64,000 nucleotides of DNA from Rhodothermales bacterium (lineage in GTDB: Bacteria; Bacteroidota; Rhodothermia; Rhodothermales; JABDKH01), in contig CAVYIO010000015.1 of the NCBI GenBank assembly GCA_963768565.1, positions 30,059-94,058 on the forward strand, written 5' to 3'. Both the position numbers and the translations under genes were made by a program. Under the pieces are notes generated by a model. That model saw nothing but the letters and a program-made list of their open reading frames with translations. It was not told the origin of the DNA and made no database searches. Below, piece by piece: positions 1 through 64,000 of the stretch (positions are counted from its first letter, which is position 1; each line of letters opens with the position of its first letter).

Positions 1-1312
1 AACCACCGAAGGCGTCCGGGAAGATCCACTGGCCCTCGCCCGAATTCTCCAGACCGTATTGGACGGCCACGTTCGCATTTACACGGTCGCTTATTCTGAC
101 GCCGACTCCGCCGGCGACGCGATGCTGAATAAGAGCGTTGGCCGGCGTGTTGAAGAACGCGAGATCGTCCGGCAGAGGATTCTCGTTGTACGAGTACGCC
201 GAGCACGCACCACGATAGCCGTCGGCCACCTCGTACTGTAGCCCAGCGCCGCGACAATGATGCTCTCCCAGCCGAAGCCGTCACGGCGTTCATGTCGTTG
301 TAGCCGCTGTCCTTGAAGCCGTCTGTATTCGAGAAGTCGATGTAGCGCACGTCCGCAGCGAGCAGCAGATTTTCTACGCCCGTGTAGGCGACGCCCGCCG
401 GAGATGATCATCGGATAGTCGAGATTGAACGCGAACTCGGTACCCGGTCGGATTTCCTCGGCGGTGAACTCAAAGTCCTGGAACCACTGCGGGCTCTTGA
501 CGGACAGTCCCGCGCTCAACCCGCTCGGATCCTTCGGCATGGACGCCTACCTGAAAGCCGAATCCCAGGGCGCCGGTGCGCGGCCCGTCGGGGAACAGGA
601 ACGTCATGTCAGGCGGTGCAGCCGGGAACGGGGACACCTGAAGCAGGGCATAGTTGATCGTCGGCGCGAAGCCGATCGCTACCTGGTCCGAGAGCTTGTA
701 CGCAATCGTCGGATTGACCTGAAGCAGGGCGAACTCCGATTTGATCGCTCCGAAGCCGAGACCGCCCTGTGCCTGCTGCGGAGTCAAGATCGGATTGACG
801 TTTGGATTGAAACTTCCGTCCTGGTTAAACGGTGACGGCGAGGCCGCGTAGTCCACTCCAAAGCCACCGACGAACATCGCTCCCAGGCCAAACGTGAGAT
901 TCGACTCCGGCATGACACGGACGTAGCCGAGCGCCGGAATCGGAAACGGCCCGGCATCGCTGTCGGTCTTGCCGGACATTGCGGCGGGCGGCAGCGGCGT
1001 ATCGGCAGGAAACGGCGGCGAGGGTGCCGGCCCGAATGCGCCCGGGTTGACGGATGACTCAATGCTTCCGGTTGGCTGCAGGAACTGAATACTCAGATCC
1101 AGACGGCTCTCCTTCGACATTGCTATCGAAGCGGGATTCCAGTGAACCGGGACAAGCGCATCCTGAGGCGCAGCCATGCCGGCTCCCGCCATAGCCTGGT
1201 CAATCGGTCCGACACCGTTGAGGACATGACCACTCTGGGCCATAACCGTTGTGAAACTTCCGGCGAGCAGTAACAGAACTGCCGTCAGGAGCGATATGGA
1301 TTTTGTATTCAT
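1..1312 (-). CDS. FadL/OmpP1/TodX-family outer-membrane hydrophobic-compound channel (frameshifted, runs off left edge)
   Basis: Signal peptide, then 'GHVLNGVGPIDQAMAGAGMAAPQDA..WNPA' (FadL-type N-terminal hatch) and 'LQVNPTIAYKLSDQVAIG'. Coding continues in other frames (ORF 91..540 'FAFNLDYPMIISGG', then 'YNENPLPDDLAFFNTPA') to position 1. Confidence 0.8.
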
Positions 1313-1393
1313 GACGACTGGGTCGTTGGTTGTTGGGGGTAATCGATGGGTATTCTGGCTGCTGCGGGCAGGTGTCGTTCGCGGCTATCGCGA

Positions 1394-2600
1394 TCAAGCC
1401 CTGCCGCGCAACATGCCGTTCCAGTAAAGCTGTGGGAGTACGTAGAGCTTCAGACGCGTACATGGAATACCGCTCTCGCGTCGTGTCGAAAGGGAAAGAC
1501 GGAAGCGGGCGGTTGTCGTAATCGAACTCTGCGAGAACGAGTCGGCCGAACCCTGTCACGAGAGGGCAGGACGAATAGCCGTCGTAGACCATTTCGTCGG
1601 ATATCGCGCCGTCCCGTAGCACCTGCATCAAGTGGTGCACTACAATGGGCGCCTGTTTGCGCACAGCGGCTCCGGTCTTTGCATTGGGTGTTGATGTGGC
1701 GTCGCCAAGTCCGAAGACATTCGGATACTTGTTGTGCTGCAGCGTGTCCCGACTCACATCGACCCATCCGTCGACATTGGCCAGGGGGCTTTCCTTAATG
1801 AAGTCGGGGGCGCTCTGCGGCGGCACAACGTGCATCATGTCGAAGGGATACACCTTGTCTTCGACCACTTCGTCGTCCTCATTTCGCACGCGGATGACGG
1901 CTTCTTTCTGATCGCCGCGTACCTCAACCAGTTCGTGGCGGGTGTTGAACGTGATGCCGTAGCGCGCAATGATCTTCTTAAGCGTGCGCTCGAATTCCTT
2001 CACGCCAAAGACGACCGTACCCGGCGACATGAACTGGATATCAGTGTCTTCCAGTTTGCCGTTCAGCCGCAGATAGTCGGCCGTCAGGTACATGATCTTC
2101 TGAGGAGCGCCGCCACACTTGACCGGGGTGTTGGGTTGCGTAAAGATGGCGCGACCGCCCTTGAACTTGCTCAGCACCTCCCACGTGTATTCGGCTCGAT
2201 CGAAGCCGTAGTTGCTGCAGACGCCGTTCGTGCCGATCGTTTCGGCGAGACCCGGGATCTTGTTCCAATCCAGTTGTATTCCGGGACATACGACGAGTGC
2301 GTCGTATCCGAATGTCTTGCCGCCCTTTGTCGTGACCGTGTTCTTGTCCGGGTCGAAGCTGACGACATAGTCCTTGATCCAGGTCACGCCGTCGGGGATA
2401 TAATCCGCCTCTGATCTGACCGAGATCTCTTTCGGGAAGACACCCGCGCCAACGAGCGTCCAGATCGGTTGGTAGTAGTGTTTGTCGGAGGGCTCGATGA
2501 GGGTGACGGAAGGACCGTCTTCCAGCTCTCGAAGTCGTGCTGCGACTGTGATCCCGGCGGTACCACCGCCTACGATAACCACCTGATACTTTTCGCTCAT
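1394..2600 (-). CDS. sqr: Sulfide:quinone oxidoreductase, type II (SqrB-like)
   Basis: FAD-binding 'VVIVGGGTAG', 'HYYQPIWTLVGAG', catalytic 'KCGGAPQK' and 'YSSCPL'. A single indel near 1455 restores the C-terminus 'LKLYVLPQLYWNGMLRGRA*' with the stop at 1394-1396. Confidence 0.9.
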
Positions 2601-3347
2601 CTACTTTTCGCTGTTTTGTCGTTCGCTGGCAATTAGAGCATGTCGCTCGGCCATCCCCTGACCGAACATCTTTCCGAAATTCACAAGGAAACCGAGGGCG
2701 CGCCGGGCGTCCGGATCGCGCGAGGTTCGGATGAGTTCCCACGCTGTCGCGCTGTACGGCTCCTCGCGCGAGAGGCACTCCTTCTGACAACGCGCCAGGG
2801 TGCTTCCCAACATGCCGACGAAGCCGACAGCGTCAGCATCAAGAACCTGGTCGAGGGCGTCGACGGTGGCGGGGGCGGTCAACTTTTCTCCCAGGGCAAA
2901 GGTGCTTCGCACCCGGGCGTCGATACTGATCCCGACCGCTTCGGCACCCTGGTAGATCTCATCAACAGCGTCCACCATCATCGAGATGAAGCCGGGCAGG
3001 TCGTCGAGGAGCGAGGCCAGTTCGGCGATCTTGTCCATGCGCTCCAGCAGGCCGGTGATGGCCGCGACAGTCGCAGGCTCGGTGAGTTTTTCGACCAGGG
3101 CGAGAGATACCCGGACTCTTTCGTCAATGTCAATGCCCGACTCGTGGGCCCGATCAGCTACGTCGTCGGCGATGTCAGCGAACGAGCTGACGAGCGCGGG
3201 ACCCTGGGCGACAGCCTGCTCAACCCGGTTGAGCGTGTTTTCTATAGATTCAAGGCGGTCCAGAAGCCGGCTCAGCCGCTCGGCGGTTTCCGGCTCGTTG
3301 ATCCGCTCCTGCAACATCGCGATGCCGCGAGATTCAGACATATTCAT
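2601..3347 (-). CDS. DUF1641-domain protein (SQR-associated)
   Basis: Helical protein with an internal duplication ('GIDIDERVR'/'GISIDARVR') and C-terminal 'RDPDARRALGFLVNFGKMFG'. It abuts the sqr start. Start taken at MNMSES. Confidence 0.75.
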   Translation of the reverse strand: MNMSESRGIAMLQERINEPETAERLSRLLDRLESIENTLNRVEQAVAQGPALVSSFADIADDVADRAHESGIDIDERVRVSLALVEKLTEPATVAAITGLLERMDKIAELASLLDDLPGFISMMVDAVDEIYQGAEAVGISIDARVRSTFALGEKLTAPATVDALDQVLDADAVGFVGMLGSTLARCQKECLSREEPYSATAWELIRTSRDPDARRALGFLVNFGKMFGQGMAERHALIASERQNSEK

Positions 3348-3636
3348 TGACCGTTCTGTCGTGGTACGCAGGCTTTCTTGTCCTGCGCACCAGTTTGTTG
3401 CATCAGCTTGAGCGCGAACCGGGAAAGTATCGGGACTGGAGCGCCACAAACCTGAAGTCTCGCTCCCCACAGGACGGTGAGGTTCATCCCCTCGAAAGCG
3501 TAGGGGACCACCCTACAGGCTTTCCGATGGCTCCGACCATCAAGTAATCAACCGAACAGATCTACCGGATGATCGTTGAGGATCGGGCGGTATTATTCCC
3601 GCAGCGCAGCGACACCATGGCGAACCAGTAGACCAC

Positions 3637-4122
3637 ATGAGAGCGATAAAGAATCCCTTCCGAGCATTTCGATGGTTCGCCCTGCGGAGGTTTATCAGAA
3701 CGACGTTCCCCGAGGTAGAACAGCTGTCGACCATGGATCTTTCGCGCATCCTCGAGTCGTCCGCTGAAGGGACGATCCTGCTACTGGATACGCGCAGGGA
3801 GAGCGAGTTCGCAGTGAGTCATCTGGAGGGTGCCGTTCGGCTCGATCCTGACACAAATGATGATGACCTTGCGAAAATCGCGGATCGGAAGGGCGCGGTC
3901 GTTACGTATTGCTCGGTTGGTTATCGTTCGTCCGGCATAGCCAGGCGACTCCTCAGGGCGGGCTGCCAGGACGTGCGCAACCTGGAGGGATCGATCTTCA
4001 AGTGGGCGAACGAAGGACGCACGGTCGTGCGTGACGGGAAAGAGGTCAGAGAGGTGCATCCCTACAATGAACACTGGGGCAACCTTCTTCGCGCAGAACT
4101 TCGTTCGGAAAGGCCAAAGTAG
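3637..4122 (+). CDS. Rhodanese-like sulfurtransferase domain protein
   Basis: 'LLDTRRESEFAVSHLEGA', active-site 'YCSVGYRS', 'NLEGSIFKW'. Confidence 0.9.
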   Translation: MRAIKNPFRAFRWFALRRFIRTTFPEVEQLSTMDLSRILESSAEGTILLLDTRRESEFAVSHLEGAVRLDPDTNDDDLAKIADRKGAVVTYCSVGYRSSGIARRLLRAGCQDVRNLEGSIFKWANEGRTVVRDGKEVREVHPYNEHWGNLLRAELRSERPK

Positions 4123-4188
4123 GCGGGCGCGGTGTCCGGACTACTCACAGAACAAGGAGTCGATTCATCCTGCCGCGAGGACCACCAT

Positions 4189-4920
4189 CTACTCAGGCCG
4201 CCGGGTGCCGGATGGTTCGATAGCAGCCAGGCGATGCAGATTCGCAGCTATTCGGACCAGCAGAAGTGAAGCCATCAGTGCAATACACGCGATACCGAAC
4301 AGATCAAAAATGGTCGCACCCTTGCCGAGAAATCCCAGTGGCACCGGTCCGGCCAGCACCGCGACAGTATTCAGAAAAATCAAGACGAGCCGGCCCTCGG
4401 TGGGCCCCATCCGGCCGTACCCGAAATTGAACGTGTCGTCCACGTGTGTCTCAAGGTAGACGTTGATCGACATCACGAGATAGACAACCACGAGTGCGAC
4501 GCCAACGTTGAAGTACATGACCGATGACAGGCCGAGCCCGAGCCCGACAGCAATCGTGGAGTAGGCGTCCGTGATGTGGTCGAGATAGAAACCGTATCTG
4601 GGCCGCTCCGTCTTGCGAACCCTCGCGAGCGTACCGTCCAGGCTGTCACCGAACCAGTGAACGACGAGCAGAAGGCTTGCGACCCAGAACCAGCGAGGAT
4701 CTTCGCTGGTGGCCACGTAGGCAGCGCAGATCGCCGTAGACGAGAGAATGCCGAGAATCGTCAAGTGGTCCGGCATGACCCAGGATGGAAGGGCTGCTGC
4801 CAGTCGGGGCAGCGCCCACCGCTCAAAACGCGCAAGGGTAAACTCTGACGCTCGGCTATGCTCGCCCAGTTCTGTCATTCGCGCACCACCCGCTCGATAG
4901 TCTTCTGCAGTCCGCGCCAT
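4189..4920 (-). CDS. CDP-alcohol phosphatidyltransferase family protein
   Basis: 'PDHLT' and the signature 'DSLDGTLARVR...GFYLDHITD'. Confidence 0.9.
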   Translation of the reverse strand: MARTAEDYRAGGARMTELGEHSRASEFTLARFERWALPRLAAALPSWVMPDHLTILGILSSTAICAAYVATSEDPRWFWVASLLLVVHWFGDSLDGTLARVRKTERPRYGFYLDHITDAYSTIAVGLGLGLSSVMYFNVGVALVVVYLVMSINVYLETHVDDTFNFGYGRMGPTEGRLVLIFLNTVAVLAGPVPLGFLGKGATIFDLFGIACIALMASLLLVRIAANLHRLAAIEPSGTRRPE

Positions 4921-5030
4921 CTACAGATAAATAGCCGCTACCTCAACCTGGAAAGTAACCTTCTGACGGCCACGCCGGATCTCAGCCAACTGTCAGATCG
5001 CCCGGACGAGGCGAGTCCAGCGATTACGGA

Positions 5031-5876
5031 TCAGGACCCTGGAGCGCGACGATCGGCCTGCGCAAGGGGCATCTTGATCAGAGCGGCAAGCGAGTCCGCC
5101 TCAGGACCTGCGAACTGGTCGAGGCCGAACTCGATCTCGTGGGGATCGGCGCGAAGCCGGAACGACCGGGCCGCCCGATCCCAGAACGAGAACAGAGCGC
5201 TGTAGTTCGAGTCCGTCTCCATCATCACGCGCGAATGATGGACCTTGTGCATGGCCGGCGTGACAATTGCGATCCGTAGAATTCGGTCCAGTCGTGGAGA
5301 GACGCCGATGTTCGCGTGGTGGAATTGCACTACGCCAAACATGATGGTTTCGTAGAGAAGCAGCTCCCATGCATAAACGCCGAGCAGAACGATGAGGGGA
5401 ATTCGCAACGCCGACGACAGGATGATCTCGCCGACATGAAAGCGGCCGGCCGTTGAGACGTCCATCTGGGTGTCGGAGTGGTGAACGCGGTGAAAGCGCC
5501 ACAGGAAGGGGACGCGGTGGTTCAGCCGGTGCCACGTGTAGGTCCATGCGTCGAAAAGAAGCACAGCTCCAACCGCATGCGCCCACGGCGGCAACCCTAT
5601 CAACGAAAGCTGGTTGAGCAGACCCCAGGAATGCTCCTCGGCCCAGATGGACGCCGCCACCCACATGGCGACGAAAGCCAGGGCGATGATCAGCGAGTTG
5701 ATGGCGCCCAGAACAAGATTCTTGATTATGTGCGAGGCGCGCACGCGGCCGGAAGAGCGGAAGAAAGAAAAGAAAGGGCGCAGGCTCTCCCACGCCAGAA
5801 ATAGAACCAGGCCGATGATGTAGACCAGAACCTGAGCCTGGCCGATCTGTGAGATGACAACTTGCATATCGCGCAC
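5031..5876 (-). CDS. Sterol desaturase / fatty-acid hydroxylase family membrane protein
   Basis: His boxes 'WHRLNH', 'FHRVHHSD', 'FHHAN', 'HKVHH' plus TM segments. Confidence 0.9.
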   Translation of the reverse strand: MRDMQVVISQIGQAQVLVYIIGLVLFLAWESLRPFFSFFRSSGRVRASHIIKNLVLGAINSLIIALAFVAMWVAASIWAEEHSWGLLNQLSLIGLPPWAHAVGAVLLFDAWTYTWHRLNHRVPFLWRFHRVHHSDTQMDVSTAGRFHVGEIILSSALRIPLIVLLGVYAWELLLYETIMFGVVQFHHANIGVSPRLDRILRIAIVTPAMHKVHHSRVMMETDSNYSALFSFWDRAARSFRLRADPHEIEFGLDQFAGPEADSLAALIKMPLAQADRRAPGS

Positions 5877-6097
5877 GTTTATTGAAAGAGTGCGACCCCC
5901 GCTACAGAGGAAGGTTTCTCAACCCGACAGATGCCGCCAGGCACGGTTCTGGCGATCGGGTCAGTCCGTCGCAGGGAAAAGTTCGCCCGCCGTCCTGAAA
6001 GCCGAACCTACCACCGTCTCTTCATGGGTGCACTTCTAGTCATGCACGTCTGACATTGGGTGGACTAGTTTCGGAGTGGTGGCCGAATCTAGACTTT

Positions 6098-6136
6098 GAA
6101 GGCCCGGGTTTGGTGGAACCCGGGCCTTCGCTTTTT
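6098..6136 (+). terminator. Rho-independent terminator-like hairpin on the + strand
   Basis: GAAGGCCCGGGTTT-ggtg-GAACCCGGGCCTTC followed by gcTTTTT. Confidence 0.65.
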
Positions 6137-6161
6137 CTGTCGCGATTGCTGCCCAACCCTT

Positions 6162-6383
6162 CTACTTCGGTTCCTGCGGGCCCTCGTCTTCACGCTTGCT
6201 TTGATGATGCCGGAGCAGTTCGGCGGCACGTCTGCGGGCGTTGTCCTCCGCCGACGGGAGAACGGCGTCCAGCATCGGCCGGATCAACACATCGTAGTTA
6301 TAGATCAGAAGCAGGATAGCGGCCGCCGCTGCGACCGCGCCAATCAGGTACCACATGCAGCAAATATCGGCGCCCTGACGCAC
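6162..6383 (-). CDS. Small single-pass membrane protein, hypothetical
   Basis: Hydrophobic 'MWYLIGAVAAAAAILLLIY' with a charged tail; same orientation as its neighbours; start uncertain. Confidence 0.5.
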   Translation of the reverse strand: MRQGADICCMWYLIGAVAAAAAILLLIYNYDVLIRPMLDAVLPSAEDNARRRAAELLRHHQSKREDEGPQEPK

Positions 6384-6417
6384 AGGTCAAGCGTGGACCG
6401 GCTCGAGTGCGCCGGCC

Positions 6418-6921
6418 TCAGCGGTTCGCCTCCACTGCATCTCGATGCCACGACACCTTAATGGACTTCTCTCCGTCTCCGTACGTGAAGTTTAGGTCGC
6501 CCTGATACGATCGGCCAACGGCGTCGCCGATCCGCCTCGCCACGTGGACGCCAGTTGTTGTGATCTCCAGACCGCCAGGGACCTCCGAGATAGCCATGAT
6601 GCGCTCCAGAGGATGCTCGCCTTTCTCCAGCGCCTCCACGTTGTGAATGAGGCCGACGATTTCACTGCGATGATCGGCAAGGAAGGACCCGGACAACTTC
6701 AAGATGCCCGCGGGCACATTGTCCGCAATACGCTGGCACGACGGACAAGTCGTGGTATTCGTGGTCTCAGCGCGATCGCCCCATGACCAACGGCCGTCCG
6801 TAAAAACAGCCCCGCATTCCCGGCAGGCACTGGGTTCGCGGAGCTTCTTGTCAACCCTGTATACGTCATGCCTCTTTTCTCGGACGAGGCGATCCTTCCT
6901 GCCAAATACACCTTTGTACAT
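6418..6921 (-). CDS. BCAM0308-family protein (two CxxC pairs)
   Basis: 'EPSACRECGAVFTDGRWSW', 'CPSCQRIADNVPAG', 'EHPLERIM', 'TTTGVHVARRIG'. Confidence 0.75.
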   Translation of the reverse strand: MYKGVFGRKDRLVREKRHDVYRVDKKLREPSACRECGAVFTDGRWSWGDRAETTNTTTCPSCQRIADNVPAGILKLSGSFLADHRSEIVGLIHNVEALEKGEHPLERIMAISEVPGGLEITTTGVHVARRIGDAVGRSYQGDLNFTYGDGEKSIKVSWHRDAVEANR

Positions 6922-7125
6922 TCATTCACCTCACATTGAGAATACTTTCTCACAGAACATATCGGGACCGCGCAACAGAACCTTTGTAAGAGAACGTGCA
7001 GGGAGTATTGTCCCTCCGTGTCGAGCTGGCGCGCGCATCCGTGATTACCGGGAGATTTTGCTCGCGGGCGCCCCGCCACCTGACAACATGTAGCGCCCGC
7101 CTGCCCTGGGCCCGGCCCCGCAGAT

Positions 7126-7548
7126 CTACTTCACCCTTCGCCAGACTTCCTCCAACCTCATCTGGCCAATCTGGCCCGTGTGATACCACAGGCTGTCGCC
7201 CACCAGCCTTGCCTTGAACTTGACCGTCAGGCCGACGTTGGGCGCGGATTCGTGGTACTCGATATACTCGGTGTACGCGCTATCGCCATCAAATTTGTAG
7301 CGGCCGCCACCGGCATAGACATCATCCTCCACGACACCGTTGATGATCTGTTGGCGCCCAAAAGCGAAATGCGTGTCATTGAGCATCTTGTACGATGGCC
7401 CCAGATATCGGCCCCGGTCGATGGTAGTGTCGGGATAGATAGATCGCTGGCTGACCATCTCCCACGTTCCGACAAGAGGATTGGACTGGGCCTGAGTGGC
7501 CACTGCCGTAACAAGCAGCGCGATGAAGAAAAGGGGGACCACACGCAT
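7126..7548 (-). CDS. Exported lipocalin-like beta-barrel hypothetical protein
   Basis: Signal peptide, 'NPLVGTWEMVS', 'AGGGRY..YTEYIEY', C-terminal 'EEVWRRVK'. Confidence 0.65.
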   Translation of the reverse strand: MRVVPLFFIALLVTAVATQAQSNPLVGTWEMVSQRSIYPDTTIDRGRYLGPSYKMLNDTHFAFGRQQIINGVVEDDVYAGGGRYKFDGDSAYTEYIEYHESAPNVGLTVKFKARLVGDSLWYHTGQIGQMRLEEVWRRVK

Positions 7549-7761
7549 TTCTGATCACCTCCTGTGTACAAGAAACCAATGAAAACACGTCCGCTGACCC
7601 GCGTGGAGGCACCGGGCCGCGCCTTTCGAATGTATCCGATGGGAGCCTGAGATTCAACTTGCCCCACCGTGAATTGGCGCCTCGTACCGCAGGCAAAAGG
7701 TGGCCGCCGTCGAGAGGGGAACGCCCGAGAGGAACCGGACGCAAGGCTCGCCAATCCCGGC

Positions 7762-7929
7762 CTAACGTTTTCGGTGCCGGTCACCGGTAACCGCCATCCA
7801 GATGAAAACCACGCCCAGAAACGCCACACCGAGCAGGCTGATCAGGATGGTTCCCCATTCGAGAATGACGCTCACGAATATCAGAACAGCCAGGCTCAGT
7901 AACATAAATCCAAAGAGGATATCCTGCAT
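7762..7929 (-). CDS. 55-aa two-TM small membrane protein (below ORF-track cutoff)
   Basis: Manual translation: MQDILFGFMLLSLAVLIFVSVILEWGTILISLLGVAFLGVVFIWMAVTGDRHRKR*. Confidence 0.55.
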   Translation of the reverse strand: MQDILFGFMLLSLAVLIFVSVILEWGTILISLLGVAFLGVVFIWMAVTGDRHRKR

Positions 7930-8081
7930 ATCGGCAATAGGGTAGTGGTCGGATCGGAGTCGGGGAATTGCGCCCGGGCTTCTCCAATGAACCGGTCTTT
8001 TGGATGACAGTCAAGAATGTCGACAGGCGCTCGTGCGCGAACACGTTGAAAGCTGTACTTTTTGTTATCAACGGGACGATT

Positions 8082-8603
8082 ATGGACACGATCTGGGGAA
8101 ACATTTTCAGGAGCAATGCGGGACCGAACGATCCCCTTGCTGTGCTGAAGAGCGTTCCGATCTTTGCGCGGCTTTCCAGGCGGCAGTTGCAATCAGTGGA
8201 GAAGATCCTCCACACACGCCGGTACACTCCGGGAGAAATAGTCTTTCGCCAGGGCGATCCCGGGGTGGGGATGTACATCATTGCGCGCGGCCGTGTCGCC
8301 ATCTCTCAGGAACCGGACGATACACCGCTTGCGGAGCTGGGTGAAGGAGATTTCTTCGGCGAAATAGCGCTACTCAACGAAAGGTCCCGCAGCGCGACGG
8401 CTGTAGCCGTTGAAAACACGACGCTCTTCGGGTTCTTTCAACCCGACCTGCTGTCGATTCTGGAGAGGCAGCCAAGGATCGGCGTGATTGTACTCCGCGG
8501 CCTGGCGGAAATCGCGGGCGAGCGTCTCTTGAGAACCGAGGGCAAACTCCGCGACTGTCAGCGCGCGCTGACGCCCGCCGAGGGCACGGAAGCACGCACG
8601 TAG
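8082..8603 (+). CDS. Stand-alone cyclic-nucleotide-binding domain protein
   Basis: 'VFRQGDPGVGMYIIARG', 'GDFFGEIALL..RSATAVA'; no C-terminal HTH; start at MDTIWG. Confidence 0.85.
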   Translation: MDTIWGNIFRSNAGPNDPLAVLKSVPIFARLSRRQLQSVEKILHTRRYTPGEIVFRQGDPGVGMYIIARGRVAISQEPDDTPLAELGEGDFFGEIALLNERSRSATAVAVENTTLFGFFQPDLLSILERQPRIGVIVLRGLAEIAGERLLRTEGKLRDCQRALTPAEGTEART

Positions 8604-8613
8604 GGCCAGCAGG

Positions 8614-9663
8614 ATGATACAGAAAGCCCCGGCCTGGGCACGGCTATTCCTGATCGCGATTCTCGTCGCCGGGGTGATATACGTGTTGAGCGGTCTCGGC
8701 CACGTCGTTCGCCTGCTGATCGTAGGCGGCCTCCTTGCATACCTCCTCGATCCCGTCGCGCGCTCTCTGGAGGCGAGGGGTTTGACCAGGGGTCTCGCGA
8801 CGATCCTGATCTTCTCCAGCCTCGTGCTCCTTCTGCTAGCGCTGGTGTATGCGCTGTCTCCAATCGTTTTCGAGCAGGCCGCAGGCCTCCAGGAGGGTTT
8901 CGATGCGACGGATATCGATCGGCTCCTCTACGACATTGACTGGCTCATCAACGGCTTCCTGAGTCGGTTTGGCGCAGGCGCAATCGACGTTCCGACTGTT
9001 GCGCACGACTGGCTTGCTCAACAGTCCGCCAACCTGCTCAAACTCATACCGAACGCCCTGTCACTGGTCACGGACATACTGATCGTGCCCTTCATCATGT
9101 TCTTCCTGTTGCGGGACGGCGTCGAAATGAAGAAGACGTTCATCAGCTGGTTGCCCAATCGCTACTTCGAATTCAGCCTGTCGGTTATCCACAAGAGCAG
9201 CATCAAGCTTGGGGCGTATCTGCGAGGACAGGCGACTGCTGCGCTCGTTGTTGCGATACTCTCCAGCGTTGCGCTGTGGGCAATCGGTATCGACTACTAC
9301 CTGATAGTCGGTGTTTTCGCAGGCTTCGCCAACATGGTGCCATACCTCGGGCCAGTGGCAGGCGCGGTGGCGGCCATCATCGTGTCGTCGTTGACGACGG
9401 GATCGCTGCAAGATGCGGCGTGGATCGCAGGGTCGTTCGCGGTGATCCAGGCCATAGACAACATGCTCGTGCAGCCGTTTGTCCTGTCCAGGAACGTCGA
9501 AATGCATCCGCTCGGAATCCTGCTGGCCGTAATCGTCGGAGGCCAGCTCTTCGGGCTGTGGGGATTGTTACTGGCGGTGCCGGTGGCGTCGATGGCGAAG
9601 GTCATCATCGCCGAGGTGCTTGGCAACCTTCGGAGGTTCCGCCTGACCGGGCAGAGCAGCTAG
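8614..9663 (+). CDS. AI-2E family transporter
   Basis: 'LAYLLDP', 'FFLLRDG', 'YLRGQ', 'PYLGP', 'MHPLGILLAVIVGGQLFGLWGLLLAVP'. Confidence 0.9.
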   Translation: MIQKAPAWARLFLIAILVAGVIYVLSGLGHVVRLLIVGGLLAYLLDPVARSLEARGLTRGLATILIFSSLVLLLLALVYALSPIVFEQAAGLQEGFDATDIDRLLYDIDWLINGFLSRFGAGAIDVPTVAHDWLAQQSANLLKLIPNALSLVTDILIVPFIMFFLLRDGVEMKKTFISWLPNRYFEFSLSVIHKSSIKLGAYLRGQATAALVVAILSSVALWAIGIDYYLIVGVFAGFANMVPYLGPVAGAVAAIIVSSLTTGSLQDAAWIAGSFAVIQAIDNMLVQPFVLSRNVEMHPLGILLAVIVGGQLFGLWGLLLAVPVASMAKVIIAEVLGNLRRFRLTGQSS

Positions 9664-10055
9664 TCCTCGTCTTCGAGAATATCCTCGATGTTACTGAGGA
9701 TGTCGTCCGGACTCGGACGTTCGATCGCGAGGATCGCGGCGTGGTGGACGATCAGGTAGTTCTTGTTTCTGTATGAGATCTCGACCGCCTCTTTGCGAAC
9801 AAAGAACGCAAAATCACCCGGCTGGGCCTGCAGGGGCAGGTAGCGAACGGACTCGCGATTTTCCGCCCAGGGCTCGCCCTCCGAGTATTCGGGATTCGCC
9901 GTCAGGTATCCCGGGCCCACCCGAATCACACGCCCGCTGCCGACTTTGTCGCGCTCGGCGACGGTGGCCGGAAGAACAAGACCCGACTCGGTCTGCTTCT
10001 CGCCGTCGTGCGGCTCGATGAGCACGCGGTCTCCCGTAATGATGAGTTGTCCCAT
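9660..10055 (-). CDS. GroES/Cpn10-family co-chaperone paralog (no adjacent groEL)
   Basis: 'GDRVLIEP..TESGLVLP..GRVIRVGPG', with an insertion 'EGEPWAE..RYLPLQAQPGD'. Confidence 0.8.
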   Translation of the reverse strand: MGQLIITGDRVLIEPHDGEKQTESGLVLPATVAERDKVGSGRVIRVGPGYLTANPEYSEGEPWAENRESVRYLPLQAQPGDFAFFVRKEAVEISYRNKNYLIVHHAAILAIERPSPDDILSNIEDILEDED

Positions 10056-10119
10056 GTCGTGGGCGTGTGAGTATTAATGCCCGGCGCACGCGCCAGCATC
10101 GGCCTGGTATCTGCCGTAT

Positions 10120-10779
10120 CTATTCTGAAACGAAATCAACTGCGCGATGGGTTCCGTCGCAGAAGGGCTTGTTGTTTGAATGTCCGCACCGGCAGAGCAC
10201 CGCACGCGTACCGCGCCGCTCCTCTCCGTCCGAACCTTCGATTCGGAATTCGCCGGCCAGAAGGAACGACCCATTCTTGTTCAGCTTCACCGACATGATG
10301 CTGTCGGACAGGCCGGGTGCAATCTTGACACCTCCCTCTCCGAGCGATCCGTCGTCGACGAAGCCACCTTCCTTGTGGCTGTTGTCGCAGTACGGCTTGT
10401 TTGAAGAAAGACCGCACCGGCAGAGCGCGAGGCGCGTTTCGGTTGAGATCAGCGAGTCATCCGGCCCCTTGAGCTCGATGTCACCTGTCAGGTACAGGGG
10501 CCCGTTTTCGCCGACCGTGACGACATTCTCTTCAGGAATCAGCTCCCCGGCGCCCCCATCAAGCCGCTCATAGGTCAGGGCACCAGACGGACAACGATGA
10601 ATGACGACAGCGATTCGGTCGGGACGTGCGCCATCCGGATCGATCCACGGTTTACGCTGAGGATCAAAAACATCAGGAAGCCCCTCGGCACACTCGGCCG
10701 CATGAATACACCGGCCCACATCGTAGGTGATGGCAATGTCTTCTCCTTCGTAGCGGATGACTTTAGAAGCCATTTTCAA
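10120..10779 (-). CDS. Fe-S protein: YjdI-like (4Fe-4S) domain plus two CDGSH domains
   Basis: 'CIHAAEC..CPSGAL', then 'LCRCGLSSNKPYCDNSH' and 'LCRCGHSNNKPFCDGTH'. Confidence 0.9.
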   Translation of the reverse strand: MKMASKVIRYEGEDIAITYDVGRCIHAAECAEGLPDVFDPQRKPWIDPDGARPDRIAVVIHRCPSGALTYERLDGGAGELIPEENVVTVGENGPLYLTGDIELKGPDDSLISTETRLALCRCGLSSNKPYCDNSHKEGGFVDDGSLGEGGVKIAPGLSDSIMSVKLNKNGSFLLAGEFRIEGSDGEERRGTRAVLCRCGHSNNKPFCDGTHRAVDFVSE

Positions 10780-10815
10780 TATCTCCGTGCGAGATTGGTG
10801 AACAGTAAAAAACGT

Positions 10816-12069
10816 CTACCCGGGCGACTCGGAAAGCAAGAAGTCAACATAATCCGAATATTGCTTGACGAGTTCCAGATAATGGCTACCCGTGCCGGGC
10901 CCGGCGAAGCCGGTGTGGATTTTCCTGACCTTACCCTGGCGATCAATGAACACCGTGGTCGGATAGGCCATAATATGGTTCAGCATCGGGAGTGTTTTTT
11001 GCGCCTCACCTTTTCCCGATGTACCGGCAATGAGTAGCGGGTACTCGATGCGGTGTCTTCGGGCGAACTCGTGTGCCTGGGCTACTGCCGCATCGAAGTC
11101 GTCCAGGTGTTCATACAAGAGCGCGACAACCTCGACGCCGCGCTGATGGTTCTTCCGATAGAACGGGGCGAGAAAGGCAGCCTCGTCGTGGCAGTTCGGG
11201 CACCACGTGCCCGCGATCGTCACAACCACAACCTTGTTTACGAATGCGGAATCAGCAAGCGACACGAGCTCACCGGTGGTATCTGGAAACGCAAACGTGA
11301 ACGCCCGGGTGCCGGGCTTGAGAAAAGTGAGGGCATCCGGATTGGTGAGAGCCGCCGACTCGTCGCGAACGGCCTCCCAGGTTTCATGCCATTTGGTGCC
11401 CGACCAGAAATCGCCACGCATCACACCATCGTCGTCGACGCGGGCATCAAATAGAAACGCGTGGTATCCGTCGAACGTGGACAGTCGCACGCGCGATCCC
11501 GCCACGTCGCCTTCCAGGAATCGGTAGTCTCCCGATGGCGTGAGGAAGGTGCCGGTCAGATTGGAACCGGACTGCTTGAATTCGCCCACCGCGGGTGTGA
11601 TGGTTCCATCGGCCTGGCGAAACGCAACACCCCATCGACCGGTAATATTTACAGCAGCGGGCTCGCCCAGAGGAGCGAATCGCTCCGGTTGGCTCTTGAC
11701 GGCTCGAAGGGGCATCATCTGCCGAGTGCCTCCGCTCTTGACAACTGACAATGAGCCGACGAGAAAGCCGTTCTCTAAAGATGCGCTGATTCTGGAATTG
11801 AAGGCGCGGAAGTTTATGACCAGATCCCGGCCACTGACGGAAACGTCGGAAGTCGTAACGCGCTCTGCTCCGTTGATCAGTGTCGCACTGATGTGACCGG
11901 CTTCGCGGCTCAGATCGAGAAAGAAGGGTAGCTCTCCACCGGGCGAGGTCAGGCCGACGCGCCACACGCCAATGGGGACGGGATCCACCTGTGGCAGCGG
12001 CCGTTGCCGGCACGCCACAGACTGAAGCAGCAAGACCAGCGCGGCAAGGGTGAGGGCTTGAGCCCGCAT
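10816..12069 (-). CDS. TlpA-family thiol-disulfide oxidoreductase, probable lipoprotein with N-terminal beta domains
   Basis: C-terminal thioredoxin fold 'GTWCPNC', 'YPTTVFIDRQG'; signal peptide ending 'SVAC'. Confidence 0.85.
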   Translation of the reverse strand: MRAQALTLAALVLLLQSVACRQRPLPQVDPVPIGVWRVGLTSPGGELPFFLDLSREAGHISATLINGAERVTTSDVSVSGRDLVINFRAFNSRISASLENGFLVGSLSVVKSGGTRQMMPLRAVKSQPERFAPLGEPAAVNITGRWGVAFRQADGTITPAVGEFKQSGSNLTGTFLTPSGDYRFLEGDVAGSRVRLSTFDGYHAFLFDARVDDDGVMRGDFWSGTKWHETWEAVRDESAALTNPDALTFLKPGTRAFTFAFPDTTGELVSLADSAFVNKVVVVTIAGTWCPNCHDEAAFLAPFYRKNHQRGVEVVALLYEHLDDFDAAVAQAHEFARRHRIEYPLLIAGTSGKGEAQKTLPMLNHIMAYPTTVFIDRQGKVRKIHTGFAGPGTGSHYLELVKQYSDYVDFLLSESPG

Positions 12070-12169
12070 GGTCTTTCGGGTCGATCGAGGTGTGGATCAA
12101 AATCTGGATACGCCCGGCGAAATATGCGGATCCATCAAACCGACCGACGCGCGCGAGATATCGGTGCTG

Positions 12170-13675
12170 CTAATTCGGCAGAAACTGGGATTCCAGCTTC
12201 GAGCGCACCTCATCGAGTTCCTTGCGGAACGGCATGTCAGTGTCGAAACGATCTCCGACCGCCCGGCACGCATGGATCACTGTTGAGTGATCGCGCCCGC
12301 CAAACCGAAGGCCGATCGTCTTGAGGGGCTGGGCCGTGAGCTGCTTGCAGAAAAACATGGCCATGTGTCTGGCCTGCACAACCTCACGCCGTCTCGTCTT
12401 CGCGGAGAGGAGGTCCAGCGGCACGTTGTAGTACAGCGCGACCTGGCGCTTGATATCCTCGATATCAAGGCGTGTAGGTTTCTCGTCGAGGAGATCGTCG
12501 AGCACCTCGCGCGCAAATGGCAGGTCGATGCGCGGGTTGCTGTGGAGGCTCGCGTGGGCAGTCAGGCGGATCAGCGCGCCCTCGAGTTTTCGGATGTTGG
12601 TCTTGATTCGCTCGGCGATGAACTCGGCCACGCCGGTTTCAAGCATCACGCTTTCGGCCTGTGCCTTTCGCCGGAGTATGGCGATGCGCGTTTCGAGATC
12701 CGGAGGCTGGACGTCCGCTACAAGGCCCCAGTGGAAGCGCGACAACAGGCGCTCCTCGATGCCGACGATGTCTTTGGGTGGCCGGTCGCACGAAAGAACG
12801 ATCTGGCATCGGTTCTGGTGCAGCTCATTGAAGATGTGGAAGAACTCTTCCTGCGTCTTCTCCTTGCCGTTGAAGAACTGAACGTCGTCCATGATGAGCA
12901 TCCTGACCTCGCGGAAGCGTCGAGCAAACTCGGCGATACGATTCTGCTGGATGGCCTGCACGAACATCGACGTAAATCTCTCGCTGGAGATGTACAGGGT
13001 GCCGTTCCCGAAACCGTTACTGGCGGCGTAGTTGCCGATAGCCTGGATCAGGTGAGTCTTGCCGAGCCCTGCGCCGCCGTAAACGAGGAAGGGGTTGAAG
13101 CTGGTTTCGCCGGGCCGCTCTCCGATGGCAAGAGCGGCACTGCGTGCGAGTCGGTTGCAGTCGCCTTCTATGAACCGATCGAATGTGTAGAGGCGATTGA
13201 GGTCGGGTGTCTGTTGATACGTAGCATCCCGCGTGGACGGCCGGTCGGCCTGTCGCGTGAAAGGCGAGTTGTATGTCCGGGCGGGAGGGGGCGCAAAGGC
13301 AGGAGGCGCCTGGCGATGGGTTGTCGGGTGCCGGTGGGGATCAGGCGTCTCCTGTCGTGCGGTGCGCCCGCTGAGGTCATCGAGGGCAGGTGGCGTTTCA
13401 GGCTCGGCTAGATCCGAGTCAATGAGGAAAGAAATTTCAGTGCTGGTGCCCGTAACGCGATCGACGGTACTGCTGAGGATCACGTTGAAGCGGCTCTCCA
13501 GCCACTCGTAGAAAAAGCGACTGGGAACACCGAGGCGAAGCTGATAGCCGCTGCCTGCGCGCTGAAGCGACATCGGTTTGATGGGCTCGAACCATGTCTT
13601 GTAGACCTGTGGCGCGAGTTCGTCGGCGAGTTTACTCAGACATGATGTCCACGTCTCTTCGGCGGTGAGGTGCAT
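12170..13675 (-). CDS. dnaA: Chromosomal replication initiator DnaA
   Basis: 'YKTWFEP', Walker A 'YGGAGLGKTHL', 'MDDVQF', 'TQEEFFHIFN', domain IV 'IGLRFGGRDHSTVIHA'; start at MHLTAEETW. Confidence 0.97.
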   Translation of the reverse strand: MHLTAEETWTSCLSKLADELAPQVYKTWFEPIKPMSLQRAGSGYQLRLGVPSRFFYEWLESRFNVILSSTVDRVTGTSTEISFLIDSDLAEPETPPALDDLSGRTARQETPDPHRHPTTHRQAPPAFAPPPARTYNSPFTRQADRPSTRDATYQQTPDLNRLYTFDRFIEGDCNRLARSAALAIGERPGETSFNPFLVYGGAGLGKTHLIQAIGNYAASNGFGNGTLYISSERFTSMFVQAIQQNRIAEFARRFREVRMLIMDDVQFFNGKEKTQEEFFHIFNELHQNRCQIVLSCDRPPKDIVGIEERLLSRFHWGLVADVQPPDLETRIAILRRKAQAESVMLETGVAEFIAERIKTNIRKLEGALIRLTAHASLHSNPRIDLPFAREVLDDLLDEKPTRLDIEDIKRQVALYYNVPLDLLSAKTRRREVVQARHMAMFFCKQLTAQPLKTIGLRFGGRDHSTVIHACRAVGDRFDTDMPFRKELDEVRSKLESQFLPN

Positions 13676-13779
13676 GTTTGGTGGTACGAAGGGGGGATCA
13701 ACAACACAGGCTTTCATCGGCACTTTTGCGGAAAGCATTCTAGCCGCGAAACCGGTGCGCTTGCAAGGACTTTCTGTCC

Positions 13780-14075
13780 CCCAAATACCCACAGAAAAAG
13801 GGAGACTTGTGAACGGTTGTCCACAGGTTATCAACAGTGCGCGGCCGGGGCTGGAAGCGCTTTTGGGACGCGAAATTGAAGAAAGGGCCAGGGGGTGAAT
13901 GTTGATAAGATCTATAGTCCTGACGACCGCTAATCGTGTGCCAAGCATCCTTTTGAGCGCGGTCTCACCGGTTTGTTATGGGACAGGATCTTCACAGTGT
14001 GGATAAGCCGCGCGGGGCGCCGGGTGCGCCCGGCCGCCAGTCCATCCACCTGTTCACAGGTTGTTCACAGCGAGG
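13780..14075. promoter_or_regulatory. DnaA-box cluster upstream of dnaA (probable oriC and dnaA autoregulatory region)
   Basis: Perfect TGTGGATAA 13998-14006. One mismatch: TTGTCCACA 13817-13825, TTATCAACA 13828-13836, TGTTGATAA 13900-13908. Weaker: TTGTTCACA 14061-14069, CTGTTCACA 14050-14058. Confidence 0.75.
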
Positions 14076-14312
14076 TCGGCTCGTCGGCGTCCGCGGGTTC
14101 CCCTCAAGTTTCATCAGAAACAAAGGGTTAGGGCCGACAGCACCGATCGCCGCACACGTGTCAACGCGTCACGACAAGTGCGCGCGTCGCGGCGGCGCGT
14201 TCTGTTTCTACATATCCCGGATTCCCGCCGCCCTGGAAGAAGAGTCCGCCCGTGTTGAAGACGCGAGCCCGGATGTCGGCGACGGTAGGCACGAGAGCCA
14301 GGAACGCTCCGT

Positions 14313-15997
14313 TCATTGTATCACGGTGATCGGCCGAGCAAGGTTGATGACTTGCGTCTCGAGCCGGCAGAAGTAGGACCCGGCGGGCAGACCGTCCAGA
14401 GACAGCGTGACGCGATTCGTTCCTTCGGCGAAGGGACCGTCTGCCACCACAGCCACTTCACGACCGAGGACGTCGTAGAGAACCAGCCGGGCCGACATCG
14501 ATGTCGGCAGCTCGAAGTCGAAGGTGGCGATCTCGGAGGCTGGCTGCGGATAATGAAAGAGCCGGTAGTCCGGACGGCGCGGGGGTATCTCCGGTGGAGG
14601 AGGAGCACGTTGGGTTGTCGTGTCGAAGGGCATGATCAGGGGGAGGGCCCGCTCCGTGTTGAGTGCCGCCTGCTTGAGCAGTCTGACGGAATCGAATCGG
14701 TCCGCGCCCTGCGCCCAGAGGATGGAAACAACGATCTCCTGCACATCGCCGGGCTCCATGCGGAAAGGACCGGACGCCGTCACGAACCGGACGTCACCGG
14801 GAGTGAATCGTGTACCGTCGCCGTAGAGGTCATCCATCACTCCAGAAGTCCGGAGGATCCCCCGTGAACATGAACTGCACAGCGGTGAGCGGCCAACCGG
14901 TGATGGTCTGCGTGCCGAGTCCGCCGTAGGATATCGTCATTCCGTCTAGCCAGCGAGGAATCAGATAGCCATACATCTCGTCGGCCCTCGTCGGATTCCC
15001 GTTGACGCTACGTGCTGCTGACGTAGAACACGAAGGAGGTCGCACCCGTGCGCTCGCCGGGCTCGTCGGCGGTACCGTCCCGATCGTTGTCCTTCCCATC
15101 CGAATCGACAAGCGGCCCCTGTGCGAACCGGTATCCGAGCGCGGGTGGCCGACTGCCGTAGCCGCCGGTGCCACCGTCGTCGTTGTCCCCGTTGTAGACG
15201 AACGCGAGTCCGAGCGACGAGTCGGATCCGACGTAGTCATCTCCGGCGTCGCCGAGGTCCGGATCAGACCAGATCCCGAAATACATACTGTCGATGGCGG
15301 AGGTCCCACGGTAGACCAGCTCGTATCGGTAGAACGTCGCGTTCCGGACCCAGCTGTCTTCGGCGCTCTCGGCGGCGAAGGCAGCCACTCGAATCTCCAG
15401 TCGGAGTGGCGGGGCGCCGGAGTACCGGTGCTCGTTGCCGGCGTCGTTCATCACCCACCACGCCGTCTGATCGCCGTACACGTACGGCCGGTCTCCTGCG
15501 GGGAGGTCATAGTTGTCGGGATTTCCGTCACCGTCGAACACGGGTGCACCGAGCTGCCACGGCCAGTCGCGCATGTCGGCTGTGGCCTCACCCGACTCGT
15601 TGTAGCGCCGGATGTCCTCGTCGTAGACGGTGTAGATTCGATCGTAGGCCGAGCAATCGGCCGGCGGATTCCCGTTCTCGTCGAGTGGGCCGGGCCAGAA
15701 CTCCCAGCGGTCGTATGTCGCGGCGGTCATCCGCAGCTCGCCGTCGACGAAGCCGCCGATCCAGAGATTGGTGGCGAAGATCGAGGTTTTGCCGCTGTCT
15801 TTCGGGACTTCGTACATCGGCCGACCCACCGTCCAGAACAGGCCGCCCGTGTTGAACATCCGTGCCCGGACGTTGGCGACATCGAGATCAGCGGACGCTA
15901 CTCCGGTATCGCACGTGCCGGTGGTCTGGGCGCTCACGGGCACCGCCGTGACGACGGCCAGGAGAATGACCTGAAATATCCGCGTTGAGATACGCAT
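14313..15997 (-). CDS. T9SS type-A sorting domain protein, paralog 1 (frameshifted)
   Basis: Signal peptide 'MRISTRIFQVILLAVVTAVPVSA', domain 'ADLDVANVRAR..EFWPGPLD..WWVMND..DPDLGDAGDDY', CTD 'YPQPAS..LYDVLGREV..LPAGSYFCRL'; spans ORFs 15008..16090, 14830..15309 and 14313..14840. Confidence 0.8.
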
Positions 15998-18950
15998 CAC
16001 TTCGCCAGGATCATTGCCCGGGACCGGACAAACGGTCCGGCTCGCAGCCGATACAGGTACAGTCCACTGGCGAGATGGTCCGCCTTCCATCGCGCCCGGT
16101 GTTTGCCCGCCGGGAGCTGGCCATCGACGAGTGTCGCGACCCGCCGTCCGAGCGTATCGAAGATCTCGAGTGACACCTCTTGAGACCGAGGTAAATCAAA
16201 CCGGATCGTGGTCTCCGGGTTGAAGGGATTCGGATAGTTGGGATGCAGGGCGAAGCGGTCGGGTATTCCCTCCTCCTCGGTGCCCGTGATCGTCGGGACG
16301 GTGAATGACCAGACATGCGACCAGTCGGATGTGCCGTTGGCGTTCGTCAGATTGCCACGCCAGAAGTAGGTCCCGGCGCTCGGAAGCGAGGACACGGTCG
16401 ATCCTGCGCGATCGATAACAATCGTTCTCGAAGTTCGGATCAGCGGCGACCTGAACGTTCGAGACGCCGCCGTTCCACCACAGTCTGATGGGGAGCGTCA
16501 GTCCGGTGGCTCCGTCTCTTGGAGCGGACTGGATGGGCGGTGCCGGCGGGATCCTGTCCAGCGTGTAGAAGCGCACGACCACGCCGAACGCCGGATGCGG
16601 CGGGTCGGAGTCGGGATCACCGAAGAAGACGGTCCGCTGCAGCGTTCGTCCGCGGCGGAAGTCTAGATGCGGTCTTCGATCGCGCCATCGGTCAGGTCGT
16701 AGACGTTCGGACAGCCATTAGGATCGGCCTCGACGAGGGGTTGTACGGCGGACTTCCCAGTCCTGGTACGTGCCCGTGGGATATAAGGCGTAGACACGTT
16801 GCGTCGATCCCGGATAACCCTCGAAGGGGCTCCCAGGACTCGCGTCGTATTTCCACTCGCACACGTTGCGGTCACCGGCAAAGAGAATCGGGATCAATCG
16901 AACATCATCGGACGGGTCATTCGGATTGATGTTCGTCCCGGTGTAGGTGCGTCCGATGTCCCAGACCTCGAAGGGGACCCGGATCACCGTCCCGTCTGTG
17001 AAAGCGTGATAAGCGAGGGATCCCCGTTCCGTGAACCGGATCTCGAAGTCGTTGGGAGAGAACCGTCCAAGGGTCGACTCGGAGCCGGTACCTTCGTGCC
17101 ACATGATGTAGTCGCCGCTGCCATTTTCGGAGCCATAGACGTGGTTGCCGCCGACCTCGTCGCAACCAAAGGTGGACCCGCGTTCGCACCGCAGGCATAG
17201 GCGTCCGTCGGTCCGTCGACCTCGACGAACATGTACTCGTCATCGATCACGACGGGGCCGCTCTGGCCGGAGTACAGAGAGTCGGCGCCCAGCGTGAATC
17301 GCCAGGCATCCGACCATGGACCCTCCCCGGCGGAATTCACGGCGCGAACCCTCCACCAGAGTGTGGAGCCGGGTGCCAGCTCACGCGGCGATTCGAGCGT
17401 GACCTCGAACCGGTGCGTCAGAGTCGACGCGACAAAGTCATCAAACTCCGGATCGGCGGCGACCTGCCAGATGAAACGCGAGGCTTCCGGGACCTGGCCC
17501 CACCTCAAGTGTGACGTTCTCCGGCTGGTCCGTCCGCACCGTCATCCGGCGCGAGCTAGCACGGGCGCTGTTGTGGAGCCTGGAGATCCGGGACGTCGAA
17601 TCCGGAGTCAAAGATGGCCTGGATCCGATCGGAGTCGCGCTTGAGTTCTTGCACGGAGTCGAGTCGGTCGTTCCCGCGTGACCAGATGATGGCCAGCCAG
17701 ATCTCCTCGGTGTCGCCGGGCTCCATGCTGAAGGGGCCGGTGGAGGAAAGGAAACGACGATCTGCAGGAGGGAATCTCGTGCCCTGTCCGTCGACGTTGT
17801 CTTCGCTCCAGAAGGCCGGTGGGTCGCCAGGGAAGAAGAATCGAGTCGGGGTGTCCGGAGAATCCCAGGCCGGATGCCGCCATATGTTACCGGCGTACCG
17901 TCTTGCCAACGCCCCTGTAGGTAAAAGTAGTACACCTCGGCCCAATGCCGGATTACTCGGTAATGGAGTTGTCCAACAGGATTCATGAACGTTGTCATGG
18001 ACTGGGTTTCTCCCGACTCGTCGATGGCACCGTCGTAGTCATTGTCCAGGCCGTCCGCGTCAGCCAGAGGACCCTTCAGGATGTCGTAGCCGAGCGCAGG
18101 GGGCGGGAAGCCATAGCCGAGAGACCCTCCGTCGAAGTCATCACCGTTGTAGACATAGCCGATTCCGCGTAACGAGTCGCTGCCGATATAGTCGTCGCCC
18201 GCGTCGCCCAGGTCCGGATCGGCCCAGAATCCGAAGTACATCTCTCAATAGCGAGCGGCGCCCTTATAGACGAGATCGTACCGGTAGAACGTCGTATTGC
18301 CGATCACGTCGTCTCGCTCGAAGGCGAACGCGGAGACATGGACCTCGAGTCCCATGGGCGGCGCCTCGGAGGTCAGGTGTAGATTGCCTGCATCGTTCAT
18401 CACCCACCAGGCCATCTGGTCGCCGAGGATATCTGGCCGATCGCCGGCCGCGAGGTCGTAGTTATCCGGATTGCCGTCTCCGTCAACAACCGGCGCGCCG
18501 AGCTCCCACGGCCACTCGGCGAGATCAGTTGCTGCGCTACCGGCTTGATCGTAGCGCCTGAGGTCTTCGCGCGAGACGAGATAGATGCGGTCGTAGGCGG
18601 AGCAGTCGGCCGGTGGGTTGCCGTTCTCATCGAGCGGTCCCGGCCAGAACTCCCAGTCGGAGTAGGTAGCGGCCGCCATCCGGAGTTCGTCGTCGACGAG
18701 CCCGCCCGATCCAGAGTCCGGAGGCGAAGATGGCGTTGGAGCCGCTGCCCTTCGGGACTTCGTACACGGGGGGCCCGCCGTTCCAGAACAGCCCGCCGGT
18801 GTTGTACATCCGAGCCCGGACGTTTCCGACATCGAGATCGGCTGTTGCCGAGCCGAGGTTGCAGTCGCCGGTCGTCTGGGCAGTGGCCGACATCGTCAAG
18901 CCGGCAGCAAGAGCAGCAAGCAGAAGAGTAGTAGCGCGACCCATAGGCAT
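15997..18950 (-). CDS. T9SS type-A sorting domain protein, paralog 2, with FnIII-like modules (multiple frameshifts)
   Basis: Same N-terminal domain as paralog 1, FnIII-like 'WWRVRAVNSAGEGPWSDAWRF', CTD 'NYPNPFNPET..IFDTLGRRV..LASGLYLYRL'. Confidence 0.8.
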
Positions 18951-19089
18951 GTCCAAAGGTTTCGGGGTCGAACCTCTAAGACATAAGGTAGCCCGGTCGC
19001 CGCACCACACAAGCCGTGCGGCTCGAAATGACCGTCAAGAGAAGCGAACGGCACGTGGGGCCGTTCGATCGGAGATATCTCCGGCCGTC

Positions 19090-19914
19090 CTACCGCCCGA
19101 GATGCGTATCCAGAAAGGCGTCGATGCGCTCGGCGTACAGATCTCCCGTCGCGATGAATCCGTTGTTATGCCCGCCCTTCATCTCGAAGAACTCCTTGTT
19201 GCCGCGTGCCGCACGAAACAACTCTTCGCCATGCGAAAACGGTACGATCTCGTCGGTCGGACTGTGGATTACCATGAGCGCACCGGTCTGCATCGAGTGA
19301 ACGCGCGACAGGCTGTCGAACTTGTCGTTGAGCAATAATTGAACCGGCACAAACGGGTAATGATGGAAGATCAGATCGTGAACCGACGTGAACGCGGACT
19401 CCAGTATCACCGCACGAGAATTGTGCCGTGCCGCCAGCCATGTAGCGACGCCGCCGCCGAGTGATCTTCCGAAAATCACGATCTTCATCGGATCGATACC
19501 GCGCGTTCCGGTGAGATACCGCCACGCACTTTCGCTGTCTTCGTAGAGTCCGTTCTCGGTCGAGGTGCCGCTGCTCTGGCCGTACCCGCGGTAATCAAAA
19601 ATGAAGACGCTGAGCCCCAGGCTGTTGAAGATCTTCAACGACTCGATCCGGTCGGACATGTTGCCGGCGTTCCCGTGGAGGAAGAGCATGACGCCGCGCT
19701 CGCGCTGGGCCGGGAGCCACCAGCCAAAGAGAGTCTCACCATCGGATGTGTTGAACGACACGGGCTCGAAGACGAGTCCGTGGTGCCCCGGGGTGGTCTC
19801 CAGGTGCTCCTTGGGGTGGTACATCAGGCGCTCCTGAAGGACATACACGACCCCTACGAACGCTACGTAGAGAATGACGAGCGCAAAAAACGTGACAAGG
19901 GTGGTCTTCAGCAC
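19090..19914 (-). CDS. Alpha/beta hydrolase (ABHD12/13-like) with N-terminal TM
   Basis: 'FLHGNAGN', 'DYRGYG', nucleophile 'GRSLGGG', 'HSPTDEIVP', 'GGHN'. Confidence 0.9.
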   Translation of the reverse strand: MLKTTLVTFFALVILYVAFVGVVYVLQERLMYHPKEHLETTPGHHGLVFEPVSFNTSDGETLFGWWLPAQRERGVMLFLHGNAGNMSDRIESLKIFNSLGLSVFIFDYRGYGQSSGTSTENGLYEDSESAWRYLTGTRGIDPMKIVIFGRSLGGGVATWLAARHNSRAVILESAFTSVHDLIFHHYPFVPVQLLLNDKFDSLSRVHSMQTGALMVIHSPTDEIVPFSHGEELFRAARGNKEFFEMKGGHNNGFIATGDLYAERIDAFLDTHLGR

Positions 19915-20157
19915 GGAAACTCGGGTTTGCGGCCCCTGGGTGAGGCGGTGGGTAAACCCCGGATACTACTTACTGATGAACGCCCGGACATGGGCCGGGT
20001 TGCGGTATTGGTATCGGCGGGAGTACGGGCAGACTTGAGACAGGGTTTTTGTGAAGTTGAAGGGGATCGGAGGCGGGTGGCCGGGTCGCGACGATGGGAG
20101 TTGGCAGCCCTGTGTGCTAGCTTATCCGCGTGTTTCCAGGTGATCCCGGTGACGGCC

Positions 20158-20832
20158 ATGAAAATTGCTGATAGCACGCGTCTATCATTGGCGCTCTCCA
20201 TGGTGTTCGGTCTGGCGATGATCGCGCCGGCATACGGCCAGTACTGCGGAGTTGAGGGTGTCGGCGGATCCTATCTCAATGCGCGATACGGATTCGAAAT
20301 CCAGTACGCGGGCGGTTGGCACCGGCTGCACGTCGGCCCGAGGGAAGACTCGTTTCAGTGGACCTGCCGGGATACGCTGGTGGTGGACGGGACGGTGCTG
20401 GATCTTGAGTATGTGGAGTTTTCCGGAGAGAAGACGCATGCAGACTCGCTATGGAAGGCCGTCACCCATAAGGCGACACTCTTCTGTGGCGCCGACGGTG
20501 TGGACGGGGGATCGCACTGCGAGGGCCCGGAGGATGTAGAGTCGTTTACTTCCCGTGCCGGCGTGCCCGTCTTGAAATTCTATCAGACGTTCATCTACGA
20601 GCATTACGCGGACGACGAGCCCACGGAGAAGCATCGCGTGGGCCCCTACTTCGCGATCGACATCTCGCAGCAGGGGGCGACCCGGGCGTTGCTCCTGACG
20701 TCGGAGATGCACAGGGAAGCGTCGGATAGATACGCGGCATTTGTGGAGGGGATGGTGCAGTCGGTCCAGGTGGTTGACTCGCCGTATCTGAAGAAGAAGC
20801 GGCGCCCCATTGTTGTGCCACTGAGGAGATAG
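20158..20832 (+). CDS. Exported hypothetical protein with four Cys
   Basis: Signal peptide 'MKIADSTRLSLALSMVFGLAMIAPAYG'; no recognisable family. Confidence 0.6.
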   Translation: MKIADSTRLSLALSMVFGLAMIAPAYGQYCGVEGVGGSYLNARYGFEIQYAGGWHRLHVGPREDSFQWTCRDTLVVDGTVLDLEYVEFSGEKTHADSLWKAVTHKATLFCGADGVDGGSHCEGPEDVESFTSRAGVPVLKFYQTFIYEHYADDEPTEKHRVGPYFAIDISQQGATRALLLTSEMHREASDRYAAFVEGMVQSVQVVDSPYLKKKRRPIVVPLRR

Positions 20833-20864
20833 GGCGGCTGGATGGCGCGCCGTCGCATTCACTC

Positions 20865-21203
20865 GTCTTTGCGAGCGAGTGTCCGCGAGCGTGGCAATCC
20901 TGGACGGTGAGTCTGTCCGGGGCGATCAAGATTGCTCGTTCGGAGCCGACGGCTCTTCGTGGCAATGACGCCGAAAGCGGTTGCGCAGCAATGCTGTCCG
21001 GATGCGGTCCTGGCGGCGCACACCCGCTCACCGTCATCCCGGCCCTGGAGCCGGGATCCATGCAACGATGAGGCTTTGCAGGCACCCGGCTGGATGGCCG
21101 CCTGCGCGGCCATGACGGGCGAGGATGAGTTACTCGTCTTCGTCTTTGCGAGGCCGCACCGGCCAGCCACACATCTCGTCATCCCGAACGCAGTGAGGGA
21201 TCT
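20865..21203. repeat. Cluster of three kinds of palindromic REP/MITE-like elements
   Basis: One GTCTTTGCGAG..GCAATC..GATTGC..GCAATGAC unit (~20865-20970); GTCATCCCGG..CCGGGATCCA (21033-21060) with TGGATGGCCG..CGGCCATGAC (21091-21116); GTCATCCCGAACGCAGTGAGGGATCT (21178-21203). Confidence 0.75.
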
Positions 21204-21279
21204 GTGGCCGGGGCAGCGCCGCTGGTTGACGGAGATTCGAGAGGTTTTCTAGTCAGTCAGACAAAAACAGTCATTGCTA

Positions 21280-21298
21280 TACACATATGTTTAACATA
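21280..21298 (+). promoter_or_regulatory. Candidate LexA (SOS) operator
   Basis: AT-rich TACACATATGTTTAACATA (direct repeat of ACATA, 11-bp period) 40 bp upstream of the imuB-like gene. Confidence 0.55.
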
Positions 21299-21338
21299 TA
21301 ATCATAGTTCATTTTGACTCTTCTTCCATGGGCAGCTC

Positions 21339-22502
21339 ATGCAGATAGGCAGTCTGTTTATCCCTTCGTTCCCCGCATGGGCGTTTCTACAGGCCGAGGG
21401 CAGTGGGGCGCCTCTGGCCGTGATCGCCTCGGGCCGGGTGATCGCCGCCTGCCGTGCGAGTCGCCGCAGCGGCATCGAACCGGGGATGAGCGGCGAGCGG
21501 GTAAAATCGCTCTGCCCGGACGTCCGGCTGCGCATTCGCAGTGCCGAACTCGAAGCGGCGGCATGGGAAGAGGTCGTCCACTCGGTAAACGGGATCACGC
21601 CGTTCATCGAAAAGTCGCGGCCGCCGCTCCTGTACTTCAGGCCGGATGATCTGCCGGTTGCCCGCGCATTGACAGAAACACTCTCTGTGCACGGAGGCGT
21701 GGCGCCGCACCGGGCAGCGGCTCAGCTTGCAGCCCTGCGCGCAGCTCCGGGAAACATGCTCGTCGTGTCGCCCCGGAATCTTGACGGATTTCTCGATCGG
21801 TTCGCCGTCGAACGGATTGCAGAGATCGGCTTCGAAGAGGACACCGTTGAACTGCTGCACCATTTCGGTTACGCCACACTCGGAGCGGTAAAGAAACTTT
21901 CGCTTCGCCATCTCAAGGCGCAGTTTGGCGACGACGGGGATCGACTCTTCAAGATGCTCCATCCGGGAACGGAGCCTCCGATACCGCTCTTCCGGGAATC
22001 GCGCGTCATCCGGCAGGGCTACGAATTTGATGACCCCTGCCGGGAGCCACGAGAGATTCTTCCGGTGCTCGAATATCTGGTCTGCCAGGCAGCTGAAATC
22101 CTCCGGCCTGAGTATTGCCAGCGACTGCGCCTGGTAGCAAAAGGTTATCGGAACAGGGCGAACGCGACAGCCTTTCGCATTCTGCCCGAGCCGATCGGCA
22201 ACCTGCCCGGTCTGTTGCGCGCCGCGGTGCGCCTGCTCCATGCAGTGCTGTCGCCCGGTCTGGAGGTGGAGTCCCTGGCGCTGGAGCTGGGGGCTCTCCG
22301 GCATATGAAGTCCGCGCAGGTGCCGCTTTTCAAGGAACGCCCCTCGGTCTTCACGGCCGTGAGGGCCGTGCACCGGCGCTTTCCGGAGATGGTGCAGCGG
22401 GCCGTCGTGCAACCGGACGTACTGTTTTCGGAGGATGAGATGCGGCTTGATCCCTTCCCGGAGAAGGAGCCGCCTCGAAGAAAGAGGAAGAGGCCCCGAT
22501 GA
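21339..22502 (+). CDS. ImuB-like, probably catalytically inactive, Y-family polymerase homolog
   Basis: 'GRVIAACRASRRSGIEPGMSGERVKSLCP' matches the IMS N-terminus but lacks the D..F/S.DE catalytic residues; 'FGYATLG..LKAQFG' thumb; PCNA/beta-clamp-like 'QVPLF'; lies upstream of dnaE2. Confidence 0.75.
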   Translation: MQIGSLFIPSFPAWAFLQAEGSGAPLAVIASGRVIAACRASRRSGIEPGMSGERVKSLCPDVRLRIRSAELEAAAWEEVVHSVNGITPFIEKSRPPLLYFRPDDLPVARALTETLSVHGGVAPHRAAAQLAALRAAPGNMLVVSPRNLDGFLDRFAVERIAEIGFEEDTVELLHHFGYATLGAVKKLSLRHLKAQFGDDGDRLFKMLHPGTEPPIPLFRESRVIRQGYEFDDPCREPREILPVLEYLVCQAAEILRPEYCQRLRLVAKGYRNRANATAFRILPEPIGNLPGLLRAAVRLLHAVLSPGLEVESLALELGALRHMKSAQVPLFKERPSVFTAVRAVHRRFPEMVQRAVVQPDVLFSEDEMRLDPFPEKEPPRRKRKRPR

Positions 22503-22508
22503 TCGATC

Positions 22509-22748
22509 ATGAAACGGATCGAAGAGGCGGTCGAGGTGGAGGATCGGAAAGGGTGGCCGGTGCGGATACAGCGTGGCACCCGCATCTACCGTGTTCAGAA
22601 GTTGGTGGACGTGTGGGTCGTGCAGGGCCACTGGTGGCTCGAGGAAGAAAAGCGCGTGTACTTCCGCGTGCTTACGGATAAAGGGGTAATGGATGTGTAT
22701 CGGCGGGACAAAAACGGAGAATGGGTGATGGCAAAACTGGCGGATTGA
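22509..22748 (+). CDS. DUF6504-like small protein of mutagenesis cassettes
   Basis: 'YRVQKLVDVWVVQGHWWLEEEKRVYFRV..DVYR..EW', resembling the ImuB C-terminal domain as a separate gene. Confidence 0.7.
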   Translation: MKRIEEAVEVEDRKGWPVRIQRGTRIYRVQKLVDVWVVQGHWWLEEEKRVYFRVLTDKGVMDVYRRDKNGEWVMAKLAD

Positions 22749-22820
22749 CGCTGAGCTTGCTCAGCGTCATCCCGAACACGGTGAGGGATCTCTTGTGGTT
22801 GGCAGGAGGTTAACCCCCTC

Positions 22821-23255
22821 GTCTTTGCGAGGCGGCGAAGCCGCCGCGGCAATCTTAAACGGTAAGTGTTGCCTCGGCGCCCGGATTGCTTCTTCGGAGC
22901 TATGGCTCCTCATCGCAATGACGAAGGATTATCCAAACCGTCTTTGCGAGGCGGCGAAGCCGCCGCGGCAATCCGAGACGGTGAGGTTACTCGGGCGACC
23001 AAGATTGCTTCTTCGGAGCTAGGGCTCCTCATCGCAATGACGAAGGGTTATCCAAACCGTCTTTGCGAGGCGGCGAAGCCGCCGCGGCAATCTTAAACGG
23101 TGAGCATTGCCTCGGCGCCCGGATTGCTTCTTCGGAGCTATGGCTCCTCATCGCAATGACGAAGGATTATCCAAACCGTCTTTGCGAGGCGGCGAAGCCG
23201 CCGCGGCAATCTTAAACGGTAAGTCTGTCTGAGCGCCCGGATCGCTTCGGTCTGC
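22821..23255. repeat. Tandem array of 119-bp palindromic units (3 complete, 1 partial)
   Basis: GTCTTTGCGAGGCGGCGAAGCCGCCGCGGCAATC starts at 22821, 22940, 23059 and 23178. Confidence 0.95.
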
Positions 23256-23276
23256 CCGCGATGACACAATATCAAC

Positions 23277-26200
23277 ATGTTTACACACCTTCACACGCGC
23301 AGCTGGTTCTCCTTCCTCGCCGGCGGCTCGTCACCGGAGGCGCTCGCCGTCATGGCCGCCACCCGCGGAATGAAGGCCCTCGCGCTCACCGACTTCGGAG
23401 GCGTCTACGGCGTCGTCCGGTTGCAGCGAGCCTGCCGCGAGCATGGCATCAAGTCGATCTTCGGCGCCGAGGTCCCCGTCGACGGCTCGCCGCTTGTATT
23501 GCTCGCCGCCAACTCGAAAGGCTACACCAACCTGTGCAAGCTGCTCACCCATGCCCATCACCGCGAGCGCCTCAAGCCCGACGCTACGTTCGAGGAATTA
23601 GTCGAACACGCTAACGGCCTCCACTGCCTCACCGGTGCTCGTGGCAGCCGCCTCTGGACCCTGGTCGACGGCGGCCGCATGGAAGACGCGCAGGTGTGGG
23701 TGCAACAGCTCCAGCAGGTGTTTCGCTACAGACTGTCGATTGAAGTAGCCCACCATCTCCATCCCGGAGACACCCGCCGCATCCACCGCTTGCACGATCT
23801 CTCCGAGATCACCTACGTGCCGCTCGTCGCTACTGGCGACGTCCGCTATGCCATCCCCGAAGACTATCGCCGCTACGATCTCGCGACGTGCATCCGCCTC
23901 GGCATCAGCGTCTTCGAACCCCACCCCGAGCGGCCACGAAACGCAGAGGCCTATCTGAAATCAGAATCCGCCCTCCGCAAACTCATACCGTACCCTGCCG
24001 CCTTTGATCGTGCAGAAGAAATAGCTGAAGAATGCAGCGTCGACCTGCTACCCGGGTACATCACGCCGCCCGCTGCGAGCATACCGCCACGTTATACCGC
24101 CGAGAAATATCTCCACACAAAGTGCCACGAGGCGCTCCCGCGACGGTACGCCGGCACCGCCCGCTCCCGCGCTCGCGCACAGCTCGAGAAAGAACTCGCC
24201 GTGATCGGCCAGCTGGATCTGGAAGAATTCTTCCTGGTCGTCCGCGAAATCACGGAAGAATCGCGCCGCCGGGGAATCCGCTGCGCCGGACGCGGCTCGG
24301 CCGCCAACTCCATCGTTGCCTACTTGCTCGGCATCACGGCCGTCGACCCGATCGAAAACAAACTCCTTTTCGAGCGCTTCCTGCACGCCGGCCGCAAAGG
24401 CACACCCGATATCGACGTCGACTTCGACTCCGACCGTCGCGACGAGATCATCGCGTGGATGATCGAGCGATTCGGTATCGAACAGACCGCCATGACAGCT
24501 ACGCTCATCACGTATCGCATCCGCTCGGCTGTGCGCGATACCGCCAAAGCACTCGGGTGGCCGATGGAACAGGTCAACCGCATCGGCAAGACCGTCCCGC
24601 CCTACGGCGGAAGCCACAAAGTCAGCGACTACCGCGTGCGGCTCGAGCAGGTGATCGGTCCATCTCCACTATTCGACGTACTCATCAACATGGCCGAAGG
24701 TCTGTACGGCTGCCCGCGCCATCTCGGACTCCATTCGGGCGGCATGGTGCTGTCGCGCAAATCCCTCTTCAACTTCACTCCGATCCAGACATCCGCGAAC
24801 GGAGTCATGATGGTCACCTTCGACAAGGATGATGTTGAAGCTCTCGGCCTTGTCAAGTTCGACGTGCTCGGTCTTCGCATGCTGGCCGCACTCAGCGAAG
24901 CCGTTGAGCTGGTTCACCGCCACATCTCTCCGGATCTCGACATCGATGAGATTCCACTGGACGACATTCCCACCTACAACATGATTCGTGCGAGCAAAAC
25001 ACTCGGTGTGTTCCAGATCGAATCGCAGGGCCAGCTCCACTTGCTCGCGCAGCATCAGCCGGAGAACTTTCGCGACCTGATCAACGAGATCGCGCTCTTC
25101 CGCCCGGGCCCATTGCAGAGCGGCATGGTTCATCCATTCGTCCGCCGCCGTCGCGGACTCGAACCGGTCGAGTATCTGCATCCGAGTCTGGAGCCGGTTC
25201 TCGAAGACACCTACGGCGTTATCGTATACCAGGAACAGGTGCTGGAGGTCGCTCATCACTTTGCGGGGATGTCGCTGGAAGAAGCCGACGAGTTCCGCCG
25301 CCTAATGTCGAAGTTTCGCGACCCGGGGGAGATGGAAAACATGCGCGGTCGAGTTTGTCGCCGGCGCAATGAATCGGGGCGTGTCCGAACTCCATCGCCA
25401 ACCAGGTATTCGACAACGTCTCCAACTTCGTGGGATTCGGCTTCTGCCGGAGTCACGCGGCGGCGTTTGCAAAAACCGTCTACCAGTCCGCCTACATGAA
25501 GCGTCATTACACGGCCGCGTTCATGGCCGCGTTCATGCAACACCGCCCGGGGTTTTACACACTCATGACGATCGAGGAGGAGACGCGGCGCTTCGGGGTG
25601 TCCGTGCTGCCGCCCGACATCAATCGATCCTGTTTTCGATATGATCTCGAAAAAACCGATGAAGGCCGCCTGGCCATCCGGAAGTCGCTGGTGTCGGTGA
25701 CAAGTGTATCGGAAGATGCCGGTCGCATCATCATATGGGAACGGCTCGGGGGTGCGTTTACAAGTGTGGAAGATCTCTATCGGCGTGTTCCGCTGGAGAT
25801 CGACGCATTCCGCAATCTCGCACGATCCGGTGCTCTCGATAGCCTCGCCGGATCCAGCCGCCGCGCCCTGTGGGAGGTCGGGCTTCTGGCACGCCGCAAT
25901 GGTACACCCGGCGCCGAACCGGTACTTACGCTGTTCGAGATGCGGGCGGTGGAGGAAATAGATATCCCGGACCTGTCGGATCTAACCACACCCGAGCGCC
26001 TGAGCTGGGACTACCAGACGCACGATGCCGCCCGCTCGCATCCGATGGCACTCGTTCGCCGAACCCTCAACGAGCTCGAGGTGCGTACCATCGAGACGTG
26101 CTACCGTCTGGGGCGCTACCTCGACGTCGGCACCGGGGCGACTTCAACAGTCATTACCATCGCCGGCCTGGCGATTCTGCGTCAGCGGCCGCCCACCGCG

Positions 26201-26563
26201 AAGGGCGTGCTCTTCCTCACACTCGAAGACGAAACCGGCTTCATCCAGACCATCGTCCAGCCGCGCGTGCTCGAGCACCTCGACCACCTGATGAGCCTGT
26301 CGGCGCTCATCGTCCGCGGCCAGCTCCAGGTGATGGGCAACTGGCGGGGCCTCGTCGTCACGCAGGCCTGGCCGCTCCACGGGGTGTTCGGGGGATATGA
26401 AGGCTTCCCGGCGCATACCGGCGGCCGCGACCGGTTCATCACGACGGAAGACGAAGCAGAAAAGATCGGAGCGGCGGCGTGGAAGAACCCAAAGAAGACA
26501 ACAGAGGATCCGAAAAGAAAGACCAGGTATGTCACAACCGCTGCGCGTACGGGCAACGGGTAA
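23277..26563 (+). CDS. dnaE2: Error-prone DNA polymerase III alpha subunit DnaE2 (frameshift ~25350-25430)
   Basis: PHP 'HLHTRSWFSFL', 'GRGSAANS', catalytic 'PDIDVDF', 'FQIESQGQ', 'GFCRSHAAAFA', OB fold 'RQRPPTAKGVLFLTLEDETG'. Confidence 0.92.
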
Positions 26564-26636
26564 TACTCTCAAGACGAGACGTCCTCAACACAGGCACCCG
26601 ATTGCAATCGACGCATCGACTCGCGACCTTCTCCAA

Positions 26637-27152
26637 ATGAGATATCTACTATCAACCATTCTAATCACCTGTGCGCTGGTCGTCGGCTGCGAACAGAAGA
26701 CAAGCCCCATTGCATTGGGCGACACGAACCCGCGGACCCCAGCCACTGATCTCGCTCAACTCTCGTGGATGCAAGGCTACTGGACCGGCGAACAGGACGG
26801 CACCCGCATGGAAGAAGTCTGGCTGCCGCCGCGAGGCAACGTGATGATTGGCCTGCACGTCGACCTGTTCGCGTCGGGACGCTCCTTCTTTGAGTACCTG
26901 CGAATCGAACAGCGCGGCGACACGCTCGTGTTTCTTGCCAGTCCGCGCGGTCGGCCGCCGACACCCTTCATCGCGTCAGGTGCGACGGATTCCAGCGTCA
27001 CGTTCGAAAACTCCGCTCACGATTTTCCGCAAATGATTGCCTATCGGGTTGATCGCGCGAGCCGACTTCATGCCAGGATCTCGGGCCAGGGCGACGGCGA
27101 AGAACAGTCTTCCGAATGGATCTGGAGCCGGAGCGATTTGCCTCGCCCGTGA
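26637..27152 (+). CDS. DUF6265-like lipoprotein
   Basis: Lipobox 'LVVGC'; 'LSWMQGYW..EEVW..FEYLRI..VTFENSAHDFPQMIAY'. Confidence 0.7.
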   Translation: MRYLLSTILITCALVVGCEQKTSPIALGDTNPRTPATDLAQLSWMQGYWTGEQDGTRMEEVWLPPRGNVMIGLHVDLFASGRSFFEYLRIEQRGDTLVFLASPRGRPPTPFIASGATDSSVTFENSAHDFPQMIAYRVDRASRLHARISGQGDGEEQSSEWIWSRSDLPRP

Positions 27153-27224
27153 CGGCGCTGTGCGGATGGCTTGCGATACAACTGCAGTTCATTGCCGCGA
27201 GGGACAATGTGCCGCCCGGCGCTA

Positions 27225-28235
27225 CTACCGGGAATCCACGGGGAGTCTTCGCCGCTTGAAGACGTAGAAGAGGTAGGCGAAGGCGGGGAGTAGCAGCACT
27301 GTTCCTGCGCCGAGTGTCAGCGTGAGGAGTCGCAGCGTGGCCGGCGCGGTGGCGGCACCCGCAAAGGTGACGTCGGGGACGATGACGTAGGGGAATTGCG
27401 CTACTCCCCAGCCCACGAGGATCAGGGTTACCTGCAGAACGGCTGCGACCCGCGCCCACGCGAAGCGGCGCACCCAGAGCGCTACAACGGCTCCGATACC
27501 GAGAAGGGAAACGGCGGCGCCTATCGGTGGCGACCACCACTGTGAGAGACCATCGAAGAGAAACGGAGCGCCGTCAGCCGCGAGGAGGTAGACAAGCAGT
27601 GCCGCCGGTGCGAGCGTTACGGCCGAGATCAACGATCGGATCTGAAAGTCTCTCTGGACTGCCGGATTGTCTTCCGTCTCCACGGTCATGTAGACGGCGG
27701 CCAGATACGCAAAGAGCCCCTGCGCAAAAAGCCCGCACCCGACAGCAAAGGCTGTCGTCCACCCCGCGTAAAATCCAGAGATGAGCACACCGTCTTCAAC
27801 GCGGATATCACCGGTAGCAAGTGCGCCGAGGCTGAGGCCAAGGAAGAACGGGGTCAGGAAACTCGCGATGCCGAAGATCGCACTCCAGCGGCGATGCACG
27901 GCGTCCCGCTGCGCGTCGTATTTACGAAAGACAAAGGTGGTGCCACGGAGCACAATCCCGATGAGGATCAAGATCATGGGCATGAACAGTGCCGTCATGA
28001 TCAGTCCGAAGGCGGGCGGAAACGCCGAGAAAAGAAGTACGATCACGAGAATCAGCCAGACATGATTCGCCTCCCACACGGGTCCGATGGCGTCGGCGAT
28101 CGCGTCTCGTTGCTGCCGCCGATTCGGTCCGAACGCCAGAAGATCCCACATGCCTCCGCCGTAGTCCGCCCCGGCGAAAAGCGCATACAGCACGAGCGCT
28201 GCGAGCATCACCAGCGCCAGGATCATTTCATACAT
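27225..28235 (-). CDS. cydB: Cytochrome bd quinol oxidase subunit II
   Basis: 'YALFAGADYGGG', 'IGPVWEANHVWLI', 'IVLRG'; downstream of cydA. Confidence 0.93.
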   Translation of the reverse strand: MYEMILALVMLAALVLYALFAGADYGGGMWDLLAFGPNRRQQRDAIADAIGPVWEANHVWLILVIVLLFSAFPPAFGLIMTALFMPMILILIGIVLRGTTFVFRKYDAQRDAVHRRWSAIFGIASFLTPFFLGLSLGALATGDIRVEDGVLISGFYAGWTTAFAVGCGLFAQGLFAYLAAVYMTVETEDNPAVQRDFQIRSLISAVTLAPAALLVYLLAADGAPFLFDGLSQWWSPPIGAAVSLLGIGAVVALWVRRFAWARVAAVLQVTLILVGWGVAQFPYVIVPDVTFAGAATAPATLRLLTLTLGAGTVLLLPAFAYLFYVFKRRRLPVDSR

Positions 28236-28295
28236 CGTGTTTCTGGTTGATCGATTAAGTCACGCAAGGAGGCGATCCGCCCGGGCATCCGCACA

Positions 28296-29613
28296 TCAGG
28301 ATCGATGATCCCCGGAGTGTGTCTCGAGGAACTGCCGCTTGAGCAAGAAGACGAGGACGACGGAGAGAAAGACATACAGGACCGTGAACGCGATGAACGG
28401 GGCCACCAAACCACTCACGGGAGTAACGGCATCCTCGGTACGCATCACACCCCAGATGATCCACGGCTGTCGACCAACTTCCGTCACGATCCACCCCGCC
28501 TCGATGGCGATAAATCCGAGCGGCCCGGCAGCGATGAGGGCCAGCAATAACCGCGGATCGTCCGGGAGTCGGCGTGTTCGCGCCCACTTCCACCCGGCCC
28601 AGAGCGCGAGGACAAACATCATCATTCCACAACCCACCATGATGTCGAACGCCCAGTGAACGATCGTCACGTTCGGCCATTCATCCCGAGGGTAGGCATC
28701 GAGTCCTGTTACCTCTGCGTCAACGTCGCCGTGGGCCAGGAAGCTGAGGCCGTACGGAACCTCGAGTGGCGTACCGGGTCTCCATCGCCGCGTCATCAGG
28801 CAGGCCCCCGATGACCAGGGGCGCGCCGGACTCGGTGTGATAGTGCGCCTCCATCGCCGCAAACTTGGGTGGCTGCAGCACGGCTGTCATCTTTGCAATT
28901 CGGTCACCGCTGACGAGCTCAAGCGGGATGCTCACCATCGCCATTACAAGCGCGAGGCCAAACGCGTAGCGGTGGAAGATGCTGGTTCGGTCCTTCCGCA
29001 GGAAATAGGCATGTACAGCCGACACTGCAAAACCGACAGCCACGTACGAAGCAAGGATCATGTGGATGATCTGCTGTAGTGCTGCCGGATTCATCATCGC
29101 AGCAACGGGATCGACGTTCGTGATCACTCCGTCGACGAGATCAAACCCGACAGGAGCGTTCATCCAGGCATTCGCGGTGATCACAAACACGCCGGAAAGC
29201 GCTCCACTGAGAGCTACCACCACCCCGGCCAGCCAGTGAGCGACGGGCGGTATGCGATCCCACGCATACAGGTAGATTCCGAGGAAGATGGCTTCGGTGA
29301 AGAAGGCAAATCCTTCGAGCGAGAATGGCATGCCGATCACTCCACCGGCCACCGCCATGAAGTCCGGCCAGAGCAACCCCAGTTCGAACGACAGCACCGT
29401 CCCCGAAACCGCACCAACGGCAAAGAGAATTGCAGTTCCGCGCGCCCATCGCTTCGCCAGATCGAGGTACACAGGGTCCTTCGTTCGGAGATATTTGCCC
29501 TCCGCCATGGCCATGAGCAGCGGCATCCCGATACCCATCACCGCGAAGACGATGTGGAAGGCCAGAGAGAGCGCCATCAGGGAGCGCGCGAAGAAGAAAT
29601 CTTCCATTCTCAC
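28296..29613 (-). CDS. cydA: Cytochrome bd quinol oxidase subunit I, short Q-loop (frameshift ~28770)
   Basis: 'FHIVF', 'GAVSGTVLSFELG', 'EGFAFFTEA', 'QPPKFAAME', 'GWIVTEVGRQPW'. Confidence 0.93.
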
Positions 29614-29800
29614 CTCGACACGTGCGTTGGAGTGACGGCTTACCCGAGAAGAAGAAGCGGGTTCACGGCTCCGCGGTTAAGATTCGCAGAAGGCCACGGC
29701 ATGAATTCCAAGTCTTCGTCATCGTCAGCAAAGGATGTTGCACCGGGCTAGCGGGGGGGACTTTGCGTCCGGGTAGAAATCGCCGACAACCGTCCGCCAA

Positions 29801-29965
29801 AGGTCCCTCACTTCGTTCGGGATGACGTAGCGTGGGTTGCGATGGCGCGGCAAAGGCTCGGATGCCGCCAAATGGTTCGGATGGCGTAGCGTAGGTTGCG
29901 ATGGCGCGGCTAAGGCTCGCATGACGTAGCGAGACTTGCGATGGCGCGGCGAAGGCCAGGATGAC
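29801..29965. repeat. REP-like half element followed by a degenerate ~20-bp tandem repeat
   Basis: AGGTCCCTCACTTCGTTCGGGATGAC (29801-29826), then about seven ~20-bp units; 'TTGCGATGGCGCGGC' occurs three times. Confidence 0.75.
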
Positions 29966-30007
29966 ACGGGAGTTCAGATGATGTTGCGCGCTGTGTATCT
30001 TCGTTTC

Positions 30008-30430
30008 ATGAGGAAACTGATTCTTGTCTCGGCCTGCCTGGTCGCCGCGGCGTGTACCAACGAACCCGCCGCAACCAGGGAATTTAAAGGCGTAAAGACC
30101 GTCGTCTACGTCACGCCGGATCTCGACGTAGGAAAGGCGTGGTACTCGTCCGTCTTCGGCATCGAGCCGTATTTCGACGAGCCGTTCTATGTGGGTTTCC
30201 AGGTGGGCGACTTCGAGCTTGGACTTGACCCCGACACCGCCCTTGCCCCCCCGGGCCGCGGAGGCATGTGGGTATATTGGGAAGTCGATGACGCCGTCGC
30301 GACGTACGACAGACTGATGACCCTCGGAGCCACTGAGGTCGCCGGCGTGAGTGACGTCGGTGGCGGCGTCCTTGTCGGGACCGTCGAAGACCCGTTCGGC
30401 AACCTCTTCGGCATCATTCAGATGCCCTGA
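30008..30430 (+). CDS. VOC/glyoxalase-family protein with lipoprotein-like N-terminus
   Basis: 'KAWYSSVFGIEPYFDEPFYVGF..ELGLDP', 'DPFGNLFG'; 'VAAAC' lipobox-like. Confidence 0.85.
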   Translation: MRKLILVSACLVAAACTNEPAATREFKGVKTVVYVTPDLDVGKAWYSSVFGIEPYFDEPFYVGFQVGDFELGLDPDTALAPPGRGGMWVYWEVDDAVATYDRLMTLGATEVAGVSDVGGGVLVGTVEDPFGNLFGIIQMP

Positions 30431-30459
30431 TTTTCACATCACACCGAACAACTTGAAGC

Positions 30460-32857
30460 ATGGATATCCCCGTCGAAGCCTACGAAAAAATGGGCGAGTT
30501 CTACCTGGGTCGGTCGTACGATCTGGAAAAGCGCGAGATGCTCGATGACCTGCTCCTCTATGATTCCAAGGATCTTACGACGCATGCTGTTTGCGTGGGG
30601 ATGACCGGGTCCGGAAAGACGGGCCTGTGCATCTCGCTGTTGGAGGAAGCAATCATTGACGGGATCCCCGCGCTGATCATCGATCCCAAAGGTGACATCC
30701 CCAACCTGATGCTCACCTTCCCCAACCTCTCGCCCGATGAGTTCCTGCCGTGGATCAACATCGACGACGCGAGGAAGAAGAATCTTTCGCCGGAGGAATT
30801 CGCGGCAAAGCAGGCGGATCTCTGGAAGAACGGCCTGGCAAGCTGGGGCGAGGGCCCCGATCGGGTCCGGAAGCTCCGCGATGCCGCAGACGTCACGATC
30901 TACACTCCGGGTAGCGAAGCCGGTGTCCCTGTGTCGATCCTGTCGTCCTTTGCTCCGCCGTCCGAACAGGTTCGGGAAGATCGGGATCTGATGAACGACC
31001 GGATCTCGTCCACCGCGACAGGACTTCTCGGACTCCTCGGCATTGACGCAGATCCGTTGCGCAGCCGCGAACATATTCTGATCTCCAATCTTCTGGAGAA
31101 CGCCTGGAACGATGGGCTTACACTCGATCTCGGTTCGCTGATTCAGGCCATCCAGACTCCGCCCTTCGAACGTATCGGGGTGATGAACCTGGACTCATTC
31201 TTCCCGCCGAAAGAGCGCTTTGAACTCGCGATGGCACTCAACAATCTGTTGGCGTCGCCGGGATTCGAGACGTGGATGAAGGGCGTGCCCATCGACATCG
31301 ACAAGATGCTGTACGACGACTCCGGGAAACCGCGCGTCGCCATCCTGTCAATTGCACATCTGTCGGAGGCGGAGCGGATGTTCTTCGTCTCACTCTCTGC
31401 TGAACGAAACCCTTTCGTGGATCCGCACTAAACCGGGAACGACCAGTCTGCGGGCCTTGCTGTACATCGATGAGATTTTCGGATACATGCCGCCGGTGGC
31501 AAATCCACCGTCCAAGCAACCGCTGCTGACGTTGCTCAAGCAGGCGCGCGCGTACGGACTTGGTGTGGTTCTCGCCACGCAGAATCCGGTCGACCTGGAT
31601 TACAAAGGCCTGTCGAATACCGGCACGTGGTTTATCGGCCGGCTCCAGACGGAGCGCGACAAGATGCGCGTTCTGGAAGGACTTGAGGGAGCTTCGGGCG
31701 GTGGAGAGTTCGATCGAGGGCAAATGGAGCGCGTGCTCGCGGGACTCGGCAAACGGGTCTTTCTGATGCACAACGTGCACGAACCCGCCCCCGAGATCTT
31801 CCATACGCGCTGGGCGATGTCGTACCTCAGGGGCCCGATGACGCGAACGCAGATCAAGTCGCTGATGCAGGACCGCCAGACCACCGCGACTGCTACAACG
31901 ACGGAAACCGCCCGACCCTCGTCGAAGGCTTCGGCAAGTAAATCTGCGACGCAATCGAGACCCGTTGTGCCGCCGGACGTGACACAGCGATTCCTCCCCT
32001 CCGGATCTGCAGATTCGACGCACTATGAGCCGAGGGTTATCGGAACGGCGTCGGTCCATTTTCAGGACAGGAAGCGTGGTATCGAAGCCGATCGCGAGAT
32101 CGCTCTTCTCGCAGAGATCAGGGCAGGCGCTGTCTCACCTGTTGAGTGGGAAGATGCCGAGCGGGCCGACGTCGATGTCGATCGCCTTGGGACCGAGCCG
32201 GACAAGAATGCATCGTTCGGAGATCTTCCATCGGAGGCACAGAAGGCGCGAGACTACGCCGGATGGAAAAAGGACCTCGCCGACTGGCTCTATCGAGAGG
32301 AGCGGGTCACATCGTTCCTCCATCCGGGACTCGGTGTCGCATCCGACCCCGACGAAAGCGAACGAGATTTTCGGATTCGCTTGCGGGACGTTGGACGGGA
32401 GGAGCGAGACAATCAGATCGAGGAGCTTCGCGGGAAATACGAGAGGAAGATCACGACCGCTGCGGAGCGGATTCGGAAAGCCGAACAGAAGGTCGATCGC
32501 GAGCAGGAACAGGCGGAGTCGGTGAAGATGAGTAACTATGTAAACATCGGGACCACCGTGTTGTCGGCTCTTCTCGGACGAAAGGCGATCAGCCGATCGA
32601 GTGTCGGGCGCGCTTCGACAACCGTGCGCGGCATGTCCCGGACTTCCAAGGAGAAGCAGGATGTAGAGCGAGCCCTCGAGGACCTCAGCGCACGCCAGGA
32701 ATCTCTGGACGAACTCGAAAAGGAACTGGAGCAGGAGATTGAGGACCTGAAAGAGCGCCTCGATCCTGAAATGGGCCGACTCGAAACGTTCGAATTGAAA
32801 CCGCGAAGGACGGACGTGGACGTCCACTTCGTTGCTCTGGCGTGGGTGCCACAGTAG
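30460..32857 (+). CDS. HerA/FtsK-like ATPase (DUF87/DUF853-type) with C-terminal coiled coil (frameshift ~31395)
   Basis: Walker A 'GMTGSGKTG', 'IIDPKGD', Walker B 'LYIDEIFG', 'QARAYG..LATQNPVDLDYK'. Confidence 0.85.
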
Positions 32858-32913
32858 GCTCGGTGCTGCGCGTCGATCAGGCAAAAAGAACAGAGTGTCA
32901 AAGGTGAACGATT

Positions 32914-33453
32914 ATGAAGGCCGTCAAGATTATTCTCGTCGCGATCCTGGTGATCTTTTTTCTTCTGGTGATTGTCGGATTCCTGCTACCCGCTGAATGG
33001 GAAGTCAGCGAGTCCGTCGCCATCGAGGCGACTCCGGCGGAGGTGTACGCGCACGTTTCAGAGTTTCGCCAGTGGCCCGCGTGGACCGCATGGGCGGCGG
33101 CAGACCCCGACATGACGTACTCCTACAGCGGTCCTGATACGGGCGTCGGCCAGGTAACAGAGTGGTCGGGGAATCAAGGGACGGGGCGAATGGAGATCAC
33201 AGACATCGACTCTCTGCGCCGCATCGACTACTACTTTTCCATGGACGACGACACCTTCGGGGCCGCGTCGTCGATTGTTCTGGATGATGTTGATGGTGAG
33301 ACACACGTGACATGGTCGTCCGCGGGTGATGTTGGTGGTAATATCGCCGCCAGATATTTCATGAAAGTCTTCACGCCGTATATGTCGGCCGACTACCAGA
33401 GCGGGTTGGATCGGCTGAAAGAGATTGCGGAGTCGGGGAGAGCCGATTTATAG
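32914..33453 (+). CDS. SRPBCC/START-like protein with N-terminal TM
   Basis: 'VSESVAIEATPAEVY..WPAWTAW..YQSGLDRLKEIAE'. Confidence 0.85.
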   Translation: MKAVKIILVAILVIFFLLVIVGFLLPAEWEVSESVAIEATPAEVYAHVSEFRQWPAWTAWAAADPDMTYSYSGPDTGVGQVTEWSGNQGTGRMEITDIDSLRRIDYYFSMDDDTFGAASSIVLDDVDGETHVTWSSAGDVGGNIAARYFMKVFTPYMSADYQSGLDRLKEIAESGRADL

Positions 33454-33520
33454 TCCAGATTGATGGGCGCGGATGGCCGCCTTCGCGGCCATGACAGGCG
33501 GGGGGAAGTTGCTCGCCTCT

Positions 33521-34393
33521 CGTCTTTGCGAGGCCGCGAAGCGGCCGCGGCAATCCTGGACGGTGAGTTGATCTCGGCAGCCCGGATTGCTTCTTCCGAG
33601 CCGACGGCTCCTCATCGCAATGACGGTTCCTTCAAACACTTTTCTATCGTCTTCGCGAGGCCGCGAAGCGGCCGCGGCAATCTTAGACGGTGAGTTGATC
33701 TCGGCGGCCCGGATTGCTTCTTCGGAGCGAGGGGCTCCTCATCGCAATGACCGTTCCTTCAAACTACTTTTCTATCGTCTTTGCGAGGCCGCGAAGCGGC
33801 CGCGGCAATCTTAGACGGTGAGTTGATCTCGGCGGCCCGGATTGCTTCTTCGGAGCCGAGGGGCTCCTCATCGCAATGACGCGTTCCTTCAAACTACTTG
33901 TCCTTCGTCTTTGCGAGGCCGCGAAGCGGCCGCGGCAATCTTAGACGGTGAGTTGATCTCGGCGGCCCGGATTGCTTCTTCGGAGCGAGGGGCTCCTCAT
34001 CGCAATGACCCTTCCTTCAAACTACTCGTCCTTCGTCTTTGCGAGGCCGCGAAGCGGCCGCGGCAACCTTAGACGGTGAGTTGATCTCGGCGGCCCGGAT
34101 TGCTTCTTCGGAGCGAGGGGCTCCTCATCGCAATGACCGTTCCTTCAAACTACTTGTCCTTCGTCTTTGCGAGGCCGCGAAGCGGCCGCGGCAATCCTGG
34201 ACGTGAGTTGATCTCGGCGGCCCGGATTGCTTCTTCGGAGCCAACGGCTCCTCATCGCAATGACCATTCCTTCAAACTGCTCGTCCTTCGTCTTCGCGAG
34301 GCCGCGAAGCGGCCGCGGCAACCTTAGACGGTGAGTTGCTCTCGGCGGCCCGGATTGCTTCTTCGGAGCCAGGGGCGCCTCATCGCAATGACG
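33521..34393. repeat. Tandem array of seven ~128-bp palindromic REP-like units
   Basis: CGTCTTYGCGAGGCCGCGAAGCGGCCGCGGCAA starts at 33521, 33648, 33776, 33906, 34034, 34162 and 34289; each unit ends in CTCATCGCAATGAC; lies between convergent genes. Confidence 0.97.
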
Positions 34394-34415
34394 GTTCGGT
34401 CAATTCCTCGACCGC

Positions 34416-34883
34416 CTAGAAAGTCCGGTGCTCAAAAAGGTCCAGTGCGTCTCCAACCATTGCGCACTTGCTCGGACCAAACCCCTTGATCTTCCCGAGT
34501 CGTTTTTGAACCGCTGCCAGATCAGAGCCGTCGTTCCACAGGTTCGTCGCATTCCCTTTGTACTCATCGACCAGAGTCTGCGCCAACTCTTGAACACGGC
34601 CGGCCATCATGTTTGCAAAGCTGTGCACGGCCGGTTTCTGCCGGAAGATGTCCTGCAGCTTTTCGAGATCCATCTTCGCGATCTTGCGCATATCCAGATG
34701 GCCGAGCCGCTGTTTCATTTTTAGCGGGCCCTTAAAAGCCATCTCGGCCTTGATTCGTTGATCAAGCAGAATCCCTATAAGCAACGCATTCCCATCGGCC
34801 TGGAGGAGCCGATCAGCGTCCTCGTCGAGGGTGGCCGCACCGTGTTGCACCTTGTTGTCAATCAGCCTCGCGAGTCCACCCAT
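34416..34883 (-). CDS. HhH-GPD-like putative base-excision repair protein (TIGR03252-like)
   Basis: 'DADRLL..ALLIGILLDQRIKAEMAFKGP', 'KPAVHSF..MAGRVQ', HhH 'LGKIKGFGPSK'. Confidence 0.8.
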   Translation of the reverse strand: MGGLARLIDNKVQHGAATLDEDADRLLQADGNALLIGILLDQRIKAEMAFKGPLKMKQRLGHLDMRKIAKMDLEKLQDIFRQKPAVHSFANMMAGRVQELAQTLVDEYKGNATNLWNDGSDLAAVQKRLGKIKGFGPSKCAMVGDALDLFEHRTF

Positions 34884-35039
34884 GATTCAAAGCTCCGGTT
34901 GCATTTCAGGATTACAGTTGGTCACAGCGCTACATAGTCTGAAGTCGTGACATTGGTTCCGGAAGCCGCCACGTCAGTGATCAAACATCTGTCCAACGCG
35001 TAAGAGGTCGCCCTCAGCAGCAAGTCATCACCCGCCGAG

Positions 35040-36094
35040 ATGGTTACCCCGGAATCCCGGCAGCCCCTACTCACCATAGACCGAAACGGTCTCTACTGTA
35101 AGGCAGGTCGATTCTATATCGATCCGCAGCGCGCCGTGGCGAGGGCGATAATCACCCACGGCCACTCCGATCACGCCCGTCCCGGTTCGAAGGCTTATCT
35201 CTCATCCCGATCCAGTGCGCCAATTCTCCGCGAGCGCCTGGGCAAGAATACACCGATCGAAACACTGGAGTTCGGCGAGACCGTTGACATGAACGGCGTC
35301 TCCGTCTCCCTGCATCCGGCCGGACATATTCTGGGGTCCGCGCAGATTCGGGTTGAATACAAGCGGTGAGGTGTGGGTCGTGACAGGCGACTACAAGACG
35401 GAGGCGGACTCCACCTGTGAAGCGTTTGAACAGGTCAGGTGCGACACGCTCATCACGGAGTGTACGTTCGGATTGCCGATCTACAGATGGCCTGAGCCGT
35501 CGGTGGTCAGGGACGACATCAACCAGTGGTGGAGATCCAATCGCGATCGAGGCGTCACCAGCGTGCTTCTCGGATACAGCCTCGGCAAAGCACAGAGGCT
35601 CATCGCAGGTCTGGATCCGTCGATCGGCCCCATCTACTGTCACCACGCGGTAGAGCGCATGAACAATCTGTACCGCGAGCAGGGCAGACTGGATGCAGAA
35701 ACCACTGACGTGGAGAATTGCTGCCGTCCCGCCCCGCTGGAGCGACGGAATCGTCGTGACTCCGAGTGTGCCGGCCGATTCGTCATGGTTTGGTCGTCTT
35801 GGGCCGACGTCGGTAGCCTTCGCCAGCGGCTGGATGGCAATTCGGAGTCGGCGCCGCCAGCGAGGGTCGGATCGAGGGTTTGTCGTATCGGACCACGTAG
35901 ACTGGCCGTCACTGATTGAGGTGATCAAAGGATCGGGCTGTTCGCGGGTTCTGGCGACCCACGGCTACACGAGGCAACTGTGTCGATGGCTCAACGAGAA
36001 CGGTACCTTCGCCGCGCCGCTTGACGAGGACGCGGAGCGTGACTCGGAGCGTGATTCGGAGATCGTGACGGTCGACGACGAGGCGTCTGCGTAA
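35040..36094 (+). CDS. Ligase-associated DNA damage response exonuclease (MBL/beta-CASP), two frameshifts
   Basis: 'ITHGHSDHARPG', 'HPAGHILGSAQ', 'TGDYK', 'ITECTFGLP', 'FASGWM', 'SDHVDW', 'THG'. Confidence 0.88.
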
Positions 36095-36096
36095 AG

Positions 36097-37830
36097 ATGC
36101 ACGAATTCTCCCGTCTATACCGGCGACTGGACGAGACGACGAAGACCGGCGAGAAGACGGCCGCGCTCGCCGACTATTTTGCGCATGCCGGTGCGGCAGA
36201 TGCCGCATGGGCCGTGTACTTCCTGATCGGGCGTCGTCCGAAACGAGCGGTGAAAATGGCACGCCTGCGACGATGGGCGGCTGAGCAAGCCGGTATCAAC
36301 GACTGGTTGTTCACCGATTGCCACGATGTCGTCGGCGATCTGGCGGAAACCATCACCCGTGTTCTTCCGACGACGAAGACGGTCGAACGACGACCTCTTC
36401 ACGAGTGGGTTGACCAGCACCTTCTCCCGCTTCGCGATGCACCCGAGGCAGTACGGCGTCGAACGGTGACGGGTGCGTGGAAAGACATGGATGCGGACTC
36501 GCGACTAGTCTGGAACAAGATCCTGACGAGCGGCCTCCGCGCGCAGGCGTCTCAAAAGCAATCGTCGTCCGAGGCTTGTCTGTCGCGTTCGGACTCGAGG
36601 AGAGTGTACTGGTGCACCGGATGGCTGGCGACTGGCAGCCATCCGCCGAATTCTTCGGGCGGCTGGTGGCCCATGACACCTCGGACACATCAGCAAGCCG
36701 TCCGTATCCCTTCTGCCCGGCGCATCTGCTGGAGAGTGACCCGACCACACTCGGAGAGCCGGAGCAATGGATGGTCGAGTGGAAGTGGGATGGGATACGG
36801 GTTCAGATCATCCGACGTCACGGACAGGTCTTTATGTGGACGCGTCAGGGAGAACTCGTCACGGACCGTTTTCCGGAGACGGCTGCCAGCGCCATGATGC
36901 TCCCCGATGGAACGGTTCTCGACGGCGAACTGCTCGCCTGGGGCCCGGATGGCGTGTTGCCATTTGGTGAGCTTCAGCGGCGATTGGGCCATAAAACGTT
37001 GGGGCCAAAGCTTCTGCGAGATACGCCGATTTGCTGTATTGTGTTTGACTTGCTTGAGTACGAGAGCCGGAGTATCCGCGATCAGCCACTGCGCGCCCGG
37101 CGACGCATACTTGCGAAGTTGCTTTCCGATATGCCGGGCTCCGCGGCGATGTGTTTGTCCAAGACGATAGATTTCGAAACCTGGGCTGACCTCGGCGCGC
37201 TGCGTGAGGAGAGTCGAAAGCAGGCGGGTGGAAGGACTTGTCCTGAAGGATCTTGACGCACCCTATGTTGATGATCGAGTGACGAAAGCATGGTGGAGTT
37301 GGAAGGTTGATCCACTGACGGTCTTGGCGGTGCTGATCTATGCCGAGCGTCGTCAAGCGGATTCGGGCGGCGGCTACACCGACTACACGTTTGCCGTCTG
37401 GGATGAAGACAATACGCTCGTGCCATTCACGCACGCGCACCAGGGGCTCACGGATAGCGAGGTCAAAGAGATCGACAGATTTGTGAAGCAGAATACCGTC
37501 GAACGTTTTGGGCCGGTCAGCAGTGTCAAGCCTGAACTCGTCTTCGAGATAGCTTTTGAATCGATTCGTGTTTCATCCCGCCACAAGTCAGGAATAGCGG
37601 TTCGATCTCCCAGAGTCCGCGCGTGGCTAAGAGACAATTCTCCTGCGGATGCTGATCAGACTCTCGAGGCTTCAGACATTTCTCACGTCGTAAGAGACCA
37701 AGATCTTGTTCCCGGGATATTGGTCGATGGAAGAGGCGAATACCTCTCCAGTCGGCTCTGCTTGCAGGTTCTTATTCAACGCGGCGAGGGTGTGGAACGC
37801 GTATGTGGAAGGTTATCCTTCGACAGATGA
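36097..37830 (+). CDS. ATP-dependent DNA ligase (PP_1105/TIGR04120-like), frameshifted; true stop probably nearer 37700
   Basis: 'VGDLAET', motif I 'EWKWDGIR', 'LDGELL', 'EGLVLK', 'WKVDP', 'YTDYTF', 'ERFGPV..PELVFEIAFE..RHKSGIAVR'. Confidence 0.88.
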
Positions 37831-37870
37831 GATCAGGACCTCTGGAGACCCGGGTCGCATAGTTCCGAAC

Positions 37871-40800
37871 TCACTTAGTCAGGAGCATGGTTCGCGTTTC
37901 GACGAAGCTGTCAGCCTCCATCCGGAAGAAATACACGCCGCTCGGCAGCGCACGAGCGTCGAACGCAACGCGGTACCGTCCCGGTCCGCGATCGCCGTCC
38001 GCCAGGCGCCGGACCTCACGGCCCAGCAGGTCATACACCACCAGACGTACCGACGACTGCACCGGCACGGCATACTCGATTGTCGTTGTCGGATTGAACG
38101 GGTTCGGGTAGTTCTGGTCCAGCGTAAACTCGGTCGGCACATCCTCCACCTCCTCGGCTCCAACCGGTCCGATGATCTCCACCTGGGCCTCTCCGACAAC
38201 CGTACCGCTGGCATCTTCGGCACGCACGACAAAGCTGCCTCCAAACGCGCCGGCCGTGAAGACCCCGCTGCGTCGATCGAACCGCCCGTCGCGGACCAAG
38301 AGGCGGTCAACGGAAAATCTCCACCCACCTGGTCAAAGCCCTCGGCCGTGAACGTCTGGACCTCACCCGGCTCGAGCACGGCGAAGTCCGGCGTGACGGC
38401 GATGGACGTCAGCGCCGCCTGCTGCTCCGAGACGGTGAAGTCAACGACAATCGGATAGGTGATCGTGTGGTTCTGGATGCTCAGATCAAGCGAGAGCGTG
38501 TCCGCATACGATCCTTCGGAGAGCGCACTGGCATCGAAAGTCAGACTGATCGTGACCGGTAGTCTGACCGGCTGTTGCGTCCGGCTGGATCCACTCGGCG
38601 TTCTTCGCCAGCGACCACTGCCATACGGGTCCGCCGACATCGGGCAGCTCGATCGATGCGGTCGTCGTCGTCTGCGTGGCCTTGATGACACCGACCGCAA
38701 GCACTCCGGGCGAGGGAGTCGGGATGGCCGGCGCCGCGCCAGTGCTCGTCAGCTGAGCCGTAGGCGCTGCCACTGCTTCGTACGTCCCGTCCCCGTCTGC
38801 GTCGACCTCCCACACGGCATCCATCGGCGTACCCGATTCGGACAGCGTGAACCGCATCTTACCGCCCTGTGAAACGACCTGGCGGTCGAAGAGCAGGTTC
38901 TCCCGGCTACTCTCACCGGCGACCATGCGGATCGACCGAGATGCGCGTCTCCTGCAGCGGGGCCGTTACGTCGACGGTGTAGGTGCTGTCGGCTGGCAGC
39001 GAGAGCGTCGTGCCGAACGTGGACGCCCAGTAGCCGATCTCCGGGACGCCGTACTCAAACCTGAACGCGCTCCTCCGGTGGATACGGGCCCCGTGTGGTT
39101 TCCACGGCCGTCCGTAACACCTGACCGTGATCGGGCCGGAGCCGTGGACGTAGAATACATCTCAGGTCGTCAGCGACTCTGTAACACCTGGCGGATTTAG
39201 CGGATCGGGTCTCTCGCGGCCAGAGTCCTCGAATCGTCGTCACGCGGTACGACATCTCCAGCAACTTCACCAACAGGTCCGTGAAATGCTCATCATCGGA
39301 CAGGCGACCGGGTCGGTAGCACGCTCGGGGATCGTTGCATGTCGGTGACGTTGATGCCATCCACAGAGATGTGGTGACCGCATCTGATGCGATCCACTAC
39401 TCGCCAATCTTCGGATCCCTCGGCAGGCGAAAGCTCCTTTGGCAGCATGACCAGGTCCTCAGGATCAACACCGTCTCCTCTGGCAAGGATTGGAACGAGC
39501 TTCTCTCTGTACAACACGAACCTGAGCGGACTCAGTCCCTTCACGGAACCTGGTGTTTTCCAGGAGTGACTCGACTTCCTGAGTCCACAAGAGCAGTAAA
39601 CAAGTAGTCTTCCGCCACGTCCCAGCGTGCGACCGTGCTCGCTTCTTGTTCGCAGGATTGGCTGAAAGGCAATCAGCTGTGGCGGTCCGAGCCACGGAGA
39701 GTCGGCATTAACAAGGACTGCGATCAGTCTGTTCAATCAAATATCGGTTGCGGGCGAGCCCTCGGATGTTCCGTCGCTTCCTTTGCTGAGGATAGACAAT
39801 CGCTGGGCGTGCGAAGCGGACTTTTGCCAATTGAAACTGAGGTCCCTCACGAAGCCGATCGTATCCCCGATGCTCCCGTGTGAGCGCATAGGCTGACTGC
39901 GGTGATAGAAGGGCATACGCGAGCGGCCAGTTCCGCTGCATCTCGATGACCCTTCCCCAGTCCGGCTTGAAGTCCCGGATCGTTCCGGCGAGTCCGAACA
40001 GCATACCCCGTCAAGTGAAAGCCGAAGTAGGCCGGCGCACCCTTGAACGGCGTTGCGAAGGTCAAACAGACGATGGACGCGGTTCCGGCCTAGTTCCGGG
40101 TACTTCTTGGCGTAGGTGGCGGCGACGAGTCCACCGGTTCCGAGCGCCACGATGTCCATCTGACACGCCCACGCCGTTGTTTTTCGGTTGATGCTGCTTT
40201 CGCCCACGATGCCGTCAATGAATTTCTTGAGTGAGTCGGCCGTCTCGGAGGGGCTCTTCCGCCAGTCGTACGGAAAGAGCCACTTGTCCTGCTCGGCTCG
40301 GGCCGGGAATTATCGAGATAGCTGACGAATCCGGCCGTCGAACAGACGTCTGAAGAATACCGCGATTGCCGAAATCCTTGTCTAGAAACGTCTCGATCAC
40401 CCGATGCGGCCGGACGCCATGGATGTCTTCACCCCGGTCGTTCATCTCTAGTCGCAGCAGCCGCTCCATCACGGCCTCGTCGGAGTCCGAAATCAGCTCG
40501 AATGGTGGCCAGACGTTCGCTCCCGTTCGATCCTTCAGCCACGTCCCCCCGATATCCGGAACGAACACGATGGGCCGGCGCACCTGAGACAGCTCGGATG
40601 AGTTGCCGTCCTCATCAATCGCCATCGCGGTGACGTAGGTGCCGTCGAACATCCCGGTGTAGATTTCGAACGCGCCGCTGTGCGTCGGCCGTCGTATGTC
40701 CAACCGGGCGGACTTTCTTTGCGTAGTAACGCTGCAGGCCCGAGCCCGTCTCCTCCAGCTCGTACAGGATCACTCGAGCCCCGGGTCGCGTCATGCCCCG

Positions 40801-43695
40801 CGCGTTCTCGTCCACGCGTAGTAGCCGCGGCGCCGGCATGTTGCCATTAGGGCCGGCTCGGTCGTTACGCTCCCAGTCCTGACAGCTCGGCCCGCGTCGA
40901 GACCCGACGAGATCGACCAGCAGGTTGTCGCTGTCATCTTCCAGAGCCATGACATTCTTCAGCACACTGATCCTCTCGGTTCCCCAGTTCACCGATGACC
41001 ACACCGCCGCCGAGGTAGTTCATCTCGTCGTCCTCCCATCCGCCAATCGTGACGTCCTTCGCACCGTCAAAAACGACCACGGCCCCCAACCCGTTCGGCT
41101 TGAGGTTTTCGCCGGCCGGATCAAACCCGATCCGACTGCCGATGATCTTGTGGCCAAAGCCGCCCTCGATCGCGATACCATACTCGTTGAACGAGTGCAG
41201 GGTCAGGCCCCGGATCTCCACCCGGCTCGCGCTAAGATGCAGCCCGTCGGCTTCAACCCCCTGTGGAACTCCACTTCCGTCGATCTCGACCATCTTGACT
41301 TCCCGGCTGCGAGGTCCCGTCAATCAGGACGCTCTTCGTAACCCACGGCAGCGGCCAGTCTACTTCGATCAGCGGTGGTCCTACCTCGTCCGGGATATCG
41401 AAGAGAATCGGAATGCCTTCCTCGAGCATGGCGTTGGAGGTCTGGATAGCGGCACGCAAGGTGCACTCCGGCTCCTCATTATCATCCCGAAAGATGGTGT
41501 CTCCCGTCGTACAGTTCTTGTCGTCATGGTTCGTGTCGTCGCCGTCTAACTCCGAATTGACGACGATTTGCAGGGGATCGCCGATCATGAAGACGTACGC
41601 GTCGACGCTGCCGCTGTGATCGGGCTGGAAAGCATTCAGGACGGGAAAATCGTGCGCCCATGTCCATCCTACGTGGTATGCATTCCCGCGCGCACTCACG
41701 GCCACAGCCTCTCCGGTCGATTGTTTGTCCCCACCCAGATACGTCGAATACACAAGCCCGCCGGATCCCGACACCGACGGGTCGATGCTGGCGGCGAGAG
41801 CGTTCTGCCAGCCGGCCGGTGCAACGGGCTGAAAGCCCTCCGGATCGGTTGGGAAATTCTGGGACTGCGTCGAGCCGGTCACGTGGATCACACCGCGACT
41901 GTCGACCGCGATATCTAACAGCTTGTCATCGTCACTCCCTCCCAGGTATGAAAAATACAGCAGGCTGCCGGTTGTACCCCATACGCTGACAAAACCGTCC
42001 CATCCGCCTCCCAGTTGCGGTTGGAACGCGTTCGGGGTTATCGGGAGTGAGTCGTCGGTGGCACCCACGTATCCACCAACATACAAACGCCCGTCAGCGC
42101 CCACAGAGATTCCTCGTGCGTTCGCAAAGCCACAGAACCGCGCCCATACTTCAGTGGCTGCACCATCTGAGCTGAGCCGCTCGAGGTCCGTAGAGAATCG
42201 CGTACACTCGGCCGGTTGGTGGTCATGCCCGGCGAGATACACGCGCCCCTGGCCATCTGCAGCGATGGCGGGAGCATGACCGCCCCACCCGCCGAGAAGC
42301 GTAGCATAGCCAGGCCCGCCGCCGTCCGGGTTGATCCGAACAACAAAGTCGGCTGTCTCATACTGGTCTTGCGACTCAGACAGGAACTGATCCGATTCGG
42401 TGTGCCCCAGGACGTACGCGTTGCCCGCACCGTCCAGTGCGATCGCTGAGCCCTCGTCCGGCTCGTCTCCTCCGAGATAGGTCGAATAGAGCAGCTCGTC
42501 CCCCGCCGCACTGAGCTTGAATGCAAAGGCGTCTCCACAGTCATCGGCCACGACCGACGCGTAGCAGTCCGCTATCGGATCGTTGTTTTCACTCTGAATA
42601 GCGTTCTTCGTAGGGAAGTCGTACGTGAACGTCTTTCCGGTCACATAGGCATTGCCCTCACTGTCGACGGCAATGGCTTGCGCCGTTTCCTCCAGGCCCT
42701 CGTGATCATGGCCGCCGACGAAAGCAGTCCACAGGATTCGATTTCCTGCCGGAGTCATTTTGGTCACAAAGACGTTCTCATCTTGACTGGGATTCTCGCT
42801 CGGATGGTAATAGGCCATTTCCCCGGTCGGGAATTGTGGCGTATATGTATTGCCGACGATGTAAACGTACCCGGCTGCATCGACGCCCACGTCAACGGCA
42901 TAGTCCGCACTGTTAGCGCCCAGGAACGTGGAGAATCCGACGACGGGATCGATGACGAGGAGATGACCCGGTCGTAGTCTCCTACGCGGATCCGAACCTC
43001 GTGGCCTTCAACCACAAACTCGGTCGCAACAACCTGTCGTCTGCCGTCGATTTGCTGATACGCGATCGGCCTCTCGAGGATGATGTCGCCATCTCGATCC
43101 GCAACGACCAGATTGCCTTTCCCGTCTAAGGTGATCTCCGGGACCCCGTCTAACCGGAACCGGATGTTCTTCGTCTCCGCACCGGGAGCCACCACAAAGT
43201 CGAACTCCAGCCGCCCGTCGTTGCCGTAGTATTCCAGGTCGATTCCCGGATAGAGGTGATCGAGTTGCAGCCTGTCGTAGTTAGGCACGTCGGTGATCCA
43301 CTCCGCTGGATCTTCTCCCAGGAAGTAGTGGGTCCGACTCACGGAGTTCATTCCCTACAAGTGCCTTCGACAATGACCTGATGTATTCAGGAACTCGAAT
43401 ATCCAGCGAGACCGCGTTCTCTCCGTCCGGTGGCATTCCGACTGACCGGAAGAACACGCCCTCGTCCGTCAGATAGACCTGGCGGTCGACACCCCTCGTG
43501 GTGAATCGTACATCCGGGTGGATCTGGCCGGCGTTGCTTCTCGAAGAGCACCGACGTTTTGCCGCGGACAGCTTCCACAGGGGTTTCGAATTCGGCCGGA
43601 ATCTCACGAGGAGGCGACTCACTGGCAAACGGAACAAACCGCGCTACTATCAGGAATGCAGCGAGTGCGGTAAGGCTGATTGTCAAGCGCTTCAT
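37871..43695 (-). CDS. Very large T9SS-secreted surface protein: SBBP beta-propeller, CSLREA/beta-helix-like, LCAT/lipase-like, BACON/Ig-like and CTD (many frameshifts)
   Basis: Start 'MKRLTISLTALAAFL'; 'LYPGIDL..LEFDFVVAPG'; repeated 'YSTYLGG', 'IAVDSEGNAYVTG'; 'CTLRAAIQ'; 'RPIVFVP', 'FPYDWR'; CTD 'NYPNPFNPTT..YDLLGREV..LPSGVYFFRM'. Confidence 0.75.
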
Positions 43696-43968
43696 AGCTG
43701 GCACCTCCATTGCGGAACTCGATGGCTCTAACGAGGCCCGATGTAATCGCAGAGCAGGAGAGGCAGTGCACCTTTCGAGAGAGCGCCTCGAACTGCTGTG
43801 GCCCTTCTCGTCCTGCATGCTCCGAATTGTCCCAGGGTTCGCGATCGATTGACGACCCCTGCCCGCTCGTCCCCCGGATTGTCTTTACCAACTATGTGGA
43901 TCTGGGAAAAAGAAAAAGCGGACTATCGCGTTTCGTGGTGAGGGGTTTTCCCCCGCGCACCATAAAAA

Positions 43969-44148
43969 CCATGAGAGTGACGTGCGATCGGATGGCTGTT
44001 GCCGGCAGCCGACCATCCTGGAGAGGGGGTACCACGTGAACTTCGGATGTGCGTAAGGAGTAATGCGCCGGCGAAGAGAGGTCTCGGGCCGCCCGAAGCC
44101 GCTTTGCAAGCGATGAGAGCGGGGTGGTTCAAACGCTCATACCCACGG
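43969..44148 (-). ncRNA. Candidate 6S-like rod-shaped RNA (~180 nt)
   Basis: On the - strand the ends CCGUGGGUAUGA / UCACUCUCAUGG pair at 10 of 12 positions using G-U, with a U-run following; inner stem CUUCGGG/UCCGAAG; intergenic between divergent genes. Confidence 0.4.
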
Positions 44149-44243
44149 ACCCCGGGAAGGGCCTGAGGTATAGATCACACCCCCCAAAACGGCCTCTCCC
44201 TCGCAACAGTCTTTTTCCAGCGTATACCGCGACCCACCGACAA

Positions 44244-45353
44244 ATGGACTCGATTACACAGATAGCGCTGGGCGCAGCCGTCGGTGAGGCTGCCCTCGGG
44301 AAAAAGGCTGGCAACAAAGCACCGATCTGGGGCGCTGTGCTGGGGACCATTCCCGACCTCGATGTGCTGGCGTACCCGTTTCTTTCCGAATCGGGGCAGT
44401 TGCTGTTTCATCGCGGCCCCACGCACGCCGTGATGTTTACCGTGGTCGTGGCTCCCATCGTGGGCTGGTTGCTGTCGCGGCTGCACAACCAGGACGGGGC
44501 AGGAGCCTGGCGCTGGACCGTGCTCGCCGGAGCGGCTTTTCTTACGCACGCACTGCTGGACTCCTTCACGGCCTACGGCACTCAACTGCTGTTTCCCTTT
44601 TCCAACACGCCCTTCGCCTTCAACACGATTTCCATCATTGATCCGTTGTACACCGTTCCGCTGCTGGTCGGAATCATTGGCGCCATGTTTCTCCGCCGCG
44701 ACCGTCAGGCACGCCGCGTCTTCAACTATTTCGGACTGGTATCGAGCACGCTGTATCTGGCACTTGCCACCGTCAACATGTTGCACGTTCGGGCGATCGC
44801 CAACGACAACCTCGCCAGGCAGGAGATTCCCTATGAGCATCTGGAGGTCATGCCGAGCCTGTTCAACAATATTCTCTGGACAATTCTGGCAGCCGATGCA
44901 GATACCGTCTGGGTCGGGCTGCATTCCATCCTCGACGACGATGATGTCATCTCCTTTCGTGCCATCCCGAAACAAGAAGAGCTGATGCCTGCGGACTCGA
45001 GAACCGGGGAGGCATCCGCGCTGTACTGGTTTTCTCGAGAGTTATTTACGATCAGTGAAGAGGACGGGGTTCTGTACTTCAACGATCTCCATGTGGGCCG
45101 AACGGACTTCTTTCTGACGGATAGCGGAGACTCTATCTTTCGCTATGAAATGCAGCGCGACGGGGCCGGCCGTATTGCGACGCTGAAATCGCATCGTCCC
45201 GGTTTTTCGAACCGGTCCGACGTTGTAGATGCGTTTGTCTGTCGCATCCTCGGAGAACCCATCGGCAATGGCTGGCGCGGTGAGTGGTTCGGATGCGACA
45301 CCGCGCCGGATGCCGTTGCGACCAATAGAAGCACAGCAGGAGTAGAGCCGTGA
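44244..45353 (+). CDS. YdjM-like membrane-bound metal-dependent hydrolase
   Basis: 'MDSITQIALG', 'PDLDV', 'HRGPTH', 'THALLDSFTAYGT', 'IIDPLYT'. Confidence 0.9.
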   Translation: MDSITQIALGAAVGEAALGKKAGNKAPIWGAVLGTIPDLDVLAYPFLSESGQLLFHRGPTHAVMFTVVVAPIVGWLLSRLHNQDGAGAWRWTVLAGAAFLTHALLDSFTAYGTQLLFPFSNTPFAFNTISIIDPLYTVPLLVGIIGAMFLRRDRQARRVFNYFGLVSSTLYLALATVNMLHVRAIANDNLARQEIPYEHLEVMPSLFNNILWTILAADADTVWVGLHSILDDDDVISFRAIPKQEELMPADSRTGEASALYWFSRELFTISEEDGVLYFNDLHVGRTDFFLTDSGDSIFRYEMQRDGAGRIATLKSHRPGFSNRSDVVDAFVCRILGEPIGNGWRGEWFGCDTAPDAVATNRSTAGVEP

Positions 45354-45613
45354 ACAGATTCGTGCGGGAGGCAACAGGGATCGCGATCGCGTTCGTGGTC
45401 GCCATCGTGCTCGTCCCACCGATCGTGGCCGCAGTCGCCTATCAGAGCGGCCAGGCAATGTTCTGGCCTGCACTGCAGTCTCTGTATACCTATTTCCTGC
45501 CATACACCATTGTTGCGGCCATCGGAGTAGCTGTGCTGTTCGAGATCACGCGTGCTGTGATTCGACATCTCCGGAGGAGCAGCGCCCCCGATACGCGAGA
45601 CAGCCCTACATGA
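45350..45613 (+). CDS. Small two-TM membrane protein, hypothetical
   Basis: Overlaps the upstream stop (GTGA); two hydrophobic segments. Confidence 0.55.
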   Translation: MNRFVREATGIAIAFVVAIVLVPPIVAAVAYQSGQAMFWPALQSLYTYFLPYTIVAAIGVAVLFEITRAVIRHLRRSSAPDTRDSPT

Positions 45614-45804
45614 CGTGCGGTCGGATGCCCCACAAGATCGAATACTCCCCGGCCTGACTGGTATGCGTTAGCCGGCTCGCGCTCAAAGACCCGCACTCCG
45701 AAACGCTGTATTATGCCACGGCAGTGTTGATTTGACGCAGCATCTTGATACATTGGGATCGCGATTGCAGCAGATCCTTCCAACCATTGCTCGACATTCC
45801 CGCC

Positions 45805-46239
45805 ATGGCTGAAACGAGACGCAAGTTCCTGAACGCCCTCATCGGTACCGGCCTCGTCGGATGGCTCGCGTCCGTCCTGTACCCCGTCTTCTCGTTTCTC
45901 AAGCCACCCGAGTTACCTGAGGCGACCGTGAGTTCGCTGAAATGGGGCGCTGCCGCGGACTTCCCATCGGGCACCAGCGAGATTATAAAGTTCGGCCGCT
46001 CGCCTGTCTTGCTCATTCGGCTCGATAGCGGCGAATTCAAGGCGTTCGAAGCGACGTGCACCCACCTGGATTGCACGGTCCAGTTCAGGTCCGAAAAGAA
46101 AGACATCTGGTGCGCCTGCCACAACGGAGTTTACGATCTGCGTGGACTGAACGTGTCGGGTCCGCCGCCAAGGCCGCTGAGCCAGTATGCGGTGAACATC
46201 GTGGACGGCGAAGTCTTTGTCGCGAAGGCGGAGGCGTGA
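45805..46239 (+). CDS. Rieske [2Fe-2S] subunit of a Rieske/cytochrome b complex
   Basis: Tat motif 'TRRKFL' plus TM; ligands 'CTHLDC' and 'CACHNGVY'; 'GPPPRPL'. Confidence 0.93.
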   Translation: MAETRRKFLNALIGTGLVGWLASVLYPVFSFLKPPELPEATVSSLKWGAAADFPSGTSEIIKFGRSPVLLIRLDSGEFKAFEATCTHLDCTVQFRSEKKDIWCACHNGVYDLRGLNVSGPPPRPLSQYAVNIVDGEVFVAKAEA

Positions 46240-46241
46240 TC

Positions 46242-47324
46242 ATGCCAACCAGAAAGGAGAGAATGTTTGAATGGCTCGATGATCGGTTCCAACTGAGTCC
46301 ACTCATCGAGTTCATGCGCCACAAGATGGTGCCAATTCATCGGCACACGATCTGGTACTACATGGGCGGAGTGTCGCTCTTCCTGTTTATCGTCCAGCTC
46401 TTCACGGGCATCCTCCTGTTGCTTTACTACCAGCCGGGCGAAGAGAGTGCATACGAGAGCATTCGCTTCATCATGAACAAGGTGCCATTTGGATGGCTGT
46501 TCAGATCGATCCACAGCTGGGGCGCCAACCTGTTCATCTTCTTCATCTTCGTCCACATGTTCAGCACCTTCTTCACGGCGCGCATATCGCAAGCCGAGGG
46601 AGCTCGACGTGGGTGACGGGATTCATACTGCTCGTTCTTGCGATGGGATTCGGATTCAGCGGGTACCTGCTTCCGTGGAACGAACTCGCATTCTTCGCGA
46701 CCAAGGTGGGTACGGATATCGCGGGCGTGGTGCCGCTCATCGGTGACGCGATCAAGATCGTCCTGCAGAGGCGGACCGGACGTGACCGGAGCGACGCTGA
46801 CCCGGTTCTACGCGTTTCACATCGCACTGATACCTGCCATCTTTACCATCTTCCTGGGCATACACCTGCTGTTCGTTCAGCGTCAGGGTATGCACGAGCC
46901 GGAGTCGGTTGCGAATATGCCCGCGGAGCGGAAGAAGATGATTCCCTTCTTTCCGAACTTCCTGCTGCGAGACGTATTCGCATGGCTGATTGTATTGAAT
47001 CTCGTGCTGTTCCTTTCCGTCTTCTTCCCGTGGGAGATTGGGATCAAGGCCGACCTGTTCGCACCGGCGCCGGTCGGCATCCGGCCTGAATGGTTCTTCA
47101 TGTTCATGTTCCAGACCCTCAAGTGGGTGCCGCCGCATATTCTCGGCATGGAAGGCGAGGTGCTGGGCGTGATGGCATTCGCCGTTGCAGCACTGGCATG
47201 GATGTTGGTGCCCTTCTGGGAGATAAGAAGCCGTTCGACCGGTAAACTGAAACCAATGATCCTAATCGGGTTATTTGCGCTGTTTTTCATCATTGTGATG
47301 ACCATTATTGGATACGCCGTGTAG
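46242..47324 (+). CDS. Cytochrome b of a Rieske/cyt b complex, unsplit (two frameshifts)
   Basis: 'QLFTGILL', '[11 protein letters not shown]', 'GFSGYLLPW', '[11 protein letters not shown]', Qo motif 'PEWF'. Confidence 0.92.
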
Positions 47325-47349
47325 CCCGAAAGAATCAGTGAAACCGACC

Positions 47350-48603
47350 ATGACATACCGAATCGGACTCTGGATGCTGGCCGCCTTCGTGCCGCTCGCC
47401 CTGGCGACGGCTCAGGAGGTCCCGGAAAATCTGGCGGAAGACCAGTGCGTCGTCTGCCACGTCGACGCTTGAGGCGCTGCCGGAAGGCTTTCTCATGGAC
47501 AACGTGCACATGAAGCGGGATCTATCCTGCGTCGGGTGCCACGGGGGAGATGCGACCTCCGATGACGAAGAGGTGGCCCACGCCGGAAATTTTGTGGGCA
47601 TCCCGGCCCCGAAGGACATCCCGGATTTCTGCGGAAAGTGTCACTCCGACCTGCGCATTATGCGCCGCTTCCAGCCGAGCGCATCAACCGACCAGGTCAG
47701 CCAGTACTACACCAGTGTGCATGGCGAGAAACTGCAGGGCGGTGACCTGATGGTTGCTCAGTGTGCAAGCTGCCACACGTCGCATGCCATCCTTCCTGCG
47801 TCGGACGGTCGATCATCTGTACACCCGCTCAACGTTCCCGAGCCATGTGCAACCAGTGCCATGGAGATGCGGACTACATGGCCGGGTACGGAATTCGCAC
47901 GAATCAGTATCGGGATTATGCGAAGAGCGTGCATGGTGTCGCGCTGCTGGAACGACAAGACACAGGGTCACCGGCGTGTAACGACTGCCACGGCAATCAC
48001 GGAGCGATGCCGCCCGGAATCGACGCGATCGAATACGTCTGCGGCATCTGCCACGTGAACAACGCGGAGTTCTTCCACGAAACGAATATGGCGCGGGCAT
48101 TCAACGAGGAAGAGCTTCACGGCTGCGAAGAGTGTCACGGCATACACGACGTTGCGAAAACGACACTGGAGATGGTGGGCGTCGGTGACGAGTCCGTGTG
48201 TATCGCCTGCCATGACGAGGGAGACGAAGGCTACAAGGTCGCCGAAGAAATGTATGGGCAACTCTCCGCACTTGTCAGCGCGCAGGACTCCGCGAGAGTA
48301 CTCGCAGAAGAGGTCCATCGCATCGGGATGGACGACCTGGACATTAGCTATCTGCAGCGGGAAGTAAACCAGAGTCTGATCACGGCTCGGACGCTGGTCC
48401 ACACATTTGACCCGTCAAAAACGGGCGAAGTAACTACCGCCGGGATCGAGACCGCCCGCAACGCCGTTGCACTGGCGCGTACTGAGCTCGAGCAGTTCAG
48501 TTTTCGCAGACTCGGGTTCGGCGTGGCAACGCTGTTTATTACCATCCTGACGGTAGCACTTTTCTTCAAAATTAGGGAAATTGAGTCCAGCAAGGACTCG
48601 TGA
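47350..48603 (+). CDS. Membrane-anchored multiheme cytochrome c, 9 CxxCH (frameshifted)
   Basis: Signal peptide 'MTYRIGLWMLAAFVPLALA'; CVVCH, CVGCH, CGKCH, CASCH, CNQCH, CNDCH, CGICH, CEECH, CIACH across three frames; C-terminal TM. Confidence 0.85.
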
Positions 48604-48651
48604 TCAATAGGAACCAGACTTCGAAAAACAACCATCGTGGTGAATACAAAA

Positions 48652-49281
48652 ATGAAACGACTTACAACCCTTGCTGCATCGAGCATTTCGGTGCTTGCTG
48701 TTGTCCTCCTGTTCGTGGCGATGCAGGTCGACCGACCCACGTCGCGTACGACGTCGGACGACGGTGCTTCGTCTGTTCTCGCGCTCGAGGATGCAGAGTT
48801 CATCGGCGCGGCCAAGTGCAAGACCTGTCACAAGAAAGCGGAGGCAGGTGAGCAGTACCCAAAGTGGGAAGCCAGTGCACATGCAGGTGCATACGCCACG
48901 CTGGCAACAGACAAGGCGAAGGAGATTGCGGCAGCGAAGGGCATTGAGAATCCGCAGACAGCCGATGAGTGCCTCGCGTGCCACGTCACTGCTCACGGAG
49001 TTGCAGCAGAACTTCTCGGGCCGAAGTACAGTGTCGAGGAAGGCGTGAGTTGCGAATCGTGCCACGGTGCCGGCGGCAACTACTACAAGAAGAAGACGAT
49101 GGCGTCGATAACCTCGGGTGAGATAGAAGGTGCGTCGGTTGGCCTCGTAGCTCCGACCGAAGAGACCTGTGTTGCGTGTCACAACGACAAGAGCCCGACC
49201 TTTAAAGGGTTCGACTTTGCGGAGTACTCCGAAAAGATCGCACACCCGATTCCGGACGCAAAGAAAGCGGAATACAAGTAA
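48652..49281 (+). CDS. Tetraheme cytochrome c554-like protein
   Basis: 'FIGAAKCKTCH..QYPKW..AHA', CLACH, 'EGVSCESCHGAG', CVACH. Confidence 0.88.
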   Translation: MKRLTTLAASSISVLAVVLLFVAMQVDRPTSRTTSDDGASSVLALEDAEFIGAAKCKTCHKKAEAGEQYPKWEASAHAGAYATLATDKAKEIAAAKGIENPQTADECLACHVTAHGVAAELLGPKYSVEEGVSCESCHGAGGNYYKKKTMASITSGEIEGASVGLVAPTEETCVACHNDKSPTFKGFDFAEYSEKIAHPIPDAKKAEYK

Positions 49282-49315
49282 GCTTCTACCCACTACAGGT
49301 TAAGGGGGCTGGCCT

Positions 49316-50503
49316 GTGCTGAAGCGTTTATTCGTATCGATCCTGTTCACCGGGGCCCTCGTGGCCCCGGCGTTCAGTCAGGTTGAGTTTTCAGGTACGA
49401 CGCAGTCTTACCTGTATTCGTATGAGACGGCCGACGGAGATCAGAGGGGCGACTTCTACCAGGGTCTTCGCTTTCGGGCATGGCTCCACGACGCTCCGCA
49501 GCTCCAGCTGCGATCCTACATGAGGGTGGCGCGACGTGGCGATCCCGGAGAATGGGAAGCGCGCTGGTACAACGGATCTCTTCGATGGAAACCGGATTCG
49601 CGCGTCGATCTTCGGCTTGGCCGGCAGTTCCTGTACGACGGTGTGATCAACGCATCGTCCGATGCCTTCTCGGTGGCAGCAACACCCACCAAAGACATCA
49701 GGGTCCGTCTCGTCGCGGGACTGGAAACACCCCGTGACCGCGCGTTTGAATTCCTCTCTCCGGACGACGGCTATGTGCTGGGCGGTTTCGCGTCGGGCCG
49801 TTTCGCCAGACAGGCGAAGCTGGACGTGAGCTACTTCCAGCGTAACCGGTCGGATAATCTCGTCTGGCAGGTAGCAGGTGCTTCCTTGACCGGCCAACTG
49901 GTTGACAGGCTGACGTACCTCGCTCAACTCGACTACAATTTGCAGGATGAAGATTTCCAGCGCATGCGGTATCGACTCTCGTATGCGACGGGCCCGTGGA
50001 CCGTTTCCGGTGAGTTTCAGAGTCAGAAACCCCAGGTGTTCGAGGATTCCTACTTCAACATCTTCAGCCTGAATGCCTATCGGCAGATACGCGGCGCCGT
50101 CTATCGTCAATTCGGACAGTACCAGGTAGGGATACAGAACTACTATACGTTGTACGACGAGAGCGAGACTGGTAACGAAATCATCGGAACCCTCTCCGCC
50201 AGGTGGGGCACCATCGGCGTCGTGTACCAGTCCGGGTTCGGGGGCGAACGGATCGGGCTGTATGGTGAGGCCCGCTATGCACTGACACCGAGATTTGAGG
50301 CAAGAGCCCAGAGCAGCTATTATAATTTCCAGCGATATACCGCCGATTTCGATGAGGACGCGACCTCCTTTTCGGCAGGACTACGGTACAATGCCGGTCG
50401 CGAGATCACCGTTGATGCAGAGCTGCAGGAAAGCCTGAACAGTCTGTACGACAACGATCTGCGACTCCTGTTCAGGGTTTCCTACCGACTGTCTACCATC
50501 TGA
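49316..50503 (+). CDS. Outer-membrane beta-barrel (putative porin of a porin-cytochrome conduit)
   Basis: Signal peptide, Cys-free, alternating aromatic strands, 'LRLGRQF', terminal strand 'LRLLFRVSYRL'; flanked by multiheme cytochromes. Confidence 0.75.
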   Translation: MLKRLFVSILFTGALVAPAFSQVEFSGTTQSYLYSYETADGDQRGDFYQGLRFRAWLHDAPQLQLRSYMRVARRGDPGEWEARWYNGSLRWKPDSRVDLRLGRQFLYDGVINASSDAFSVAATPTKDIRVRLVAGLETPRDRAFEFLSPDDGYVLGGFASGRFARQAKLDVSYFQRNRSDNLVWQVAGASLTGQLVDRLTYLAQLDYNLQDEDFQRMRYRLSYATGPWTVSGEFQSQKPQVFEDSYFNIFSLNAYRQIRGAVYRQFGQYQVGIQNYYTLYDESETGNEIIGTLSARWGTIGVVYQSGFGGERIGLYGEARYALTPRFEARAQSSYYNFQRYTADFDEDATSFSAGLRYNAGREITVDAELQESLNSLYDNDLRLLFRVSYRLSTI

Positions 50504-50522
50504 TCAAGAAGAGAACAACGCA

Positions 50523-51446
50523 TTGAAATCCGGACTCGTCATACTGATTTCGCCGCTCGTTCTGGCGTTTGTTTTTCAGTCGCGCATGCCTGACGTCGCG
50601 CGCCCCGCGTCATCTGACGAACTGATATTCAGCCACGTTCTTCATGTGGATGAGAACGAGATGGCGTGCGAGGACTGTCATGGCGGCGTCGAGAGCAGCG
50701 TAACCGGATTGGACAACCTTCTGCCAGACATGGATGTCTGTGCCGATTGTCATGACGTCGACGATGACGACGAGTGCGCGACATGCCACACGAATCCGGA
50801 CGATCCGGAGAGCTCGGACTACATCACGAAATACAGTCAGAAGTTCTCTCACGAGAAGCATCTCGTTGGTGGCTTTGAGTGTCAGGACTGCCACGCGGCT
50901 GTACTCGTCGAAACGCCGACCGAAGAGTCATCTCTGCCGACGATGCTCAACTGCCAGGATTGCCACGAAATGGAATCGGCTTCTCTCGAATGCGCAACGT
51001 GCCACATGCCGGACGACGTGCTGAAGCCCGCCAGTCATGTCGCTGGATTCCTGCATGCTCACTCGGACATGGCCCAGACCGATGCGCATGCAGACCTGAA
51101 CGGTTTGCAGTGCCAGTCGTGTCACGACGATGACTTCTGCCAGGATTGCCACGAGGGAGACAACGTCGACAGATTTACGCACCCGCTCAACTACGAGTTT
51201 ACGCATGCGCTGGACGCGAGGAGCCTGGAGAAAGCATGTATATCGTGCCACACCGATCAGACGTTCTGCGTGGACTGTCACAACGACAACCAGGTCCTGC
51301 CGTTGAACCACCGTCCTGGCTGGGTCAACCGGGTCGATGGCGGCTTGCACCGGTTCGAGGCCTCGAGTGACCTGAACAATTGTATTGCGTGCCATGAGGA
51401 TAACGCAGATCAGATCTGCCAACCCTGCCACGGATCGCCTAACTGA
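50523..51446 (+). CDS. Acidic dodecaheme cytochrome c (c3/c7-like repeats)
   Basis: 12 CxxCH in 307 aa; 'FSHxxH' c7-type motifs occur twice. Confidence 0.9.
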   Translation: MKSGLVILISPLVLAFVFQSRMPDVARPASSDELIFSHVLHVDENEMACEDCHGGVESSVTGLDNLLPDMDVCADCHDVDDDDECATCHTNPDDPESSDYITKYSQKFSHEKHLVGGFECQDCHAAVLVETPTEESSLPTMLNCQDCHEMESASLECATCHMPDDVLKPASHVAGFLHAHSDMAQTDAHADLNGLQCQSCHDDDFCQDCHEGDNVDRFTHPLNYEFTHALDARSLEKACISCHTDQTFCVDCHNDNQVLPLNHRPGWVNRVDGGLHRFEASSDLNNCIACHEDNADQICQPCHGSPN

Positions 51447-51447
51447 T

Positions 51448-52467
51448 ATGCTGAAGTTGCGCAGTATTCCCGTTGCTGTACTCGTTGTGTTCGCTGCATG
51501 GCTGCTGGCCTCTTGCGCGGACACGTCGGATTTCCTTGTCGAGAAAACGCATCCGGATGGCTGGAATAGTGCGTCGTCGGAGACGTTCCACGGGAAGTTC
51601 GTTCTGGAGAGTGCCAGCCCTTCGGAAAGCTGTCAGTCATGTCATGGGCAGGACTATGGTGGCGGTACCTCCGGTGTATCCTGCGCCACGTGCCACACGG
51701 CGTATCCTCATCCGGAAGGTTTTGCCGTGCCGTCGTCGATGGAGTTCCACGAGGCGGTATTTCAGGACATGGCGGACTGGGATATCACGAAGTGTCAGAC
51801 CTGTCATGGTGATGACTACGGCCGGGAGATTATATCCGTGCAGGTGGGCGAGACCATCAGCTGTTTGACGTGCCACGCGGGCGATGACGGACCTGAAGCG
51901 TGCTCCACTTGCCACGGTGGCGCACAGAATGACGCTCCGCCGCAGGATCTGATGGACAACACCGCGACCACCGCCTCCGGTGTCGGTGCTCATCAGCAAC
52001 ACCTCGCTGCACAGATCGCGGAAGGCGTCGAGTGTTCGGAGTGCCACGTCGAGCCCGACGATTTTGACGACCCCGGACATGTCCTTGGTGATTCGACGCC
52101 GGGTATGGCCGAAGTCGTGTTCGGCACACTTGCCACACACGACGGCGAGACAGATCCCGTCTACGATTTCGCGACGTCGACGTGCGGCAACAGCTACTGC
52201 CATGGAGGCTTTGCCTTTGCGAAGGCAGATGCCGGGTCCAATTCGTGGGGCTACGCGGAGGACTTCATCCGCGGCAACAACCCGAACGTGGTCTGGAGTG
52301 CAGTGGGCACTGGCGAGGCCGAGTGCGGCACGTGCCACAGTCTGCCACCAATCGGTCACATTCCGGGCGCGTCCACGTGCTCCAATTGCCACGTCGGTGT
52401 CACCGACGCACAGAACAACATCCTCGACCCCACGCTGCACATCAACGGCGAGAAAGACCTGTTCTAG
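51448..52467 (+). CDS. Lipoprotein multiheme cytochrome with Geobacter-type CxxxxCH/CxxCH domain, 9 heme motifs
   Basis: Lipobox 'LLASC'; 8 CxxCH plus 'CGNSYCH'; 'VGAHQQHL', 'HING'. Confidence 0.88.
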   Translation: MLKLRSIPVAVLVVFAAWLLASCADTSDFLVEKTHPDGWNSASSETFHGKFVLESASPSESCQSCHGQDYGGGTSGVSCATCHTAYPHPEGFAVPSSMEFHEAVFQDMADWDITKCQTCHGDDYGREIISVQVGETISCLTCHAGDDGPEACSTCHGGAQNDAPPQDLMDNTATTASGVGAHQQHLAAQIAEGVECSECHVEPDDFDDPGHVLGDSTPGMAEVVFGTLATHDGETDPVYDFATSTCGNSYCHGGFAFAKADAGSNSWGYAEDFIRGNNPNVVWSAVGTGEAECGTCHSLPPIGHIPGASTCSNCHVGVTDAQNNILDPTLHINGEKDLF

Positions 52468-52643
52468 CACCCTGTTGGCAGGTCATTTGAACAGGCTCGC
52501 GTGAAGGACGATAGCTTGTGTAGTTCGCGTCTACGCCACCCGTCCACCAGCGCGGCGCGACCTTCTCGGTTGAGCATACTCTTGACTCCCTGCGCGAGGG
52601 TCAGGACTCTGCTTGTACCACCAACTGGTCCCACGGATATCCC

Positions 52644-53730
52644 ATGAAGAACCTATTACAACATATCACCGGCGTCGGATTGGTCGTCGTAGCAGCGGGA
52701 AGCCTTCTGGGCTTTGCAATTCTCCGAGGCGGCGGCTCTCCCGGCGGCTACACGGGAGCCCCAATCGATGGGCAGACCTGCACGAATTGTCATAGTTCGG
52801 CACCTGGTTCAGGATCTCTTACGATTACGGCGCCCGCCAGCTACACCCCCGGCGCCCCTCTGGATATCACCGTGGAAATGGATGAACCGGGCGAAACCGA
52901 CCACGGTTTTGAGCTTGTTGTAGTCGATGCCACAACCGGCAGCAACGTCGTCGGGACGATTACACTTGATCAGACGCTCGACGCCACGAAGTTTTCCCTC
53001 TCGAACACGCACGTGACGCACGACAGCCAGGGAGGCGACCCTGGTCAGTGGAAAGTGACGTGGACTCCCGGAGTGAGTGAGACGCAGGCGGTGACCGTGT
53101 ATGTCGCGGGTGCCTCAAAGACCTCCAAGCCCGACCTACAACGAGACATGGACCATCTCGCCAACTCTCCCCGTCGAGCTGTCCTCATTCGACGTTCGCC
53201 TCGACGGGCCAAACGCGATTCTGGACTGGCGTACCGAGTCCGAGTCCAACAACATCGGCTTTGACATCCAGCACGCTGACGACAGCGGCAGCTTTGAGGC
53301 AGTTGCCTTCGTTCCCGGAGCCGGCACGACCTCCGAGGCCCGTGAATACAGCTACACCATCAGCGACCTGCTACCTGGAACACATCGCTTCCGATTGCGG
53401 CAGATCGATCTCGACGGCACCACAACGGTGTCCGAGCAGATCGATGTTGCAGTAGGTGTACCGAATCAGTTCTTCCTTTCTGAGGCGTACCCGAACCCGT
53501 TCAATCCCGCGACGACGTTCGAATTCGCTGTGAGGCAGGACCAGGAAGTTCGGGTTCGCGTCTTCGACGAAATGGGTCGCCAGGTCTCGGATCTGTTCAA
53601 TGGAACGATGAGTGCGAATGAAACGCTCCGCGTCACGTTCGACGCCGCCGGACTGGCCAGCGGTACGTACATCATCCAGATGCAGGGCGCGGACTTCTCC
53701 GAATCCCGACAGGTTGTGCTGCTGAAGTAG
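52644..53730 (+). CDS. T9SS cargo: CxxCH-bearing reeler-like (choice-of-anchor V-like) domain plus CTD (frameshift ~53120)
   Basis: 'GYTGAPIDGQTCTNCH..YTPG..GFEL..VTH..WKVTWTP'; 'LPVELSSF..WRTESESNNIGF'; 'AYPNPFNPAT..GLASGTY'. Confidence 0.82.
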
Positions 53731-53758
53731 CCACCGATTGACAGTCCTGTACCAGGCG

Positions 53759-53789
53759 GGGGCGATCCACATCGTGGGTCGCCCCTTTT
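53759..53789 (+). terminator. Rho-independent terminator
   Basis: GGGGCGATCCAC-atc-GTGGGTCGCCCC-TTTT, 29 bp after the stop at 53730. Confidence 0.8.
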
Positions 53790-54099
53790 CTGTTAGCGCA
53801 TCGTCTGCGCTCGCAAGCTCGCCCCACCGTCCGCGTCCCGACAAAGAGCGCTAACACGTAAGGTATTTCACTACAAATGGTGTACGGCAAAGACTATTTA
53901 GTTTCTCGTCACTCGTCGATTATAATTACGTGTAGTGAAATCGACTCGCCATTAAAGCGCTGCACACACTGATCCACCGACAATTTGCGGATTGGAGAAC
54001 CTCGGAAAGGACTCAAAACCCGATTACCACCGGCACTGCCCAAACTTGTCTGACGTTGCGCCAGACCCGGGTCGAGCGCCGGAACGGTGCCAGTCTGGA

Positions 54100-56090
54100 A
54101 TGATGAACATGAGACAAATCTGCGCCTCGCTGCTACTGTTTGTGCTCCTGCCCCTGCTGGGCCCTCCGGTTCTGGCCCAGGAGTATGCCGTGGAGGAGGA
54201 CGAAGAGTGCATGATGTGTCATGATGACCGCACTCTCACAAAGGAGGTGAACGGCCGCACCATTTCCCTCTTTGTGAACTACCGCTCGCACGCGATTTCT
54301 GTACATGGCAAAGAGGGTTGCACATCCTGCCACTCGGACGTCGACGTGGACGACCTACCGCACGAGGATGAACTCGAAAAGGTCGAGTGCGACATGTGCC
54401 ACGACGACCAGTTCGCGGAGTACGAGCGCAGTCTGCACGGACAGGCGTTCAGGAGGGGTCGCTACCTGGCTCCGACGTGCCTGTCGTGCCACGGCAAGCA
54501 CAACATGCGGTCGTCGACGGATGAGAGATCGCCCACGTTCGTGATGAACATCCCGAATTTATGCGGGAGGTGTCACAAAGAAGGAACACTCGTCTCTGAG
54601 CTCGCAGGAATAAGCCAGCACAACGTGCTCGAAAACTACTCGCAGTCGATTCACGGAGACGGTCTGTTCCGTCGCGGACTGACCGTCACTGCTGTGTGTA
54701 CCAGTTGTCATAAATCTCATGACATCCTGCCGCACGAGAGCCGGGCGTCCTCGATCAATCGGGCCAATATTGCATCCACGTGCATGAAGTGCCACGCGCA
54801 GATCGAGAAAGTGCACGTGAAGGTGATTGACGGTAAGCTCTGGGAAGAGAAGCCGCATCAGCTACCGATTTGCGTCGATTGCCATCAGCCACACATTGTT
54901 CGGAGGGTCTTCTATACCGAGAGCTTTCCCGACAGCCAGTGTCTGTCGTGTCATGGCGACCCGGACTTCCAGAAAGAGAAAGACGGAGAGCAGGTTTCCC
55001 TTCTACGTGGACGCCGACGAGATCGCGGGTTCTGCACACGGTGGAAATGCCTGTTTCAAGTGTCATACGAACGTATCCCGTTCGAAAGACCCGGTTTGTA
55101 TTGGGAGTGGACCGGTCGACTGCTCTATGTGCCATTCCGCACAGGTTGAGGAGTTCACCGGAAGTGAACACGGTCGACGGGTGGCAGAGGGAGATTCGAC
55201 GGCGCCAAACTGCACGGACTGTCACGGTTCTCACGGCACACTCTTCAAGGAAGATCAGGCTTCGCCAACGTTCACCCGGAATATCCCTGCACTATGCGGA
55301 CAGTGTCATAGCGACGGACAGAAAGCGGCGGCCGGCTATCAAGGGGGCGGAGCATCAGATCGTCAGCAACTACACGATGAGTATCCACGGCAAGGGCTTG
55401 CTCGAGAGTGGACTCATGGTGACGGCAACGTGTGTCAGCTGCCATACCGCCCACAGCGAAAAGCCCATCACGGACTCCACGTCTACGGTCTTTCCCGCAA
55501 ACATTGCAGCAACTTGCGCCCAGTGTCACCTGGGCATCTATGAAGAGTTCAAGAGCAGCGTGCACAGCCCCACCGTTTCAAAGAACACGGACGCGAAGCT
55601 ACCGGTGTGCAACGACTGCCATCAGTCTCACACGATCAAGCGGGTAGACGTAGGGGACTTTCGACAGGAGATCCTCGATCAGTGCGGCAAATGCCACCTT
55701 GACGTGACGGAGACGTACTTCGACACGTTCCACGGGAAGGTGTCCAAACTCGGCGCCGAGCAGACGGCGAAATGCTACGACTGTCACGGAGCGCACAATA
55801 TTTTGCCTCCGACAAATCCGGACTCAAAGCTGAGTCGAGCCAACGTCGTGGAGACGTGCAAGGCATGTCACCCCAACTCAAATCGAAAGTTTGTTGGCTA
55901 CCTGACCCACGCCACGCACCACGACAAGGACAAGTACCCATATCTGCACTACACGTACCTCTTCATGACGACGTTGCTCGTCAGCGTTTTTGCTTTCTTC
56001 GGTGTGCACACGCTCCTCTGGATACCCCGGGCCGTCAGGGAGCGCCAGAAGATTGAGAGAACAAAGAATGGCGGGAAAGCAAATGAGTGA
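54100..56090 (+). CDS. Membrane-anchored multiheme cytochrome c, ~19 CxxCH, CbcA-like (two frameshifts)
   Basis: 9+4+6 CxxCH in three consecutive frames, with recurring 'SxHG..CxxCH' doubled-motif repeats; C-terminal TM; overlaps the start of the cyt b gene. Confidence 0.85.
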
Positions 56091-57024
56091 TCCCTCTGAC
56101 GGATCTTCGATCGTTGAACAAGCGGGAGTTGATTCTCCTGTTGAACCGGCAACCACAGACGCGCCACAGCCGGAACCCGCGCCGGACGCTGAGCCGGGGC
56201 GATTCTACGAACGGTTTGACGGCTATTCCCGGTTCTTGCATCTGCTGGTAATCGTCAGCTTCCTGTCGCTGGCCATCACCGGAATGACGATCAAGTTTTC
56301 AGGGGTCGGAGTATTCCAGACGCTGTCAAGAATCCTGGGCGGATATGAGGTGACGGGATTCATTCATCGCGTTGCGGCCATTATCACCTTTGTGTACTTC
56401 TTCCTGCACGTGAGCTACCTGGTGAAGAACAAGCGGAAGACGAAGACTTCGATGCGCGGGATGTTATCAGGCGAAGACACGTTGTGGTTTCGCAAGCAGG
56501 ACATCATCGAGTTTGGGCAGACGGTGAAGTGGTTTCTCGGAATCGGTCCACGTCCTGGTTATGGCAGATGGACCTACTGGGAAAAGTTCGACTACATGGC
56601 CGTGTTCTGGGGCGTGTTGGTAATCGGTAGCAGCGGCATGCTGCTCTGGTTTCCGGAGTTCTTCACGCGTCTTGGAATCCCGGGATCCTGGATCAACGTC
56701 GCCACGATCATCCACAGTGACGAAGCACTTCTCGCAACAGGGTTCATCTTCACGGTCCATTTCTTCAACACACATTTTCGTCCGGATAAATTCCCCATGG
56801 ATCCCGTGATCTTTACGGGTCGCGTGGATTTACATGAATTGAAAGAGGACCGGCCCCGTTTGTACGCGCAACTGTTGGAATCAGGCAAACTGGAAGACGC
56901 CATCACCGGGCCGCCACCGGCGTGGCTTGAGCGATGGGCGCGCGTGTTCGGAATGACGGCTCTGACCCTGGGCATACTGACGATCGTTATGATCATTTAC
57001 TCGATGGTGTTCCTCTACCGCTAA
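56083..57024 (+). CDS. Diheme cytochrome b, FdnI/HydC-type (CbcB-like quinol oxidoreductase subunit)
   Basis: 'RFLHLL..AITG', 'IHRVAA..LH', 'YGRWTYWEKFDYMAVFWG', 'IHSDEALLA..VHFF'. Confidence 0.88.
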   Translation: MSDPSDGSSIVEQAGVDSPVEPATTDAPQPEPAPDAEPGRFYERFDGYSRFLHLLVIVSFLSLAITGMTIKFSGVGVFQTLSRILGGYEVTGFIHRVAAIITFVYFFLHVSYLVKNKRKTKTSMRGMLSGEDTLWFRKQDIIEFGQTVKWFLGIGPRPGYGRWTYWEKFDYMAVFWGVLVIGSSGMLLWFPEFFTRLGIPGSWINVATIIHSDEALLATGFIFTVHFFNTHFRPDKFPMDPVIFTGRVDLHELKEDRPRLYAQLLESGKLEDAITGPPPAWLERWARVFGMTALTLGILTIVMIIYSMVFLYR

Positions 57025-57071
57025 AGCCAGTATGTCGTTTCTGAGACAACCGAATCACCTCCTTAATCAAA

Positions 57072-59705
57072 GTGGCTGTCGGCATGTACCGGGAATCAGA
57101 GGTGGCATTTTCGACGAAGTTGGCCGGGAAGTTGCTCACCATCATCGGTCTGGCCCTGGTTGGGGTGGTCGTCGCCGGTGCAGGAAAACCGGATGGATCT
57201 CCGGCCCCGTCCCCAATCTCGATCTCGATACTTGAAGGGCGTGGAATTGATTTTCTGCCGGCGCACGAACCGTACAGCTCTGCACGCGGCAGTTCGTGGT
57301 TGCCGGTAGCGGATGCCCGACATTCGTCCATCCGGAGTCGCGCGTCTGTGGCGGACCTGGACGCTTGCCTTGACTGTCATGATGACGACAGCATGACGAT
57401 GGAGAGAGACGGTCGAGAGGTCTCTCTCAACGTGTCGCCGGAAGCCTATGCCGCTTCACCTCACGGGAAGATCGATTGTGTAGAGTGCCACGTCGGGTAT
57501 GACCCGGATGAAGAACCGCACAACGAGAACGCGCAGCCGGTAGACTGTGCAACCTGTCACAACTCGGCGTCGAGAGCCTTTCGTGCCAGTGGTCACAGGA
57601 CGGACCTGTCATGTTCGTCGTGTCATTCGAATCTCCATACGAGAGGTGGCACGCGTGCGACGGTCGCGACGTGCGCCAGCTGTCATGATGATGCTGTGCG
57701 CGATGTCAAGGCTAGTCTGCACGCCAGCGGAGACTTCGGACCGACATGTCTCACCTGTCACGATTCTCACCGTGTCGCACTGGCAAACTCAGCCACGTGT
57801 CTATCGTGTCACGGAGAGCGCGAGTTTGTGCATGACCATATCCTGGACGAGGACGTCGAGGCGGTACTGAAGTACAGCGACAGCATTCACGGCGACAACA
57901 TTGAGTGCAATGACTGCCATGCAAGCCACAAGGTGTTGTCGACAGACGACCCTGGATCGCCCGTTTCGAGAAAGAACGTTGCCAGCACCTGTGCCACGTG
58001 CCACGACGACGCGGCTGACGAATACCTCGCGTCCGAACATGGCAGGGCGCTGCAGTCCGGCTTTGAAGGGGCTCCGACATGTACGGACTGTCATGGCGAG
58101 CACGACATCCATCAGATAACGGATAGTGAGTCGCTCGTAAGTCGGCAGCATGAGGTTGAGGTGTGCGAAAGCTGCCATCTGAACACGAAGGAAGTCACCG
58201 CCCGGATGACACATACCACGGGCTTTGTGGCGGGCTACAATCTGAGCGTACACGGACTCGCGTCGGCCGGAGGAAACGCCGACGCTGCCATCTGCAGCGA
58301 CTGTCACGGAGGACACCAGGCGGTAAAGGCAAGCAACCCCAACTCGAAGATCAACAAGTTCAACATTGCTGCAACCTGTGGACATTGTCACGACGAGATC
58401 GAGACGGTGTTCGAAGGCAGCATTCATGGAATCGCACTTGCAGACGGCAATTCGGATTCGCCCACGTGTACGACGTGCCACTCCGAACATGCGATCATGG
58501 AACACACGAGTTCGGCATCACCTGTGGCAGCCCTGAACGTCTCCGAGCAGGTGTGTCGGCCATGCCATGACTCGTACAAACTGTCGACCAAATATGGATT
58601 TCCGTCGGACCGGCCCAAGTCGTTTGGTGACAGTTATCACGGTCTCGCCACGAGGTTCGGATCGGACGAAGCGGCAAACTGCGCAAGTTGCCATGGTGTG
58701 CACGACATCTTACCATCGTCGGACGAGCGATCGAGAGTGTTCCCCGGGAATCTCGAAGTGACGTGTGGAGAGTGCCATCCGGGAGCCACCGCAAATTTCG
58801 CGCGCGGTTCTGTTCATGTTGTCCGCACGCCGAGCGGCGATTCGCTACTGTACTGGATCTCGACGATATACATCCTGGTGATCATTGCGACGATCGGGGC
58901 CATGGGGGTCCACAACATGTTGGACTGGGGTCGCAAGATGATCAACCATTACCATGAACGACTCCAACCGCCGCCCCGTGGAATTCCCGGCGTAGAGCGG
59001 AAGAGAGGTCTCTACGTTCGCATGACGGTGAACGAGCGAGTTCAGCACGCGCTGCTGGCCGGTACCTTCATCATGCTGACCGTCACCGGATTCATGCTCA
59101 AGTTTCCGGATGCCTGGTGGGTCGTCTTTCTCCGGGACAACTTCGGGGTCGGTGTGTTTGATCTTCGAGGAATACTGCACAGAGGAGCGGCGATTGTCAT
59201 GGTGGGCGACTCAGTCTACCATCTCTACTACATCATCTTTACGAAACGGGGCAGGCAGTTTGTAAGCGATATCATGCTCCGCGGCCAGGATTTTCGGGAC
59301 ATCATACAGATGATGCGCTACTACCTCGGTGCTGCAAAGAATCGACCACTTTTCGATCGCTTCAACTACGTCGAGAAGTCGGAGTACTGGGCCCTCATCT
59401 GGGGCACCATCGTGATGACTGTAACGGGAATTATTCTCTGGTTCGAAAACCAGTTTATGGGACAGTTCTCGAAGCTGTTCGTGGACGTGAGTGAGACGGT
59501 TCACTACTACGAGGCCTGGCTCGCATTTCTGGCTATTGTGGTGTGGCACATCTACTACGTGATATTCAACCCTGACGCCTACCCCATGAATTTCACATGG
59601 CTGACAGGAAGAATCACGGAAGAGGAGATGGAGCACGAGCACCCGCTCGAGTTGCAGCGGCTGAAGCGTGAGGAAGAGGAGAGGAGTCGCGAAACGGAAG
59701 AGTGA
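57072..59705 (+). CDS. Fused multiheme cytochrome c (17 CxxCH) / cytochrome b, CbcL-like
   Basis: 17 CxxCH followed by 'ERVQHAL..TG', 'LHRGAA..YH', 'RFNYVEKSEYWALIWG', 'VHYYEAWLA..WHIY'; start uncertain. Confidence 0.9.
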   Translation: MAVGMYRESEVAFSTKLAGKLLTIIGLALVGVVVAGAGKPDGSPAPSPISISILEGRGIDFLPAHEPYSSARGSSWLPVADARHSSIRSRASVADLDACLDCHDDDSMTMERDGREVSLNVSPEAYAASPHGKIDCVECHVGYDPDEEPHNENAQPVDCATCHNSASRAFRASGHRTDLSCSSCHSNLHTRGGTRATVATCASCHDDAVRDVKASLHASGDFGPTCLTCHDSHRVALANSATCLSCHGEREFVHDHILDEDVEAVLKYSDSIHGDNIECNDCHASHKVLSTDDPGSPVSRKNVASTCATCHDDAADEYLASEHGRALQSGFEGAPTCTDCHGEHDIHQITDSESLVSRQHEVEVCESCHLNTKEVTARMTHTTGFVAGYNLSVHGLASAGGNADAAICSDCHGGHQAVKASNPNSKINKFNIAATCGHCHDEIETVFEGSIHGIALADGNSDSPTCTTCHSEHAIMEHTSSASPVAALNVSEQVCRPCHDSYKLSTKYGFPSDRPKSFGDSYHGLATRFGSDEAANCASCHGVHDILPSSDERSRVFPGNLEVTCGECHPGATANFARGSVHVVRTPSGDSLLYWISTIYILVIIATIGAMGVHNMLDWGRKMINHYHERLQPPPRGIPGVERKRGLYVRMTVNERVQHALLAGTFIMLTVTGFMLKFPDAWWVVFLRDNFGVGVFDLRGILHRGAAIVMVGDSVYHLYYIIFTKRGRQFVSDIMLRGQDFRDIIQMMRYYLGAAKNRPLFDRFNYVEKSEYWALIWGTIVMTVTGIILWFENQFMGQFSKLFVDVSETVHYYEAWLAFLAIVVWHIYYVIFNPDAYPMNFTWLTGRITEEEMEHEHPLELQRLKREEEERSRETEE

Positions 59706-59873
59706 CCCCTGTCGAGATCGGCTCAACATTCGGTCCAGCCAGAAAAACCTGATTCAACCCGGGTCTTTTCTGAAGCTTTGGCGTTTGGTACGCCGCCCGC
59801 GGTATACTAGTCGTGGGTTGGTTTTAAGGGACACGGGCACGCTGCCGTTCCTTGAGAATATCAACTACTGGAT

Positions 59874-61904
59874 ATGAACCGATTTCGATCTCTTAGTGGA
59901 AAGATTTCCGTGTGGCTCAAGCGCCCCGGAAGCAAGCGCAAGCTGGCAATCCGCTCGTCAGTAATCGGTGTTCTGGCGATTCTCTTCGTGGGTCTCTCGG
60001 CCGAGTACACGTCGCGACCAACGTTTTGTCCCACTTGCCATTACATGCAGCCGTACTACGAGAGCTGGCTTGCGGCGCCGGCTCACGAGGAGGTGTCGTG
60101 CGTCACGTGTCATTTTCCACCGGGGATTGCCGGGACAATACGCGGTAAAGTTGAAGGACTAATGCAGGTGGTGAACTACCTGGGCAGCTCGTACACGCGC
60201 CGAAAGCCCTGGGCAGAGATTGATGACGCCTCGTGTCTCCAGAGCGGTTGTCATGATACGCGACTTCTCGCAGGCAAAGTCGGTTTCAGGGGAGTTGCGT
60301 TCGACCACGAACCGCACCTCGGAGATCTCCGGCGAGGTAAAGAACTGCGATGCACCAGCTGCCACTCGCAGATCGTCCAGGGCGACCATATCCGGGTGAC
60401 GGAGACCACATGCTATCTGTGTCATCTCAAGCCCGAAGGCAACATTGAAACGGCCGAATTCGAGCGAGCCTCGGACTGCACGACCTGCCACGTCTGGGAT
60501 TCGGTCACGGTCGAACAGCCGACAGAGATCACCGCGTTCCACACGGAAGTTCTTTCACGCGGACTGGAGTGTAACCAGTGTCACAGCAAGACGGTCATGG
60601 GAGACGGGTTTGTCCCGCCCGAGAACTGCTTCGGCTGTCACAGCGAGCGGGACCGCCTTGACAAGATCGACGACCTGGATCTCATTCACCGTGAGCACAT
60701 CTCCGAAAACAAGATCGAGTGCATCCAGTGCCACCTCCAGATTCAGCACAAGATTCAACGTGTGAATCTGGAGCAGGAACTCGATTGTGCGACCTGCCAC
60801 AGGAAGACCCACAGGGAGCAAGTGATGCTCTTCACGGGAGAGATCGGTGATGGCGATTCAGCGCCCAGTGCGATGTTCGCAGCCGGCCTTGACTGCGCCG
60901 GTTGTCATGTGTTTCACGAAGACATCGTCGGAGCCGACGATGATCGCATAGCCCAGCCGCAATCCTGTGAGAATTGCCATGGAGCGGGCTACAACCGGCT
61001 CCTGCGCCTCTGGAAGCAGGGCGCAAATGCAAACCTTGTCGACTTCAGCCGAACCATTCGGACGGTAGAGAATGCGGCCAGAAATCGGGGCGCCCAGACC
61101 CGGGAGAAAACGGATCCCTTCATTGAGAAAGCGAAGAAGATTCTCCACGTTGTGCAGACGGGGCAGCCGGTTCACAATGTGACGTTCTACGACCAGCTTA
61201 TCCGTACCGGCTACACAGATCTGGAGAAGGCCGTTCAGGCGGCAAACCTGGGCGTAAGAGTGCCGCCGTATAAGAGTGCGCCAACGGTACCCGGTCAGTG
61301 TGCGAACTGTCACACCGGTATCGATCGGCTTTCGGTCCAGCACGAAGGACTGACGTTCTCCCATGAGATCCATGTGGACATGCAGGGCGTTACGTGCGGG
61401 ACGTGCCATTCGAATGCCGTACGACACGGGCAGGTGGTGCTGACGATGCAGAACTGCAATAGCTGTCACCACAAGGCGACGCCGCCGGAAGTCACGTGCG
61501 AATCCTGTCACGAAGAGGCTGCAAGCATCTATGCCGGCACGTATCTCGACAAGGATACACCGGACTATATGTTTGAGGAAGATGTCGAGTGCGTGGATTG
61601 TCACATCCCGGATTCAAAGGTCATTCGCCCCACCGTTGCCTCGTGTCTCGATTGTCACGATGAGGGCTACGACTCCGACGCCGAGGATTGGAAAGTGGAA
61701 GTCACCGACCTTACCCAGTCGATTCGGTCGCTGATGACTGGCATACCGCGCTCCAGGCGTGACGCAGCGGCCTACGTGACAGCGAGAAGGGTCCTGGCCG
61801 ATTTCGAGAAGGGTGCAGCCGGTGGCCTTCATAACTATGAGTTGACGAGCGAATTGCTGCTCGAAGTGAAGGGTGGACTGGAAGCAATGGGCGTCGGTCA
61901 GTAG
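59874..61904 (+). CDS. NapC/NirT-type membrane-anchored multiheme cytochrome c, 18 heme motifs
   Basis: N-terminal TM then 'YTSRPTFCPTCHYMQPYYESW..H.EVSCVTCH' (NapC/NirT N-domain with CxxCHxM); 17 CxxCH plus 'CLQSGCH'. Confidence 0.88.
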   Translation: MNRFRSLSGKISVWLKRPGSKRKLAIRSSVIGVLAILFVGLSAEYTSRPTFCPTCHYMQPYYESWLAAPAHEEVSCVTCHFPPGIAGTIRGKVEGLMQVVNYLGSSYTRRKPWAEIDDASCLQSGCHDTRLLAGKVGFRGVAFDHEPHLGDLRRGKELRCTSCHSQIVQGDHIRVTETTCYLCHLKPEGNIETAEFERASDCTTCHVWDSVTVEQPTEITAFHTEVLSRGLECNQCHSKTVMGDGFVPPENCFGCHSERDRLDKIDDLDLIHREHISENKIECIQCHLQIQHKIQRVNLEQELDCATCHRKTHREQVMLFTGEIGDGDSAPSAMFAAGLDCAGCHVFHEDIVGADDDRIAQPQSCENCHGAGYNRLLRLWKQGANANLVDFSRTIRTVENAARNRGAQTREKTDPFIEKAKKILHVVQTGQPVHNVTFYDQLIRTGYTDLEKAVQAANLGVRVPPYKSAPTVPGQCANCHTGIDRLSVQHEGLTFSHEIHVDMQGVTCGTCHSNAVRHGQVVLTMQNCNSCHHKATPPEVTCESCHEEAASIYAGTYLDKDTPDYMFEEDVECVDCHIPDSKVIRPTVASCLDCHDEGYDSDAEDWKVEVTDLTQSIRSLMTGIPRSRRDAAAYVTARRVLADFEKGAAGGLHNYELTSELLLEVKGGLEAMGVGQ

Positions 61905-62313
61905 AGATCCGCGAACAGATCGAAAGAGCGGGATAGCATGTTCTGCCTCGCTCGATCCCGATTCCGCGGATGGCCACTGGCCCGATCTTGTCCCCGCGCT
62001 GGCGGTCGGCCACGTGGAGTCCACGACGATTCGGGAAGTTCGCGACATTCGGCAGTCCGGCGATCTCCTGGCGAATCTCAGGCTCGAGTCTCGCAGGACG
62101 TCTGTAGTACGAACTGACGCGTAATGTTAGTGTGAAATCCGGATCATGGAATTCTCGGCCCTCAACCTCATGTTTTATGCCGTTGAAGTAGATGGACGGC
62201 ACGCCTGGTGGCGGAACAGCGAGACGTGCAAGGATCGAACCCCTTCGGAGTCGGTACCAATTGATTGGACACGACGAGACGTACCTGATACTCCGGGCCG
62301 AGTCAATTAGTCG

Positions 62314-63370
62314 ATGACCAGACAAATCTCAGTCATAGCCGTGGTCGCGGTAGTTCTACTCGGCATCATCTTCCTGCCGGTCGACGTGCCATACAGCATT
62401 GCCGTTCAGGGTCGTGTCGTTCCGGCGAAGGAATGGTCGCTTTCTCGCAGTCGCAATGACGCCATAGAGACGACGGTGCGTGACAACGAGCGCGGCGGCG
62501 TGACGCAATACACGGTCAATCGTTTTGCGGGCGGCGATGCAGCTCGTCTCACGATTGAGTCAGGATTGCAGTCGGGCTCGACCGTGCACGAGGGCGATAC
62601 CGTAGCCTCGATTTACTCGAATGAGATCGCTCGCCAGTACTCAGAGCTTTCGGGACGACTGAACATGGCCACCGCGTCTCTGGATCTCTATGCCACAGGA
62701 GAGAAAGAGGCTATCGTTGAGGAAGAGCGGGTCAAGGTGTTGCAGGCCGAGGAGCTTTCCCGGCAGCACCAGCTGGAGTTGAATCGCCTCCGGAGACTGC
62801 GGAGGCGAAAGCCTCATTTCAGAACAGGAACTCGAGTTGGCCGAAAGCGAGCAGCGCGTTCTCGAAGCGGGTGTTGAAGTGGCACGTGCGCGCTACGAGT
62901 CCGTCAGCTCCGGCGCCAAACCCGAGCAGATGGAGCTCACGCGAACGGAAGTTCGATCACTGCAGGAAGAGATCAACGAGATTACCGAGCGGCTTCGTCT
63001 TTCCACCATTACGAGTCCGCTGTCAGGTCGGGTGGCGCGCTCATTCGGAGCCGACACGCTCGTTTCCATTTACGACACGACCGCTTATGTCGTGATGATG
63101 ATCGTTCCCCTGCATCGTCGCGCAGTGGTCGGTATCGGGGATACGGTGCTGGTCTCCGTCGCCGGGCTGGCCGATGACGTGAGCGCCGTAGTGAGCGAAC
63201 TGGGCGATGAGGTGCACATTGCACATGGGCAGGAGGTGCTTCTCGTACACGCACGAATCAGTAATCCGCCGCGCTTCCTCTTCCCCGGTTCGTCTGCGCG
63301 ATGCCGAATTCAAGTCGGCAGGGTGCCGATCTGGGAGTTCATCCGTCAGAGCCTTTCGGTGTCGGCATGA
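62314..63370 (+). CDS. HlyD-like membrane-fusion/periplasmic adaptor protein (frameshift ~62805)
   Basis: N-terminal TM, 'VHEGDTVASI', coiled coil, 'ITSPLSGRV', 'PGSSARCRI'. Confidence 0.7.
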
Positions 63371-64000
63371 GCAGACACGAACTGAAGTATCTCGTCGGGG
63401 AAGATCAACTGCCGTTCCTTCGGCGGCAGATAGAATCCTTTGTGGAGGTGGACCCGCATGTCCGTGGATTTGAGGGCGAAGGCTATACCGTACGAAGCGT
63501 CTACCTCGACACGGCCGGGCTTCGCTACTACCGCGAGAAGAAGGCGGGTATCCGTGTGAGGCGCAAGCTCCGCGTGCGAGCGTATAACAAATTTACTCCG
63601 GGAGACTGGGTCTTCCTGGAAATAAAGAGGAAGGTTCAGGATCGGGTGTCTAAGAACCGGGCCCCGCTGCGCTTTGAATCACTGGATGCGCTATTTCGCT
63701 CCGGTGATGTCGAACAGCACATTCTCACCGATCGATTCTATCCCGCGTCGATCGATGACGCAAAACGGTTCTTTTATCATGTGTACAAATACAATCTCAT
63801 TCCGGTCGTTTCAACCGTGTACGAACGGGAAGCGTTTATCGGGAGGTATGATCCGACACTCAGGATCACGTTCGACCGAAACCTTCGTGGCCGGGGATAC
63901 CCGCGGTTGACGGACATATACGATGAAGGGCAGCATCGTCTCGTCAAACCTGGCAGCTTCGTCATCGAGGTGAAATACAACACCGGATTTCCGCAGTGGC
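63367..64000 (+). CDS. VTC (polyphosphate polymerase-like) domain protein, truncated by window end
   Basis: Manual translation: MSRHELKYLV..YTVRSVYLDT..RRKLRVRAY..FLEIKRK..YEREAF..LRITFD..VIEVKY; absent from the ORF track because it has no stop. Confidence 0.85.
   Translation, partial: MSRHELKYLVGEDQLPFLRRQIESFVEVDPHVRGFEGEGYTVRSVYLDTAGLRYYREKKAGIRVRRKLRVRAYNKFTPGDWVFLEIKRKVQDRVSKNRAPLRFESLDALFRSGDVEQHILTDRFYPASIDDAKRFFYHVYKYNLIPVVSTVYEREAFIGRYDPTLRITFDRNLRGRGYPRLTDIYDEGQHRLVKPGSFVIEVKYNTGFPQW

Follow-up and report, generated by a model that had tools for sequence, protein, structure and literature searches.

Does a single cytochrome cluster from a marine-sediment Rhodothermales bacterium encode a complete route for electrons between the quinone pool and the cell exterior, and in which direction would they flow? 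The cluster spans 16 kb of the window, the 64,000-nucleotide stretch of DNA that was analysed. An ORF survey of the whole window places its 12 co-directional genes on the + strand at 45805-61904 (Table 1), all of which had been claimed in an earlier sequence-only reading. The hand count of heme motifs in that reading (9+4+12+9+1+19+17+18 = 89) matches exactly, per gene and in total, and its three b-type cytochrome domains, Rieske protein and beta-barrel are borne out by Pfam and AlphaFold. The 89 heme-c motifs, 87 CxxCH and two CxxxxCH, are reached after reading through about ten single-base frameshifts. The ORF pieces as assembled give 86 CxxCH and two CxxxxCH; the 89th motif is heme 1 of the 9-heme gene and is read in a third frame (47350-47470). 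The motifs are clustered far beyond chance, as ORFs of at least 90 aa in the window outside the island hold at most one each, and 85 of the 136 CxxCH in the 3.27-Mb genome (counted in ORF pieces with at least two motifs) fall within it. The island is best read, with somewhat better than even confidence, as a modular trans-envelope electron pathway, most likely running outward and delivering electrons of (mena)quinol to acceptors that are insoluble or extracellular, for instance Fe(III)/Mn(IV) oxides.

Table 1. Features of the cytochrome island, with positions in the window.
Feature	Position	Strand	Supporting detail
Rieske [2Fe-2S] subunit, 144 aa, N-terminal membrane anchor	45805..46239	+	PF00355 45.6 bits (cut-off 20.3)
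Cytochrome b, b6 and subunit IV fused, three frame pieces	46239..47324	+	PF00033 72.6, PF13631 49.5, PF00032 32.9 bits
9-heme cytochrome, signal peptide and C-terminal membrane anchor, three frame pieces	47350..48603	+	1+3+5 CxxCH
4-heme cytochrome c554-like protein	48649..49281	+	PF13435 65.4 bits (cut-off 20.8), 4 CxxCH
Outer-membrane beta-barrel, 395 aa, 22-24 strands, no plug	49316..50503	+	AlphaFold2 mean pLDDT 89.9, pTM 0.79
12-heme periplasmic cytochrome, c7-type units	50523..51446	+	12 CxxCH, 307 aa, signal peptide
9-heme lipoprotein, 8 CxxCH and 1 CxxxxCH	51448..52467	+	Lipobox LLAS-C
Monoheme choice-of-anchor-V protein, T9SS C-terminal sorting domain, two frame pieces	52644..53730	+	Por_Secre_tail 33.3 bits (window piece)
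Terminator-like hairpin after T9SS monoheme gene	53758..53786	+	13-pair stem, 9 G-C pairs, T-rich tail; consensus match only
19-heme cytochrome, signal peptide and C-terminal membrane anchor, three frame pieces	54100..56090	+	9+4+6 CxxCH
FdnI/HydC-type cytochrome b (b561 family)	56068..57024	+	PF01292 49.3 bits (cut-off 30.1); four TM-like segments
17-heme cytochrome fused to FdnI/HydC-type cytochrome b (CbcL/MtrH/MtoC architecture)	57084..59705	+	17 CxxCH; PF01292 48.7 bits, residues 648-829
Terminator-like hairpin after fused 17-heme gene	59795..59818	+	9-pair stem; consensus match only
18-heme cytochrome, 17 CxxCH and 1 CxxxxCH, N-terminal NapC/NirT/NrfH-type quinol-dehydrogenase module	59874..61904	+	PF03264 32.3 bits (cut-off 24.1)

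A same-genus genome, G001, has a collinear locus at 88-92% nucleotide identity with every gene intact and the same per-gene heme counts. Relative to it, single-base insertions split the genes for cytochrome b (~46581, ~46602, ~46767), the 9-heme cytochrome (~47466, ~47839/47841), the monoheme protein sorted by the type IX secretion system (T9SS; ~53135) and the 19-heme cytochrome (~55001, ~55347), as well as a downstream HlyD-like gene. If these frameshifts were real the pathway would be broken in the source strain. That the island is such a decaying relic, inactive in this strain and retained by its relatives, is very unlikely. It would account for about ten uncompensated single-base insertions in 16 kb, the extra bases at 47839/47841 are missing from only one of four compared runs, and at 46765 one covering run is without the difference. 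However, frame-breaking indels also occur outside the island: an ORF at ~31396 is shorter than in G001, the ATP-dependent DNA ligase at 36097-37830 is split, and heme-copper oxidase subunit I on contig C38 lies in two frames. The genome is only 80% complete despite having just 46 contigs, the added base is absent from contigs of close relatives at 46580, 46606, 46765, 47468 and 55343, and every heme motif is still encoded by the frame pieces. Assembly errors are the likeliest source of the frameshifts in the window. A chimeric contig, which the sequence-only reading had named as a danger, is ruled out by an even G+C and by collinearity with two contigs of the same-genus genome.

The outward pathway would begin at the inner membrane with quinol oxidation by up to four alternative modules, whose domains are observed and whose activity is predicted. 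These are a Rieske/cytochrome b unit with an anchored 9-heme cytochrome, the 19-heme cytochrome with its FdnI-type cytochrome b, the 17-heme fusion, and the 18-heme NrfH-like protein. All four are present by domain content, and the periplasmic multihemes expected beside them are present too. The translated Rieske subunit contains the boxes CTHLDC and CACH and a TM-like segment at residues 11-29, while the cytochrome b has seven TM-like segments. Intact 9-heme protein from G001 (416 aa, 9 CxxCH) has a TM-like segment at residues 387-405 and a weak match to ExtM (E 5.7e-6). It may replace cytochrome c1/f as a stand-in within the Rieske/cytochrome b unit.

The intact G001 cytochrome b (359 aa) scores 234.8 bits against the NCBIfam cytochrome b6 model and 210 bits against ExtP, under the equivalog cut-off of 290. 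ExtP belongs to the Geobacter ext selenite/tellurite operon, and the island likewise has a Rieske/cytochrome b unit beside a porin-cytochrome system, but the island c-subunit has 9 hemes and is anchored at its C terminus. As ExtP is the closest relative of the cytochrome b, the island could instead encode a periplasmic network for soluble acceptors (nitrite/hydroxylamine, selenite/tellurite, sulfur compounds or humic-type shuttles), with the barrel an ordinary diffusion porin among them. This is quite unlikely; a Pfam domain search of the locus finds no catalytic reductase subunit in the island, and the outer-membrane genes described below also argue against it.

The 19-heme protein, 661 aa with 19 CxxCH in the intact G001 ORF, has a TM-like segment at residues 619-637. 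Its gene is paired with that for the FdnI/HydC-type cytochrome b in related loci too, and together the two may form a split CbcL-like unit. In the fused 17-heme gene, of which G001 has an intact copy (94% identical), an N-terminal multiheme region precedes a C-terminal HydC/FdnI-type cytochrome b as in CbcL. CbcL has 9 hemes rather than 17, and the second copy in the island is split into two genes. Homologues of CbcL/MtrH/MtoC are described with 3-23 hemes and from 15 phyla, including Bacteroidetes and Calditrichaeota (PMC6295460). The 18-heme protein matches NrfH (2j7a_C, E 6.1e-8) over residues 20-91 and has a single TM-like segment at residues 24-42. It shares a NapC/NirT-type module in part with ImcH, which has three helices and 7 hemes in contrast to one helix and 18 hemes. 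Electrons would then cross the periplasm via the long heme chains of these modules and the 4-heme c554-like protein, a probable periplasmic relay. Among 55 related loci, 18 have the relay gene adjoining that of the barrel.

The same components could in principle work in reverse. A conduit running inward, with Fe(II), reduced minerals, a partner cell or a cathode-like surface as electron source and the quinone pool or heme-copper oxidases as destination, possibly with the Rieske/cytochrome b complex reversed, is unlikely. Acidophilic iron oxidisers pass electrons uphill through Rieske/cytochrome b complexes, which counts in favour of inward flow. Three loci for heme-copper oxidase subunit I are present in the genome alongside an alternative complex III. 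Aerobic respiration is thus open to the organism, which might employ the conduit for electron uptake. CbcL/MtoC-type proteins are also reported from metal reducers and metal oxidisers alike (PMC6295460). Conversely, RuBisCO is not found in a search of the 80% complete genome, and the four parallel quinol-facing modules recall the branched quinol-oxidising set described for Geobacter (bioRxiv 10.1101/2021.04.15.440034). The surface cytochrome that is co-distributed with the barrel also speaks for outward flow, being homologous to the terminal reductase OcwA. Heme-c maturation genes, which the sequence-only reading proposed to check, are found in the genome as CcmC, CcmE and a CcmF-type gene.

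At the outer membrane, the outward pathway would pass through a porin-cytochrome conduit in which the plug-less barrel houses the 12-heme cytochrome, with the 9-heme lipoprotein on the outer side of the barrel. This architecture is observed and its assembly is proposed. The AlphaFold2 model of the barrel has 24 strand elements, two of them short. In structure it is nearest to the FimD (Z 19.9) and Cir (Z 19.8) barrels, and its alignments with the 22- and 24-strand barrels found in TonB-dependent transporters and ushers cover 319-339 residues. As it is closer to these generic barrels (Z ~19-20) than to MtrB, the fold alone is not enough to link it with a cytochrome conduit. The concern that the barrel might model as an unrelated transporter was not borne out, as no specific transporter emerges. 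The barrel has no match in NCBIfam and only a weak Porin_4 match in Pfam. The latter would suit a diffusion porin serving soluble acceptors, but the barrel is short-looped and far wider than diffusion porins.

The family profile of the 12-heme cytochrome matches the Geobacter dodecaheme GSU1996 (3ov0_A, E 2.4e-22). Ten histidines outside the heme motifs are invariant in the family, as expected of bis-His electron-transfer hemes. Complex prediction for the barrel and 12-heme cytochrome scores 0.48 against 0.00 for the best of three controls; in calibration the mark was attained by 58 of 80 solved complexes and, among 110 mismatched pairs, by 2, and at ≤0.60 by only 7 of the 80 solved complexes and both mismatches. 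Three runs share at least 80% of contacts, with a partner pLDDT of at least 69. The prediction lends weak support to a 12-heme cytochrome sitting inside the barrel. The proposed outer-face partner, the lipoprotein, retains its lipobox in homologues, 25 of 34 of which have S/A and next D/E after it, and scores 25.1 bits against the Geobacter CxxxxCH/CxxCH domain TIGR01904, just below the cut-off of 27.

Of the 55 related loci, 43 combine the barrel with the 12-heme and lipoprotein genes, across two phyla, a linkage that argues against an ordinary porin. Where at least 20 kb of sequence is available the triad is complete in 21 of 22 loci, and 13 of these 22 have one or more of the four inner-membrane modules within 10 kb. 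Over all 55 loci, many of them on short contigs, an inner-membrane module is seen in only 17, and a Rieske-type cytochrome b is present alongside the barrel in just 4. MAGs of Rhodothermales and Calditrichia contain the triad repeatedly, often next to the same inner-membrane modules. The closest barrel homologues come from Rhodothermales, in agreement with the Rhodothermia/Bacteroidota-like placement made from sequence. Calditrichia MAGs encode homologues of 37-49% identity with the same 12-heme and lipoprotein genes, and Ignavibacteriales proteins form a remote branch of the barrel family. Relatives had been suspected in such Ignavibacteria-like groups; their presence lowers the novelty of the island and marks it as a porin-cytochrome system of an already known kind.

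Among known conduits, the island shares the layout of ExtABCD and OmaB/OmbB/OmcB of Geobacter sulfurreducens, with a barrel gene beside periplasmic and lipoprotein multihemes, and its 12-heme cytochrome belongs to the same c7-repeat family as GSU1996. It differs in its order of barrel, 12-heme cytochrome and lipoprotein, in that no NCBIfam or Pfam model joins its barrel to the Geobacter porins, and in its linked T9SS-sorted cytochromes, which are absent from Geobacter. Shewanella MtrCAB follows the same principle of a periplasmic multiheme threading a wide barrel with a surface lipoprotein multiheme, but Shewanella relies on type II secretion for surface display. MtrB (6r2q_B), to which the island barrel aligns at Z 15.8 over 323 residues, has 26 strands and ~650 residues, and scores against the DmsE/MtrA decaheme model reach 90 and 65 bits, far under the cut-off of 192. 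ExtABCD is a named system of Geobacter (PMC12133095). Fortney et al. 2018 (PMC6137239, citing Shi et al. 2014) report that a Caldithrix MAG has a pcc-like system and that C. abyssi has a homologue of the pcc porin. These Caldithrix/Ignavibacteria clusters belong to the same superphylum as the source, and their named genes may be of the same family as those of the island. Rhodothermales, a Rieske/cytochrome b linkage and T9SS cytochromes are not among the features described in the account of pcc-like clusters in that paper.

In the last step, electrons would reach the acceptor via cytochromes exported and surface-anchored by the T9SS. The host had been called a T9SS-bearing bacterium, and indeed SprA and 77 ORFs with a C-terminal sorting domain are present in its genome. 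Candidates are the island monoheme protein, whose intact G001 version scores 73 bits against NF041895 (cut-off 42) and 34.8 bits against TIGR04183 (cut-off 23), a probable 8-heme protein on contig C13, and an OcwA-like nonaheme at C4:10108-12878 with a Por_Secre_tail of 38.5 bits. T9SS-sorted multihemes adjoin the triad in 5 of the 55 related loci, with Por_Secre_tail above cut-off in all five. Together with the lipobox, these sorting signals put hemes outside the periplasm, contrary to a purely periplasmic network for soluble acceptors.

OcwA is described as a nonaheme terminal reductase on the surface of Thermincola (PMC6703420). The profile of the nonaheme family matches it (6i5b_A, E 4.8e-19) along the greater part of its length, over OcwA residues 11-43, 158-197 and 247-500. 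Like OcwA of Thermincola potens (6I5B), the family has nine CxxCH, but its members are ~870-980 aa long with PKD/Ig-like and T9SS sorting domains and a diderm host; all eight homologues examined carry 9 CxxCH and a C-terminal sorting domain. As OcwA reduces soluble substrates too (PMC6703420, which describes growth on soluble as well as insoluble ones), a point in favour of soluble acceptors, an OcwA-like surface protein is no proof of mineral reduction. The T9SS-sorted nonaheme is most likely the outermost reductase of the outward pathway. The proposal of a path from quinone to exterior is supported, with all of its predicted elements present, but the likely outermost reductase is encoded on another contig, and the island may lack part of the path. 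In a set of 285 Rhodothermales species genomes, 11 carry the barrel and 11 the nonaheme; both are present in 9, over four families. The co-occurrence of the Rhodothermales barrel with a nine-heme, T9SS-sorted OcwA homologue, in 9 of 11 genomes, looks new.

The island (45805-61904 of the window) consists of twelve head-to-tail genes on the + strand, assigned by Pfam and NCBIfam matches and with topologies, read from hydropathy and N-terminal sequences, as expected. From the DNA alone it had been described as a quinol-to-surface electron-transfer locus of ~89 hemes in a bacterium with a type IX secretion system (T9SS), and that count is correct. The listed frames hold 86 CxxCH and two CxxxxCH motifs, and the 89th, the first heme motif of gene 3, lies in a third frame. 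Window ORFs beyond the island never contain more than one heme motif. Counting only ORF pieces that have at least two motifs, the island accounts for 85 of the 136 CxxCH motifs genome-wide.

Features of the island, its surroundings and the compared loci (G000, the genome of the window; G001, a genome of the same genus; C numbers, contigs of G000; L numbers, compared loci)
Feature	Position	Strand	Description
Gene 1		+	Rieske protein; PF00355, 45.6 bits
Gene 2		+	cytochrome b, b6/subunit IV type; PF00033, 72.6 bits
Gene 3		+	9-heme cytochrome with C-terminal membrane helix
Gene 4		+	4-heme c554-like protein
Gene 5		+	395 aa, weak porin match alone
Gene 6		+	12-heme protein
Gene 7		+	8 CxxCH and one CxxxxCH
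Gene 8	52644-53730	+	monoheme choice-of-anchor-V protein with T9SS sorting domain
Gene 9		+	19-heme protein with C-terminal helix
Gene 10		+	FdnI/HydC-type cytochrome b
Gene 11		+	17-heme protein fused to FdnI/HydC-type cytochrome b
Gene 12		+	18-heme protein, NrfH/NapC-type start
DNA ligase	36097-37830	+	ATP-dependent; broken, N- and C-terminal pieces apart
Propeller protein	41253-43351	-	large SBBP beta-propeller-repeat protein shortly before the island; a DUF7948 piece is in a different frame
YdjM-family gene	44124-45353	+	inner-membrane protein directly 5' of the Rieske gene; PF04307, 110.5 bits
HlyD-type gene	62314-63370	+	membrane-fusion protein downstream of the island; insertion at ~62806; intact at 352 aa in G001
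VTC-domain gene	63301-64000	+	polyphosphate-related domain protein downstream of the island
Oxidase subunit I	C38:82247-83570		heme-copper oxidase, in two adjoining frames
Nonaheme	C4:10108-12878 (L085)	-	full-length homologue of the 917-aa protein of L045
8-heme gene	C13:33676-35139 (L086 3677-5140)		T9SS sorting domain follows in another frame
T9SS multiheme	L045		917 aa, 9 CxxCH
T9SS multiheme	L020		873 aa, 9 CxxCH
T9SS multiheme	L014		591 aa, 8 CxxCH
T9SS multiheme	L037		481 aa, 7 CxxCH
T9SS multiheme	L028		521 aa, 6 CxxCH
Lipoprotein homologue	L020 12816-14306		16+1 heme motifs, 497 aa (script-called start)

Four modules that would draw on the quinone pool can be recognised: Rieske/cytochrome b, a split CbcL-like pair, a fused CbcL-like protein, and the NrfH-like 18-heme protein. 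The Rieske and cytochrome b genes are adjacent and encode both subunits of a bc1/b6f-type unit, with visible Rieske cluster-binding boxes and all matches, including PF00032 (32.9 bits), above their cut-offs. Neither cytochrome c1 nor f is present at this unit; instead, the 9-heme protein with its C-terminal anchor comes next. In gene 11, the heme domain (17 CxxCH) is followed by four TM-like segments and a PF01292 match (48.7 bits, cut-off 30.1; residues 648-829). At the domain level, this predicted order of an N-terminal multiheme c domain and a C-terminal HydC/FdnI-type cytochrome b is that of CbcL, MtrH, and MtoC. Gene 12, in which the heme module of its family comes after an N-terminal membrane helix, matches PF03264 (32.3 bits, cut-off 24.1) and NrfH (2j7a_C, E 6.1e-8), but scores 65.1 bits against the NrfH equivalog TIGR03153, under the cut-off of 134.2, so it is a member of NapC/NirT/NrfH at the domain level rather than NrfH itself. 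The four parallel modules recall the branched inner-membrane quinol set of Geobacter, which one preprint describes as tuned to acceptor potential (bioRxiv 10.1101/2021.04.15.440034).

Gene 8 carries a type A C-terminal sorting domain (PF18962, 33.3 bits, cut-off 27; TIGR04183, 34.8 bits, cut-off 23), marking its product as a predicted T9SS cargo. Terminator-like hairpins follow genes 8 and 11, suggesting three transcription units. A promoter scan with the sigma-70 consensus, which may not fit this group, gave 9 sites against 6.6 expected, an uninformative result. A catalytic octaheme in the island was also considered and rejected, as the sole CxxCK seen lies in an out-of-frame stretch and is missing from the intact G001 ORF. 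Among the neighbours, the HlyD-type and VTC genes have no visible link to the cytochromes, and the region of the YdjM-family gene is spanned by the G001 alignment and hence conserved in that genome.

The cytochrome b, 9-heme, T9SS monoheme, and 19-heme genes are split between frames in the window. The G001 locus, which is collinear with the window over two contigs at 88-92% identity, has each island gene as a single ORF with identical heme numbers. Relative to it, the window contains single-base insertions at ~46581, 46602, 46767, 47466, 47839/47841, 53135, 55001, 55347, and 62806. The frameshift sites were also compared in contigs from four public runs belonging to four studies; three of the runs carry the label marine sediment metagenome. 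Most similarities of these contigs to the window are 90-99%, which marks them as relatives rather than the source. The largest share of the sampled words in any public run was no higher than 0.17, and no RNA run was listed. The extra base is missing in three runs at 46580 and 46606, in three at 47468, and in one relative's contig at 55343. At 46765 it is missing in one run, with a second covering run not showing the difference, and at 47839/47841 the bases are missing from only one run. Real decay in this strain is the less likely explanation of the frameshifts. Beyond the island, an ORF at ~31396 is shorter than in G001 and the ligase and oxidase genes are broken, which suggests that indel errors affect the assembly as a whole, and the genome is only 80% complete despite having just 46 contigs. 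Together with the relatives that do not have the extra bases, these observations favour reading the island frameshifts as assembly errors. A chimeric contig was ruled out by the collinearity with G001 and the even G+C across the window.

Rhodothermales are regarded as aerobic heterotrophs, and the closest homologues of the barrel encoded by gene 5 are MAG proteins named Rhodothermales or Rhodothermia, as are the nearest loci. The genome has three heme-copper oxidase loci, one of which adjoins an alternative complex III. For heme c maturation, C35 carries CcmC and CcmE, and C23 a CcmF-type gene. The T9SS ascribed to this bacterium from the window is indeed present, with the translocon SprA on C38 (SprA_N, 298 bits) and 77 ORFs with a sorting domain detected by a custom HMM. 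None of the four findings that the sequence-only reading had set against itself applies, these being a genome devoid of heme c maturation, a chimeric contig, a barrel modelling as an unrelated transporter, and a periplasmic terminal reductase elsewhere that explains all the cytochromes.

The barrel gene is flanked by the 4-heme and 12-heme genes. Its model (pLDDT 89.9) shows 24 strand elements, including two short ones, connected by short turns, and no other domain, so that the signal peptide and a barrel of 22-24 strands take up all 395 residues. Among 48,161 solved chains, the best structural matches are usher and TonB-dependent transporter barrels, namely that of FimD (Z 19.9, 319 residues) and those of the transporters (Z 19-20, ~330 residues), with MtrB at rank 27 (Z 15.8, 323 residues). 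Foldseek likewise returned generic barrels alone, the best being FimD at a TMq of 0.55-0.57. Ushers and TonB-dependent transporters are 24- and 22-strand barrels, respectively, and are filled by a plug. The wide, plug-less barrel predicted here would fit filling by a partner protein, although it does not prove this.

A word index found only 49 relatives of this barrel among 5.8 billion proteins, and an HMM search gave 985 cluster representatives at E ≤1e-3, 490 at 1e-10, and 208 at 1e-30. A homologue search with the barrel profile A1 added one new protein, P0050, which like all 41 matches is an unnamed hypothetical. Clusters of look-alike proteins occur most often in Calditrichota, Zixibacteria, and Thermodesulfobacteriota. 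MAG proteins from Ignavibacteriales and Bacteroidota form part of a remote branch, which bears out the earlier expectation of relatives in Ignavibacteria-like bacteria. In the barrel tree, labels group by phylum (Rhodothermota, 3 changes vs. 7.5 in shuffles) and the window sequence clusters with three Rhodothermales rows.

The proposed partners of the barrel are encoded directly after it. The 12-heme protein has a signal peptide and c7-type units, its family profile matching the Geobacter dodecaheme 3ov0_A (E 2.4e-22), and ten invariant histidines lie outside its motifs. The lipobox of the 9-heme lipoprotein (gene 7) is kept across homologues, and in 25 of 34 rows its Cys is followed by S or A and then an acidic residue, which we take to resemble the acidic surface-export signal of Bacteroidota lipoproteins. 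The AlphaFold2 model of this lipoprotein is poor (pLDDT 54.9, pTM 0.29; 30-row alignment). Complex prediction of the barrel with the 12-heme protein was judged against a mark that 58 of 80 solved complexes pass, as do 2 of 110 mismatched pairs. The score of 0.48, compared to 0.00 for the best of three controls, lends weak support to a complex. At scores of up to 0.60, only 7 of the 80 solved complexes passed the mark, as did both mismatches. At least 80% of contacts are shared between runs, and the partner pLDDT is at least 69. Some Calditrichia loci have enlarged lipoprotein homologues, as in L020, and those in L026, L027, and L029 have 11+1 motifs and 361 aa, from script-called starts that may be wrong.

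A plug-less wide barrel modelled beside multihemes, together with a Sec-signal 12-heme protein and a lipobox 9-heme protein of predicted surface position, corresponds to a putative Pcc/Ext-type conduit of Geobacter. This assignment is by architecture, not by sequence homology of the barrel to OmbB or ExtB. The island differs from MtrCAB, which combines an MtrA/DmsE-family decaheme with a 26-strand MtrB-type barrel, as the window barrel has 22-24 strands. Furthermore, the MtrA/DmsE model TIGR03508 (cut-off 192.2) gives only 90 bits with the 19-heme protein, 65.4 with the 17-heme, and 19.1 with the 12-heme.

Conservation of these genes was assessed by scanning one genome per species, with gene counts by tblastn using the twelve island proteins. 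Of the resulting 55 loci, most belong to MAGs of Rhodothermales and Calditrichia, and some distant ones have other labels. Within the sequence available for each, the 12-heme and lipoprotein genes accompany the barrel in 43 loci, and in 21 of the 22 with at least 20 kb. One or more of the four inner-membrane modules can be found in 17 of the 55 and 13 of the 22, and the Rieske-type cytochrome b in four and one, respectively. The triad of barrel, 12-heme, and lipoprotein genes is thus the conserved core and the quinol modules are interchangeable accessories. That these modules recur with the triad in varied order and orientation in two phyla argues for a probable joint function. The barrel has a sparse and patchy distribution among Rhodothermales. 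It occurs in five families, in 11 of 285 species genomes and in 6 of the 172 that are of high quality.

T9SS-sorted multihemes occur near the triad in five of the 55 loci, and a systematic HMM scan added none. All five score above the cut-off for Por_Secre_tail and three for MtrC/MtrF domain II/IV. Outside the window, G000 has a full-length homologue of one of them on C4. This nonaheme is split by a frameshift (4+5 CxxCH) and contains PKD-like domains and a Por_Secre_tail domain (38.5 bits), while the 8-heme gene on C13 corresponds in G001 to one 481-aa ORF with 8 CxxCH and a sorting domain. Nine CxxCH and a terminal sorting domain were found in all eight nonaheme homologues fetched. The family profile matches most of the chain of 6i5b_A (E 4.8e-19), which is OcwA, described in PMC6703420 as a terminal reductase with nine hemes on the cell surface of Thermincola potens. 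With its nine CxxCH and homology over most of OcwA, the C4 protein appears to belong to an OcwA-like family with a putative reductase role. A second profile match is 6qvm_A, 'multiheme cytochrome cf', presumably a cytochrome on the surface of a further iron-reducing Gram-positive. Of 285 Rhodothermales genomes, 11 have the heme domain of the nonaheme and 11 the barrel. Nine genomes, spanning four families, have both, although the genomes are related and so are not independent counts. Among the exceptions, two per side, are genomes that are only 70-90% complete and one from the same genus as a positive genome.

In the proposed pathway, the four inner-membrane modules would oxidise quinol, and electrons would travel through the periplasm along their long heme chains and by way of the 4-heme protein. 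The 12-heme protein would sit inside the barrel and contact the lipoprotein on its outer face, and T9SS-anchored cytochromes would hand electrons to the acceptor. The heme-copper oxidases of the genome would also permit electrons to flow inward through such a conduit, a direction that the gene content allows. However, the surface nonaheme is homologous to a reductase and RuBisCO was not found in the 80% complete genome, from which the direction appears to lean outward.

Porin-cytochrome clusters are known from Geobacter. They are also noted, in PMC6137239, in Ignavibacteria, one Caldithrix MAG, and a Caldithrix genome, and a list in PMC6295460 includes CbcL-type proteins of up to 23 hemes for Bacteroidetes and Calditrichaeota. 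The island therefore belongs to a known kind of system. A search of open-access papers and preprints, without supplements, found no report of a porin-cytochrome or extracellular electron transfer (EET) system in Rhodothermales, and, among the papers listed, nothing relevant linking T9SS with multihemes or EET. The link of the conduit with T9SS-sorted multihemes is hence the part for which we could not find a published report. It is tentatively proposed, at somewhat short of an even chance, that in Rhodothermales and Calditrichia, OcwA-like and MtrC-like multihemes exported by the T9SS and anchored at the surface make the last step of EET together with the conduit.

In Shewanella, surface hemes are delivered on lipoproteins by type II secretion, and in Gram-positives by wall anchoring. 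If the proposal is true, the T9SS would be a third route for respiratory hemes to the cell surface, and uncultured marine-sediment Rhodothermales would be facultative metal-oxide respirers. A complete quinol-to-surface pathway in a sediment lineage would place this order among the bacteria capable of mineral respiration or of electron exchange with partners. The T9SS is the hallmark secretion system of the Bacteroidota-Chlorobiota group; should it deliver terminal reductases, FeGenie-like tools would under-count the electroactive members of the superphylum. Dependence on the T9SS is testable, as mutants without it are predicted to lose mineral reduction.

A distant branch of the triad (L052-L067) has barrels 21-27% identical to that of the window, often with NrfH-like and CbcL-like genes. 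Its MAG labels are other or doubtful, with L055, L057, L059, L060, L062, and L065 titled 'uncultured Alphaproteobacteria', and the barrel tree places L055 among Calditrichota rows. Additionally, the Rhodothermales genomes G005, G009, and G018 each have two barrel matches, one being partial in G005 and in G018, and some lineages of this order may thus carry two copies of the conduit.

Follow-up and report, generated by a model that had tools for sequence, protein, structure and literature searches.

A multihaem cytochrome island with candidate quinone-pool modules in an uncultured bacterium of a Rhodothermales-related lineage

Gene content of the island

The window that we analysed is a 64,000-nucleotide stretch from the genome of an uncultured marine-sediment bacterium, to which MAGs of the Rhodothermales/Rhodothermia are the closest named relatives. 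Between approximately 46.2 and 61.9 kb it carries an island of cytochrome genes that, as read from open reading frames and synteny, all lie on the plus strand; in a motif scan, the minus strand held zero CxxCH motifs between 46 and 62 kb and only four in the whole window. When frames with at least three motifs are counted, 10 of the 17 such frames in the genome and 85 of its 124 CxxCH motifs sit in the island, and it is the main multihaem locus of this genome. The part from 54100 to 61904 (plus strand) encodes, for module 1, a cytochrome c of 19 CxxCH and a dihaem cytochrome b in a gene of its own; for module 2, a 17-CxxCH/cytochrome b fusion; and for module 3, an NrfH/NapC-headed protein. A sequence-only reading had placed three modules in series here; upstream of them, at 46.2-53.7 kb, we find a fourth, a PetB-type cytochrome b with a nine-haem cytochrome c (module 0), together with a porin-cytochrome set. 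The features are:

46242..47321, plus strand: module 0a, PetB-type cytochrome b (b6 plus petD-like, about seven helices), placed by tblastn and garbled between three insertions
47308..48603, plus strand: module 0b, cytochrome c with nine CxxCH and a C-terminal membrane helix, placed via the congener G001
48637..49281, plus strand: four-haem c554-like cytochrome with an N-terminal hydrophobic segment (four CxxCH; PF13435, 65.3 bits)
49316..50503, plus strand: predicted outer-membrane beta-barrel of 395 residues, putative porin of the conduit, from its signal-peptide-like N-terminus and its position
50523..51446, plus strand: 307-residue cytochrome with 12 CxxCH (motif scan), candidate conduit cytochrome
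51385..52467, plus strand: lipoprotein-type cytochrome with an LLASC lipobox-like motif, eight CxxCH and CGNSYCH, candidate surface cytochrome
52644..53730, plus strand: monohaem protein whose C-terminus is a sorting domain for type IX secretion
53758..53786, plus strand: terminator-like hairpin (13 pairs, nine of them G-C) between the conduit genes and module 1
54100..56090, plus strand: module 1a, cytochrome c of 19 CxxCH that has a signal peptide and, at its C-terminus, a membrane helix with a conserved histidine
56068..57024, plus strand: module 1b, FdnI-type dihaem cytochrome b with four core helices and a C-terminal helix, recognised by PF01292
57072..59705, plus strand: module 2, 877-residue fusion of an N-terminal signal anchor, 17 CxxCH, a membrane helix (TM1) and an FdnI-type dihaem cytochrome b
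59795..59818, plus strand: terminator-like hairpin between modules 2 and 3
59874..61904, plus strand: module 3, 676 residues, with one N-terminal helix, an NrfH-like head and then 14 CxxCH with two helical inserts

The two hairpins are a hint only, since the scan as a whole (16 found) did not rise above the 13.4 expected from shuffled sequence. No sigma-54 BccR-type regulator was noticed among the ORFs annotated beside or in the island.

In good agreement with the sequence-only reading, profile searches and motif counts recover a cytochrome of 19 haem motifs beside a separate FdnI-type cytochrome b (PF01292, Ni_hydr_CYTB, 48.8 bits against a cut-off of 30.1), a single chain that joins 17 CxxCH (57366-58764) to a second such domain (48.7 bits, same cut-off), and a protein of 18 motifs, namely 17 CxxCH and one CX4CH (CLQSGCH) between 60027 and 61644, with a NapC/NirT N-terminal domain (PF03264, 32.3 bits against 24.1). 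Upstream, the congener orthologue of module 0a (L011:6773-7852) matches PF00033 at 172.8 bits, as well as PF13631 and PF00032, and its module 0b is an intact 430-residue frame with nine CxxCH and a helix at residues 401-419; the congener orthologue of the monohaem protein is likewise intact (361 residues; PF18962, 32.1 bits). The genes for the barrel, the 12-haem cytochrome and the lipoprotein cytochrome follow one another in conduit order. In departure from porin-cytochrome conduits, the barrel matches no porin family, nor any other Pfam family, above cut-off, the best match being a weak one to Porin_4 (19.8 bits against 27); its N-terminus and position suggest that the protein would fold as a barrel. 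The gene is kept between those of the four-haem and 12-haem proteins in the genomes G025 and G009 and in several phyla. The four-haem c554-like cytochrome, a candidate periplasmic carrier, accompanies the barrel and 12-haem genes in related loci.

Several of these genes are frame-broken in this assembly. With the congener G001, whose DNA is 88% identical to and collinear with the window, as the reference for indels, the PetB-type gene carries single-base insertions at 46581, 46602 and 46767, the nine-haem gene is frame-shifted at 47466 and 47839/47841, and the monohaem gene at 53135. The module 1a gene, which begins with the ATG of its signal peptide at 54100 (MMNMRQICASLLL...), is read in three frames that hold nine (frame 1, 54208-54940), four (frame 2, 55052-55295) and six (frame 3, 55431-55857) of its CxxCH motifs; the sequence-only reading did not report this. 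Compared with the congener, the gene has one extra base at 55001 and another at 55347. Among covering runs, which are contigs of related sediment populations, the extra base at 55340/55341 is absent from all three, and that at 55001 from one of two, the other run being a 35-base partial match. Since the same assembly also breaks rpoB and rpoC, each into several frames, we attribute the shifts in the 19-haem gene to assembly errors. Pseudogenisation of the 19-haem gene is ruled out by these broken rpoB and rpoC genes together with the congener orthologue, an intact 699-residue frame with 19 CxxCH.

CbcL-type modules and the NrfH-headed protein

The AlphaFold2 model of module 2 has a mean pLDDT of 80.9, and its b domain superposes on FdnI, the cytochrome b556 of Escherichia coli formate dehydrogenase-N (1KQF chain C), with a Z of 15.6 and an rmsd of 2.7 Å over 206 of 216 residues. 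Residues H659, H703, H811 and H826 align with the four haem histidines of FdnI and, together with H614 and H717, do not vary across an alignment of 41 homologues. Module 2 differs from FdnI in that its partner is a covalent haem c chain and not a molybdoenzyme with an FeS subunit, and sequence similarity between the two is marginal (E 0.034). The extra helix before the b core presumably takes the role of the FdnH anchor helix in formate dehydrogenase-N. Within the haem c chain, residues 193-486 with their 10 haem motifs superpose on the conduit cytochrome MtrA (6R2Q chain A; Z 8.4, rmsd 4.4 Å, 230 residues, 24% identity), although in module 2 this part of the chain is anchored to the inner membrane.

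The sequence-only reading likened module 2 to CbcL, and this comparison, made against the published description, holds: a periplasmic multihaem c domain forms the N-terminal part and a HydC/FdnI-like dihaem cytochrome b the C-terminal part of one polypeptide, and the gene lies beside other cytochrome genes. As judged from its sequence, the protein falls within the CbcL/MtrH/MtoC family by domain order, length, haem count and histidines. Members of the family have been described as 416-1034 residues long with 3-23 CxxCH (Zhong and Shi 2018, PMC6295460) and as at least 28.6% identical to one another. Their C-terminal halves have six predicted helices, or five or four in a few members; in module 2, a simple hydropathy scan and the model give five, TM1 and four core helices, in addition to the N-terminal signal anchor. 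The b-haem histidines of CbcL are described as lying one each in helices 1-3 and two in helix 5, a pattern matched by H614, H659, H703/H717 and H811/H826. Module 2 differs from the CbcL of Geobacter sulfurreducens in carrying 17 haems versus nine, and in coming from a Rhodothermales-related lineage.

Module 1 consists of two genes, not a single polypeptide, and is likewise split in the congener. The ends of the genes overlap, the stop of module 1a being at 56090 and the candidate starts of module 1b at 56068 or 56083. Module 1b shares 32% identity with the b part of module 2 (E 7e-27), and the five histidines of the b region all coincide in the alignment; the C-terminal helix of module 1a aligns with TM1 of the fusion, its histidine with H614. 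By these alignments modules 1 and 2 are paralogues, the former in split form, and both would be of the CbcL/MtrH/MtoC type with an FdnI fold; compared with CbcL, module 1 spreads this design over two genes, with the break after TM1, and has an internally duplicated 19-haem chain. The duplication is a tandem one (residues 103-325 versus 347-571; 40% identity over 227 residues, E 1.5e-54). The description of the modules as three distinct ones is thus right insofar as there are several inner-membrane modules linked to the quinone pool, with two types of anchor side by side, and fails for modules 1 and 2, which are paralogous.

Module 1 had also been described as CbcBA-like. The two do share a layout, in which the c gene precedes the b gene and a cytochrome c anchored by a C-terminal His-bearing helix is followed by a separate four-helix dihaem cytochrome b. 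Since the b parts of modules 1 and 2 are paralogous, and the CbcB of Geobacter is reportedly not homologous in sequence to CbcL (Joshi et al. 2021 preprint, 10.1101/2021.04.15.440034), module 1 appears to resemble CbcBA only in being split. The homology of module 1b to the adjacent CbcL-type domain argues against orthology with CbcB, which we set apart by its description. The sequence-only reading was correct that the Geobacter proteins carry fewer than 10 haems each; published counts for G. sulfurreducens are nine for CbcL, seven for CbcBA (versus the 19 of module 1) and seven for ImcH. Its 'roughly doubled' haem chains are literally so in module 1, through the tandem duplication, but not in the other modules, and large haem counts are not new for CbcL-type proteins given the published range.

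In module 3, the predicted helix spans residues 24-42 and the motifs of the tetrahaem head begin at residues 52, 76, 121 (the CX4CH) and 160. The protein matches the NCBIfam model for NrfH (TIGR03153) with an E of 6.7e-18 and 65.1 bits, under the equivalog cut-off of 134.2, and aligns with the NrfH of Desulfovibrio vulgaris (2J7A chain C) with an E of 6.1e-8, CPTCHYM standing against CTSCHIM. Residues C52, H56, M58, K92, C121, C126 and H127 are invariant among homologues. The signatures of NrfH are given in the ImcH preprint as CxxCHxM at haem 1 and a conserved lysine, Lys82 in D. vulgaris. The alignment ends at residue 91 of the query and 81 of the chain, and the next residue of the query is the invariant K92, which by this adjacency would be equivalent to Lys82. 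Module 3 thus shares with NrfH the single N-terminal helix, the first motif, the position of the lysine and the PF03264 match. It differs in its CX4CH third motif and in the 14 further CxxCH and two helical inserts that extend it to one chain of 676 residues (its AlphaFold2 model is poor, pLDDT 67.2), and it has no detected NrfA partner in this 80%-complete genome.

The sequence-only reading had classed module 3 as NapC/NirT-type and set it beside ImcH. The NapC/NirT head stands, in an NrfH-like form; the features of ImcH are not found. Family members of ImcH are described as having three N-terminal helices (one in two exceptions), an atypical CX3CH by the membrane domain, 5-9 CxxCH and His/Gln at haem 1, whereas module 3 has one predicted helix, CxxCHxM, no CX3CH, a CX4CH as its third motif and 17 CxxCH. 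Compared by description, the likeness to ImcH is that of an inner-membrane multihaem protein of the NapC/NirT superfamily, encoded among genes for extracellular electron transfer and presumed to oxidise quinol at the periplasmic face. We therefore rejected ImcH as an identification and assign module 3, on its sequence features, to the NrfH-like proteins.

The cytochromes b of the island do not appear to anchor other enzymes: the genome has just three PF01292-type matches, all inside the island, relatives from at least 580 stretches of species genomes have the cytochrome b in covalent fusion with haem c domains, and NrfA (PF02335) has no match above cut-off in this genome. This absence, like that of a small trihaem carrier from the same genome, is weak because the genome is 80% complete and error-rich.

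Distribution of the modules

For each of the two families, CbcL-type and NrfH-like, more than 1,600 relatives were detected. The parts belong to known, widespread families, and the region is a good example of a known but uncharacterised toolkit. The island genes are collinear in the congener. Across the order, module 3 is found in 7 of 41 genomes, module 2 in 7 (5 of them strong matches) and the cytochrome b of module 1 in 5; the carriers are the same genomes, and the modules are an accessory, co-travelling set. Conduit parts lie within 10 kb of the fusion in 22 of 80 loci from other phyla.

Proposed working of the island and its alternatives

We propose, with a probability of about 0.6, that one accessory island for extracellular electron transfer has its inner-membrane end in this region, where four modules join the quinone pool to long periplasmic haem c chains and then to the conduit. 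The 17-19-haem membrane cytochromes would thereby probably relay electrons out of the quinone pool in the direction of the cell surface. What the analyses show is gene content, domain families, the b-domain fold, conserved ligands, paralogy, synteny and distribution. In the scheme that we infer for the direction of flow, the site of quinol oxidation, the division of labour by potential and the contacts between the parts, electrons would leave the pool through the PetB-type cytochrome b with its nine-haem partner, the split and the fused CbcL-type modules, and the NrfH/NapC-type protein with its 18 motifs. They would pass to the porin and 12-haem cytochrome, either directly or via the four-haem c554-like protein, and further to the surface lipoprotein cytochrome and the type-IX-secreted haem protein. 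The NrfH-type head would oxidise menaquinol at the periplasmic face, an electroneutral step with protons released outside. The FdnI-type modules would move electrons across the membrane, between periplasmic haems and a cytoplasmic-side quinone site whose position we take solely from FdnI, so that their operation would depend on the membrane potential. Different anchors may serve as alternative 'gears', each suited to acceptors (or donors) in its own range of potential. The comparison with the CbcL and NapC-type logic of Geobacter, made in the sequence-only reading, is apt in this respect: use of ImcH versus CbcL and CbcBA according to acceptor potential has been proposed there, and the energetic reasoning is that of the ImcH preprint. 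The sequence-only reading also suggested that the haem chains may be long enough to cross the periplasm without soluble shuttles, an idea to which the TonB_C tails of module 3 orthologues in sister genera lend a little indirect support.

The same island might instead run inwards, as has been proposed for MtoC, drawing on Fe(II) outside the cell, a cathode-like mineral or a partner cell to reduce the quinone pool or to supply the oxidases. FdnI-type b units naturally pass periplasmic electrons to quinone, and the b domain is homologous in fold to 1KQF, whose FdnI-type b unit reduces quinone. The MtoC of Fe(II) oxidisers belongs to the CbcL/MtrH/MtoC family, in which, by the published account of Zhong and Shi (PMC6295460), no sequence feature separates the two directions, and our genome has three haem-copper oxidase loci; electron uptake is therefore possible. 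We nevertheless hold inward flow to be unlikely. NrfH/NapC-type proteins are known as quinol dehydrogenases, the partners of ImcH type and NapC type described so far come only from reducers, and the relatives are mostly from anoxic sediment and groundwater lineages (Ignavibacteriota, Calditrichota and Acidobacteriota), which is suggestive only.

Outward flow by alternative routes also has to be weighed against a single obligate inner-membrane supercomplex, built from both CbcL-type units, fused and split, and from the NrfH-type protein. In other phyla, 29 of 80 loci have a split unit next to the fused one, and in each of the 29 a 19-haem-like gene directly neighbours the second cytochrome b. 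The modules are confined to the same minority of genomes in the order, and in the window they share a strand and are closely spaced, with 48 bases between the cytochrome b of module 1 and the fusion. Still, pairing is not universal: where the 10-kb flanks are complete, 26 of 46 loci lack a second b module within that distance. A NapC head is absent from 44 of the same 46. In G025, module 3, module 1 and the four-haem, barrel and 12-haem genes are together, but the fusion stands apart on a different contig, where approximately 10 kb around it holds no other gene of the island. G009 has, in a row, the PetB, nine-haem, four-haem, barrel, 12-haem and lipoprotein cytochrome genes and then module 3, with neither module 1 nor module 2 on this 19.9-kb contig. 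Every module, moreover, comes with a separate quinone-side anchor and a separate haem chain. An obligate complex is, on this evidence, decidedly improbable.

Least probable of all is that catalytic haems in the long cytochromes let the modules serve soluble periplasmic acceptors (nitrite, sulfur or metalloid oxyanions) beside a coincidental porin neighbourhood: an NrfH-like head is described as normally working with a periplasmic reductase, and haem-domain profiles give weak matches to NrfB, HAO, octahaem and MccA-type cytochromes, but NrfA is missing above cut-off as noted, the HAO and NrfB matches are generic multihaem similarity (Z 7-8, rmsd 7-8 Å), linkage to the porin, 12-haem and lipoprotein-cytochrome genes is kept in several families and phyla, and in sister genera the tail of some module 3 orthologues is a TonB_C domain for outer-membrane docking.

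The cytochrome gene block

The final 16 kb of the window consist of a single same-strand run of cytochrome genes: by six-frame count, 89 CxxCH motifs lie on the plus strand between 47 and 62 kb, and the minus strand carries four across the entire window and none inside the block. This island accounts for 85 of the genome's 124 CxxCH motifs in frames with at least three motifs, and all three of the genome's PF01292-type matches fall in it. Outside the island we found three haem-copper oxidase loci, one NiFe hydrogenase large subunit and one molybdopterin enzyme; NrfA gave no match above cut-off in this 80%-complete genome. The overall count in a promoter and terminator scan was not above that of shuffled sequences.

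Genes of the island, upstream to downstream group; for genes broken in the window the intact frames of G001, a congener (same-genus) genome, were substituted
Within 46242-48603, +: PetB-type cytochrome b (G001 copy: PF00033, 172.8 bits)
Within 46242-48603, after the PetB-type gene, +: 9-haem cytochrome c with a C-terminal helix
Upstream, +: 4-haem c554-like protein
Upstream, +: putative barrel, 395 aa
Upstream, +: 12-haem cytochrome
Upstream, +: lipoprotein-type cytochrome, 8 CxxCH and one CX5CH
Upstream, +: monohaem protein with a type IX secretion tail
54100-56090, +: secreted cytochrome c, 19 CxxCH, C-terminal membrane helix (module 1a)
56068-57024, +: membrane cytochrome b (module 1b; PF01292, 48.8 bits, cut-off 30.1)
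57072-59705, +: 877-aa fusion: N-terminal signal anchor, 17 CxxCH, C-terminal cytochrome b domain (module 2; PF01292, 48.7 bits, cut-off 30.1)
59874-61904, +: 676-aa protein, single N-terminal helix, 17 CxxCH plus a CX4CH (module 3; PF03264, NapC/NirT, 32.3 bits, cut-off 24.1)

The sequence-only reading had described three multihaem membrane modules at 54100-61904, and this observation is borne out, since gene content, CxxCH counts and the Pfam and NCBIfam matches agree, with PF01292 on both cytochrome b parts and PF03264 on module 3. The top NCBIfam matches are formate-dehydrogenase gamma and NrfH, every one of them under its equivalog cut-off. The description of the three as distinct quinol-oxidising types did not survive: modules 1 and 2 belong to one family, and the island holds four quinone-side modules, with a porin-cytochrome-like set between them, because a PetB-type cytochrome b and a 9-haem cytochrome c also lie upstream on the same strand. 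No adjoining Rieske gene was noticed beside this additional pair (46242-48603).

The source gene call for the fusion (P0001, 785 aa) begins about 92 residues after the start of the 877-aa frame (window 57072-57350), a start that would lose the N-terminal signal anchor and probably also the first CxxCH (residue 99). Fusion homologues of 856-877 aa span 95-97% of the 877-aa frame.

A CbcL-type family and an NrfH-headed cytochrome

The cytochrome b of module 1 is 32% identical to the b domain of the fusion (E 7e-27), and fusion residues H659, H703, H717, H811 and H826 are matched by its aligned histidines. Furthermore, the 19-haem protein ends in a helix that aligns with membrane helix 1 of the fusion, H614 included, and none of the six histidines varies among 41 aligned homologues. 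Since the b parts, the histidines and this helix all align with the fusion, module 1 is the fused design split after its first transmembrane helix. The earlier label 'CbcBA-like' therefore suits module 1 in its split architecture only: its b unit is homologous to the b domain of the CbcL-type fusion, whereas Geobacter CbcB is reported to share no sequence homology with CbcL (10.1101/2021.04.15.440034).

An AlphaFold2 model of the fusion (mean pLDDT 80.9, pTM 0.61) places its b domain on E. coli FdnI (Z 15.6, rmsd 2.7 Å, 206 of 216 residues), with the hydrogenase-1 cytochrome b ranking behind (Z 10.9). Fold and four histidine positions are common to the two: H659, H703, H811 and H826 each align with a histidine of FdnI that serves there as a haem ligand. 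The genome does encode a molybdopterin enzyme (C24) and a NiFe hydrogenase large subunit (C22), but we rejected the possibility that the b units anchor a formate dehydrogenase or a hydrogenase encoded elsewhere, as they are linked to haem c proteins by fusion or by translational coupling.

Residues 103-325 and 347-571 of the 19-haem chain form an internal tandem duplication (40% identity, E 1.5e-54), and among the fusion homologues of at least 690 aa (114 of the 120 among the matches listed) the CxxCH count is 17 in 63 proteins, 13 in 29, 19 in 14, 18 in six, and 12 and 16 in one each. A previous survey reported CbcL/MtrH/MtoC homologues of 416-1034 aa with 3-23 CxxCH in 15 phyla, Bacteroidetes, Ignavibacteriae and Calditrichaeota among them (Zhong and Shi, 2018, PMC6295460).

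Module 3 had been read as an 18-haem protein with a NapC/NirT head. The PF03264 match and the 17 CxxCH plus one CX4CH are in good agreement with this, and the head can be placed more closely: its N-terminal part matches NrfH of Desulfovibrio (E 6.1e-8 to 2J7A chain C), with CPTCHYM over CTSCHIM, and C52, H56, M58, K92 and the CX4CH residues C121, C126 and H127 are invariant in 40 aligned family members. The CxxCHxM motif and the conserved lysine, which module 3 has in common with NrfH, are named as NrfH features in the ImcH preprint. The defining traits of ImcH, in contrast, are three helices, a CX3CH motif and 5-9 CxxCH, none of which is found in module 3 with its single helix, CX4CH and 17 CxxCH; by these motifs, module 3 resembles NrfH and not ImcH. 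Length and haem number are tightly conserved in the family: 112 of the 114 members of at least 640 aa among the matches listed carry 17 CxxCH.

The AlphaFold2 model of module 3 is poor (pLDDT 67.2, head below 50). Residues 373-457 and 599-674 (window ~60990-61244 and ~61668-61895) are modelled as long-helix bundles with pLDDT ~90; the first interrupts the haem chain, and the second, which bears an invariant H653-N654, ends it. In the literature searched, which included the text of Zhong and Shi (2018), we came across no account of a family that joins an NrfH head to 17-18 haems, nor of this island within Rhodothermales.

Distribution of the modules

Relatives of both long proteins are numerous: 1982 of 8000 scored candidates match the fusion at E ≤0.001, and module 3 has 1659 relatives. 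A scan for the fusion with one genome per species gave at least 598 stretches, at least 580 of them confirmed, and the best 80 of these at least 598 lie in Calditrichota, Ignavibacteriota, Kryptoniota, Bacteroidota, Rhodothermales and Acidobacteriota MAGs.

Features within 10 kb of the fusion, in the best 80 of at least 598 loci and in the 46 of these with full flanks
PetB-type cytochrome b: 30/80 loci; 22/46 full-flank loci
Second CbcL-type cytochrome b: 29/80; 20/46
Conduit parts: 22/80; 19/46
NapC head: 8/80; 2/46
Second cytochrome b together with a NapC head: 3/80

In all 29 loci with a second cytochrome b, a 19-haem-like gene precedes it. Since this second b is nearer to the module 1 cytochrome b (53-62% identity) than to the fusion b domain (only 27-34%), the split and fused forms are old, separately conserved paralogues that often travel together. 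Such a pair, kept across phyla with 55% identity between orthologues and ~30% between paralogues, offers a clean system for studying the role of a second CbcL-type unit.

Within the order, module 3 occurs in 7 of 41 genomes, module 2 in 7 of 41 (strongly in 5) and the module 1 cytochrome b in 5 of 41; all occur in the same minority of genomes, and a number of complete genomes lack every one of them. The modules can also be found apart: the related genome G025 has the fusion by itself on a separate contig, and G009 has module 3 after the conduit genes but neither module 1 nor module 2.

The island is a real, well-conserved example of a widespread but unstudied toolkit, less unusual than previously supposed; what is new about it is chiefly the long cytochrome with an NrfH head, together with the TonB_C variants of that protein. 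Mechanistic understanding of extracellular electron transfer is limited to a few Proteobacteria and Desulfuromonadia. Among Ignavibacteriota, Calditrichota, Kryptoniota, Bacteroidota, Rhodothermales relatives and Acidobacteriota of sediments and groundwater, the families described here are very widely distributed, and to our knowledge none of these families has been studied so far.

Probable alternative anchors and a proposed periplasm-spanning wire

By homology, the NrfH-type head would oxidise menaquinol at the periplasmic face, and in the FdnI-type units two b haems would relay electrons between the periplasmic haem chain and a quinone site on the cytoplasmic side. Our best reading is that these are alternative anchors, differing in energetic cost, that may feed a common outer-membrane conduit, possibly as the redox-potential ladder first proposed; the ImcH preprint argues the same energetic contrast for ImcH versus CbcL and CbcBA. 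Should NrfH-type and FdnI-type anchors offer a choice of energetic cost, as in Geobacter, then this solution has emerged or been passed on well outside Geobacter, and this would help to infer metal and electrode respiration from metagenomes.

It had also been proposed that the haem chains might cross the periplasm unaided. In its fuller form, the module 3 family, and perhaps the 17-19-haem CbcL-type modules, would be inner-membrane-anchored haem wires that touch the outer-membrane conduit without a soluble shuttle in the FCB-group and Acidobacteriota carriers, the anchors serving as energetic gears for one bridge. We consider this unlikely, at roughly one chance in five. Its strongest hint comes from module 3 orthologues of the sister-genus genomes G009 (L098, G009:C47, 7877-10303, minus strand) and G004 (L099, G004:C231, 979-3387), 802-808 aa long, which end in a proline-rich linker and a TonB_C tail (74-76 bits, cut-off 24.6), as do P0123, P0124, P0126 and P0132, four relatives from the database. 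The TonB C-terminal domain otherwise docks an inner-membrane protein onto outer-membrane proteins, and we are not aware of any earlier case in which a quinol-dehydrogenase haem chain of the inner membrane carries a domain for docking to the outer membrane. Also in favour of a wire, modelled residues 193-486 of module 2, with ten haem motifs, superpose on MtrA (Z 8.4, rmsd 4.4 Å, 230 residues), our sole proxy for wire length, and no small trihaem carrier was seen in the 80%-complete genome. Against it, the island's own conserved 4-haem protein could act as a carrier, and the module 3 copies of the window, G001, G018 and G025 lack TonB_C, with no such domain in any frame downstream of the window's copy. 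The tailed form nevertheless provides a testable handle on electron passage through the periplasm.

Frame-breaking insertions and flanking genes

In this assembly the 19-haem gene is spread over three reading frames. Window 46001-64000 and G001 are collinear (88-92% DNA identity), and the G001 orthologue is an unbroken 699-aa frame with 19 CxxCH; relative to G001, the window has single extra bases at 55001 and 55347 within this gene and other uncompensated single-base insertions at 46581, 46602, 46767, 47466, 47839/47841, 53135 and 62806. In contigs from sequencing runs, which represent related sediment populations and not this strain since the share of sampled words present in a run never exceeded 0.28, the extra base at 55340/55341 was absent in all three covering runs and that at 55001 in one of two, the remaining run giving a 35-base partial match. 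No RNA run was among the runs listed for this stretch. The rpoB and rpoC genes of the same assembly (G000:C20:64019-72102) are likewise scattered over several frames. The intact congener, the related contigs without the extra bases and the similarly broken rpoB and rpoC rule out a pseudogene or a programmed frameshift and argue for assembly errors, not gene decay. The window is a typical, error-laden MAG copy of the toolkit. Single-base insertions occur assembly-wide, frequently in frame-restoring sets, and the gene calls and the 80% completeness figure of this MAG need to be read in this light.

Downstream of the island lie an HlyD-like membrane-fusion gene (62314-63370, judged by eye), broken by the insertion at 62806, and a VTC-domain gene (63301-63999; PF09359, 125 bits), neither with an obvious link to the cytochromes. 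In G001, a short contig (L008, G001:C338, 1-2561) encodes part of another fusion copy (90% identity) and, after it, the head of a module 3 protein (92% identity), which could reflect a second strain in the bin or a duplication.
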